In this document: piece by piece, positions 1 to 64,000 of the stretch
Layout: every line of letters begins with the position of its first letter
How positions within the stretch are numbered: position 1 is the first letter of the stretch
Origin: Mobula hypostoma
Taxonomy: Eukaryota
Reading direction: 5' to 3'
DNA length: 64,000 bases
Assembly (NCBI RefSeq): GCF_963921235.1
Contig: NC_086097.1
Coordinates: forward strand, 73,038,001-73,102,000
Position numbers and translations under genes: made by a program
The notes under the pieces: model-generated
Database searches by the model: none
What the model was told of the DNA's origin: nothing
The model's input: only the letters and a program-made list of their open reading frames with translations

Positions 1-684
1 GTCCAAGGTGTTCACTATCTCAGTGAGTGATTCTGAATAACAGATTTGAACATAGCAGAAGTAAGAGTAAGCCATTCATTAAGATCATGGCTGGTCTTTT
101 ACTTCGTTGTCCCTTTCCTGAACTACTCCCATGTTTCCTTGATAACAAAAAAAAAATTGGTAACAGTGAAATACAACAACCAACAAGGTGTTGTATGGGG
201 TAAAAGCGGGAGGGCCAGCATTGAGGGGACGTGAGTGGCTGAGACAATTACATCTCAATTGGAGATCCATCCACCATTTGCATGCCACATCTCCTGCAGT
301 AGAGTCGACTAAAGCAAATTAAAAAAGATAATGGATGATGCCACAGCAGTGTTCAGGGATGGCATTGGAAAACTCAAATCCATCAAGGGTAATATAGTGT
401 TAAATGAAAATGCCACACCCAATATTTACAAAGTCCTTCTGGATCCTTATACCAGCCATGATAAAGTAGCCAGTGAGCTAGATCACATGGAAGCTGAAGG
501 AATTCTTTCCAACATTGTGTGGAGTCCATGCGTAATGCCAGTAATCCCAGTAGCCAAGAAGGATGGGTCTGTCAGGATCTGTGGTGATTTTAAGGTCACC
601 ATCAACCCAGTACTGGAAGTAGATCTATACACTCTGCCCAGGATAAAGAATATCTTTGCCAACCTTTCTGGAGGGGAAACACTT
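1..684 (+). mobile_element. Ty3/Gypsy (K02A2.6-like) pol fragment 1: end of protease and start of RT
   Basis: Reads GPALRGREWLRQLHLNWRSIH at ~212-275 (GPxLLGRxWL protease motif). ORF 331-768 reads VIPVAKKDGSVRICGDFKVTINPVLEVDLYTLPRIKNIFANLSGG, then breaks off where the RTE element begins. Confidence 0.9.
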
Positions 685-3600
685 TATTTCTGTATTGTTT
701 CTGGAGGTTATGGAGGTACAGACATGGGAATCATCACCAGTGGCAACATCAAAGCTATGGGTAAATAGTCGCATGGCCTTGTGTATTTCTTGGGAAAGGC
801 AAAGGCTAAGGGAGTAAACCCCAACAGAACATCCGGAGCAGAGATCTAAAGCAGATGGATGGTTTACTACGCCACCTGCTGACAACTCCTGCAGCTGCCC
901 TGGCGCCGACTGTGTTGGTTCTTCCTTTCCGTTAGACTCTCCAAGAGGGGATCTTGACATCAGGGCAGCCCAAGACCTCCATAGCTCCTCACCCATGCCC
1001 GTGACACTCTGGAGAGGACAGTCCATCGATGTCACAAGAAATTGGCACAACACAAAAAGTGGCAGTTACTGATTATAAACTAATCTGACTGGCGTACGAA
1101 ACGAGTGCCAGGGGCCACTTTAGACAGTGGGAGGGATCATCACATCTCACTGGGACAGCTACCGCCCACCTCAGGTTGGGCAGCCCTGAGCCAGTAAGAT
1201 GCTGTCTGGCCGCTGCTCACCTTCCTCACTGGATGCTTGGGGCTCAGAGTTCACCTCGACAAGCAAGCTGTGAGTCCCCACCAGGTGGAAGCTAGAACAT
1301 CTGCACCATGTCTCCCAGACTGACTGACAACCTCCAACAGATCAACAATGCCGGCAAAGTGACAGGCATTGACAGGGAACGCACTCCACTGAACATCAAT
1401 GTTGCCTGCCTCCAGGAGACCCATTTGACAGATAACGATTCCATCAGAGAGTTCAATTACACCTTCTTTTGGCAGGACCTCCCTTATGAAGATCCAGGAG
1501 GGTATGGGGAAGGTTTTGCAGTGAAGAACTCTATCATCACTATCATGGAACCACCAACAGGCCGAACAGAACGGATCCTTGCTCTCCACTTACCATCACT
1601 TTCCGGCCCTGTAACCTCCTGAGCATCTGTGCCCCAACACTTTATTTTTCACCAGATGTCAAAGACCAGTTCTGTGAGGCTCTGGATAAGGCAATATCCA
1701 GAATCCCAAGCACTGAAGGATTATACCTGCTGGGAGACTTCAATGCTAGAGCTGGGGCTGACCACAAAGCTTGGCCTTCTTGCCTTGGTCATCATAGCAT
1801 TGGCCAGATGAATGAGGATGAGCAGAGACTGCTAGAGCTGTACTTCCATCATGGACTGTGCATTACCAACACATATTTTCATTGTGAGGAATGGCACAAG
1901 GTCTCCTGGAGACATATACGGTCCCACCATTGGCATCAGCTCAATCTTATCATCACCAGAACAGTGTCCTTGACACCTGCAGTTACCACAGAGCAGACTG
2001 CGACACAGACCACTCCCCTGTTGTCAGTAGAGTGGGGCTAACGCCAAAGAAACTCCATCATTCCAAGACTAAGGGTGGATCTCGCATCAACACCTGCTGT
2101 ACAGAGAACTCTGACAGAATATAGCAGTTCGCTGATGCCATTGAAGCCACAATGAAGAACAGTTCTGGTGACAGTACCCCCATTGACTCTGAATGGTTGC
2201 AACTCCATGTTGCCACCTACAGCTCAGACGTAACAGCATTTGGCAAAAGGAGCACAAGAATGCAGACTGGGAAGAAATGGAGCCAGTGACTGAGGCCAAG
2301 AGTAAAGCCCTGCTGGCCTACAGGCAAAACCGTGGCATCAGCACACGTAACACCCTCAAAGTTGCGAGAAACAAGGCACAGCAAACTGCCCAACTGCAAA
2401 CAACTACTAGGTGAATTAGTGCAGCAAAATCCAATCCGCTGCCAACAGCAGGAAAGCAAGGGGAATGTTCAACAGCATCAAATCAGCAACACACTCTTCA
2501 GCCACCAAGAAGCTGAAAAATTAAGTAGTCGTCATGGACCATAGCAAGCAGCTTGAACGCTGGGTAGAACACTGCCTGGAGCTGTATGCACCCTGGAACG
2601 TGGTGACTGATGCTGCCCTGGAGTCACTGCCTGATTTGCCAGTCATGGAGAGCTTGATGTGTTGCCATCGATGGAGGAGCTCAGCCAATGCATCAACTGT
2701 CTTGCCAGTGGGAGAGCCCCAGGGAAAGAGCACAGCACTGTCTGCTTCAATGGAGCAACTTTTGATGCCTTTCCAGTGAGCAACGGAGTGAAACAAGGTT
2801 GTGTCCTGGCACCAACCCTCTTTGGAATCTTCTCCTCCATGCTCCTTCACTGTGCTTTCACAGGCTGCACTGAAGGCGTCTACCTTTGCACAAGAGCTAA
2901 TAGCAAGCTGTTCAGCATTGCTCACTTGCACTCCAACCAAAGTTAGTACAGCCCTCATTGGCGAGATGCTGTCTGCAGATGATGCAGCATTGATGTCACA
3001 CACTGAAGGCTGACTCCAACAACTGATTATCTGCTTCGCCATGCCTGCAGGGAGTCTGGGTTAACCATCAGGATGAAGAAGACAAATGTTATGGTCCAGG
3101 GTGCAGAATCTCCCCCAAACATCACCATTGATGGTTGCTCTCTTCGCCTATCTTGGGTTGACCATCACCAGCTCCCTGTCCCTTGAAGCTGAGGTGAACA
3201 GCAGGGTTGCCAAAACTGCAGCTGTCATGGCCAGACTGAACAAGGGACAACAGACAGCTGACAAAGAAGACCAAGCTGCGTGTGTACCAGGCATGTGTGC
3301 TCAGCACAGTCCTCTACACCAGCGAGGCTTAAACACCATACATCAGCCGAGAGAAGAGACTAAATTCATTCCACCTCAGGTGCATCTTGCATATCTCCTG
3401 GCAGGACAGAGTCACCAACACAGAGGTTCTGCAGTGGGCTGACACCTCCAGCACCCATGCACTCCTCAGCCACAGATGCCTCAGATGGTTGGACCAGGTT
3501 AAACAGAAGGATCAGGGACACATTCCCAAGGACATGCTGCATGGTGAGCTGTGTGAGGGTTACCGCCCACAAGGAAGACCATGCCTCCACTACAGGGATG

Positions 3601-3931
3601 GCTGTGAGCATGCCATGAAGCAGACAGCATCGACCTCAACACATGGGACGAAACATTTGAAGACCAGACAGCATTGAGGGCCGCAGTCAACAGCGGTGTG
3701 TGACGTGCTGAGATAGCAAGGACCAACATGCTCATCAACAGGACAGCCAGAGCTGCATCAACCACAACACCTTCCTCCTTCACCTGTAGCCGCTGTGAAA
3801 GAGACTGTCACTCTGGAGCAGGACTGGACAGCCACGCTACAAAGTGCAAATAGCCCTAAGTCTATAGGCCCAAGAACCATCAGAAAAAGTGTCACATTAT
3901 CGTCTCTGAAGATGCATGGATGCTGAAGACG
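685..3931 (+). mobile_element. RTE-clade LINE, near full length, decayed, inserted into the Gypsy RT
   Basis: AP-endonuclease motifs NVACLQETHL, GEGFAV and LGDFNAR (~1730). RT motifs GVKQGCVLAPTLFGIF and MLSADDAAL. C-terminal FTCSRCERDCHSGAGLDSHATKC* (~3779-3853). RTE-type 3' end ATCGTCTCTGAAGATGCATGGATGC. Many stops and frameshifts, and an internal RT deletion at ~2730 (APGK jumps to TVCFNG). Confidence 0.9.
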
Positions 3932-4155
3932 ATCTACAGATGGAGATGGAAGAAAAGTCTAGAGTGTTTCCCATTACAAACACTCACAAAGGGATTTGTC
4001 ATTATAATAGGCTTACCTCTGGAGCAGCATCTGCACCTGCACTCTGGCAGACAGCTCTGGACCAGGTGCTGCAAGGCTGCCCAGGCACTCAGTGTTACCT
4101 GGATGACATCACTGTTACCTGTAAGGATGACAAGGAACATCTCCAATATCTCAAG
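3932..4155 (+). mobile_element. Ty3/Gypsy (K02A2.6-like) pol fragment 2: RT core
   Basis: LQMEMEEKSRVFPITNTHKGICHYNRLTSGAASAPALWQTALDQVLQGCPGTQCYLDDITVT, including the YLDD catalytic motif. Continues fragment 1 after the RTE insertion. Confidence 0.9.
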
Positions 4156-5032
4156 TGTGACGAGAATACACATAGATTAAGATGTTAGCTGGCCTGTGCT
4201 GGCACCAGTGGGATCAGTAGTTGGTCTGCCACCTGTCTTCAGGAGAGAGAGAGATAAGGAAAACAATGGAGCAGCATTTGGAGATGTTAATGAAGGGGAA
4301 GGAGAGCTGTCAAGATCGGCTCCCCCTTTGAACCCCAAACTGTTTGAAGTGATGGACAGGTGATACCCCAGCAGGAGGATAAAAAGGGACAGGTTCACTA
4401 AGGCAAGACACACACGACACCCGAGGTAATGAGACCCTGGAAGCAGTGCGTCTCTCACAAGTCGGTGAGAAGTTTTGGAAGGCCGGTTGCGGGACCAGGC
4501 CATAGATGCACAGGGTGGAAAGGCACGATCAGCGGGAACCTGGTGTGTGCCCAACCTTGCCTGGGTGCCGGGTTCACCGCAGAGAAACGATCGTATCTGG
4601 AAACGGAGGGGTCACGGTCGGTGACCTCAGATGACATCACAAAGGGCTCGCACGAAAGCTGACTGCGAAGGTCTGTGTGTGGAAGCCATTTGAATATTCA
4701 TTCGTTTTTGCTCTCTCTCTCCTTCCCCCCACTGTCCATCTCTCATGGCAGCGATTACTGCGAACTGAACTGAACTAAATTGAACTGAACTTTGCGTCAC
4801 TTTGAAACTGGTCATTTACCCCTAGACAACGATAGAGCTTGATTAATCCTGTTATCTTAATTCTGTGTACATGTGTGTTTATCATTGCTGAACTGTTGCA
4901 TTTATTATCCTTTTGATTAGAGTACTGTGTTGCTTGTTTCTTTAATAAAACTTTCTTAGTTCTAGTAATCCAGACTCCAACTGAGTGATCCATTTCTGCT
5001 GGTTTAGCAACCCAGTTACGGGGTACATAACA
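4156..5032 (+). mobile_element. 5' LTR (~877 bp) of a Gmr1-like Gypsy element
   Basis: Starts TGTGACG and ends CATAACA. TATA-like GATAAAAAG at ~4378, AATAAA at 4944, internal (GAACT)n. Followed directly by TAAGTGGGGTTCTCGTTCGCGATTT (resembles a degenerate tRNA-Pro primer-binding site) and then gag. Confidence 0.8.
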
Positions 5033-5131
5033 TAAGTGGGGTTCTCGTTCGCGATTTTGAACGCTAAATTTGGAACGGAGTAAATTGATTGGGTCAAAAT
5101 TCCCGAAAGAAAGAAAAGACAAACAGCAGAA

Positions 5132-6244
5132 ATGGAGGCTGAGGAAATTATAAAGGCGCCAACCTTGGAGGCATTAGAGGATGCCAGGAAATCGGAATTG
5201 GTAGCTGTGGCCAAACGGTTGAATCTTGCTAAGGGGAAGTCGACAATGAGGAGAGAGGAGATACACAGAGCTATCGTAGAGCATTATGTATCTAAAGGTG
5301 TGTTTCCCCAAGGGGAGCTGGAGGTGGTGTCTATTGAAAAACCTGCCGGAGACGCGGTACAGGTGCAGCTTGAAAAACTGACACTCGAGCACGAGTTCCG
5401 GGTACGACAGTTGGAGCGAGAAGAGAAGGAGAGAGAGTTAGAAAGGCAAGAGAAAGAGAAAGAGTTAGAAAGGCAGGAGAGAAAGAGGGAGAGAGAGAGA
5501 GGGAGAGAGAAAGGAGAAACAGAGGGAAAGGGAATTCGAGCTGGAGAAGTTAAGGATAAGGGCAGAGCAGGGGCCCATGCCGAACCAAGGTGGAGGGTTC
5601 CGGGCGACCCAGGAGGTTAGGCTGGTTCCCCCATTTGACGATACCGGCGTGGATCAGTACTTTCTCCATTTCGAAAAAGTTGCTGCAAGTCAAGACTGGC
5701 CGAAGGATAAGTGGGCTGTTTTGTTTCAGAGTGTACTGAAAGGGAAAGCCCAACAAGCTTATTCAGCTTTGTCCGCGGAAGATGCCCAGAGGTACGAGGT
5801 GGTGAAAGAGGCCATCCTCAGGATTTATGAGTTGGTCCCAGAGGCATACCGGCAGAGGTTCCGGAATGCAAGGAAGCAGTGGGACCGCACATATTTAGAG
5901 TTTGCCCGTGAGATGCAGACATATTGTGAGGTTGGTGCGCCTCGAAGGGAGTAGAGGGGGATTATGACAGACTGCTACCGCTGATCCTGATTGAGCAGTT
6001 TAAAGGTTGTGTCCCTGAGGGAATGAGACCCTACCTAGATGAGAAAGAGGCAGCCACATTAGCCGCAACTGCTAAGTTAGCGGATGAGTATGCGTTGACG
6101 CATAAAATGAAGTTTTCCCAGAGTAAAGGCTACCAGAAGGGTAGTCAGGACGGCGGGGAGAGTCCGCCAGAAAAGTCAGAAAGTAAGCCGGGGACTAGTG
6201 AGAAGGATAAAGTAGACCGGGAGCAGTCTGGTAGGAAGTCTCCT
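5132..6244 (+). mobile_element. Gmr1-like Gypsy gag with coiled-coil and SCAN-like capsid domain; frameshifted, 3'-truncated
   Basis: ORFs 5132-5620, 5577-5954 and 6023-6325. Sequence VRLVPPFDD..YFLHFEKVA..WPKDKW..LKGKAQQAYSAL..YEVVKEAILRIYELVPEAYRQRFR, then LILIEQFKGCVP. It lies directly behind an LTR and PBS. Confidence 0.85.
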
Positions 6245-6676
6245 GCCAAACCTGGCTACTGTGCTCCACCCCTTGAACTCATTACCACAGATCAGGAAGA
6301 AATGGCAATGGACAAAGCAGTATGAGGAGACTTTCCAAAAGGCAAAGAAAATAGTGACCAGACATTGTACTCACACATTATGATTCACATCATCCAGTGA
6401 AACTTGCCATGAAGTGCTCAGGATGCCAACATGTCTCTGGGAAAGGTGTCCAGAGCTGTCAGAAAGAACTCCTGCAGTCCCAAGTCAATTCCCACAGCGA
6501 CCATAGAGGAAGTCCCAGAACCTGAGATTGTTTCACAGCCACGTCTCACCTGCCAACCAGGAAAGATATTATCCCACAAGAGTAAGAAAGCCTCCACAGC
6601 GATTGCATCCTTAGGTCTGTATGGGACAGTTTAAAATTTACTTTGCTGTGGATGTCTGTATAGTAGTTGCATTATG
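6245..6676 (+). mobile_element. Ty3/Gypsy (K02A2.6-like) pol fragment 3: RT-RNaseH linker, deletion, pol C-terminus and start of 3' UTR
   Basis: PNLATVLHPLNSLPQIRKKWQWTKQYEETFQKAKKIVT..DIVLTHYDSHHPVKLA (6246-6408). After a large deletion comes ERYYPTRVRKPPQRLHP* ending ~6613, a typical pol end for this family. Confidence 0.8.
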
Positions 6677-7715
6677 CAGAGGTGCTCGATAAAGTCGTCC
6701 TCAATTTACAACGCATTGATGCAGAGGAGGTCAAATCAGAAGCACGATTGACGACCCCAGCAGATGGAGGTGAGGGAGGAGGTGTATGGGCAGGTGTAGC
6801 ATTTATCCCACTTGCAATTAGGAAGGAAATTAGTTTGGAACGACAAATGGACAAGGGAATTGTGGAGAGAGTGATCACCGTGGAAAGTGGCAAGGGTGGT
6901 GAAGGCAAAGCTATGTTTAGTGGTGGGATCCCTTTGCAGATGGCAGAAGTTGCGGAGGATGATGTGTTGGATATGGAGCCTCATGGGGTGGAAGATGAGG
7001 ACAAGAGGAACTCTACCACTGTTAAGGCAGCAGGAAGATGCGGTGAGTGCGTATGTTCGGGAAATGGAGGAGATGCGGATGAGGGCAGCATCAATAATGA
7101 AGGGAGGGAAACCCTGTTCTTTAAGGAAGGAGGACATATCTGACATTCTGGAACATTCTGAGAATGGATGTGGTGGAGGGAAAGGAACTGAGAAAAGGAA
7201 AAACTGCATTTCTACAGAAGAAATGGTAGGAAGAGGTATAGTCGAGATAACCGGGAGACTCAGTAGGTTTATAAGAGTAGTCGGTTGACAGTTTGTGTCC
7301 AGATTTGTAGACAGAGAGATCGAGTAAAGAGGAGGGAGGTGTCAGAGACAGACTAAGTGAATTTAAGGGCAGGATGGAAGTTAGAAACAAAGTTAATAAA
7401 ATTGATTAGCTCAGCATGGGTACATGAAACAGTGCCAGCGCAATCATCAGTGTAGCAGAGGAAGAGTTGCGGAGTATAACCAGGGAAGGCTTCGAACATG
7501 GACTGTTCCACGTAGCCAACGAAGAGGCAGGCATAGCTGGGGCCCGTGTGAGTGCCCATGGCTACCCCTGGAGTTTGAGAAAATGAGAGGAGCTGAAGGA
7601 AAAATTGTTCAGGGGTGAGGACGAGTTCTGCCAGATGGAGGAGGGTGGTAGTGGAGGGTGATTGGTTAGTTCTTTCGTCAAGAAAAAGTGGAAAGCTTTG
7701 AGACAAGAAAGAAAC
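6677..7715 (-). mobile_element. Penelope-like element fragment (RT C-terminal half and linker)
   Basis: Minus ORFs read GVAMGTHTGPSYACLFVGYVEQ..FLCYTDDC..NFHPALKFT; LLDLSV..STDYSYKPTESPGYLDYTSSY; RVPLVLIFHP..CKWDKCYTCPY. Confidence 0.9.
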
Positions 7716-8700
7716 AGCGAGCTCACTCCTTCTTCCCACTGCCTTAACAATGATGAAGTTACTCTTCTCCTTGCCTATTGTACCATCCCATCTGCCTTTA
7801 CATCCAACACATTATCCATAACTTCCGCCATTTCCAAAGGGGCCCTACCACTAAACCTATCTTTACCTCCACCCGGCTGCCCCTGCTTTCTCCAGGGATC
7901 GCTCCCTCTGCAATTCCCTTGTCCATTCGTCTCTGCCCATTATTCCCAACCTGGCACAAATCCCTGAAAGTGAGATAAGTGCTATACCTGCCCATACACC
8001 TCCTCCCTCACCTCCATTCTGGGCTCCAGTCAGTCCTTTCAGGTGAGGAAACGCTTCACCTGCGAGTCTGTTGGGGTTGCCTGTTGTGTCCAGTGCTCCA
8101 GAGGCAGCCAACTCTACTTTGGTGAAACCCTGTTGTAAACTGGGGGACTGCTTCATCGTATATCTCTGCGGCATCTTCCACAAACAGGACTTCACGGTGG
8201 CCAAACATTTTAATTCCGATTCCCTTTGCCATTCCAATGTGTCAATCTATGGTCTCCTCTAAAGCCAAAATAAAGCCACACCTCAAATTCCGTCCGGGTA
8301 GCCTCCAACCTGTTGTCATGAATATCAATTTCTCCTCTTTATAAACAGATTTCCCCATCACCTTCCTCTATTCCCCACTCTGATATTCTACCTCTTCTCA
8401 CCTGCCCATTACTTCCCCCGGAGTGCCCTCCTCCTTCCATTTCTCCAATGGTCTACTCTCCTCTCCTATCAGCTTCCTTCTTTGCCAGCCCTTGATCTTT
8501 CCCACCCACCTGGCTGCATCTATAACCTTCCAGCTAACCTCCTACCCCTTTCCTCCCCCCCCCACCTTTTTATTCTGGCATCTTCTCCCTTCACTCTCAG
8601 TCCTGAAGAAGGGTCTCGCCCTAAGTTTCAACTGACTATTCATCTCCATAGATGCTGTCTGACCTGCTGAGTTCTTCCAGTATTTTGTGTGTGTGTTGCT
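7716..8700 (+). mobile_element. Penelope-like element 3' part (GIY-YIG endonuclease and pseudo-LTR), inverted relative to the preceding fragment
   Basis: FTCESVGVACCVQC..YFGET and LGDCF..VAKHFNS (~8055-8215). Pyrimidine-rich tail ending CCTGAAGAAGGGTCTCGCCC..AGATGCTGTCTGACCTGCTGAGTTCTTCCAGTATTTTGTGTG, the same tail as at 46920-47040. Confidence 0.88.
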
Positions 8701-9559
8701 ATTGGGTTTAATTAAACCCAAAAGATATAATGTTAGAAGGCTCCACCTATGAAAGGATGAAAGTGAGGTTTACCAATTTTTTTTAAAAATGAGAACTTGA
8801 AAAAAAAGCTATGTGAGAACAAGGCGTGCCTGGTGAGAAATGGACAAGTGACAGAAATGCAGCAAACTATGAAAACTATGGAAAAATAAAACCCGTTAAA
8901 AGTGGAATTAGTAGTTAGTATCTCTACCCTACTTACTGGAAATCCTCAGGGTGAAACCCCTGGAGGAGAGATGAAATCGATAAAAGATTTATTGAATCTA
9001 CAGCTATAATGAGCACCAGCTATAGCGAGATGATATCAATAGAGAATAGTGTCCAAGATCTCTATCGTGTAACTAGGAATTAGTTCTGTTAAGTCATACC
9101 AAGAGATTTGGTAAGTTAAAACACTTCACTGTTCCAAGTGTATAATTTGTGTGTGAAATATGTTCAGTAGTTTTGTAACTGAGAAACATTTGGAAATGAC
9201 AATGTGATATTGAGTTACTTTGGAGTAGAAAATAGAACACATATAAAAACTTACAGACAGTAATCCTGTTGTATACGGGTCAGGATTTATTGCGTAAGCA
9301 TTGCGAATTGACTTTCCATCGATGACCCACTATTTTATCTAAGGAACCAAGAAACAAGATGACGAGCCACCCAAGATCAAAGAACCAGCATGGGAACAAA
9401 ACGTTTCAAGACATAGAGGATTTAATAGTGTTGGATGTATAAGTTTATTTCTCACTCAAAGGATCTGAATTTAATTTTCTGGAACAACTGATTATTTTTG
9501 CAAAGACTTTGATAAGTTACTGAATGAGATTTATGTTGTTTAAAAGTTGTGATGATGAA

Positions 9560-11430
9560 GAATTGAATTGAATTTACTTTATTTCTTACATCCTTCATAT
9601 ACATGAAGAGTAAAAATCTTTGTATGTCTCCATCTGAATGTGCAATGTGCAAATTATAGTAATTTGTAATAAATAGTATGTACAGTAAGATACACAACAA
9701 AATAATCAATATAGCTTAGAAATACAATTGTGTCAGTGTGAATTAATCAGTCTGATGGCCTGGTGGAAAAAGCTGTCCCGGAGCCTGTTAGTCCTGGCTT
9801 TTACACTGCGGTACTGCTTCCCGGATGGTAGCAGCTGGAATAGATTGTGGTTGGGGTAATTCGGATCTCCAATGATCCTTCAGGCCCTTTTTACACACCT
9901 ATCATTGTAAATGTCCTGAATAGTCTGAAGTTCATATCCACAGATGCTCTGGGCTGTCCGCACCACTCTCTGCAGAGCCCTGCGATTGAGGGAAGTACAG
10001 TTTCCATACCAGGCAATGATACAGCAAGTCAGGATGCTCTCACTTGTGCCCCTGCAGAAAGTCCTCAGGATTTGGGAACTCATGCTGAACTTCTTCAACC
10101 GTCTGAGGTGAAAGCCGCACTGTTGTGCTTTTTTCCAGATCGATTGATGTCAATACGGGTGAGCCTGTCTCCATTCCTCCTGTAGTCCACAACCAACTCC
10201 TTTGTTTTTCTGACATTGAGGGAGAGGTTATTTTCTTGACACCACTGTGTCAGGATGATGATTTCTTCTCTGTAGGCTGCCTCGTTATTATTTGAGATAA
10301 GGCTAATCAATGTAGTATCATCTGCAAATTTAATTAGCAGATTGGAGCTGTGGGTGGCAACACAGTCATGAGTATACAGAGAGTAAAGGAGGGGGTTTAG
10401 TACACAGCCCTAAGGGGCTCCTGTGTGGAGGGTCAGAGGGGCAGAGGTGAGTGAGCCCACTCTTACCAACTGCCAGCAATCTGGCGGGAAGTCCAGGATT
10501 CAACTGCACAAGGTAGGGTGAAGGCCAATGTCTCTGAGCTTCTTGTCAAGCCTGGAGAGAATTCTGGTGTTGAATGCTGAACTGTAGTCCAAGAACAGCA
10601 TTCTCACATAAGCATCCCTCCTCTCTAGGTGTGTAAGGACAGTGTGTAGAGCTGTGGGCATTGCGTGATCTGTCAATCTGTTGTGTCGGTAGGCGAACTG
10701 TAGGGAGTCCAGTGTGGGTGGTAGCATGCTGCAAATGTAATCCTTGACCAGCCTCTCAAAGCATTTGCTTATTATTGAGGTGAGTGTGACAGGACGTCAG
10801 TCGTTCATACATGTTACCTTGGTATTTTCAAGTACAGGGACAATGGAGGATGCTTTGAAACAGGAGGGCACTCTACACTGGGAGAGGGAGCGATTAAAAA
10901 TGTCTGTAAACACAGCAGCCATTTGTGCCGTGCACACTCTGAGCATCATCCTGGGATGCCGGCCGGTCCCGAAGCCTTGTGGCTGTTCACTCGTTGGAAA
11001 CGCCTGCATACTTCAGCCTCAGAGATGACCAAGGTGCGGCTCGCTTCAGCGGCTCTCCTCAGGGGCTCAGTGTTGGCGACATCGAACCAAGTGTAAAAAA
11101 GATTTAGCTCATCTGAGAGAGAGGCGGCAAAGTTGGCAGCACCACTACATTTGGCTTTGAAGTCTATGATGGTGTGCGGACTTTGCAAAGAGCTGCGTGT
11201 GTTGTTGGTGGAGAGTTATGTCTAGATCTTGTCCCTGTATTGCTGTTTCGCTGCCTTGATGACTTTGCATAGATTGTAGCTGCATTTCTTGAGTTCCTGG
11301 TGATTACTGGTGGTGAAAGTTCTGTCTCATGCGGTGAGTGCAGCACGCACAGAACTGTTGATCCAGGGTTTCTGGTTTGGATACACCCTGACCAATTTTT
11401 CGGCAACAGTGTCCTCAATGCACTTCCAAT
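9560..11430 (-). mobile_element. Rex1/Babar-type LINE, 5'-truncated, decayed
   Basis: Minus ORFs read [101 protein letters not shown]. (CAATT)n tail at ~9560-9574. Confidence 0.92.
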
Positions 11431-12030
11431 GTTCTCAATGTAATTTGTTGTGAAAGGAGTTAAACTGTGTTCCTATATATATATTTTTGGGACTGAATTT
11501 GAACTTATAGACATACTGACCTGAACTGAAACATAGGTTAACCATAATGCTTAAAAATAGGAATTCAATTAGTTTCCTAACTAACTAACTAGGGATAACT
11601 AATAAGACATATGTTAGTCTGTAAACCTCTAAATAGGGAATAACACTAGATCTAATTAGTTAGGGAAATTGGACTGAAAAAGGTTATTCTAAAGAATCTT
11701 GCTGACTCTAACTAAAAAGGAATTTGGTTTTTGTTTGACATCTGAGATTTGGAACCTAAAACAGAATGTAGGAATTTTGAATTGTTCTTTCCCATGTAAG
11801 TATTTTGAAAATATTGCTATGTTTTATAACCAAACTTACCCCTAGAAGTGTGTTTTCTATTCACTACCTCCTTCTGATACCTAGAGCTTTTAATGCTATA
11901 TAATTTGATTTTCTCATGAAGAATGCGGCAACCAGTCACACAAGGTAAGACAAACACTACACAAGTGTTGCTCTATGTATGTATGTATATATGCTATGAT
12001 GCTTTTTATATTGTGTTGGACTGTATAGCT

Positions 12031-12291
12031 AAGCAGGGAGGAGTGTTATGTATTTAATATTTCAGTAATATTTGAGTAATGTTGTAAAAATATAGTTTGA
12101 TTAAGCATTCTTTGTTGTTTCCATAATGCATTGTAGGTTATATGTAAAAGTTCATAAATGGCATACGTCATTATGCCAGCATGCTCTATGTCCATGCCTC
12201 ACTTACGGTAAAAGCAAAGTTAGATTCACATCCCGGACTCTCCATGTTTACTTTTCCATTAGTTTTTATGTTTTGGAGTTACAAGGCATAA
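12031..12291 (+). mobile_element. Polypurine tract and probable 3' LTR of the K02A2.6-like Gypsy element
   Basis: AAGCAGGGAGGAG (12031-12043) is followed directly by TGTTATG. About 250 bp later comes GGCATAA, a partial inverted match to the start with the terminal CA lost. The 5' LTR is outside the window, so it cannot be compared. Confidence 0.6.
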
Positions 12292-14899
12292 GTCTTTCCT
12301 TTGTTAATCATGTTTTCACCTTGATTTGCATCAAGTCATCATCTTTCTTGAGTTGTTTTCTTAACTTCTTTCAGATTTGATGCTGATTGTGGGATTTGAT
12401 CTGAGTTGCTAAACAAAACCTGATTGTTCAGTATGAGTTATCATAGAATTAAATGTCAGAGGAGGAAGAGGTAAAGGATGGTTGATGTTTCCCAAGTCCA
12501 AAACGGTCACTGAAAATTCATTTCTGCGGTGAAAGTATAATTAAGCTGGAAGTATAATTGAAATTTTAATGGCTTGTCAACAATTTGCATTTGTAGCAAA
12601 ACACACAAAATGTTGGAGGAACTCAACATATCAGGCAGCATCTGTGGAGGAGATAATAACATGTACTTAAATCCCTATGGGTGGCAGGCCAAGATGATAA
12701 AAAGGTTCTAAAAGCAGAAGTGGTTTGGGTCTCTACATAGATGAAAAAGATGAAGTTCTAGAAATGTAATAATCACATCTTGGTCCTCAGGGCATGTACA
12801 GTCAGCAATCCTGGCTGCCCTACTACAGGAAGGAAGGAAGGATTTTGTAGGTGATCCAGAGGATGTTTACATCAGCTGGAAATAAGAAGATAAAAGATCT
12901 CAGTTTTCAGGAGCTTGATGTTTAGAAAAGCCTAGTTCACCTCGAGCAGTTGTTAAGGGGGAGGATTGTATTGACAGAGGCAGACTGAATTCAGGTGAGG
13001 ACCACAGTCTGTGTCAGGGGTACAAGAATAGTGCCAGGTTATAAATTCATCAGACTCGGTAGCACTGAAATGGACTACATAGTGGCAGCTGTGTGTCCTA
13101 CTCATTTTCGAAATTCAGTTCCATTGAAGTCCAATGTTGTTTCCAACACAATGTTTCATCTTTTAATGCACTTGAAGAAAATCTAGGAATTTTTTTGTTT
13201 GTTTTTAAAAAGGGGCACAAGAATTTGTATTTACTGTTTATACAGGTGTTCTACAACAAGACAGAGCAGTATACTGGAAGTGAGAGATGACTAAGATGAT
13301 AAGCCTTTCTTTTCCTTTAGCTTTAGTTGTTGAAAGGAAGGGAGAAATGTTTTACAAAAAATAATTGCACAGATTTTCTAAGCTTGAAATATCAGATATT
13401 TAGAGGAGAGAGGCAGTTACTGACAATATTTATAGACTGCTTGAGCTTTGCTTTTATGGCTTTTGTCATTTGATTTCCTTGATAGTGCTTCTAACTGCAT
13501 CTCCAACTTCAGCAGTTGTGTTAATAGGCTGCCATTACCAGCTCTAATAGATTTGATATCAGGCAAACTCATAGTTTTGGGAATAATCCTTGCTGCAGGG
13601 CTGTGTGCTGTGCTTGTTAGTGATGGACTGAGCTAAGCGCAGTAAAGCCGAAAAGTTTCTGTAATCTTTCAGATCAAAGAAAATGTTGAAGTCCCAACTA
13701 TGGTTACAAGGAACTGTCAACTGGCTTTCCCTCTGCCTGACTGTTTCTCTCCCAACTTTTTCCTACATGTGCAGATCTCTCTGCTATTTCTTGTGGTAAT
13801 TGTTCCCTTAATTTGATTGCCTTGGGCTATTTCTTTTTCAGTAGCTTTCTCTAAGCCAGTCTCTCAGTTTGACTCCTGTCATACGCTGCAATATATTTTT
13901 CAGCTTGAAATGCTGATTGGCTGGGTTCAGTTTGTTGTTTGCTTTTCATATGCAACCTTGTCTCCTCATATGTTCTAAATCTGAAATGCTTGCTTGGTTG
14001 ACTGGATTAAGTTGCAATATGAAAAGGCTGCATGTGGCACTTGGCTTTCTAAATTCATTTCTATTTACGAAATCATTATTTAATGTAAGGAATAAGGAAT
14101 GATTTCTATCAGTATGTCCAATTGAAAATGAAACCAAAATGTTCATAGAATGTGATGATGTTACAAATGAGGAAAAATTTGTCTCTTTCCTCCATTTAAT
14201 GCAGAAAATCTTTCGATAAGGTCATTGCAGATCGTTACGGCATTAATTTGGATGAAGTTCTACATAAAACACTGCCATGGCAATTTGAAACGATCACCAA
14301 GCACAGGGCACCATACTTGAACTAGAATTACCCGCAACACTGTGACACAATGGTGAAACCTGTAAACAAATTCTTTACTAAAACATTAGCTGGGCGGTGA
14401 AGCTCTAAGACAGGACAGAACTGCAAACCATTTGTAAAACTAGATGCAAGATGGAATGTTTCAGGTTACAGACTCGTCCTCACAATCTCTTTGATCTGAA
14501 ACCTGAATCCTGATAAAGTGTTTCCAATTTTTTCTCCTCTCATTATACATACATTCCCAGCATCTTTTGCAGTTTTCAATTTTCACCTCATCCAATTGCT
14601 TTTTGTAGAATTTTGTTGACCAAATTAAAATAGTAATTACACCCTAGAAATGCATCTTTGGCAGTAAAATACTTCATGATATCTAGTCAGAATAATAGGG
14701 TGGTAAGTATTTGTTTCTTTGTTTTTCTGTCATTCTGCAGCCCTTGTTGAGTCCTTGCCCTGCTTCCTAAGGACTGATAAGGAGAACAGTGATGGATTGC
14801 TTAAACTCTTGAAACTAAACACACACATTGTTACTCAATAAAATGAAGTCCATCAATGTTGCTCTTTATTGGCTTCTAGTCAATGGCACACTCTCACAC

Positions 14900-15045
14900 T
14901 GGGTGATGTAGTGCTGTAGTTAGTACTTTTGCCAAGATCAATCCTAACCTGAGCTGCTTTATGACCAGAGTTTGCCCATTGTCTCTGCGACCACATACTG
15001 TAGGTTTAGTCCAGGTTGATCCAATTCCTTCCCACACATTAACAG
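14900..15045 (+). mobile_element. Degenerate V-SINE/HE1-like SINE fragment
   Basis: tRNA-like head GTAGTGCTGTAGTTAG..GATCAATCC followed by a decayed V-domain-like TTCCTTCCCACAC. Confidence 0.4.
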
Positions 15046-15364
15046 AATAATCCTTTCTCCTTTTTCAATATTTTTATTGATATTATATAAATTAAATGAA
15101 TACGAATACAAAATTGATAAGGATACAAGTAAATCATATGAATTACATTATATTTACATCACAGTAATATGATCACAATATCCCATATTCCAAATCAAAC
15201 ATGTATAAAAAAAGATTGAATTATGAATTGGAATAGAATAAAATAATTGTATTTATTTTTTTAAAAATCTACCCCCACTACCAAAATGAGCTGGTTGGTA
15301 AAAAAAGAAAAAAAGAAAAATACCTTACAATAATTGACTACTGTAAATTACTCTTCATTGTAGG

Positions 15365-15969
15365 CAAGGGATTAATTGACTACACAAAGGAGCATTTTTC
15401 AGAAGGAACCAAAGAGTGGTGGTTGAAGGCTGTTTCTTGGAATGCAGGGAGATGTCTCGTGATGTACCACTGCAGTTTGCGCTGGGATCCTTGTTATTCA
15501 TTATTTGGATACAAATGCACAAGATCAGTAAGTTTGTGGATGACACAGAATTAGAAGGTATTGTTGATAGCGAAGAAGATTATTATACATTACGGTGGAG
15601 GTATGAGGATTTCAAAACAGCTAAGTGTGAGGTGATGCACTTTGATAAGATAGGACACTAGAGAGCGTAGCTAGTGGAACAGAGGGACCGAGGAGTACAA
15701 GTGCCCAGATCATTGAATACAGCACAACTGGTAGGCAGGATGGTAAAAAGGGCATTTAGAGCACTGGCCTTCATCAATCAGAGCATTTAGTGTAGGAGTT
15801 GAGACATTGTGTTGAGATATTAAAACGTTATGTTGCAGATGCATAAGTTGTTGGTGAGGCTGCACTAGGGGTACCATGTGCAGTTTAGTCAACCTGTTTC
15901 AGAAAAAACGTGGCTAAACTAGAAAAAGTGCGGAGAATGTTTGAGGATGCTGCCAGGACTATAGAGCCT
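15365..15969 (+). mobile_element. CR1 LINE RT fragment, decayed
   Basis: ORF 15416-15661 reads VVVEGCF..LGSLLFII..ISKFVDDTEL..KCEVMHF; further LVRLH.GYHVQFS and RMLPGL. Ends at the HOOK3 retrocopy. Confidence 0.85.
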
Positions 15970-16720
15970 GATCTTCAGAAACAACGAGAACATATTGATG
16001 ACTTGGAACCAAAATACAATAACAACTCTCAAAAGGTTGAGGGGCTTCAGGAAGCCTTAAGAAAGAAGATATGAAACAAATGGAGAACAGATATAAGAAT
16101 TACCTAGGAAAAGCAAGGAGTGTTATCAGAAACTTGGGCTGTAAACTAAAAAATGGAACAGTTCCAGAAGTTTAGTCTCTGAAAAATCAATTGCAAGAAA
16201 AGAAACAAATGTTGCATTCCTTGTTGAAAGAAATCAGAAGACAAAGATTCAGAGAGATCGTGAAGAGAAGCAAATTGTTAGTGCTTGGTATAACATGAAT
16301 AAGCCTCTTGACAAGAAGCAACTGGAAAAAATCTTGCCAGCACTGGTTCAGGACAGTCCTTCTGAGCTAGATAGAGACAGGCAGCAAGCACACAGTGACC
16401 AGTCTGTGGGCAGCTACAGCAAGTGATGTGAGTGCATGATCTGCTGCATGGCTTTCCTGAACTGACCATTTATCCTTTGAGTTTGAATGTATAATTTATT
16501 AATTTGCTACTGTTTGTTTTCTAACCTATCTATACCCTGGATGTAACAGCTCCAGTTCTCCTTGTTCTAACTTTGGACTTATGACTAGAAGGAACTGAGA
16601 GGTAGCGTGACTTAGCACACTACTCTTTGGAATCTGCCATCAGACTAACACACAGTAGATCGGTGCATGTTGGTCTTTTGTCTCTGCAATTTTTTTTTCT
16701 GTGCTTTCTTGGACTACAGA
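15970..16720 (+). pseudogene. HOOK3: Processed pseudogene (retrocopy) of HOOK3: C-terminal CDS plus probable 3' UTR, 5'-truncated
   Basis: Across three frameshifts it reads DLQKQREHIDDLEPKYNNNSQKVEGLQEALRKK/DMKQMENRYKNYLGKARSVIRNL..PEV*SLKNQLQEKKQMLHSL/QKTKIQRDREEKQIVSAWYNM..KK/NLASTGSGQSF*AR*RQA, with a stop at ~16431. This matches the recalled HOOK3 C-terminus (MKQMEERYKKYLEKAKSVIRTL, IVSAWYNM, LASTGSGQSFLARQRQA). No introns; in-frame stops. The 3' boundary is approximate. Confidence 0.9.
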
Positions 16721-16734
16721 CAGGTCTACCAAAC

Positions 16735-17105
16735 GGAGGCAAAAAGAAGTGAAGTCATGGACCATATCTGGATAACAAAAGAGGAGGAACTTGCTATCTT
16801 GAGGCAAGTTGGGGTGCATAAAACCCCAAGACCTGACAAGGTGTCACCTTGGATCTTGTGGGAGGCGAGTACAGAAATTGCAGGGGCACTGGCAGAGGTA
16901 TTTCCAACATTCTTAGCTATGGGTGTGTTGTGAAAGAACTGGAGGTTAGCTGATGTTGTTCTGTTATTTAAGAAGTGCTTGAAGAAAAAGCCTGGGAATT
17001 ATAGGCTGGAGAGCCTGACATCAGTCATGGGAAAATTATTGGAGGTATTCTAAGAGACAGGATATGTAAGTATTTGAATAGACGGAGCCTGATTAGGGAT
17101 AAAAC
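16735..17105 (+). mobile_element. CR1 LINE copy A, left part (resumes at ~21841)
   Basis: HIWITKEEELAILRQVGVHKTPRPDKVSPWILWEASTEIAGALAEVF..WRLADVVLLFKK..KPGNYR..SLTSVMGKLLEVF. Confidence 0.88.
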
Positions 17106-17330
17106 ACCATAAGAACAAAAGGCAAAGGAGCAGAACTAGGCTATTCCACCAATTGAGTCTACTCTGCCATTTCATCCTGGCTGATTCATTATCCGTCTCA
17201 ACCCATTTTCTTGCCTTCTCCCTGTAACCTTCGATACCCTTACTAATCAACCTCCGCTTTAAATGTACCCAATGACCTGGCCTCCACAACCGTCCATTGC
17301 AATAAATTCCACAGGTGCACCACCCTCTGG

Positions 17331-17550
17331 TCTGTGCATGGAATGCACTGCCAGCAAAGGTGGTAGAGGTGGATACAATAGGGTCTTTTAAGAGACCCTT
17401 AGATAGGTACATGGAGCTTTGAAACATAGAGGGCTCTGTGGTAGGGAAATTTTCGACAGTTTCTCGTGTAGGTTACATGGTCGACACAACAGTGTGGGCC
17501 GAAGGGCCTGTAATGTGCTGTAGTTTTCTATGTTCTATGTTCTATGTTTC
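17331..17550 (+). mobile_element. Short CR1 3'-end insertion
   Basis: AWNALPAKVVEVDTIGSFKRPLDRYM, then GGGCCGAAGGGCCTGT and a (TTCTATG)n tail. It interrupts CACCACCCTCTGG|CTAAAGAAATTCC of copy B. Confidence 0.85.
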
Positions 17551-19240
17551 TTTGGCTAAAGAAATTCCTCCTCATATCTGTTCTAAAAGGAAGTCCCTCT
17601 TTTCTAAGCTATGGTCCTTGACTTCCCCATTGAAAGAAACATCCTCTCCACATCCACTATCTAGGCCTTCCAATATTTGATAGGTTTCAATGATATTTCA
17701 CCCCCCCCCCATTCTTCTAAACTACAGCAAGTACAGGCCTACAGCCATCAAACACTCCTCATAAGTTAAACCTTCCATTCCTGGAATCATTCCTGTGAAC
17801 CTCCTCTTAGATAACAGGTGCAATACTGTTCACGTATTCCAAGTAGTCTGACCATTGCCTTATAAAGAGGACTGTTGCAATCTAGTCCTCTTTAAATGAA
17901 TGCTAATGTTACATTTGCCTTCCTTATGACTGACTCAACTTGCAGGTTAGCCTTCAGGGAATCCTTCACTAGGACTCTCATAATCCTTTACACCTCTAAT
18001 TCCTAAATTTGCTGCCTATTTAAAAAATAGTCTATGCCTTTATTTCTTCGGCCAAAGTGCATGACTCGACACCAGCCCCTTTAGGACACCACTCTTCACC
18101 AGCAGCCACCAGAAAAGACTCCTTTCTTTCCCACTCTGTCTCCTGCCTGCCTGTCTGCCAATCTTCCATCCATGCTGATATCTTTATCGTAATGCTATGG
18201 GCTCTTATCTTGCATAACAGCCTCATATGCAGCACTTTATCAAAGGCCTTCTGAAAATCCAGGTGAACAACATCCCTTGACTCTCCTTTGTCTATCCTGC
18301 CTCTAATTGTCTCAAAAGAGTTTCTACAGATTTGTTAGGCAAGATTTCCCTTTAAGGAAACCATGATGATTTTGTCCTATTTTATTATGTGACCCAAGTA
18401 CCCCAAAACCTTATCCATGGACTCCAATATCCTCCCAATCACTGAAGTCAGGCTAACTGGCCTATAATTTCCTATCTTTTGCTTCCCTCCCTTCTTTAAA
18501 AAGTGGAGTGACAATTGCAATTTTTCTGGTCCTCCGGAACCATTCCAAAATCTAGTGATTCCTGAAAGATGACTGCAATTTCCTCCACAATCTCTTCAGC
18601 TACCTCTTTCAGAACCACGAGCTGTCGCCCATCTGGCCCAGGTGACCTATGTACCTTTAGAACCTCTCCGCTTTCCAAGCACCTTCTCCTCAGTAAGAGT
18701 GACTACACTCACTCCTGTCCTCTGACACGCTTCAATTTCCGACATACCGCTGGCATCTTCCATAGAGAAGACTGATGTAAAACACTTATTGAGTTTGTCT
18801 GCCATTTCTTTGTCTCCCATTACTACCTCTCCATCTTTTTCCAGCTATCCAATATCCACTCTTGCCTCTCTTTTACTCTTTATAGAGTATATCTGAAAAA
18901 ACCTTTGGTATCCTTTTCTATATTATTGGCTAACTTACCATACTTCATCTTTCCCCTCCTTATTGCTTTTTTTAGTTACCTTCTGTTGGTTTAAATAGTT
19001 GGAATATTATACACCCTCTCTTTTGCTTTTATCCTGTCTTAGACTTCCCCTGTCAGCCACAGTTGTCTGATCCTCCATTTAGAATACTTTTTCTTCTTTG
19101 GGATGAACCTATCCAGTGTCTTCTGAATTGCTCCCAGACACTCCAGCCATTGCTGCTCTGCTGTCATCCCTGATAGTGTCTCTTTCTAATCAACTTTGAC
19201 CAGCTCCTCTCTCAAGCTTCTGTAATTCCCTTTACTCCAC

Positions 19241-20731
19241 AAAACCATCAGCACTGGAGCATCGCAAGGATGTGTACTTTGCCCCCCCCCCGCCATTTTA
19301 CTCACTTTACACCTGTGACTGTGTGGCTAAGTACAGGTTTGCTGATGACACCACTGTTGTGGGATGTATCAACGGGGGTATTGAATCAGCATATAAGAGG
19401 GAGATTGAAAAACTTGACTGAGTGGTGTAATAACAACAATCTCTCACTCAATGTCCATAAGACCAAGGAGCTGATCGTAGACTTCAGGAGAGGGAAACCA
19501 GAGGTCCATGAGTCAGTCATCATCGGAGGATCAGAGGTGGAGAGAGTCAGTAACTTTAAATTCCTGGGTATCACAAAAGAAGCTGCAGAAGATCGTGAAC
19601 ACAGCACAGAACATCACACAAACCAATCTTCCATCCTTGGACTCACTTTACACCGCAAGCTGTTGGAGCAGTGCTGCCAGGATAATTAAGGACATGACCC
19701 ACCCAGCCAACACACTTTTCATCTCTCTTCCCTCCGGGAGAAGGCTCAGGAGCTTGAAGACTCGTACGGCTAGATTTGGGAACAGCTTCTTTCCAACTGT
19801 GATAAGACTGCTGAACGGATCCTGACCCGGATCTGTGCCGTACTGTCCAAATATCCGGACCTGACTCTCGGTTTTTTTTGCACTACCTTACTTTTCATTT
19901 TTCTATTTTCTATTTATGATTTATAATTTAAATTTTTAATATTTACTACTTTTATTATTTTTAATATTTAATATTTGTAATCCAGGGAGTGGGAAATGCA
20001 GAATAAAATATCGCTGTGATGATTGTACGTTCTAGTATCAATTGTTTGGCGACTATAAAGTATCACTATCTCAGAGTACCTGCCCTGGACCCATTATATA
20101 AATATTATTGTGAAGAAAGCACGACAGCACCTCTATTTCCTCAGGAGTTTGTGGAGGTTCAACATGTCATTGATAACCTTGATAAACTTCTATAGATGTG
20201 TGGTGGGAAGTTTGCTGACTAGCTGCATTATGGCCTGGTATGGGAACACCAATGCCTTTGAGCAGAAAATCCTACAAAAGGTAATGGATTCGGCTCAGTA
20301 CATCATGGGTAAAGCCTTCTCAACCACTGAGCACATCTACATAAAACATTGATGTAGAAAAGCGGCAACCATCATCAAAGATCCTCACCAGCCAGGCCAT
20401 GCTCTTTTCTCGCTGTTGTCATCAGGTAGAAGGTACAGGTGCCTCAGGACTCGCACCACCAGGTTCAAGAACAGTTACTACCCCTCAACCATCAGGCTGT
20501 TGAACAAAATGGGATAGCTACAGTTATTTAAGGACTTTTGTTATTTCATGCTTATTATTTATTGCTCTTTATTTATATCTGCATTTGTATAGTTTGTTTA
20601 CAATTAACAGTTCCTGATGTTTACAGTTACTGTTCTATAGATTTGCTAAGTATGCCCACAGAAGAAGAATCTCAGGGTTGTATGTGGTGACATGTATATA
20701 CTCTGATAATAAATTTTACTTTGAACTTTGC
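19241..20731 (+). mobile_element. Rex1/Babar LINE 3' half with 7-bp TSD ACTCCAC
   Basis: [54 protein letters not shown]. Tail AATAAATTTTACTTTGAACTTTG. ACTCCAC occurs at 19234-19240 and 20732-20738. Confidence 0.9.
19575..20059 (+). mobile_element. Second Rex1-family 3' end nested in the first, TSD GTATCAC
   Basis: KKLQKIVNTAQNIT..LPSGRRLRSLKTRTARFGNSFFPTVIRLLNGS*. GTATCAC occurs at 19568-19574 and 20060-20066. A closely similar copy lies at 63550-64000 on the minus strand. Confidence 0.9.
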
Positions 20732-21840
20732 ACTCCACTGTAATATTGATACATCTGATTTTAGCTTCTCTCTTTCAAACTGCAGGGTGAATTCTATCAT
20801 ATACGATCACTGCCTCTTCAGGGTTTCTTCCCCTTAAACTCTCTCATTAAATCAGGTTCATTACACAACACCCAATCCAGAATTGCCTTTTCCCTAAAGG
20901 GGATCAACTACAAGCTGCTCTAAAAAGCCATTTCATTGGCATTCTACAAATTCCCTCTCTTGGGACCCAGCACCAACCTGATTTTCCCAGTCTACCCACA
21001 TATTGAAATCACCCATGACTATCATAATGTTGCCCTTTTTACATGTGTTTCTCCCTCCGACTGTCATTTGTACCCCACATCCTAACTACTGGTCAGAGAC
21101 CTGTATATAACTCCCATCAGTTTCTTTTTACTCTTGCAGATTCCTAACTCTACCCAAATGAATTCTAAATCTTTTGATCCTATGTCCCTTCTTTCTAAGT
21201 ACTTGATGTCATTTTTTTTTACCAACAGAACCACCCCACCCACCTACCTGCTTACCTGTTTGTTCTTCTGATACAATGTGTTTCCTTGGATGTTAAGCTC
21301 CCAACTATAATCTTCTTTCAGACACTACTCAGTGATGCCCACAATGTCATACCTGCCAATCTTCAACTGTGCAACAAGATCGTCTACCTTATTCCATATA
21401 CTAAGTGAATACAGGGCATTCAGTCTGGTATTCGTCACTCTTTCTATTTTACCCCAATGTTACCAGAAGTTAAATTCTTATCCCTTTCTAAACATTCTGC
21501 TTTTTTCTTTATTCTGGAGACTTTCATAACTTCTCCTGCACTTTCTTTTTACTTTATCCTTACTTTTCCAAACTGTTGAACCCACCCCACTATATAGGTT
21601 AAAGCACTATCCACAGTCCTAGTTATATGGCTTGCCAGGACTCTGGCCACAGCATGGTTCAGGAGGAGCCTATCCCATTAGAACAGCTCCTTTCTTCCCC
21701 AATACTGTTGCCAATCTCCCACAAATTCAGATCCACTTCTCCCACACCAGTCTTTGAGCCATGCATCTAACTCTCTGATCCTATTAACCCTTTGACAATT
21801 TGAACATGGCTCAAGTAACAATTCAGAAGTTATTACCTTG

Positions 21841-22162
21841 TGCACGATAGGTTGTGCCCTACCAATCTTACAAGTTTTTTGAGGAGATTAAGAGGAATAT
21901 TAATACAAGAAACATGGTTAACCTTGTCTATATGGACTTTAGCAAAGCCTTTGACAAAGTCCTGCCTGTGAGGATGTTTCAGAAGTTTAAGCTGCCAGGC
22001 ATTCGGAATGAGGTAGTAATTAGGTTCAGCATTGGCTTAGCAAGAGAAGTTCAGACATTGGTAGTAGATAATTGTCTCTCTGACAGGCGCCCTATGACTA
22101 ATACTGTGCCACATGGATAAGAGCCAAGCCTGTTGTGGTTTATCATCTATACTAATGATTTA
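21841..22162 (+). mobile_element. CR1 LINE copy A, right part
   Basis: KFFEEI..NLVYMDFSKAFDKV..LVVDNCLSDRRPMTNTVPHG..IYTNDL; continues 16735-17105. Confidence 0.85.
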
Positions 22163-25100
22163 GATGTATCCAATGACAGTACTATAATCACTGCAACAGA
22201 GATTCCTAAACTTATCTTTATCAGGTATTGCTTCCAGGTTTCTCTACCAGCACAGGTTTATTCATTTGTCCCTAAAATTAAAAGTATTATTCAAAGTGCC
22301 TTTTGAACTACCAGCAAGCAGTCATATTCATTCAGTAGTGTAATCTTAACTATTGCTTTTTGCTAATAATCCTTAAACTAACCAAAATTGTTTCTGCTTA
22401 TTGTGTGTGAAAATGGTGCACTCGTGTACCGTAACTTTTCAAAGGCTAAATGATTTTGTTTCACTCACCATTAATTGGTTGTAGCATCTGTTAAGGCAGT
22501 CTCTGTCCTGTGATGTTCCACTCATTTATCTCCTGGGATCTGCCTAACCCCTCTTGATAATTTTCCTGACCATCTTGTACTGCCAACTGCTCACCTTTTT
22601 TTTTCCTATCCACCTAATTCTTCTCATCATCTGTTCAGTCATCTCCTGTTATAGTTCAACAAAACATCTGCTGTGACTCCTCTTCCTAGCCCCCACCCCA
22701 CCCATTTGAACTTGCAGTTGCCCATTTTTTTCCCACAGATGTTTTTTGTACCATGTATCACAGGTTGGAAAGCTCCAACCTACAGTTTAGGGAAAGGATG
22801 AAATACACTTTGTAGCTTGCCATGCATTCATTCAACTTGAACACCAGGTGTAATGTATACTAACTAAGTATATTGCTATCTGCCAAAGCACAAAATATTG
22901 ATGCATAGTAAGACTGTACGAGTCCTATTCATTCCACTTTCTTCTACTGCAACTTCTCCATCCCATCTTCACAAGAATTGCATTGTCTTCAATTTATATA
23001 TTCAACTTTCAACATTAATTAGCAAACTAAAAAATTTCAATCTTTTGCCACCTAGTTAGCAAGGAGATATCTAAGAGATAATTACTATTTGATATCACTT
23101 TGTCCATTGTCTTTTATAATTTTTAGTACTGATTGGTAGATCAAAACTTGGTGATATTTTTATGCTGATTATCATATAAACTTGACACATTTTCCCCAGA
23201 TGAAATAACTGAAAAGAATTTTTAATCATCTGAGTTTGTCAGAATACTTTTGAAGCTGGGTAGAAATCCATTTCACCAAGATTTCCATTAAAATCATAGA
23301 GTACTTAATTTTCAAGTGAGTCTGGAAAGCTCTTGTGTATTAGCTAACCTGTACTTTTATGCCTTTGGCTCATTCATGTCACCAAGGAAAAATCAGCAAT
23401 TCTAGTCAATATGCAATAAACAGAAGCTTCAAGCAGATGGCTGATGCATTGTGAGCTGAAGTTAGTACCTTCATCACTTAAACCTTGGCAACCAATATTA
23501 GATACCATCACAACTAGACTACGTAGAAATAGTGTGCTTCGTTCAGGCTGTACTTAGATACATAGGCTTTACATCTCCTCTTGTCCTTCATAAATTGTAA
23601 CTGATTTTATTTCATGGATTTCCAGTTGATTAATGACTGGCAACACATGGTATCATAAAAAACCTTATTTCCAACTAGCAGACGTATGCCTTAACTTGTA
23701 AGCAACCAACTTGGGTTTGTTAGACTTCAAAGTAAAGACAAATTGGAAGTATGGTTCATCCTCTGCAGTCCTGACAGATCATGTCAACCTTGTGATCATT
23801 GGCTGACATCAACTAAATAATGGATTCAACCATTAGGGAGGACAGAGACATTTTAAGGCAAGATTACAACTACCTTGAAAGGGGAATTGTATTCAATCCA
23901 GCCTTCCTGCACAAACTTCCAAACATGTCCAGTTATAAAGCAAGTAGGAAGGATACAATAGGCTAACAATCCTTTCTTTCATTTGTTAATTTTAATTGAT
24001 TCTGCCTCAAATATAATTAAGTTTCAATTCATTGTAACTAGCCTTTGGGTCCCTTGCCAAGAAGACAGTTTAATGGTGTCCCTTTACAGCTTTAGGATTC
24101 CCGGCATGTGCTTTTGTGGGAATAAGTTGTACTAAGTTGTGGGAATATATTTTGACAATTCTCCCAATAATTGGTAAACCAGTACAAATGATAGAGGAAT
24201 TTAAGTAAAATATTTCATCTGGCACGAGGTTAGCTTATGAATCATTTATTATGCCTTAAAAACTCCGTGCCTCTGAAACAGAGCCTGCCCCAAAATTTCT
24301 GCCAGCTATCATTAATTGGCAAAATTCAAAGAAGAACTTGAAATTAAGATTTGTTTTAGACATAAGGAGATATTCTTATGATCATTTAATTTGTTTCAAT
24401 TTGCTGAGAAAAGAATTCATATGATTATACTTAACTATTTAAAGGCATTTTCAGTTCTTATAATCAGATTACAAATGGGCAATATTGTATACTAGGCAAT
24501 GGTAAAATGATGTATTCCTTGTGCTAAAACTGTTTTCTGATATATTAATAAAACTAGGTTACCCCAACCCCTCCTGGATATAATCAATTAAAGATTCTTA
24601 TTCTTTGTTTTTTCCTAATATATATAAAAAATGGCGCAATTGCGCGATTTTAATACAAATTTTACCAATAGGCAATCAAATACTTTTTTTCAGCAATTAA
24701 ATAAATACCATTCTCATTTAATCATATAAATAATTTAAAAATAGATAGTCTCAGTAGTAATAACCATTAAACTACTGGATTTTTTTTTAAATCATCTGGT
24801 TCACAAAAGTCCCTCAGCAAAGAAGTCTGTCTCATTCTAAACTCACCAATATTGTTGACTCTTTATTGCCTCTTCATTACAATGATGCCAGGCTTACCAC
24901 TAACACCCATATCCTGTGCTTGAAAGAAAAATAAGAAATTGGATTCATAAGACTCAAGCAACCTTAAATACTATTTGATTTCAATTCACTGATTATGTCA
25001 ATAACTTCAGGAGTGCATCTATGAAAATCTGGGTACAAGGTTTACGGTCCAACAGATATGCAATCATTGGTGTAAAAGGCAGGTGAAAAGCTACAAATCT

Positions 25101-28100
25101 TCTGCTTGGATTTCCATGTGTTCCTCTATGGGTAGGATTTGTGCTACTGTATTTGAGAACTTTTATCAACACTCCTTCAAATGCAATTCCAAGCATCCGT
25201 TGTTTTTCTTGGAAATCTTTGAGTAAACATAGTCACTTATTACAAGACATAGGATGTTTTGAGCTGATAGAATGACATAACACCGTGGCATTATCTGGAG
25301 ACAAGATAAAGCAGATAAAACAGTTATAGCAAGAAATGAAATCATTACTTATTCCACTAAATGAATATTAATGTTCAGTTAGGGACTGAAAAACGAAATC
25401 ACATTTGGAAAATATAACTTTAGAAATTGTCAGAATGATTTACACCCTGGCTACCATCTTCCAATGTGACCTGCACAGTCCTTGACTGCAGGAATTGTAG
25501 CTACCTTGTTATTGCTGCCGGGAATCATGGAGAGCAGTTCATATCCTTAAAGAACACTCACCATGCTAATCACTCTACAGCAGCATTGGAGGTCGGGGAA
25601 AAGGAAAATATATCGCTTCTGTGGGTGTGGTCTCACACAAGAGACCTCCATGTAATCATCAGCACAGATCAAGCCTTAAGTCATAGTTGGTCCAAGGCAT
25701 TGTGAGTGGCTTACCATTCTTCAAAGATTACTATTGTGCAAACTGCAATAAGTACCGTCTGATCTGGTGCTGATTGTTAAAAACTTAAGCACGCAGATGC
25801 AAATAGTTACGCATCAATGAACTAATGGGGGCCTTCTAATCTGGGTTTTTTTCCTCTTCCCCTTCCTCTTGCCAGAAGGTAAAAAGAAAGGTCATGGTTG
25901 CACAACTTAAGTTGATGAGATGCAAATGAATGTCCTGCCTATGGAAATCATCAATAGTTACATAGATGACACCAGGAAAATGGCCACTATGCATCCAAAT
26001 TGCTTTGTCCAGCTTACTGAAAGACAGGATTTCAATGGGAAATTACAACGGTCACGTTGAAACATGCATGTACAACTGTTGTGTGAAGTTTATTCATAAA
26101 ATACATATGTAAGTGGGTCTAATTTCAAAGTTTTAATTGTTCAACAAAACTGAATGTAATAGTAATTAATTCTTCATATAAAATTATGATTGCTGCAAAT
26201 CCCAATTAACTCTGTTTTCTGATAACAGTGCTCAATTATTTTGCTTAATAATATCTGCCAATTTTTTCTGTTGTCAAGATTCCTGACTCTTTCTCAATCT
26301 ACCAATGCTGGTTATCTTATCTGTGCATTCAATGGATTATGCCTTTTTATGCTTTGCAATTTAAAAATTATTTCCTGTGGGCATTTTATTTCATTTCATG
26401 AATTGTTGTTATTTTTGTTGTTAGCAATACTGCTCTGCTTTATTTCTTGATCTTGTTTTCCTCTATTTTTCTTCCAGTTTCTTATTGCTCTGGAATACAC
26501 CTTTTCTAATTGCACTTCTGAGCTGGAGATAAATGGTAGGCAATCTCGTCTCTGGATTATGCTGTCCCTACTCTCATAATAGCTGTATGAAATTGGTCAA
26601 TCTCCTTCATCATTGTTGAGTCAGACTACTGCAACGACCCGTCTGATGACACTATGGGAATACCTTTCTGCGAACTGCAATAGTTCACACCGAGATTCTG
26701 TCTCCACCCACTTAGGCAGCATCAATGAATGTTGCTATTACCAGAAATACTTGCATAATGCACTTGGATAACTTGCCCTTGAATTCTCCATTCTCTTAAT
26801 TGGGCCAAAAATTTAGTGCAACGTGGACACCTTGTGTTTCAAAATGAAAATGAGTATACTGCAGGGAAGAGTGTTTTATTGCATCTAGATACGGGAGTTA
26901 ACACCTTATCTCACAGTTAGCAGCAGATGGCGAGCAGGCATATCATTACCCTAAGCAGCCAGGCCATGTTGATTTGAGACTTCCAATGCAGTTTGAAGTC
27001 TCTGTTCCCACAAGCAACCTGTTTTAACCTAATCTAACTGAACTCAGTGGTAAGCAATGTGAAGAAATACCCCACCAGATCTACAAGAAGAGATCCTGAA
27101 TAATGTACAAGGAATTTGCTGGATAATTTATTTTGATTGCTGGTACATTAGTGCATATTTAGAGGCTTTCTATACTCACAGAGGTATACTCTCTATACTT
27201 ACAGATAGTGCCTGGTAGGGTTGACAACCTTTTGTAAAATTAATTTTGAAAATCGTGCTGAAAGATGTTTCATGTATTGTCTTTAATGTCATATCCTGGG
27301 ATCTGAACAACAGGAAATATAATAAAGCCAAAAATTTTAAACACATTGCCAGAAGGAAAAAAAAATGGCCTGAGTAGAAGTCCCTGTGCACTTCATGAAG
27401 CATGCCACTTCCTTTAACATCAGCAATAACCAATGCTAGAGATGTCTGTGTTAAACAAGAGGTCATGACTGAAATCTATCAGCTGTTGCGAACACAACTG
27501 AGTATTCAAAACAGGGCATGGAGTGCATTGTTTGTAGCTCTCAAGCAGACTTTGACTCTTCAGGGCTCCAAACCAATGCACAAGATAAAATAAATGAAAT
27601 TTCAAGTACACTGCAGCATAAGGGAGTTTACAGAATTTCTCCATATAATTTGGTACACCACCCATTCAGTTATTCTAGCCTGAAGTCAGTTGAAGGAGTG
27701 AATATGTGTAATTCCATAGACTGCAGATATTGCCATGAAGAAGAATGCCATTGACTCTATGTAGATGCCTTAGTTTCTTCTTCACCTCAGTTTGTGTACT
27801 CTACAACATTTGAACCACTTCCCGTATTTGATCCACTAGCAAAGGTGTTAAAGGGAAGTTAGGCCTATCCCTTAATGGAGGTCATCACTCCAACTAGGAA
27901 TATATGAAGATGGCTGAAGTGGAATACCATGTTGCCACAAGGGGTATTTTACTGAATATCATAGGCATCATTTGAACCTCTAAGATACTCATTTGAGGAA
28001 GCATCAGAATAGTAGTGGCATTCTACACACTACAAAAACTGGTCATGAGCAAGAAATGGTCCTTGCCAGCAACAGTCAACTGATAAGTAAGACAACAATG

Positions 28101-29834
28101 AGAAGGAAAAGATTGCACAGCCAGAAGGGATGCACATTAATCATGTATTGCAATATACATTGGCTGTTTTTACAGATTATCCAATTCAAAACATCTTATT
28201 CTTTGCATCCCTTCCAAATACCACAGCTGATATCAGGAAATTGCTATATAGAATTAAGTTGACTGATCCAGAAGTTCACATTCTGGTGTCAATCTCCACC
28301 TAGAAAATGTATAGAATACAATCACAAAATCCATATTTTAACCCTATAAATTCATGTAACTGGACAAAAACATGGCACATTGAAGAAATATGGAATATCA
28401 TCTTCAAAAATTGCACTGTAGTTCTCAAGGGCCCTGTGATATTTCATAGCTGCCTGTATAGTTGTATTTAAATTGGAAACTTTCACAGGCTATGATTTCT
28501 TGTATTCCTGCATGTATCATGAGTTATTATTCACAGGAGTTCCTTACTCCAGTCTACAAATAAGCACTCAAATTTCTGAAGAATTGTTTTTCATTATTTA
28601 GGTTCTATGTTGCATTTCTCCAACGGGATTATGCTAAGCATAAGAAATGTCAATGTAGCACTTTGATAGGCATTTGTAATTTTGGAGTTCAGGCAGCATG
28701 AAACTAGATTTCCTTTGTTAAAATCAATTGAATGCTCTGAACCAAGTGTCCTCTGCCAAATAATTGCAAATTCAGAAACAAAAATGGAAAATGCTGGAAA
28801 CACTCAGTGGGTGGGGAGAAGAAGAGTGTCACCATTTCAGTTCAACAACCTTTCATCACAACTGGAACAGTGCAATCAAAGGCATGCTTTGAATTGCAGA
28901 ATGGAGTAGGATGGAGAGAATCGAGGGAATATCTGTGATAGGATACACACCCAAGGCCACTGGCAGCTAGAGATGGAAGAGAGAAAAAAGAAAGAAGTTG
29001 AAACTATAAGGTACAACTATATTTGTTCATTTTTTTTATCCCTAAGATTTTTAAATGAAAGTGGACATGTATTCCATACAAATTTACTTACTACAGAGAT
29101 TCGACCATGGAACATTTGGAAATACATTCTGTTCTAGCCAAGAGAAATGACAGGATTATTGAAATGATGAAAGCAGACATAAATTGCCAAGATACTCCTA
29201 CTTCTGTCACATTCTCTTTCTTTTCTCTGTCATAAATCTAGGAGGCATGTTCACTGTATTGCACACGAATCCACTTCTTCAGTTCAGCAACACTCACTCA
29301 GATTTATCCGGCATTTTCCCATGTACAAACGTTGTATGTGAAGCTGATCCATAACTTATCCATTCATCTTCTGCCGTTACTACCATACTTAAACTTCAAA
29401 CATTCCTTCCAAATGTACTTTTCATTTGTTCTACCTTCACTCCAATTAACTATGGACAATGCTGACGTTACACTCTCTTCAATCTTGGCAAGACCAAACA
29501 GAAATCAGCTGAAGGTTTGGCAGAACCAGCACCACTTTAAAATCCACAAGTTCAAAACTGCCAAACCGTCAGCTGATTCCCATTCCACTTGCACACTGAC
29601 TTTTCCATATTCAATTCAATGAAGCTCAGTGTAACCTTGATAAAAATCTCATCTTTCATCATTAACAGCCTTCCATGCTCAATATTAATTTCAACAATAT
29701 TTGCTAGTAATTCTTCCTATGACATCTCATTGAAACTATTTTTTCCTTCTCCACCAGTATCTTTGCCACTTTGCACAGTCATCTCTTTTATCTTTTCATT
29801 TTGCCTGACCATTTCCTTTGTTGTTTACCCCGTA

Positions 29835-30498
29835 CTCTACCTTAGGAGCCTGTGGAAATTCGGCATGACATCTAAAATTTTGACCAATTTCTTTAGATGT
29901 GGCATGGAAAGTGTATTGACTGGCTACATCATGTCCTGTCACAGAAACACCAATGCTTTTGAATGGAAAATCCTGCGGAAGTTAGTGGATTTGGCCCATT
30001 ACATCACAGGTATACACAGGATTTGGCCCAGTATATCACGTGTGCTCAACCAGTGAGCACAGTCACATGAAATGCAGTTGTAGGAAAGCAGCATCCATCA
30101 TCAGAGATCCACACCACCCAGACCATGCTCTTTTCTCGCTTCTGCCACCACGTAGAAGGTAGAAGAGCCTCAGGACTTGCACTTCTATGTTCAAGAACAA
30201 TTACTACCCTACAACCATCAAGCTCTGGAACAAAGGGAATAACTACACTTACTTGCCCATCGATTGAGATGTTCCCACAACTAATGATATCACTTTAAGG
30301 ATTCTCCATCTTGTTATCCCACATTCTCCTTATTTATTACTATTTATATTTGCACTTGCATGGCCTGTCATCTTCTGCACCCTAGCTGATCTTCCATTGA
30401 TCCTATTATAGTTCAGTCTGCTCACAGTAAAATGAATTTCAGGGTTGTACATGGTGACATATATATACTTTGATTATAAAATTTACTTTGAACTTTGA
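29835..30498 (+). mobile_element. Rex1/Babar LINE 3' end
   Basis: LYLRSLWKFGMTSKILTNFFRCGMESVLTGYI; HPDHALFSLLP. Same 3' UTR and ACTTTGAACTTTG tail as 20650-20731. Confidence 0.88.
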
Positions 30499-31924
30499 GC
30501 TTGTCTCCCAGCAATTTTTCTGCATCTTTATACTTCTTTGTCTTGTCCTTTTCAATTAAGGATGAAGCTCTCTTTGTCCCTCCACAGATGCTATCTGGCC
30601 TATTATATACAGTGCATCAATATTTCCTCTGCTTATATCTGTAGTATTGTATTTTTATTTTATTAATATATTTGTTTAATAATTTAATCTCAATGAAGAA
30701 ATGTTGTGGAGAACTGATTTTTACATCTACTCCCTCTGGATGACAAATTAATTAAACTGAGGTCCACATCAATTAACAAAGCAACATATCATATTTCAGA
30801 CGCAACTAGCACATCTCACAGCCACCATTTTAAGTCATCTGTGCATTAGCAGAAATGGAGATAACTGATTCTGCTCCTTGCTTTGGGAGATCACTGTAAA
30901 GTAACAAATCCAGTATTAGTAACAGAGAGGTAGACTTCACTGGGGCCATTTGTTCCAGCCAATATTTCATACATGACTGATTTGTTTTCTTACTTTTTGG
31001 CTTCAAAATACACTGTGGACACTTACATTATTTAAAGTTCCTGTAACATTACTCAAGAGAATCTAATGTCAAGAAATGTATTTGAATTAAGTTCCAAAAG
31101 CAAGTAATACCCACGTGATAAGAGCAATGAAGGGTATTAATAGCAGTTTTGTTTTCACGGCTAAAAATAGCTTAAAATGCCACTGGCAAGGCAGATCCCA
31201 ACAGCTAATAGAACCATAGAGGAGGTGATTGCTGTCAACAACAGAGTGATAATGACTCAGGTGGTAAGTCAGGGGAGTGAGTGAGGCTGGAGCATGAGAA
31301 CATGCAACAAATACACTCTTTCAGAAGAAGAAGTATTATGAGAATTATTTTTAAATGCATATAAGAAATTGCTGCACGCTGTCTTATTTTTGGCATTTTG
31401 GTAATGTTGTGAAAGTCTTGTAAAGTGGAGAAACTTCACTTGTGATGTTCAAGGATGAACAAAGATGGAATTCTCCATGCATCTCTGTGCTGTACACGCC
31501 TCAGCTTCAGTGTGCTATTCTTCCTTTGCCGGATACTTCTATGGCACTGAGAGGGCAGGTTTGGGGGCAATGATCAGAGAGGAAAGGTCAGCGGGCCAAG
31601 GATACTGTGCATTAGGGTGGGACAATAGAGAGAGGGAAAGGATATGTCATGCGAAGTAGTGAACAGTGTTGGTGCTCAGGATAAAACTGTGGTAGAAGGA
31701 TTTGGAAGGGAGGAGGGGCAGTGCAGCAACAAGCAATCTGCTGGAAGAATTTAGCAGGCCAAGCAGCGTCTGGGAGGAAAGAAGTTATTGATGTTTCCGG
31801 TTGAACAATTATATTGAAAAATTACCCAAAGTATAATTCTATAAATGAGTTACCCAGTTTTTCAGAGACTCAGCAGTATGTTTGTTAAAATAGTTCCAAT
31901 GTAAACAATTTATGCTTTGAAAAC

Positions 31925-32290
31925 TGTAAGACATTGGAGCAGAATTAGGCCTTTCTGCCCATTGAGTTTTCTCCACCATTCATGGCTGATTTATCATTTC
32001 TCTCAGCCCCATTCTCCTCCCTTCCCTCCGTAACCATTAATGCCAACAACCTTTCAACCTCTACTTTAAACATACTAAAAAGACTCCTAAGCTGTCTGTG
32101 ACAATGCATTGTACAGATTCACCACCTTCTGGCTAAGGAGTTCCTCCTCATCTCTGTTCTAACGGGATATTCTTGTGTACTGAGGTTGTGCCCTCTGGCC
32201 CTAGACTTTTCCACTCTAGGAAAATCCTCTCCATATCCTCTCGATCTAGACTTTTCAATATCGCAAAGAGGGTTTCAATGAGATCACTAA
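31925..32290 (-). mobile_element. CR1 3'-end fragment
   Basis: Similar to 17106-17330 and 17550-17690 (GGAGCAGAATTAGGCC..ACAGATTCACCACCTTCTGGCTAAGGAG). Confidence 0.8.
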
Positions 32291-32851
32291 CATAGCAAGA
32301 CAACTTTCTGAGTCTGAGTGTTGTCAAGACATTGGGAGCAAAAGCAAGGGGCGAGTTATTATAAGGCCTGGATATCGCACATTCTCCCTATGACCAGGTA
32401 CGTTTCCCCCAATACCCTAGTTTCCTAAAGAATTCCACCGTATGGGTTCAATCAGCAGGATATGTAGCCAGCTCTCTAGCAAGGCCATAAAGAAAAAGGC
32501 AATTGTAAGGAATAAATACAAACATCCAGTTGAGCCAAAGGAAAATGGGAGGTGAGAGCCGCAATGGGCAGGCAATCAAACTAGGGTGGAATTTTAAATT
32601 TGGCAGGAATGGGAGTGGAGCGTGGTCAATGTCAAAATGTAACTGGGGAAGAGATGAGGTTGGTTATCATGCAAAGGAAGGATTAAGATTGAGAAAATAG
32701 ATGGGAGGAGCAGGTCAGCCAGAAAAAACTGTAAAACTCACTTAAAATTTATAGAAAGAAGCAGGGTGACTCAAGTCAACATTGGTCAAATTGAGAAGAG
32801 ACTGGGGAATTAATAATGGGTGGTAAGGAAACAGCAGACACCTTAAACAGA

Positions 32852-33385
32852 TGACACAAAAACTGCAGAAACTCAGCATATCAGGTAGTATCTATGCAGG
32901 GGAATAAACAGTCAACTTTTCGGGCTGAGATCCTTCATGTGGACTGAAAAAGTAAAGGGGAGGTGAAGGAGTACAGGCTGGTACGTGTTAGCTGAGATGA
33001 GGTGAGGGGTGGGTGGAGATGAGTTTGCAGCAAAAGGCTGGGAGGGAATAAATGAATGAGGTAAAAGCTGAAGAAACAGGAGAGTACAGGGGACCATGGA
33101 AGAAAAGGATGGAGGAGAAGAACCAGAGGGAGGTGGACCAGGTGAGGAGAGGAGAAGGGGTAATCAGAATGAGGAATAGATGAAAAGAGAAGAAAAGAGG
33201 GGGCAGAAATTTCTGTAAGTTAGAGAAATCAAAGTTCAGGTTGGAGGCTATCCAGACAGAATAGTATCACCTCCAGCCTGAGTTTGGCAATAGAGAAGGC
33301 AATGGAATAGGAATGTGTAGTCAAATTGAAATAAGTAGCCACCGGAAGATCTTGCTTTTTGCCAAGGTGGTCAACAAGCTGGTAG
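32852..33385 (-). mobile_element. Penelope-like 3' fragment/pseudo-LTR, flanked by CR1 ORF2 remnants (~32700-32850 and ~33390-33610)
   Basis: Reverse complement of the tail seen at 8280-8700 (ACACAAAAACTGCAGAAACTCAGCA..TTTCGGGCTGAGATCCTTCA..GGTTGGAGGCTATCCAGAC). Confidence 0.75.
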
Positions 33386-33748
33386 CCCAATCTGTGTTGA
33401 ATTTTTTTGTGTCTTCACAGTGGAAGACTGAATACATCCTAATTATAGCTGAAAATCCATGTGGCAAAAGTAAGGAAGATCTTAAAACAATCAAGGTTCA
33501 TGGAGAAAATGTACAAGGAAAACTTTTGGGATGAAAGACTGACATGTCCTCTCGATTTGATTGTCTGCTTTCCGGGCTATTAAATAAAATGGATGCGTAG
33601 AATGAGACACTGCAAACTTACCTAAATTCCTAAATTTATATTTTGAAGTTAAAATTGTTTAAAGCTGAAAACAGTGCCATTGTTTCATACTGCATTTAGT
33701 TTTCTGTGCTAGGTATTTTAGTGAGCTAACTTAGCAAAAATGCATAAT

Positions 33749-34924
33749 CAGAATCAGGTTTATTATCACTGGCATGTGATGTGAAATTTGTTATCTTAGC
33801 AGCAGCAGTTCAATGCAATACATAATCTAGCAGAGAGAAAGATAAAATAAAATTTTAAAAAATAATAATAACAATTACCTATATTGAATAGATTTTTTAA
33901 AACGTGCAAGAACAGAAATACTATTTATTTAAATAAGTGAGGTAGTGTCCACAGAATCAATGTCCATTTACGAATCATATGGCAGAGGGAAAAAGCTGTT
34001 CCTGAATCACTGAGCGTGTGCCTTCAGACTTCTGTACCTCGTACCTGATGGTAACAGTGAGAAAAGGGCATGCCCTGGGTGCTGGATGTCTTTAATAATG
34101 GATGCTGCCTTTCTGAGACACCGCTCCTTGAAGATGTCCTGGCTACTTTGTAGACTAGAACCCAAGATGGAGCTGACTAGATTTACAATTTTCTGCAGCT
34201 TCTTTTTGTCCTGTGCAGTAGCCCCTCCATACCAGGCATGGACGCAGCCTGTCAGAATGCTCTCCATGGTACAACTATAGAAGTTTTTGAGTGTATTTGT
34301 TGACATGCCAAATCTCTTCAAGCTCCTAATAAAGTATAGCCACTATCATGCCTTCTTTATAACTACATCGACATGTTGGGACCAGATTAATTAGATCCTC
34401 AGAGATCTTGACACCCAGGAACTTGAAGCTGCTCACTCTCTCCACTTCTGATCCCTCTGTGAGGATTGGTACATGTTCCTTCATCTTACCCTTTCTGAAG
34501 TCCACAATCAGCTCTTTTGTCTTACTGATGTTGAGTGATAGGTTGTTGCTGTGGCACCATTCCACTAGTTGGCATATCTCACTCCTGTATGCCCTCTCGT
34601 CACCACCTGAGATTTTACCGACAATGGTTGTATCATCAGCAAATTTATAGATGGTATTTGAGCTATGCCTAGCCACACCATCATGTGTATATAGAGAGTA
34701 GAGCAGTGGGCTAAGCACACACCCCTGAGGTGCGCCAGTGTTGCTTGTCAGCGAGGAGGAGATCTTATCACCAATCTGCACAGATTGTGATCTTCCGGTT
34801 AGGAAGTCAAGGATCCAATTGCAGAGGGAGGTACAGAAACACAGGTCCTGCAACTTCTCAATCAGGATTGTGGGAATGATGGTATTAAATGCTGAGCTAT
34901 AGTCGATGAACAGCATCCTGACAT
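33749..34924 (-). mobile_element. Rex1/Babar LINE RT 3' half, relatively well preserved
   Basis: ORF 34326-34916 [44 protein letters not shown], and ORF 34007-34321. Tail GATAATAAACCTGATTCTGA on the minus strand. Confidence 0.93.
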
Positions 34925-35076
34925 TAATGGAGTTAATGGAGGCTAAAGAGACTGCAGAATCTGAAGCAAAAAATATAGGACTGATGCAGGGTTTTTGCCT
35001 AAAATGTTGACCATTCCTTCTCCCCTCCTATTCTCACCAAAGATGCTATTCGACCTACTAAGTTCCTTGAGCAGAT

Positions 35077-35457
35077 GAGGTAGAGGTGTATAAGATGATA
35101 AGAGGCATACTGTAGATAGAGTAGACAGTGAGCAACTTCTTCCCAGGGCAGAAATGGCTACTACAAGAGGTATAATTTTAAGGTGATTGGAGGAAAGTAT
35201 AGGGGGATGACAGAGGTAGCTTTTTTACCTCTGAGGAGAATAGAACATGCATGGAATGTGCTACCAGGAGTGCTGGTAGCGGCAGATATATTAGGAATAT
35301 TTAAGGGACTCTCAGATAAGCACATGAATGAAAAAAATTGGAGCGCTATGTGGGAGGGAAGGGTTAGATTGATCTTGGAGTAAATTAAAAAGGAAGCACA
35401 TCATGGGGTGAAGGGCCTGTACTGTGCTGTACTGTTCTATGTTCTATGTTCTATGTT
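35077..35457 (+). mobile_element. CR1 3'-end fragment
   Basis: EVYKMIRG..LLPRAEMATTRGIIFKVIGGKYRG..AWNVLPG, ending in (TTCTATG)3. Confidence 0.85.
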
Positions 35458-35689
35458 CAGACTGTCTGTTGCTTAAAAATTAATAGAATTAATCAAAAAG
35501 ATTGTAATGCAAACATAAACAACTGAAAAAGTGTGTCCACAATGTAGAACTCAGCAGCTTCACACATTCTTGCTCCTTCCAAAAATTAGTGTTTTGTTTC
35601 TTATTTTGTTGCAGTTTCACTATCTACCAGAAGATGGCAGCTTTACAACTTTATTTCTGCCAAGATACAACTTTGTGCTCACCTCAGTT

Positions 35690-37280
35690 GGTCCAAAGCG
35701 ATGTCAAAGGCAGGAAAAGTGAAGATGGCCTGAAGAAAGATTTTAGGGAGCTAGGTAGAAAGACATTCCTCAGTATAATCTCTGGATTGCTACCTGTACA
35801 ATGCACCTGTGAGGGGAAGAATAGGAGCATCTAGCAGATAAATATGTGGCTGAGGAATTGGTCCAGGGAGCAAGAGTTCAGATTTCTGGATCATTGGGAT
35901 CTCTTCTGGGGAGCATATGACCTGTACAAAAGGGACAGGTTACACGTGAACCCAAGGGGGGATAATATCCTTGCTAGAGCTATTCAAGAGTGTTTAAGTT
36001 AATTTGGCAGGTGATGGGAACTGGACTGTTAGGGCTGAGGATAGAGTAGTTGGTTTACAAACAGAAGCAATGTGCCATGAGACTACTAGCAGGGTCAGGC
36101 TGATGATAGGGCAAAATTGCAGTCAACAGGATGAGTTGCAATATAAAAGTGGGACAAAATCAGAAAGGGAGATGAAATCAGTATACAGAATAAGATAGAT
36201 TAACTTGTAACAGATTTACAGATTGGCATGTATGACATTGTCGGCATCACTGAATCGGGGCTGAAAAAAGCAAATAGCTGGGAGGTTAACAACCAAGGAT
36301 ACACATTGTTTCAAAAGGATAAGTGGGAAGGCAGAGAGGTGGCGCTGTTGGTAAAAAAAATGAAATGAAATCAAGTCAAATCCTTAAAAAAATGGTGACA
36401 TAGGATCGGAAGGCGTAGAATTGTTCTGGGTAGAGCTAAGAGACAGCAAGAGTAGAAAGGCCCTGATGGGAGTTATATATAGGCCTCTGAACAGTAATAA
36501 AGGTGTGGGCTACAAATTATAACAGTTGTGTACTTGGATTTTCAGAATGCCTTTGACAAGGTGCCATATATGAGGTTGCTTAACAAGTTAAGAGCCCATG
36601 GTATAACAGGAAAAATACTAGCATGGATAGAGCATTGGGTGAATGGCTGGAGGCAAAGAGTGGGAATAAAGGGAGACTTTTCTAGTTGGTTGTCAGTGAG
36701 CAGTGGTGCTCCACTGGGGTTTGAGTTGAGACTGCTTCTCTTTACATTATATGTCAGTGACTTGGATGACGGAATTGAGGCTTTCTGGCCAAATTTGCAG
36801 ATGACACGAAGATTGGTCAAGGGGCAGAAAGGCTACAGAAGGACTTAGACAGATTAAGAGTGTTTGATGGCTCTGGGTTTGTACGCAATAGAATTCAGAA
36901 CTTTGAAACCTATCAAATATTGAAAGGCCTTGACAGAATGGATGTGAAGATGTTTCCTTTAGCTGGGGTGTGTAGGACCAAAGAGCACAGCCTCAGAATA
37001 GAGGGACATCCATTTAGAGTGGAGATGAAGAGGAATTCCTTTAGCCAGAGTGTGGTGAATCTATGGAATTTGTTGCCGCCTGTGGCTGTGGAGGACAAGT
37101 CATTGTGTATATTTAAGGCAGAGATTGATAGGTTTTTGATGAGTTGGGGAAGAAAGGGTTACAGGGAGAGAGAGGCAGGAGACTGAAGCAGAGAGGGAAA
37201 TGGGTCAGTCATGGTGAAATGGCAGAGCAGACTCGAAGGGCCGAATGGCATTACTTCTGCTCCTATATCTTATGGTCTTA
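35690..37280 (+). mobile_element. Internally deleted CR1 (ORF1 esterase, endonuclease, RT and 3' end)
   Basis: GRKSEDGLKKDFRELGRK..IISGLLPV; FLDHWDLFWGAYDLYKRDRLHVN; YDIVGITESGL; GVIYRPLN; YLDFQNAFDKVPY; VVNLWNLLP. Tail TCTTATGGTCTTA. Confidence 0.88.
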
Positions 37281-37805
37281 CCACTTCCTGGATATTCAAA
37301 CTCATTTAAAAGAATAAAACACCTTGCAAGACTCCTTAAGTGTGCTAGATCTCAACATGAAGGTCGGAACAAAGGAAATGTCCCAATTACTTGAAAATTT
37401 GTTGTCCCTCATATTATCAAATGTTTTCATAGCTCTTGATAAAAACATCAATGTTCTTTAAGGCTCTTAACCCACTAGGAGGAGCTCTAGATTATTTTAT
37501 TGCCTCAAAAGTGTGATGGCAAGACATGCTTAATTAAAATAAGTGTTCATGGTATAATACAGTTAAAAGCATCTTCCCTGTGATCATGGTTTGTAATGGG
37601 GGTCAAACTATTTTTGATTATTGCCATTATTTTGTAAATCATGAATGTCTTTTGTTAAGTCGTTCAAATAACCTTTAGATACAGTATTTACTTGTAGATT
37701 TATTTTCTTTAAAATCATCCTTTCTCCATTGTCAGATGCTCCACAGAATGAAACACGATCGAGCCACAGATTTATCTTTGTTTCTGGTGAACAACGTAAG
37801 TTCTG

Positions 37806-38450
37806 TCTTTGCAAGTGCGCCTGATATCCCTGCTGGAGCCAATGGTATTTGCATCATCTCACGGCTTGCCATCCATTGTGAACAGGATTCAAGGAGAGCT
37901 GTGGTACATTTCTTTCCCCCTTGTCAGGATCCGGCAGTCAGAGGGACCAGCCAGCCACAGGCTTCTCTGTGGTGGAGGGTGACAGTCACTACACACACGT
38001 TGCTTTGCAGATGCCGCTCAAACATCGCCCAGCCAGTATGTGAGCATAGACAACAATTAAGGTACCCAGCACCCAGTATCCTGCCAGCCATCACAATCTC
38101 TTTCTTCCACAGTCCTGAATGTACTTGAACTTCCATGACAAAGCGAAAGGTAGCTGCTGCTGCTCTGCGATGCGAACTACCTGCTGATAACACGATTCAT
38201 GATGTTAGTGCATAGAACCATACAGGCATTCAGAATCTGACCACTGCTGCTCTTAAACAAGGTCACAGCTGTCTGGGCCAGCCTACAGAAGCCCCTTGGA
38301 GCTCACTCACTTTGCTTGAGATGGTCCACTGCTTGGTACAGCACCGGAATGGGCCATAAGACATTACACCTATTTCAGTGTTACATTCTCCTGAGGGCTC
38401 AATCCTTACCACAGGCTGCACAGTGAGCAGGAATGGAAAGCAGGAAAAGG
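37806..38450 (+). mobile_element. PIF/Harbinger (HARBI1-like) DDE transposase remnant
   Basis: Across frameshifts: FASAPDIPAGANGICIISRLAIH; GFSVVEGDSHYTHVALQMP (cf. GAIDCTHV); NIAQPVCEHRQQ (cf. NVQLVCDH); QYPASHHNLF (cf. YPGSxHD); LLLCDANYLL (cf. LLGDxGYPL). Confidence 0.7.
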
Positions 38451-39424
38451 CTGAAGTGAGGAAGCATTCTGGGCAGTCCTCTTACTACTCACTCAACCAG
38501 TCCATGAAGAACTGAGCTGAGTTTGTCTCCAGTAAACTCAATCGCAAATCCCCAATTATCTCCCCTCTGTACCGAGTATTGTTTGTCAACATTACAAGAG
38601 TAAGAGCTGCCAAAAGAATAAAATCTGAGCATTATTTTATATGAAATCATTATATTGCATACGAGTTAATTAGTCATCCTTTAGTAATTCTTTCCAAGTA
38701 TTTGCAGTTGCCTGTCCAACACTTCAACCAGTATGTGCCAAAAAGTTGGACACATTCAGTGGAAGAGGTCTGGTCTGGTTTGGTTCAGCGGATGACTGCA
38801 AGCAATTCCATGTGTAAAAGCCACAGGTGTATTGGGCACCATCTCAATATGCCCAGCAGCCGTCTGGATTGGCGGAAGTTAGGATGGCTAGAGTGATAGG
38901 ATGAGGTTTCCTTCCTGTAAATGAGCAACAGACTTGTGCTTCAGAGAGCTTCTGTCATACCTCACCGGGGGGAGCTATCAGTCCTCTGTTCGGGAAAATG
39001 TTGCTGGAGTCTTTGCAGACTGTTGGACTAAGGTGGAAGCATCTGAGCTTGGGCTGGTACTGGCCAAATGAGCTTACACTCAGAAATGTTGGACAGCAGC
39101 TGCTTGTGCTACAGCGGAAGCAGGTCCTACAGAAAATCCACGGTCAGCAGGGATCAGACTTGCTCTTAATTGATCACTCCTCATTTGTGACCTCCTCCAA
39201 AATGCAAGTTAGTCCCAGGCAGACGCAAGCATCATACATTCACTGAACTAATCCCGAATAACAGTGCTGGAGTACGTGCTCTTGGTACAGCGTTGGAATG
39301 GGCAGTGGGTCATTATATCTGTGTCAGTGTACCTCACTATCATTTAAATCTTTGTGTGGAAAAAGAAAAAAAATTACACTTAGCATTAGTGAGAGTAATG
39401 ATTCTAATTACTCTTAGGTGACAT

Positions 39425-41256
39425 GTGAAAAGAAAAAGATTGGTTAAGACAAATGTAGGTCCCCTACAGACAGAAACAGGTGAATTGATTATGGGGAGCA
39501 AGGACATGGCAGACCAATTGAATAACTACTTTGGTTCTGTCTTCACTAAGGAGGACATAAATAATCTTCCGGAAATAGTAGGGGGCAGAGGGTCCAGTGA
39601 GATGGAGGAACTGAGGGAAATACATTTTAGTAGGGAAGTGGTGTTAGGTAAATTGAAGGGATTAAAGGCAGATAAATCCCCAGGGCCAGATAGTCTGCAT
39701 CCCAGAGTGATTGAGGAAGTAGCCCAAGAAATAGTGGATGCATTAGTGATAAATTTTCAAAACTCTTTAGATTCTGGACTAGTTCCTGAGGATTGGAGGG
39801 TGGCTAATGTAACCCCACTTTTTAAAAAAGGAGGGAGAGAGAAACCAGGGAATTATAGACCGGTTAGCCTAACATCGGTGGTGGGGAAACTGCTAGAATC
39901 AGTTATCAAAGATGTGATAACAGCACATTTGGAAAGCAGTGAAATCATCGGACAAAGTCAGCATGGATTTGTGAAAGGAAAATCATGTCTGACGAATCTC
40001 ATAGAATTTTTTGAGGATGTAACTAGTAGAGTGGATAGGGGAGAACCAGTGGATGTGGTATATTTGGATTTTCAAAAGGCTTTTGACAAGGTCCCACACA
40101 GGAGATTAGTGTGCAAACTTAAAGCACATGGTATCGGGGGTAAGGTATTGATGTGGATAGAGAATTGGTTGGCAGATAGGAAGCAAAGAGTGGGAATAAA
40201 CGGGACCTTTTCAGAATGGCAGGCAGTGACTAGTGGGGTACCGCAAGGCTCAGTGCTGGGACCCCAGTTGTTTACAATATATATTAATAACTTGGATGAG
40301 GGAAATAAATGCAGCATCTCCAAGTTTGCGGATGACACGAAGCTGGGCGGTAGTGTTAGCTGTGAGGAGGATGCTAAGAGGATGCAGGGTGACTTGGATA
40401 GGTTAGGTGAGTGGGCAAATTCATGGCAGATGCAATTTAATGTGGATAAATGTGAAGTTATCCATTTTGGTGGCAAAAACAGGAAAACAGATTATTATCT
40501 GAATGGTGGCCGATTAGGAAAAGGGGAGGTGCAACGAGACCTGGGTGTCATTATACACCAGTCATTGAAAGTAGGCATGCAGGTACAGCAGGCGGTGAAA
40601 AAGGCGAATGGTATGCTGGCATTTATAGCAAGAGGATTCGAGTACAGGAACAGGGAGGTACTACTACAGTTGTACAAGGCCTTGGTGAGACCACACCTAG
40701 AGTATTGTGTGCAGTTTTCATCCCCTAATCTGAGGAAAGACATCCTTGCTATAGAGGGAGTACAAAGAAGGTTCACCAGATTGATTCCAGGGTTGGCAGG
40801 ACTTTCATATGATGAAAGACTGGATGAACTAGGCTTATACTCGTTGGAATTTAGAAGATTGAGGGGGGATCTTATTGAAACGTATAAAATCCTAAAGGTA
40901 TTGGACAGGCTAGATGCAGGAAGATTGTTCCCAATGTTGGGGAAGTCCAGAACGAGGGGTCACAGTTTGAGGATAAAGGGGAAGCCTTTTAGTACTGAGA
41001 TTAGGAAAAACTCCTTCACACAGAGAGTGGTGAATCTGTGGAATTCTCTGCCACAGTAAACAGTTGAGGCCAGTTCATTGGCTATATTTAAGAGGGAGTT
41101 AGATATGGCCCTTGTGGCTAAAGGGATCGGGGGTATGGAGGGAAGGCTGGTACAGGGTTCTGAGTTGGATGATCAGCCATGATCATACTGAATGGCGGTG
41201 CAGGCTCGAAGGGCCGAATGGCCTACTCCTGCACCTATTTTCTATGTTTCTATGTT
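39425..41256 (+). mobile_element. Young 5'-truncated CR1 LINE with a 544-codon open RT frame
   Basis: ORF 39425-41059 contains KSPGPD, NYRPVSLTS, QHGF, YLDFQKAFDKVPH, GVPQGSVLGP, KFADDTKL and LVRPHLEYC. TAA at 41057 lies shortly before the natural end. Ends with GAAGGGCCGAATGGCCT and a (TTTCTATG)n tail. Confidence 0.97.
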
Positions 41257-41634
41257 GAATTTAACACTAAGATACAGCCCTTTTCTTATTTTTCACATAT
41301 GCAGGTATACAGATAACTGAGTGCCTTTTCTTCATGATTTGTGAGCCAAGGATACTGGAGGGGGAAAGATGGGAAAAGTAAGCATGGCAGCTTTTCCCCA
41401 GTTTATAACTGCTATAACTCAGCCATGTATTAACATGCAGTAAGGTAACCAAGGTATAATATATTTGAACATCTTGCTATGTAAGTTCTTTCTCAAATCA
41501 TGTTGACACAGATATTGCAAAATCTGTTAGATTCCTACAGATCTGTAAGAGGAAAATGGCTAAAAGGGGATGTCTTTTCAATGTCACATTTTAAATCAAT
41601 TTTAAAGTCAATCCATTTAAGTCATTTAATGATT

Positions 41635-41947
41635 TTTTTAGAGGCATCCGTTAGTCTCATAAGATCATGGATTTGCGCCTTGGAAGGTTTCCAGGGCGCA
41701 GGCCTGGGCAAGGTTGTATGGAAGACCGGCAGTTGCCCATGCTGCAAGTCTCCCCTCTCCACGCCGCCGATGTTGTCCAAGGGAAGGGCATTAGGGCACA
41801 TACAGCTTGGCACTGGTGTCATCGCAGAGCAATGTGTGGTTAAGTGCCTTGCTCAAGGACACAACATGCTGCCTCAGCTGAGGCTTGAACTAGCGACCTT
41901 CAGATCACCAGACCGACGCCTTAACCACTTGGCCACGTGCCAACACA
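41635..41947 (-). mobile_element. tRNA-derived SINE with CORE-like middle and RTE-like tail; 12-bp TSD
   Basis: Minus strand: A-box TGGCCAAGTGG, B-box-like GTTCAAGCC, GTGTCCTTGAGCAAGGCACTTAACC, tail GAGACTAACGGATGCCTCT-polyA. CATTTAATGATT occurs at 41623-41634 and 41948-41959. Confidence 0.88.
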
Positions 41948-43544
41948 CATTTAATGATTAGCCATGCAAAAATAGTCTTCGCCTTTCATAGCTTCCCTAA
42001 CTGGCATACTCTCATATTCCTTGGGGATAGGTGCTGGCAGTGGATATCAGGTACAACATTGCAGAAGGACATACATGATGGAACACATCACAGATACAGG
42101 GCAGCAGTTACACATATGCAACATTAGGAGGTAATTTCACTTGCTGGGTTTCACATAACCTGTCCACCATGTTGGTTTCTTGGTCTTAATATGCCCCAGG
42201 CAACATAGAGTCACTCAATGCTTTACATTTGGTATAGCTGTTTGATCACTAGATGAAGCTACAGTAGCCTTTTCAAAGCCCGTACCTAACATTCAAAGCT
42301 CTCAGTTAGCTTCTTTAATAAGTGCTTGACTGTGATCTTTCAGTCTTTGTTCTTTTCTTTTGCAGATAGATTTTTCTGCATTCAAAAATTCCAGGGCTGC
42401 AATTACTGGAACTAATTCCTAAGTTTCAAAAAGCACCTCATCCATATGTGAAGGGAGATATTTTCCACCATTGTGCTTCAAGCAGGAAATTTCAGATTCT
42501 GATTGGAAACCACAAAGTTGAGGCAGAAGGACTCTCATTTCTGCATCCAGTATGTGTGGGAAATTGCTTCTAGAATGATTAAATTGAGCCAAAACTCCCC
42601 ATGTTGCTATTGTCCTGCAAGGGATATCATCTACCACTATTACTGTAGATTAAAGTAATGAAGACAGCTATAAATTGCTTGGATTTATATAGCACCTTTG
42701 ATGATCTCAAAACATACCAAAGCACTTAACAGCCAATAAATACAATTAATTGAAAACCTAGTGCATTAAAATATTTCAGATAGGAAATTAAATCTCTTGG
42801 ACTGCTTTTTAATAACATTTTTAAATAATTGCAACACATGACTTTAGCATGGTAATACTTATGACAGCAGGTTAATTTTATGATACCCTCCTTTTCTCGA
42901 ATTCCTGATAGCATTTCAAGCAATCCACTCACTGTTGTATCAATAAAGACAGTTCAATTATAAATAGAAGCTGATCTTTTTGGCTTAAAGCCTAGGAGCA
43001 TTGCTACATCCATCCACGCAGTGATCCACTGCTGAATAAAAATTGACAGGAGACAATTTAGTAAGCAGTCTAATGACTTCATAGTAATATTTATAATGAA
43101 AATGCTGCCTACTGCCACTGTGTACGATTCACATAACATGCAGCCTGCATACAAAAGAGCTTTCAGCAGTAAAATTAAATGTAATTAACTAATGAAGCTT
43201 CATGAGCGATAAAAACCAAATAATAGGACTGATAGTAAGAGCTATAAAGCATTGGTGGTGACATTCTGGAAATAATGCTGAGGTACTTAGATCATGAAGA
43301 TCTATACAGGTTAATTAAGAATGATGATTTCTATCCTTTTCCTCAAAATTTAACCAGAAAAATTTGTTACACTGCATTGTTCATAAAGCACATTTGCAAG
43401 TTTTGATGTAAAATTTGTCATTTAGGAGGTGCTTGGCCAGACAATGTACTGTTGATGAAGTCCAGGACAGTTTTGGGATACCTAATAAAAGGTAAAAAAA
43501 AACCTTTTTAACGTCCACTAACAGAGTGCTTTCTATATAACTTG

Positions 43545-44442
43545 CTTGGGTTAAAAGCAAATAGTGTAGAAGATACAGGAAGTCTGCAGAGAGATATAGA
43601 TAGGTTAAGTGAATGGACAAGGGTCTGGCAGATGGAGTACGATGTTAGTAAATGCGAGGTCATCCACTTTGGAAGGAAAAATGGAAGATCAGATTATTAT
43701 TTTAATGGTAAAAAAATGCAGCATGCAGATGTGCAGAGGGACTTGGGAGTACTTGTGCATGAATCACAAAAGGTTGGTTTGCAGGTACAGCAGGCAAATG
43801 GAATGTTGGCCTTCATTACTAGAGGGATTAAATTTAAGATTAGGGAGGTTATGCTGCAACTGGACAGGGTACTGGTGAGGCTGCATCTGGAGTACTGCAT
43901 GCAGTTCTGGTCTCCTCACTAGAGGAAGGATATACTGGCTTTGGAGGCAGTGCAGAGGAGGTTCACCAGGTTGATTCCAGAGATGAGGGGGTTAGACTAT
44001 GAGGAGAGATTAAGTTGCCTGGGACCATACTTGCTGGAATTCAGAAGGATGAGAGATCTTATAGAAACATATAAAATTGCGAAAAGGATAGATAAGATAG
44101 AGGCAGGAAAGTTATTTCCACTGGTAGATGAGACTAGAACTAGGGGACATAGCCTCAAGATTTGGGGGAGTAGATTTAGGACGGAGATAAGGAGGAACTG
44201 CTTTTCCTAGAGAGTGGTGAATCTGTGGAATTCTCTGCCCAGTGAAGCTACAGAGGCTACCTCAGTAAATATGTTTAAGACCAGGTGGGCTAGATTTTTG
44301 CTTAGTAGAGAAATTAAGGGTTATGGGGAAAAGGCAGGTAGGTGGAGATGAGTCCATGGTCAGATTAGTCATGATCTTATTGATTGGCGGAGCAGGCTCT
44401 ACAGGCCAGACGGCCTACTCCTGCTCCTATTTCTTATGTTCT
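43545..44442 (+). mobile_element. CR1 3' fragment
   Basis: ORFs 43542-43922 and 43941-44210 (LQRDIDRLSEW..KCEVIHFG..QRDLGVLV..LEYCMQFWSP..QRRFTRLIP). Tail TTTCTTATGTTCT. Confidence 0.92.
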
Positions 44443-44449
44443 CTGCCTG

Positions 44450-45729
44450 CTCTAGATCTTTTTTCTCTTGAATTCAGCACTCCTTTCTCCTCCTCAACCC
44501 TTACCACCCCTGAGCGCACTGCCCCCCACTCTCTCCACACCAATCCGAACCTTACAGAAATCCACAGACAAAGAGGGTGCTGTTGTGGAGTGGTGCACTG
44601 ACATCTACCTTGCTGAGGCCAGGCAGAACCACTCAGACACCTCTCATACCCCCCTCGAGGAGGACCCCTCTCCAGATCATCAGAAAACTGTCTCCGACAC
44701 CGTCGCTGACCTCATCCACTCTGAAGAGCTCCCATCCACTGCTGCCAAACTCATAGCTCCCTTACCCTGCATTGTTCACTTCTACCTCCTACCCAAGATC
44801 TACAATCTCGACTGTCCTGATAGGCCTATTGTCTCTGCCTGCTCCTGCTCCTCTGAACTTGTGTCCTCATAGCTTGAGTCAATTCTATCCCCTTTGGTTT
44901 AGTCCCTTCCTACCCACATCTGCATCACTTCTCACTTCCAATTTCCTGGCCCTGACTGCCTCATCGTCACTCTGGGTATTCAGTCCCTATACAGTTCTAT
45001 CTCCATCAAGCAGCCCTCACACTCTCCACTTCTTTCTTAACAAAAGAACCAACCAATACCCCTCCACCACCTCCCTCCTCCGTCTGGCAAAACTGGTCCT
45101 CACCCTGAACAATGATCCCTTTGGCTCCTCCCACTTTCTCCAAACTCGTGCAGTAGCCATGGGCACTCATATGAGCCCCAGGTCTGCCTGCTTCTTTGTT
45201 GGCTACATGGAAAAGACCATGTTCAAAGTCCTCCCTGTTATACTCCCCAATTCTTCTTACACTACTTTGACAATTGCATTGGCACTACTTCATGTACCCA
45301 AGCCGAGCTCATTAATTTTATTAACTCTACCTCTAACTTCCACCCTACTCTTAAATTAGCTTGGTCCATCTCTAACACATCTCTCCCCTTTCTCAATCTC
45401 TCTGTCTCCATCTCTGGAGACAAACTGTCAATTGACATCTTTCATGAACCTACTCATCCCCATGGTTATCTGGAATATACCTCTTTGCACCCTATCTCCT
45501 GTAGAAAATGCTATTTTCTTTTCTCTGCCACATCCGTTCCCAAGACGTGGCTCTCTGTTCCAGGACATCAGAAATGTCCTCCTTCTTTAAATAACGGAGT
45601 TTCCTTCCCTCCATTTTTGATGCTACACTCATCCACATCTCCTCTATTTCCCGAGCATCCGCGCTCACCCCATCTTCCCGCCACCTTAACAGTGATAACG
45701 TTCCTCTTATCCTTGCCTATCACCCCATC
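44450..45729 (+). mobile_element. Penelope-like RT region, decayed
   Basis: TDKEGAVV; FYLLPKIY..DRPIVSAC; FLQTRAVAMGTHMSP..FFVGYME; NFHPTLKL; GYLEYTSLHP. Confidence 0.9.
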
Positions 45730-45953
45730 AAAGTTCAAATTTCCAAGTAAATATTATTATCAAAGCACATATATGTCACCATATACAATCCTGAGATTCA
45801 TTTTCTTGCAGGCATACTCAGCAAATCTATAGAATAGTAACTGTAACAGGATTAGTGAGAGATCAGCTAGAGTACAGAAGACAGCAAACTGTGCAAGTGC
45901 ACATAAATAACCAGAATATGAGGTAAAAAGATAAAGAGCCCTTAAAGTGAGAT
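45730..45953 (-). mobile_element. Rex1-type 3' UTR fragment
   Basis: Reverse complement of the tail at 20640-20731 and 30420-30498 (GAATCTCAGGATTGTATATGGTGACATATATG..TTTGAACTTT). Confidence 0.8.
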
Positions 45954-46832
45954 CACACACAAAATGCTGGAGGTACTCAGCAGGCCAGGCAGCATCTATG
46001 GAAAAGAGTACAATCAACATTTCGGGCTGAGATCCCTCAGCAGGACCGGAGGAAAATGCTGAGGAGTAGAGTTAAAAGGTAGAGGGAGGGGAGAGAGAAA
46101 CACAAGCTGATAGGTGAAATGAAGAGCTGGGAAGTTGATTGGTGAAAGAGATACAGGGAGGGCTGGAGAAAGGGGAGTCTAACAGGAGAGGGCAGAAGGC
46201 CATGGAAGAAAGAAAAGGGGGAGGAGCACCAGAGGGAGGCAATGGGCAGGTAAGGAGATAAGGTGAGAGAGGGAAAAGGGGTTGGGGAATGGTGTAGAGG
46301 GGGCATTATCGGATGTTTGAGAAATCAATGTTCATGCCATCAGGTTGGAGGCTACCCAGACGTAATATAAGGTGTTGTTCCTCCAACTTGTCATCGTGAC
46401 AGTAGAGGATAGACATATCGGAATGGGAATGGGAAGTGGAATTAAAATGGATGGCCACTGGGACATCATACTTCTTCTGGCAGATGAAGTGTAGATGCTC
46501 GGCGAAGCAGTCTCCCAATCTACATCGGGTCTCACCGATGTACAGGAAGCCACACCGGGAGCACCAGACACACTAGATGATCCCAACAGATTCACAGGAG
46601 AAGTGTCGCCTCACCTGAAAGCACTGCTTGGGACCCTGAATGGTAGTGAGAGAGGACGTGTAGGGCAGGTACAGTACTTGTTCCACTTGCAAGGATAAGT
46701 GCGAGGAGGGAGATCAGTGGGGAGGGACGAATGGACAAGGGAGTTGTGTAGGGAGCGATCCCTGTAGAAAGCAGGAAGTGGGGAGGGAGCAGGGAAGGAT
46801 GTGCTTGGTAGTGGGAATCCATTGGAGATGGC
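45954..46832 (-). mobile_element. Penelope-like GIY-YIG endonuclease and pseudo-LTR
   Basis: FYRDRSLHNSLVHS..TYPCKWNKYCTCP; LGDCFAEHLHFICQK..PVAIHFNS..KLEEQHLILRLGSLQPDGMNIDFS. Confidence 0.9.
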
Positions 46833-47048
46833 TGCACCTATCACTTTCCGGCTAGCTTCCTTTCCCTCCACCCCACCTCACCCTCACCTTTTTATTCAGG
46901 CATCTTCCCCCTTTATTTCCAGTCCTGAAGAAGGGTCCCGATCTGAAACATTGTTTATTCATTTCCATAGATGCTGCCTGATTTGCTGAGTTCCTTCAGC
47001 ATTTTGTGTGTGTTGCTTTGGATTTCCAGCATCTGCAGATTGTCTCAT
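46833..47048 (+). mobile_element. Penelope pseudo-LTR copy, inverted relative to 45954-46140
   Basis: CAGTCCTGAAGAAGGGTCCCGATCTGAAAC..AGATGCTGCCTGATTTGCTGAGTTCCTTCAGCATTTTGTGTGTGTTGCT. Confidence 0.85.
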
Positions 47049-47684
47049 GTTTATGCTTTTTATATTAGTTTTAAACAGAGTTCCTAATTTTTTTTTGGAG
47101 TTTTACTGTGTGAACAGCCAAGTGTTCTTTTGGAAAGCTCGCCTTACCACAGTGTGAAGGAACTTAGGCCTGGTGCAAGTGGCATTTCTGATCATTTGTA
47201 TACCGGTCATCGAACTGCGAAACTGCAGACTACTGTAGGTGCACCATGCTTTTTGTTGCAAAAGGAAGATGGAGAGATGGATAAGAAGAAGTTGAACGGC
47301 ATATTTGGAATATTAGCTCTCCTTTCTAGGCAGGAATGGGGCTAATGAGCAGTGAAAATGGAACTTCATGCATGAAAATATGGATCCTTTGGAGGGCGGC
47401 ATGACCCTTTAACTGGGACTGATAGGGAAGAAAGCACTGATTAACCACTCCTTCAGTCAGTCAGACCCAAGCAAGTTGGTGGGCACTGGAAAGCACTCAA
47501 GGGTCCAGCTTTTGCATCCCAGTCATCCTCCCTCATGAGTAAATTTCAGCCTTCAGTGCCTTGGACTTTTCTCTGACACTGGTCCAAGCTAATCTTCAGA
47601 GATACCTCTTCCTACTGTTTACATATTAGGCAGAGATGCTTTTCATTGTCCTGCCAGCACCCACACTGCATCCGGAGTCCAGAA

Positions 47685-47967
47685 TGTACTGGTTAGCGCA
47701 AGCCTGCTACAGCTCAGGGCATCAGAGTTCAGAGTTCAATCCCAACGTCCTCTGTAAGAAGTTTCTGCATCCTCCTTGTGGAATGCTTGGGCTTTCTTCG
47801 GATGCTTTGGTTTCCTCCCACAGCCCAAAGACGTACCGGTTAGTAGGGTAATTAGTCACTGTAAATTGTCCTGTGATCAGGCTAGGGTTAAGTTGGGAGG
47901 TGCTGGCAATGTGGTTTGAAGGGCCGAAAGGACTTATTCCGTTCTGTCATCTCTAAATAAATAAATA
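47685..47967 (+). mobile_element. V-SINE (HE1-like) tRNA-derived SINE
   Basis: TGGTTAGCGC..GAGTTCAATCCC head; V-domain GGTTTCCTCCCACAGCCCAAAGAC..GGGTAATTAG..TAAATTGTCC; CR1-like GAAGGGCCGAAAGG; (TAAA)n tail. Confidence 0.82.
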
Positions 47968-49417
47968 GTTTATTGGATGCTCGTAGACTGGCGGTGATTT
48001 CGTCCTCATGAATATGGAGAGCCATGAATTTTAATTGTGTCCCTTCTGTCAGACTCTGGTGGGCGAAGAAACCTGCAGAGTTTTCAAAGGACTTGCAGAT
48101 GTCTGTTCTGTGTAACTTGCAGAATTTCCTGTGTGTCGTCAAAGGTCCACCCAAAGAAAATATGGTCATGTAGAAATTTTATCATATGCTTGAACAATGA
48201 ACGTGTATTTAATAGCAACTACTATTCATAATTACTTCACATTATATAAAGTATACTGCTAAAACTAAAGTAAAACCAGAATAAATTTATGGAAAACTAT
48301 TTAACACGATCACTAAAAATAATAAGCAAGTAGCACCCACTCTTCCTTGAAATTATAATTTGTTTCAACTTTCTTTTTTGTTCTGATATTTCTCACCTTA
48401 GATTAATTAACATCTTGAAAAATAACCATGAACATAAACAAAGGAAGAAAATATGATAATCAAAGCAGTGTTAACACATTTTAAAAACTGACAAATCTCA
48501 TTGCTGAAGCAGAATACATAACCTAATAGAAAATCTGTTTAGAATCATGCAAAACGCAACATGTCAAATAACATCAATTATGCTCCAATGAGGCGAGTTG
48601 CCTGCACATTTTCAAAGGGATTTTTATTTGAATTAGTGATGCTATATTTGGATATGACTTCATTCTTTTTGACCCAATGGTCCAGGAGTAGGATACAGAT
48701 TTTAAATCTAAATCTGTGACAACTGCCTTTGTTCACACCTTCATTGTGCACTTAGTGCAAAAAAGTTTCACAAATCAGGAGGAGCCAATATAATTTTCTA
48801 TCCAAGTAGATAAAATGTTGAATTTTCTGCAAAAAGCACGATGAAATATTTAAGGTTATCAAGAGCCACGGATAAGTTAGTGAATGGGAGGAACCGTGGC
48901 TGATACAATCCAATCTGGATAATAGTTACAGGAGGAATTTACAAACGGTAGAAGGAATCCAATGAATGGAACCTATTTCTGAGGTGTGATGTGTATCACT
49001 TTGGCTCGGTCCATTTTTAGTCCTCCTTGTTTCATTAGAAATGTATCTTACTCACACCTTTGGAAAAAAGATTTGGGATCCCATTTTAGTTGTACATAAA
49101 AATAGGACAAGATACACTATCTGTATCCTTGCAAAACTGTTGAAAATCACTGCTGAAGTCAAATAAGAAAAGACCTAGGACCCTTGAATTTTTTTTTTTA
49201 TGAGGCCAGCAAAGGTTGGATGCTCTAGTGCATGAAGGTTGAATATTCTAGCATTTATTAGCTTCAGTTGGGATCATCAACTCACCTTTTTCCCAAGTTT
49301 GAAAAAAAGTATTGACAGTCACTACATTACTAGAGCAGAATACATAGCTCAATAAAATAATCTGTTTAGAATTGTGCAAAACACAACACATGAAATAACA
49401 TCAATTATGGCCTAATG

Positions 49418-49498
49418 TTGGGGTTCCCAACCCGGGGTCCACAGATAACTCAGTTATTGGTATGGGTCCATGGCATAAAAAAATGCTGGGAACCCTTG
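49418..49498. mobile_element. ~80-bp MITE, probably hAT superfamily
   Basis: Imperfect terminal inverted repeats GGGGTTCCCAAC / GCTGGGAACCCT; flanked by GCCTAATG / GTTTAATG (possible degenerate 8-bp TSD). Absent from the paralogous copy at ~48590. Confidence 0.7.
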
Positions 49499-50759
49499 GT
49501 TTAATGAGGCTAGAGGGCTGCACAGAGGGATCTTTATTTGAATTGGTGTTGTATTATTTGGATCTGGCCAGCTGACTAGATCTTGAGTTTCTCACCACCT
49601 TGTCTGGGGCTCAGCAGTGACATTGAAGTGAGAGGACAGACCGATCAGCACAGAGACAGAAGGGGTTCAAACAACACAACCTAGTTTATGCAAAATAATA
49701 TTTAGCAGACTGCCCCTGGAACACTGTATACAGTTTGCGGCTGTTCATTTGGTCACACAACACAATCCTTAAATGATTGTCCCGAATGCAACAGTTATTG
49801 TCCACAACCAATATTAAATACATTTCATTGTTTTATCTGTTATTCTACAGAAAGAAAACATCAAATAATTTCTCATATTTAGAGATACTGTATTGTGTAA
49901 CTAAATCACCAATTTTGACATAGTCTATGATCTCTGCAATAGTGCTGGTGATGGTTGTACATAGGTTATCAGTTCAGCAGACGTTGTTGGAGTATTTGTA
50001 GATTTAGTAATGTTGTTTCATCCTCATTTCCATCTGAAATATTGCAGTTTGACTCTTTTTGATTTAAAGTTAGTCTTGCATGAGAAATACCTTCCAGTTC
50101 CTGTTCGACTTTTCTCTCCAGTATAAATCCCAGGATTAAGTTAATAATGTATACTTTATAGAACTTCACTCCAATTTTCAAAATAATTCCCTGTCCAATA
50201 TAGGAATTGCTGCCTTTCCCCAATGTGCTAGCTCTCCATCTCAGACATGCCTGGAGCTCTTGTACATGAAACAAGGCAACTGAACCCTAGTGTCATACAA
50301 CTTGTACAGTACAGCTTGTACTGCAAGCTTTTTTTATTTTCATTTCCTCTCCTCCACAAATCTGAACAGGAAAATAGAAAAGTTCGCCACACACTGTCTT
50401 CATTTTAATTATTTTCAACTATACTGCATGATACTTTTCAGAATATTTGCTTGTGGTTCCTTCATGTAGTTACCCCCTGCTTCTATTTCATTTAGCCTTG
50501 GGTGCTGGGCAATGCATAGAGTCTGTGACGAAATGGACTCAAAGTCAAAATCGTATTTATTGTCAGATGCACACGTGTGCACAGGTGCAGTGAAAAGCTT
50601 GCAACACAGATATTTAGCATCAAATCATCAGCTTTCGCAAGGAAAACAAATCAAACAAAAATTATAAATACAAGAAATTCTACAGATGCTAAAAGTCCAG
50701 AGCAACAGGTGCAAAGTGCTGGCAGAACTCAGCAGGTCAGGCAGCAGCCATGGAAGTGT

Positions 50760-51682
50760 TGATTTGATGATGTGCAGTGTTTGGCGTAAGCCAATCACAG
50801 TGTTTAGTCAGATATCCAAAAAGCTTGATTTTGGTTTCATCAGAACCTTCCTCCAGCTGACTTCAGAGTCTCCCACATGCCTTCTGGCAAATTCCAGCTG
50901 AGATTTCATGGAATTTTTTTCAACAGTGGCTTTCTCTTTGCCACTCTCCCATAAAGCTATGACTGATAAAGCACCCGGGCAACAGTTGTGGTATGCGCAG
51001 TGTCTCCCATCTCAGTCATTGAAGCTTATAACTCCTCCAGAGTTGTCATTTGTGTCATGGTGGTCTCCCCCCCACCCAGTCCCCATCTTGCACAGTCACT
51101 CAGTTTTTGAGGACGGCCTGCTCTAGGCAGATTTACAGATGTGCCATCTTCTTTCCATTTCTTGATTGACTTAACTATACTCCAAGGGATATTCAGTGGC
51201 TTGGAACTTTTCTTGCATCCTTCTCCTGACTTGTGCTTTTCAATAAGCTTTTTGTGGAGTTGTTTGGAGTGTTCTTTTGTCTTCATGGTATAGTTTTTGT
51301 CAGGATACTGACTCACCAGCAGTTGAACCTTCCAGATACAGGTGTATCTTTACTTAAATCAATTCAAACACTGTGACCGCATACAGGTGATCTCCACTTA
51401 TTAATATGCGACTTCTAAAATCAATTGGCTGCACCAATGGTGACTTTATGTGTCATATTAAAGGGGGGGTGAATACTTATGCGATCAGTTATTTTGTGTT
51501 TTATATTTGTAATTATTTTAGACCACTTTGTAGAGATCTGTTTTTACCTTGACATAAAAGAGTCTTTTCTGTTGATCAGTGTCGAAAAAGCCAAATAAAA
51601 TCCCCTGTGATTCAATATCGTAAAACAGTAAAACATGAAAACTTCCAGGGTGTGGGGGGGGGAATACTTTTTATAGGCAGTG
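50760..51682 (-). mobile_element. Tc1 DNA transposon 5' half (IR/DR type)
   Basis: ORF 51026-51316 MKTKEHSKQLHKKLIEKHKSGEG..IKKWKEDG..NLPRAGRPQKLS, then GRVAKRKPLL and SDETKIKLFG. Minus-strand terminus CACTGCCTATAAAAAGTATTCCCCC, with an inner repeat AAGTATTCACCCCC at ~51465-51478. Confidence 0.9.
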
Positions 51683-52806
51683 TGTGTATTCATATTTTAC
51701 TTCAAAACACAATGCCTAGTAGTGTCTAAACCTCCTGTCACTCCAGATTACTTTTCTTTTTGGCAACGTTATAACCCTTCCCAATTAATCCAATAATATT
51801 ATTTACATTTTTTGTTGGTCCCAATGGGAAATATTTTATAGTGTATATTCATTCAGCATTATGGCTGTTTGGATGATCAATCAGGTTACTTACCATTGTA
51901 CCTGTGTTATGGTAACACATGATGCCATAATCGAAACAGGAAAAATTGAAAGAATAAGTATGAGATTGGAGAAGGAAAAATGAGTCAATATAATAATCAT
52001 GCAGGTCTCTAATTTCCCCTCATACCCATCTTAATGGTTTTAGTTAAGTTTAAGACTCTAATTTATTTTACCCAATAATAATGTAAAATTCTATTGCAAT
52101 AGGATCAGTCTTCCTTTGAGCATTCAATTAAGAGGATTCCTGGAAGATTATTAATTAACCCTGTCTCATTACACAAGGGAAGATCTAAATCAGCCTATGT
52201 CTTGGTTATTTCTGTGATGGATTTCTCCAGTAAACTGTTTTAAATGCCTTAGCCAAACTTGCCTAAACATAATTGTTGTAAGGAAACATATTTGTTGTAT
52301 TATCTTTTTATAAGCTCCTCTCACTTATTACTTAATATTGTGAGCAACAATCTAGAAAGTGTTTAAAATACCTTGTGATATTACTGCAGTTATGAACCTT
52401 GTGTTCTTCTCAGTCACACTGATTCTATTTTGTTACTATTTAGCTGTCATCAACAACCCTGCAGATCCAATTTCTGTTTTTCTATCTGTCCTGTCTGAAA
52501 ACTAATTGATGTAGAAAATTCATTTCTCAGTCATGGTCACTAAATAATCGTGTTTTCGTAATGATCATAATCAGCCCAGTTTTTTCCGGCATGAAGTAAG
52601 ATACTTTATCTCCCTAATGTAGAAATATTAAAACCAAGCATAATAATCACACAATAGATATTTCAAATAAGATCAGCTAACTGATCACTGAATGCAATTA
52701 AACCTGTTCTAATCAGTCTCGTTCACCTATACACTAACCATCATCCACCCTGCCACCAAGCAATGAAAGTTCTGCTCAGTTTCAAAGCACTAACTTAAAC
52801 ATGTAT

Positions 52807-53056
52807 GGGGGCCAGCTGGTGGCGCAGTGAGATTAGCGCCGGACTCCGGAGCGAAGGTTCCCAAGTTCAAATCCAGGTCGGGCCACCCCCGAGCACGCTT
52901 TCCATCCATGCCGGGTTGAGTGTCGATCTAGCCACTCGGCCTTGTAAAAAATACAAGGGTCAAGTCAGGAACGTTCATAACCTGACCCGGTTAATCCTGA
53001 CACCACGTGCCAGACAAAAATGGCTGATTGTCTGGTACGACACGCTTAAAAAAATT
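52807..53056 (+). mobile_element. tRNA-derived SINE with TSD
   Basis: A-box TGGCGCAGTGAG, B-box GTTCAAATCC, A7 tail. ATGTATGGG occurs at 52801-52809 and 53057-53065. CpGs are retained, which suggests a young copy. Confidence 0.85.
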
Positions 53057-54304
53057 ATGTATGGGATTTTTAATTTGACCTCAATGAACAGATGAACTAA
53101 ATTGCATTCAGTGGATTATTTCAGTACTTTAGTGTGGATTAATTAATATATATATTCATATTTATCTTGTTAAATCATGAATTAAATATGAATTGATATC
53201 CTGAAAATATAGAAACTGCAATAGCTGGGAAGAATTTTGAAGGAAGTAGACTATCTCATTTTTTCATTGTTGCATTTACATTAGTTGTAGGGTATTTTTG
53301 TGTGAAGACAAGTAATGGGAATTATCATCAAAAAATCAAAATGAGTATCAAAAGCTAGCTTCCAAAATGGAAAAATCATGCAGATAATTAATAAAAGTTC
53401 ATAATATTTTCTTCAAAAACATTGGCCTTTGTCATAATTACCTTTAATTACTGGTTTTAATTGTGCTTCTAACAACAAGAGCCTTCATGAGGCAAAACTG
53501 TGCTACTGTAATATGTTGCAAGGATGCTGATGGTCATATTTTTATGGTGAGTACTAAAATGTGCAAGTTCCCAAAAGAAAATGTTATTTGAGCTATTGTG
53601 TATTAGGAATTTTTTCAAAGATAAATGTCACTTGATACGATATTGTAATTTTTTTTGGAAAACTAGATTTAAACATTAATATTATTTTTATTTCTATGAC
53701 TTCATCTGTCCTTCTAATTTATTATATAATATTGGTTCAATGTAAAATAAGTTTAGTATCTGACAAGTTAGCCTGACAAATTAATTCAGTTTCATTCTCC
53801 ATAATTGCTGACAGACTCACTGACTGTATCATATTCATTGTAAATTTTCCAGATCTGCATTGCTTTGGTTTTATATTACAGAGAAGTGACTTGTGTGCAA
53901 CAAGATCTTCTATTGCATCTAAAAATGAGCTAGTGATTTTTCCAAATTACAGTCCTTCAAAATCTCACTGTGATTGTTTTTCAGGCACACTGTTAGGAAG
54001 AGGTGCCACAATAAAATGAAAGCAGTAATAAAATGAAACCTGCAGTAATAGATTCAGGATACCGGCTATCACTGCTATGGCTCTCTCTAGCTGCCCATTC
54101 ACAGTATCTAAACATATTCAATCAATGTCCTAGCATTAAAATCACATCCTCTCCAAACTCCCAGAGGATTATGTTTTCTCAGCAAAGGGATCAGCTTGAA
54201 TTTTGAGTACTCTTAGCAACAGAAGTAAAAGCTTTGTAGAGATTGATTGAGGGTGAAACTTGAATGAAGACCTGCTGGTGCAATGAAACAGATTAAACCC
54301 ATGC

Positions 54305-54522
54305 TGAGAGAGGAGGAGGCAGAGAGAGATAACGATATAGAGAGAGAGAGAAAGAGAGAGGGGGAGAGAGAAAGAGAGAGGGGAGAGGGAGAGGGAAGAG
54401 AGAGTGATGGAGAGAAAGAGGGGAGAAGGAGAGGGGGGGGAGAAGGAGGGAGAAGGAGAGAGAGGGAGAGAGAGAGAGAGAGAGGAGAGAGGAGGGGGAG
54501 AGGGAGAGAGAGACAGATAGAT
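54305..54522. repeat. Imperfect (GA)n polypurine microsatellite
   Basis: About 220 bp made almost entirely of G and A. Confidence 0.95.
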
Positions 54523-56499
54523 GAAACAAGTGCTGGGAAGGTATAGTGACATAGTATTTATGCATTCTTCTTCACTTTGATGTGTTGTTAATATACCGTG
54601 CACAAAGTTGTTGTTTGGTTGTGACTGTTACCTATTGCAATGGGTGGCTGTAGTCCAGAATTAACATCTGTGGCTGTGGCCACACCAGGTTGTCGATACT
54701 ACCATTATTGATGTCATGATTTAGAAGCCACTGTACTAATGACTAGGTTTGATAGCTATTTGTACACAGATATCTATTTTTTGCCTTCATAGCCACTTGA
54801 CTGGATGGAGTTGTTTATATGTCAAGGAATGAATGCAACTGAGAAGTAAGACCTGTCTGCACTGTGAGTGAGGACAACCACAAATTAGCAATGCTAATTG
54901 ATTGCATTATTTCAGAGAGAGAATAGAAAAAAATTAAGAAGTTGGAAAAAATGAATGTGTGTCAGGGAAAACATTCCCACTAGCACATTGTTGGAAATGG
55001 GAGAGGTTGGAAGACTAGGGATTTTGGATTATGGATTTTATGGACCTATCCAACAGGTGTATTTTGTTTCAAAGTTTCAAAGGTACATTTAATGTCAGAG
55101 AAATGTATACAATGTACATCCTGAAATGCCTTTTCTTTGCTGCTTTCTCTTTCTCTTTGTTCCTCAAGGTACAACTGCTGCTTCCTCTCACGCACTGACC
55201 TCAGTGGAATTGTCGGAATAATTGGAATGGGAAAGCATGCAACAGTAAAAACCTACTGCATGCTGCCAAATGGATTAAAATATTGGCAATGATTTATTAC
55301 TCAATTACAACTGAGAATTAGAAATTTACTGAAAATTGTTTGCCGATATTTTTTTAAACAGCATGTCTAATCTAACTTCCAGAAATCTCAGACCTACATT
55401 CTTATTAATAGCATGAATGGAACAATTAGCTCATTATTTTGTCACTTAACTTGTCTTAAAAGATGATGTGTAATTCTAATTTTTTTGCATTTTAATGAAT
55501 TATAAGTTGTTTATCCTGGTATTCTGATCAAACATTTCAATACTAATTTAATTAATCAATCTTTTATATATCTTTGTTATACTGTAGAGTGAATCATGGG
55601 TTATGTTTTCATTGCCAATATTCTCTGCAAATTACCAGTGCAAGCTAGTTAATCTGGTATGATATTAATTATTTGAGATCTGTGAATTTCGCAACCTTTT
55701 AAAAGATAAAAGATAAAGTAAATTGGGTACAATAAGAGAAACAGTAAATTGAGTCACAAAAGGAAATAACAGCTTCATTAGCAAGTTCCAATGTAATAGC
55801 TTTGATTTAATGTGTAATTTTTTGTATTTCCAGTCTTCTTAACTTCAACCGCTAAACCTTATTGGCTTTGATCTTGTACCTTTACTTATTGATGTGGGAA
55901 TGGAACTGCAGTTTGCTAGCACATGGAATCACTTGCACTTTGCACTTAACGTTTGAGAAAAAGGTAGAATTAGCAGAGGATTTCCTTAAGAATTTCCTGC
56001 TGGGTACGATTGCCATCAAGAAATACATCTTCTGTGTACCAAAAGTGAAGTACGCAATAGAATTAAAAATAAGAGAGTTTTCATTGGGATTGCCAGCTAG
56101 GAGTTTTAAAAGACAGATAATCAGACAGGAATGCATAGCATATGAGCATATGGGTAGGAGGTGGACACAGAATTGTTGAAATCCTCAGACAATTTTATTT
56201 TCATTTGGAACAACAGATACTTTGGTGATGACTAAGTGAGAAATGTTATCTAAAATGCCAAGTGAAATTCCTGATCTTTTTTTCAGATTGTGCACAGGAT
56301 ATTTTGTGTTCACCTGATCGAACAGAGGGTCGCACTTCAACTCTCCTTCCAAAAACATCACCATTGATAATGTGGCCAGTATTTTATAAAGAAAAGTAGA
56401 TCCCTCAATTTTAATCTTTGAACTTCTCAATTCAAAATCTGTCTTTTGATGGGAAAATTTACACATGATTATTTATGTTTTCCAATAAAGAGAATTATA

Positions 56500-57125
56500 G
56501 TTCAGTTAGTGCATTGGTGGGAAATTTGCAAGAACCCAGGACTAAAAGCAGAGTGACTAAAAATAATTTCAAAGTTCTGTTTACAAATTATTTAGATGAT
56601 TTTAAAGCAATTTTGATCTAAAATTGATTACTATTGAAAAATTGGTGACATTGTAAGGAGTGAAATAAAAAAAAGGTATGAATATATTGAATGGCTGGGG
56701 AAAGTAATGGGAAGTATTTTAAAGGAAGCAGCTCTTAGGATACTCACTTTGGATTCAAAAAGGATAGAACAGATTGTTTATAAATGCAAGGAGCATACGT
56801 CCATGAGTGTGAATCATTAAAATGTCATGCACTAGTATATCAAAGGACCTAATGAAATGCCGGTCCTATCATTTATAATAGAGTGCAAATGGACAGAAAT
56901 TATGCTAGAGCATTGATTAGACCAAGACCTAAGGCAGAATATATTGACATCTGTATGAGTGCAACATAAATTTATCAGAATAACTAAACTCAGAAGTTTA
57001 AGTTTCACAGAATTTAGAAAGTACTGTAATGGTTTGACTGGTTTTTGAGATGTAGATGGAAAATGGAAACTACTTCCACGGAAAGCAAAGTCCATTAACA
57101 GGATGTATAATTTAAAGATACAAAC
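56500..57125 (+). mobile_element. Old, highly decayed CR1 RT remnant
   Basis: NYLDDFK..SKID; remnants resembling ALIRPRL and VYNLKI; no open frame. Confidence 0.5.
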
Positions 57126-57489
57126 CTGCAGAAATAACTCACTTACAAAATACAGACAGCAGTGGGATTGAACATGGATTGCTGGCACTGTAAAGTGTTA
57201 CACTAACCACTACGCTATCAAGCTGCCCCATTTCCAGCATCTGCACCACTTTACTTTGTAATGACCTTCACATTTTCCTGGCCATCCACCACACAGCCTA
57301 CTGAAAACTCTACTTCCAATACCTACAGTATACTGCATCCATCTGCCTACCCACTACCTCAGTTCTTGTTAACCGAGAGTGGATTAGAATTTTCCAATTT
57401 AAATTTGAAATACTTGTCCTTGTGTCTATGATCTTATATTTTCCCATTACTGTATCTTCCCACAACTCTATAATTCCCCTCAAGAACTT

Positions 57490-57735
57490 ATAAGATCATA
57501 ACATATAGGAGCAGAATTAAACCCATTGTCTTCTCTACCATTCAATCGTATCACAGCTGATTTATTAACCTTCTCAACACCATTCTTCTGCCTTCTCCCC
57601 GTAAGCTTCTACACCCTTACAAATCAAGAACCTATCAAACTCTGCTTTAAGTATCTTCAAATAACTTAGCCTTCACAGCCATCAGTGGCAAAAAATTCCA
57701 GATTCACCTCCCTCTGGCTAAAGGAATATCTCCTC
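57490..57735 (-). mobile_element. CR1 3'-end fragment
   Basis: ATAAGATCATAAC..GGAGCAGAATTA..CCAGATTCACCTCCCTCTGGCTAAAG, the same sequence as 17106-17330. Confidence 0.8.
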
Positions 57736-58949
57736 AAACCCATCTTTCCTCTGATTCCATCCTCCCTTTGCCAACCTGAATGACCTTACTTGATCTCTTG
57801 ATCTCTGACTTGTTCTGATGCTGCACACTGTGGGTCCACAACCTGTGTGGTCAAAGGCATTGAGATTACAAGTTTTTTTTTCTGTGAGGAACAGGTTCTG
57901 TGGCATGACTAGAACCATCATTTACAACACCAGGGGTGGGTATTCACTCTGCTGGTGGTGACTCCAGGTATTAGTGTAGCCATGCTCTACGACTAACATT
58001 GATTCAACCATAGGCAACAATGAGTGCTATGTTGGGTAGATTTATCCACTTTCTTTGGAGATTTTATATCTTTGTGGACATTTTGTGTTTTGAAATGAAA
58101 TTTGAGGACTCCTCCGGTGCCCTTGAAACAAAAAGGGACCTACCTGAACGACATATAACAAAACTGAGAACATATCAAACTTGATTACCAAAATATACCG
58201 TCATACAACACGGAAATAGACCCACCTTGCATCTTTATTAGCAACTAGGCTGGAGGAACCCAGCAGGTCATGCAGCATCTATGGAAAGGAATAAAGTGTC
58301 CCATCTTTTATTTATCCCATTTGCTAGTATTTAGTATGTAACCTTCTATGTCCTAGTGCCCTTTTCCAGTACTAACAATCATTAGCTATTCGTTCTACCT
58401 AGTTATAATCAGTAACAAAAATGAACAGAGAGAAGTTTATTGCTATACAGTTACGACTCACAATCAGTGAGATAAATGACTGATCAGGTGGTTTTTATGC
58501 GCGAATAAACTTTGCAGCGAGGACAAGTACTCCCACTCTCCTTTGATCTATATTGCAAGGGCGGGCAGACAACTTGCTTCATAGGTATGATCAAGACTGG
58601 ACCTCCTTTTCCCCAGTGTCTGCTTGCTAATTCGATGAATCTTGTGTAACAACGTAAATGTTTGCAACATTCATTTCACTCTTTCAGTTGACGTGTTCCT
58701 CACTGTTGCTTCAGTTGTCATTTACATAAAATATCCCATTGCATGGGACAGAAGTTTCCATGCAACCAAAGTTTTCTTTACTGGAGACACAAAGTTCGTT
58801 TAATATCAGCGAAACGGTTTGCCAAAGCGAAACCACATTCTTGTAAACAATCCAAACGCTTAAACTTGTGTGACGAGTTCTGACCGGATGACCACATTTC
58901 AGGGTCGATTACTGACGGCAAGCAACAAATAAAACTGCCGGGTTTTTTT

Positions 58950-59800
58950 AAAATTGCAGCGGTGAGTTATTGAATTAGAGAAGTTTCAGCTCTGGAGAGT
59001 GCAGTTTGGCCCGCCTCCCACATTGATGGACTGCGCACGGTCCAATCAGCAAGGGCGGAGAGGAGGAGCGCGTGGGCCGGTGGGAGAGGGTGGAGGCGCG
59101 GAGCGCATGTGCGGATTGGTTGACGGACAAGGCGAGCCGGCAGGGTTGGGTAGCGGAGCGGCGGCGGGGCAGTGCTGCTTGGGCGATGCAGTGGAGTGTG
59201 TGCGAGAGGCGGAGAGCTGTTGCTCCGAGCCGACCAGCCTCTTTCAGCAAGTGACGATCCTGCTCAGTCCGGACAGTCCAGCCCAGCCCAGCCCAGCCTA
59301 GCCTGTATGGGTACGGGCTGCTCGAGCAAGGACAAAGCCGTGCGCGATTAAGTTTCTTTGCACACCTGCGGCCAAACCAGCGGGTAGGTGGTGAGCTTCT
59401 GAGGGAGAGGCAGGCGGGCGGGCGTGTACGAAGCTGGTCATTGCACACTGCCACTGCAATTTCTGGTCACTTACAGACACCAAAGCAAAAGTCAGTGCGA
59501 ACAGAACTTGTGAGTCAGAAGGGCGAACGCTGCAAGTTGCCTACTGGCTCTTGCGAGGCTTTTATATTTTAAAGGTAGACGATTTGGAAACGGATTCTCT
59601 CTTCTCGGTAGCGGACCGGCTGTTTCTCGGGGTCTGAAGGACTGAGCAGCAGACTCGCCCAACCCTTCGAGAACAGTATAACAGGTAACACTAGATATCG
59701 AGGTGGGGGTGGACAGCTGTCTTCAGGAGTTGCGGAAGAAATTAGTTTTGAGCCGGTGCAGTAAATTATCATGTGAACAGTGTTGCGGAAATTAGTTTCT
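58950..59800 (+). promoter_or_regulatory. CpG island promoter and probable non-coding first exon of an unidentified gene
   Basis: Abrupt GC/CpG enrichment in otherwise CpG-depleted DNA, with no TE motifs. CCAAT at 59042, ATTGG at 59115, GC boxes CCCGCCTCC (~59010) and GGGCGG (59053), NRF1-like GCGCATGTGCG (~59103). Candidate + strand donors at 59311 (GTACGG), 59391 (GTGAGC), 59510 (GTGAGT) and 59685 (GTAACA). Strand is inferred from these donors. Confidence 0.78.
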
Positions 59801-61194
59801 AGTTGAAGTTCGAGTTGTCGGGGAGTCTGGTGTTTGAGTTTCTGGTAATTAGATGAAAGGTTTCTTGCGGTTAATTAGACTTTGCCTTTCGAAGTCAGTC
59901 GTCAGTGAGCCGTATACCTTGCATTCCTTGTCACAGGGCATCTCTGGAAGTACTGCAAGTTTCCCAGTCTTATCACAGCCTTGGTTGCCACTTCAAACGA
60001 AAGCCCGCTTGTGTGCACATGATCTGTCAAATTGCTCACTTTCCCTGCTGATTAACAAAATAAAACCGGAGTACATCAAAACCAGTGTGTGTATTTATAT
60101 AAATTTATATGCAATTTAAAATTGATCTATACTTAATGTAAAAGATGACACTGCCGTTGTCATTCATTCGGAAGCCCGTGAATTTTCAAATGTTGCCTGA
60201 TACTTCCCCACCGAATTGAAGGATGTGGATATCGCCCTTGTGCAGGGAATATTATTTGGGGGTATCTTAACAAATCTGTCAAAATAGACATCGCTTTTTT
60301 TTAAACCGTTCAATAATGCGTGGCGTGAGTAACAGTAGTTTGCTTTTAATTTGGTTATCCCGAAATGGCATTTCATGAAAAAGAAGAAAGTCTGCCTGCC
60401 AAATCTGTAGTACTGACACTGTTACTTAAAGATACTACCAATTTTATTAAGCTGCATTGACATTTAATGCACTTGATAAAACTTTTGTTTTATAAAAACG
60501 CTGATCTTGTAGTGGAAATTTCATTTATGAATTTGGTGTTGGTGCTGCCTTTGGGGCATTGTTACTTAAACTCACAACCTACAAATGGTTGCTTACCTGA
60601 ACAACCATCAGGCAGCTGGCTCTGCCCTCTCCAAACTCGCTACAGCATAAGGTAAAAAAGGTTCTTAAATTAATTGTAGCAGGTATTCAGACACATTTGC
60701 CTTAAGGACTTAGAAATTGCACTATTTTTTCTGTTGAATATTTTTGACTCAACCTATTTGGGCATCCACTCCTTTGTAGCTGTTCTTGTGTGAGCTTTAT
60801 GCACCCATTGGCTGTTATAGGCATAAAATAGTTTTAATGTTGATTCCTTTTATACAACATGGAGATGGTTTGCTTAACAGTTACTGTTATGTGATTGTGG
60901 TTTTATTGGGGTATTGGTTTTTGAGTTTGAAAATTGATTGTGCTGACACTGACCATTTTAATGATGGTTAATTGCTTTCAAATTGTTCATGTACTATAGG
61001 ATAGTTGATAAATGACTGCAGTTTGTTACCCACAAAACAAATGAAAGAAAACGTATGTAAAGTCTGATACCATGTATTGTGCTTGGTGCATCCATACAAA
61101 TTGTTGGACCAATTATCCACTTTGGTTTGTTTCTATTAATTTGGCATGTGTATTTGAATTTTGTTGATGAATGGAAACTGTTTTACCAGATATT

Positions 61195-62023
61195 GTTTCA
61201 AAGGTACACTGAATGTCAGAGAAATGTATACAATATACATCCTAAAATTCTTTTTCTTCATGACCATCCACAAAAACAAAGGAGTGCCCCCAAAGAATGG
61301 ATGACAATTAAATGTTAGAACCCCAAAGCTCCCCCTCCCACACATAAGCAGCAGCAAAGCAATTACCCCCCTCCCCCACCAGCAAAAAAAGCATCAGTTC
61401 CCCCCACCCCCCCCCCCCGAGCACTCAAGTGTGCAGCAAAGCATCAATAAAGACACGGACTTGCACTACTTCAAAAACTACTTGTTCATGCAGTAATTGG
61501 ACAAACCACAGGCTCTCTCTCTCTCTCCCCCCCACCTCCGTAAGGGAAAAAGCGATGTCTCTGCTTCACAATGAGAGGGGAGACATGACAAACAACGCAC
61601 TGATTTATGATGATAAAAGTCTGTTGCGGTGCTTTTATCGAGCATTGTGCCCAAAGAACTCAGGTCTCTGCGCACACAGCCAGCAGCCAGCTCGCTACTT
61701 TCCATCATCTGTCTCCCACGGCACACTGATTTCCTGCTGATGTACGGACCTCGAGTCTGCCCACCTCCAGAGCCACAAGATCCTGAAACTCCGAAGGCAC
61801 GCAAATCTTCTAGGCCGCGTCCTTGGTTTATCGAATAGCAGCCAGTTGTGAGACCCCGAGAGCAGGTCACATTCCCACAAAGAACCAAAGTCAGTGTGTA
61901 ATTCCAGGTCAAGGTCTCCAAAAGAACCCTGAGAGGGAAAAATAGAGATAGAAATAGAGCTGTTTCCAAAGATGCAAGCGAAGGAGTTGTCATTAGGTGC
62001 CATTGTCTCCTAAGCTCCACCCC
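61195..62023 (-). mobile_element. Non-autonomous retroposon-like repeat (~830 bp), family unassigned
   Basis: The end TTTCAAAGGTACACTGAATGTCAGAGAAATGTATACAAT recurs at ~55075-55130. The minus strand starts GGGGTGGAGCTTAGGAGACAATGGC. No recognisable protein. Confidence 0.55.
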
Positions 62024-63099
62024 CAGTGATCTGCCTCTGTGCATAGTTGCTATTCAATATTTATGGAATGATAGTGAGTATTAACCCAAGTGTTTATAGG
62101 TTTGTCACAGTTTGGCACAAAGTCTGGAACATAATCGTGAATTTAGTTTGTGAAAGAGAATTTGAGAAAAATGTTAATCAGTTGCATTCCTACTAGTTAT
62201 TCTTTTTTTATCATTTAGCCTTGTTTTAAATCAAGCAAACTGATACCTCGCAAGACATTGTTTTTATAATGTTTTGAATAGTAAGTTGGAGTGTGGCCAG
62301 TTGTAAATTTTGTTAATATCCAAACAATGATAGATTAATGTCTTAAGCTGTATAGTGGAATAAATTGACAGTGGTATTCCACAGTGTTTCAAAGAACTTC
62401 CGAGAGGTGTCTTTATATTTATTGCCAGGTTGAAGTCCTTTTTAAAGAAACAAAAATGTCTGTTACAGGTAGTTATGTCGTTTGGAAGAATGTAAGGAAT
62501 TGACTCCAAAAATATGTCATTGTTTAAAGACAAGTGTAAAGTCTAAAACCAAAATATTATGAAAGGCAAGTCTTTGGTTCAACATTGTATGTTTATTTTA
62601 GTTGGGAAATATTTTTTCTTTATTCATATCTGTGTTTCTACATCCTACTACTGTTAAAGGTTCAAAGAATAAGTTATTCAGGGTAATTTTTTTTGTTGAT
62701 CACGTTTGGCAAGTTATGATGCAAATAATTTTTTGTAAGTATATTGTTCCTATTCTGTTGAACAGTGCTTTAAGGTCATTGTATTTAGGAAGGCTGGTCA
62801 TGTTGAACAGCAGCCAGTTTGCAAACTTCTATAAACAACACTCTGATTATAACCATATATTCAGTTTCATTTATGTTGATTGACGGATATGTTTGTCAGC
62901 AGAACAGATAACTCCATTCTGCAATTTTTGAAATCTTGCCTTGAGGTTTTTGACATACACTTGACACTAGGAAGAGCTTTGGTTCAATATCTCTTGGTTT
63001 ACTAGGCTTGATTTAATAGCACAAAAATATTCTGGAATGAAGGATGGCTTTGATGGCTCTGGGTCTGTTCCAGGCTGTAGTTTAAAGAATGGGGGGTGG

Positions 63100-63545
63100 G
63101 GGTGAATCTTTGTTATACTTCTGTAGATGTGCAGTGAAGAGGGTGTTAACTGGCTGCATCATGGCCTGGTATGGAAACACCAGTGTCCTTGAATGGAAAA
63201 GCTTACAAGAAGTACAGCTTGCTCTAACATGGGTAAATCCTTCTCCACCTCTGAGCATATTTACATCAAGTGCTGTCACAGTAAAAGCAGTTTTCATCAA
63301 AGACCATTACCCATCCAGGCCATACCTCCTCCTTGCTGCTGCGATCAGGAAGGAGAACAGGAGGTTTGGGATCCACACCACCAGCTTATTACCCCTCAAC
63401 CATCAGGCTCTTGAACCAGAGGGGATGACTTCACTCACCCCATCACTGAAATGTTCCCACAACCTATGGACTCACTTTCAAAGACTCTTCATCTCATGTT
63501 CTTGATATTCATTGCTTGTTACTTGTTTATTATTTATTATTATTA
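63100..63545 (+). mobile_element. Rex1/Babar 3' fragment
   Basis: FCRCAVKRVLTGCIMAWYGNTS..YPSTIRLLN. Confidence 0.85.
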
Positions 63546-64000
63546 CTTTATTGTCACCAAACAATTGATACTAGAGCGTACAATCATCACAGCGATATTT
63601 GATTCTGTGCTTTGCGCTCCCTGGAGTACAAATCGATAGTAAATAGTAAACATTTAAATTATAAATCATAAATAAAAAAGGGAAAGTAAAGTAGTGCAAA
63701 AAACTGAGAGACAGGTCCGGATATTTGGAGGGTACGACCCAGATCCGGGTCAGGATCCGTTCAGCAGTCTTATCACAGTTGGAAAGAAGCTGTTCCCAAA
63801 TCTGGCCGTACAAGTCTTCAAGCTCCTGAGCCTTCTCCCGGAGGGAAGAGGGACGAAAAGTGTGTTGGCTGGGTGTGTTGCGTCCTTGATTATCCTGGCA
63901 GCACTGTTCTAACAGCATGCGGTGTAAAGTGAGTCCAAGGACGGAAGATTGGTTTGTGTGATGTGCTGGGCTGTATTCACGATCTTCTGCAGCTTCTGGT
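63546..64000 (-). mobile_element. Rex1-family 3' end, same subfamily as 19575-20059; runs off the window
   Basis: Near-collinear reverse complement of 19575-20059 (CCAAACAATTGATACTAGA..CAGGATCCGTTCAGCAGTCTTATCACAGTTGG..GATCTTCTGCAGCTTCT). Confidence 0.92.

Follow-up and report, generated by a model that had tools for sequence, protein, structure and literature searches.

A candidate plus-strand gene fossil with tandem VWA3-like modules in a 43-kb locus of Mobula hypostoma

Results

Between its transposon remnants, the 43-kb span 13673-56400 of the window (the whole 64,000-nt stretch of DNA analyzed here) retains about 18-20 kb of unique DNA, and these unique blocks are likely the remnant of a dead plus-strand gene with repeated modules. 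We put at about an even chance the fuller reading, that this was a long-dead gene carrying tandem VWA3-like modules, which numbered no fewer than three to five. The initial annotation had described the span as a decayed VWA3-family gene with 7-8 vWA modules; we think it fairly probable that the locus is a VWA3-like fossil, and doubtful that it held seven or more modules. VWA3A and VWA3B have about 2-3 modules each, a module being a set of linker words followed by vWA strand-helix words, and both proteins have one or more canonical vWA domains of the MIDAS type. The candidate modules and the spans earlier assigned to modules are:

13624..14480, plus strand: candidate module remnant (rank-4 chain), with a candidate exon from 14206, a G-x-N-L-x-x-x-L-type helix and a frame change near 14300
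23626..24450, plus strand: candidate whole module in a single block, with stop-L-A-T-H-G at 23634, WKYGS at 23744, LILID at 23986 and an ALK word at 24244
25010..25800, plus strand: candidate module recognized by eye only, unsupported
25804..26570, plus strand: candidate module start, with stop-L-R-I-N-E-L at 25804, stop-K-T-G at 26018 and a donor at 26109 (score 3.6)
26620..27670, plus strand: candidate module, with ASRY at 26881, a donor at 27050 and FNVISW at 27282
27700..28550, plus strand: further candidate module, by eye
35615..50200, plus strand: modules 5-6 of the initial annotation, unsupported; scattered unique blocks among transposons
53300..54250, plus strand: module 7 of the initial annotation, unsupported (chain -0.3 bits, profile z about -0.1)
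54987..55400, plus strand: best vWA-half chain, with LGILD at 55015, AAKWIKIL at 55262 and a P-E word at 55370
55834..56400, plus strand: module 8 of the initial annotation, unsupported; a natural 107-codon frame at 55856-56176, chain about 0 bits

The motif words are present where they had been reported (WKYGS at 23744, ASRY at 26881, FNVISW at 27282, and at 23634 the W-L-x-x-x-G word with a stop for W). As a class they are not enriched: 88 lie on the plus strand, 86 on the minus strand, and 73-104 occur across 12 shuffles. These equal counts on the two strands favor the alternative that there was no gene at all, and that neutral AT-rich intergenic DNA and unrecognisable old transposon debris supply words to a VWA3-minded reader, which we regard as somewhat unlikely. 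The evidence that weighs against it comes from ordered chains of words, scored with words and spacings that are ascribed to the VWA3 unit and partly post hoc (fixed after the translations had been viewed), and compared with local dinucleotide shuffles (n = 150) and with the same DNA scored under a scrambled motif order (n = 100). The top-4 chain sum of the plus strand was reached by 0 of 150 shuffles and the top-8 sum by 1 of 150, while scrambled order reached them in 0/100 and 2/100 cases, respectively; the top-4 sum was 22.2 on the plus strand versus 13.7 on the minus strand and 5.0 in reversed DNA. The repeated motif order claimed earlier stands in so far as plus-strand chains are ordered beyond both controls. 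With the wording of the initial annotation alone, 0/200 shuffles reached the top-4 sum and 3/200 the top-8 sum, rising to 21/200 and 22/200 when the exact words ASRY and WKxGS were removed; in the chain test with a stricter mask, the top-4 excess stays without these two words (0/150). This persistence, together with the advantage of true over scrambled order and the position of the best vWA-half chain outside the spans of the initial annotation, speaks against the absence of a gene. In favor of that absence, the best minus-strand chain is on par with the best plus-strand chain (7.5 vs 7.2 bits), the latter being equalled in 11-18 of 150 shuffles. The linker half of the motif chain, taken alone, gave a null result (23/60).

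Among individual chains, the one at 54987..55400 scored 9.6 bits (0/200 shuffles), and 10.9 bits (2/150) in the second chain test; it is broken by a repeat fragment at 55074-55137, identified by self-BLAST. The chains at 23626..24450 and 25804..26570 reached 6.6-8.2 and 6.6-7.9 bits, and the later words of the second may be chance matches in T-rich, intron-like DNA. Two weaker chains vary with the treatment of introns: that at 13624..14480 scored 4.2 bits (1/150 shuffles at its rank) without intron jumps and 1.8 bits (36/150) with them, and that at 26620..27670 scored 3.3 bits (0/150 at rank 5) and 1.3 bits (24/150), respectively. The first of these matched nothing in Pfam or the PDB, and the second had no Pfam vWA match. 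Within the latter, 5 stops interrupt the 174 codons of one frame, 27150-27671, and single-sequence AlphaFold2 modeled this frame with no strands at pLDDT 44.1 and pTM 0.23, a confidence at which the model is meaningless. An earlier rank-4 chain through the tail of the HOOK retrocopy disappeared under the stricter mask.

The count of 7-8 modules is not confirmed: only three to five chains lie above chance level. With intron jumps only ranks 2-3 exceed shuffles, and without jumps only ranks 2-5; ranks 6-9 show no excess. The spans 35615-47240, 48040-50200, 53300-54250 and 55834-56400 contain chains at chance level only, and in 35615..50200 the bacterial profile described below gave z values of -1.5 to 0.9. 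Similarity among modules on the plus strand is marginal, the top-10 sum being reached by 5/39, 1/46 and 4/38 shuffles in three runs, the first of which used too permissive a scoring, with controls scoring higher; the slight excess over the null in all three speaks in favor of a modular gene. At score 45, single-frame self-alignment yielded 29 pairs against 16, and at score 55 it yielded 1 against 0. The best of 320 block pairs aligns 28227-28373 to 52273-52419 (score 68, controls at most 60-64), but an unbiased self-similarity scan does not place this pair among its 20 best.

Three to five chains come near the 2-3 modules of VWA3A/B, as would be expected if an ordinary gene of VWA3A or VWA3B type, with 2-4 modules, had decayed here, or tandem partial copies of one, with no expanded paralogue. 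We consider this reading unlikely, in part on account of block size. The core candidate blocks are at least 800 nt long, contrary to the short exons of the initial annotation. Human VWA3B has small exons, with codon 984 in exon 22 (PMC10524275), whereas the candidate blocks of the locus are far larger (∼800 nt).

Searches for vWA sequences were uniformly null. On the plus strand, none of 42 chunks or 22 hand-cut pieces matched any vWA family (VWA_3, VWA_2 or VWA) in a Pfam scan that does not cross frameshifts and has low power, and for the candidate pieces no other Pfam family reached a meaningful E-value either; the HOOK retrocopy was detected in the same scan at E 2.7e-16. One frame of 23600-27199, searched with phmmer against 1.84 billion proteins, returned 0 matches, word searches of proteins (one covering proteins up to 2000 aa only) returned none, and PDB sequence searches returned nothing relevant. 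The ESM Atlas yielded nothing at 0.9, from which neither novelty nor absence follows; 55834..56400 had no match in the ESM Atlas, word search, PDB or Pfam.

As frameshift-aware proxies we used profiles of bacterial VWA_3 (PF13768) domains from Planctomycete proteins, which are distant from VWA3A/B; the fetched domains are VWA_3 members (42-57 bits, 3/3 tested). One bacterial domain, used as a protein query, found only six VIT-vWA proteins, and a PDB search gave ITIH1, ITIH4 and one other entry. Over the eight spans of the initial annotation the profiles were null in 8/8 (combined z -0.9 and -0.3), and 49-54 of 100 shuffles scored as high in a block-chain version. The best local match of one profile (25514-25621, 18 bits), inside the by-eye candidate 25010..25800, was equalled by 26/40 shuffles. 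Although the best-scoring plus-strand windows fall mostly inside these spans, the locus scores no higher than shuffles, so that this distant proxy, with its low power for degenerate modules, gives no profile match above the shuffled control. In simulations, vWA domains of at least 50 bits at the start were found in 47/47, 41/47 and 22/47 cases at decay 0.25, 0.35 and 0.5, and domains below 30 bits at the start in 13/39, 3/39 and 4/39. At moderate decay, a canonical vWA domain would be detected by the bacterial profile, whereas degenerate domains would mostly escape it. Because no canonical MIDAS-type vWA domain was detected with it in any of the eight spans, we do not place the locus in the VWA3A/VWA3B family, and the missing domain, given its recovery in 47/47 and 41/47 simulations at decay 0.25 and 0.35, is a further argument against an ordinary VWA3 gene.

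By comparison of motif words, what the locus shares with VWA3A/B is the module layout, in order on the plus strand in three to five chains; it differs in having no Pfam VWA_3 match, detected canonical MIDAS domain or open frame. The proposed VWA3 kinship draws indirect support from the ordered chains, which are partly circular, and from a frame-joining base in three of four relatives, and has no database or profile match behind it.

The frames are broken, as described initially: claimed module blocks contain only one natural open frame longer than 100 codons, at 55856-56179, the other frames of this length in the locus being transposon frames or spanning block edges. The supposed good splice sites were not confirmed. 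By a crude weight matrix, strong acceptors number 5 on the plus strand and 3 on the minus strand, and strong donors 5 and 10; plausible GT/AG sites do occur at block edges (23316, 26109, 27050, 32398, 33420 and 55833), with no plus-strand excess. Residual coding signal on the plus strand is likewise not enriched (z 0.87, 36/200). That every test was null, whether of databases, profiles, fold, coding potential or splice sites, favors the view that no gene was present.

Four relatives (X9, X11, X16 and X18) were aligned to 22800-29200, a 6.4-kb segment that is single-copy at 80% likeness in all four, except for a repeat tail near 28770-28810. They diverge from the window by 4.1, 6.6, 7.4 and 7.4%. 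The claimed exons are no better conserved than their flanks (Spearman +0.56, 28 non-independent pieces), and, among the 12 of 102 indel rows listed, frame-breaking indels (1, 14 and 1 nt long) fall within claimed exons. Given this lack of conservation and these indels, the segment is dead across the four relatives; the decay claimed earlier is borne out here by stops, frameshifts and neutral divergence, and 22800-29200 has no protein-gene role today. Uniform neutral divergence fits the absence of a gene equally well. In X11, X16 and X18, but not in X9, a single additional base after 23715 places the words at 23634 and 23744 in one frame (110+1 nt apart). Near 27971 the window lacks 32 nt that all four relatives carry.

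Broken frames free of purifying selection are expected of an unprocessed pseudogene, and 22800-29200 has them in these relatives. Disrupted frames, transposon insertions and neutral divergence common to related species are shared with unitary and unprocessed pseudogenes, from which the locus differs in having no identified parent or orthologue and a decay too deep for a detectable coding signal.

A different coding fossil could also imitate the motif chain through a hydrophobic strand-helix pattern, its source being another repeat-protein gene or else an old LINE or DNA transposon. Such an origin would account for the G+C of the candidate blocks (0.38-0.46 vs 0.27-0.30 in the flanks, as in any ex-coding DNA) and for the LINE remnants at the edges of the first repeat mask, but is most improbable given that the aligned segment is single-copy at 80% likeness in the four relatives and that the candidate pieces lack any meaningful Pfam match.

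Discussion

On the reading that we prefer, a long-dead gene with tandem VWA3-like modules, the living gene would have encoded a tandem row of modules, each with a short linker ahead of a degenerate vWA domain. The modules would have arisen through internal duplication, several being kept in single blocks of ∼800 nt. The death of the gene presumably predates the split of the window's species from organisms C, E, H and I, and the LINEs and the HOOK retrocopy may have been inserted after it. Two reports link VWA3A and VWA3B to motile cilia (PMC7331728, PMC12310455), and by analogy with these proteins the living product most probably would have belonged to the motile cilium or sperm tail. A bolder version seems to us unlikely: a third, undescribed VWA3 paralogue with at least seven tandem vWA modules in large exons, present in early jawed vertebrates, lost in the ancestor of this cartilaginous-fish group, and perhaps intact but unannotated in sharks, chimaeras or other lineages as a giant motile-cilium or sperm-tail scaffold.

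A dead gene by itself changes little, and its value hinges on a living orthologue. If real, the fossil records the loss of a gene that searches by ORF, Pfam and protein database all miss, and hints at an intact long VWA3-like protein in other fishes. VWA3A and VWA3B are poorly understood cilia-linked proteins, and a many-module relative would help to define their repeat unit.

Matching by eye overfits, two different frames often fitting the VWA3 words equally well. A CpG-island gene at 59 kb adjoins the locus, and its first exon alone gave no gene identity. The transposon-derived parts of the locus include a HOOK retrocopy and LINE remnants.

Motif order on the + strand

The window is transposon-rich vertebrate DNA whose repeats resemble those of a ray-like cartilaginous fish. 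Repeat masking leaves 20,428 bases; a stricter mask leaves 17,650 bases inside 13673..56400, a span that also holds LINE insertions and one HOOK retrocopy. To this span the initial annotation had assigned a decayed + strand gene whose broken translations repeat one motif order in about 7-8 modules. We scored chains of short linker and vWA motifs in order with rough, assumed spacings; the sequence features and module number of VWA3A and VWA3B are likewise assumed throughout. The four best non-overlapping + strand chains sum to 22.2 bits; none of 150 shuffles and none of 100 scrambled orders scored as high (top eight: 1/150 and 2/100). With the annotation's wording only, 0/200 and 3/200 shuffles matched the top-four and top-eight sums, and 21/200 and 22/200 once two exact words were removed. 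The linker half alone was null, and the vWA half alone was reached by 4/150 and 11/150. Chain ranks 2-3 (intron jumps allowed) or 2-5 (no jumps) exceed chance, and the best single + chain is equalled on the minus strand. Ordered chains beat both controls; the words alone are equally common on the minus strand and in shuffles, and ranks 6-9 are at chance.

Motif-order chains supported in the window
23550-24270, +, supported chain
25804-26570, +, supported chain
54987-55400, +, supported chain, outside the modules first proposed
13624-14340, +, weaker supported chain
26801-27500, +, weaker supported chain

Because the motif words were picked after the translations had been inspected, the test remains partly circular; the position of the 54987-55400 chain lessens this circularity without abolishing it. 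Module-to-module similarity lies slightly above the null in three runs (reached by 5/39, 1/46 and 4/38 shuffles), and a search for third copies added no signal (5/38).

Profile, coding and database searches

Two proxy profiles were made from 72 and 146 bacterial VWA_3 domain sequences and scanned as codon-level, frameshift-tolerant models. A VWA_3 excess over shuffled controls, by which the annotation was to be judged, did not appear on the + strand, either across the whole region or in any of the eight proposed modules (combined z -0.89 and -0.26), and the block chain was equalled by 49-54 of 100 shuffles. Simulated domains with an initial score of at least 50 bits were recovered in 47/47 cases at decay 0.25 and 41/47 at 0.35, those below 30 bits at the outset in 13/39 and 3/39. 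Given the null profile and the high recovery of at least 50-bit domains, a moderately decayed canonical vWA domain is unlikely here; degenerate modules or deeper decay would still fit the result. Outside the proposed modules, two small + strand blocks (32290-32397 and 33421-33470), with a high-ranking donor at 32398 and acceptor at 33420 permitting an in-frame splice, look by eye like consecutive vWA elements; windows over them top one profile scan, yet with 2 bits only. In Planctomycete genomes (G001-G151, e.g. L090-L125), one C-terminal VWA_3 subtype occurs in 141/151, with at most 27 matches each.

The residual coding signal (z 0.87 across 18,348 bases) was reached by 36/200 shuffles, in a test of modest power, since it missed the HOOK fragment too. 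Nor are strong splice sites enriched on the + strand, where good sites had been reported. It is somewhat unlikely that the span contains no gene at all.

Pfam vWA families matched 0/42 + strand chunks, with stops read through, and 0/22 hand-cut pieces. The same scan can see a younger fossil in this DNA, since it detected the HOOK retrocopy in 3/3 pieces. Among 1.84 billion proteins, phmmer found no match to a single frame of 23600-27199; word searches for 26643-26858 and 55868-56176 were likewise empty, and for the candidate sequences PDB, ESM Atlas and single-sequence AlphaFold2 (pLDDT 44.1) yielded nothing usable. Among the open-access papers listed, none was seen to describe a VWA3 paralogue with many modules, or the loss of one.

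Comparison with relatives

The interval 22800-29200 is partly present in 19 of the 24 sequencing runs listed (10 studies), and within it we aligned four (X9, X11, X16 and X18, from organisms C, E, H and I). All four cover it as single-copy DNA, at divergences of 4.1, 6.6, 7.4 and 7.4% (40 of 722 substitutions were listed). Divergence is no lower in pieces with much claimed exon than in their flanks (Spearman +0.56, 28 non-independent pieces), and among the 12 of 102 indels listed, X11 carries deletions of 1, 14 and 1 nt within claimed exons; X18 shares the 14-nt deletion. Hence, in these species, no coding selection acts on 22800-29200. Neutral divergence here, indels in claimed exons and the lack of an intact frame bear out the description of this interval as decayed.

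X11, X16 and X18 carry an additional base after 23715, with which the W-L-x-x-x-G word (23634) shares a frame with WKYGS (23744), as the annotated order requires; being one event, it is little more than a coin toss. At ~27971, 32 nt absent from the window are present in all four relatives, and in X9 they lack a stop in a frame picked by eye and not fixed beforehand. Within the claimed module 26620-29200, the stretch 28768-28812 is a repeat tail of high copy number, covered to a depth of 180-700 in the relatives.

Nature of the locus

The span is probably a VWA3-like fossil, and the chances are about even that the gene was of an unusual multi-module kind; seven or more modules are unlikely. We do not assign it to the VWA3 family. 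Such a gene, on the + strand and built of linker-plus-vWA modules in tandem, would have died before these species split. Its protein may have served a motile cilium or flagellum, by analogy with VWA3A, part of a human motile-cilia expression signature though negative by in situ in chicken (PMC7331728), and VWA3B, detected in wild-type respiratory cilia and lower in DNAH5 patients (PMC12310455).

Decay of an ordinary-type VWA3 gene is rather improbable. The candidate blocks are ~800 nt, unlike human VWA3B, in which codon 984 falls in exon 22 (PMC10524275), and this contrast is mild evidence that the gene was no plain orthologue of VWA3B; the accessible part of PMC7329947 adds nothing further on architecture. 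A fossil of something other than a VWA3-like gene is very improbable.

Insertions and neighbouring features

The HOOK copy (15952-16424, +), an intronless, broken copy of the gene's 3' end within the first proposed module, has matches to positions 361-508 of PF05622 in three frames, with E-values of 4.3e-6, 2.7e-16 and 5.8e-5, and is a processed pseudogene. The youngest-looking insertion in the span is an open LINE reverse-transcriptase frame of 545 codons (39422-41059, +). A local short duplication (48499-48656 and 49325-49417) lies inside the proposed module 48040-50200. Frameshift-broken gag-like and pol-like frames at 5084-6325 (+) and 313-768 (+) mark an LTR retrotransposon, which we take to be of Gypsy type. 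A CpG island near 59 kb (58900-59900) holds a candidate first exon that ends in ATGG, with GTACGG directly after it near 59310; another candidate donor lies near 60652.
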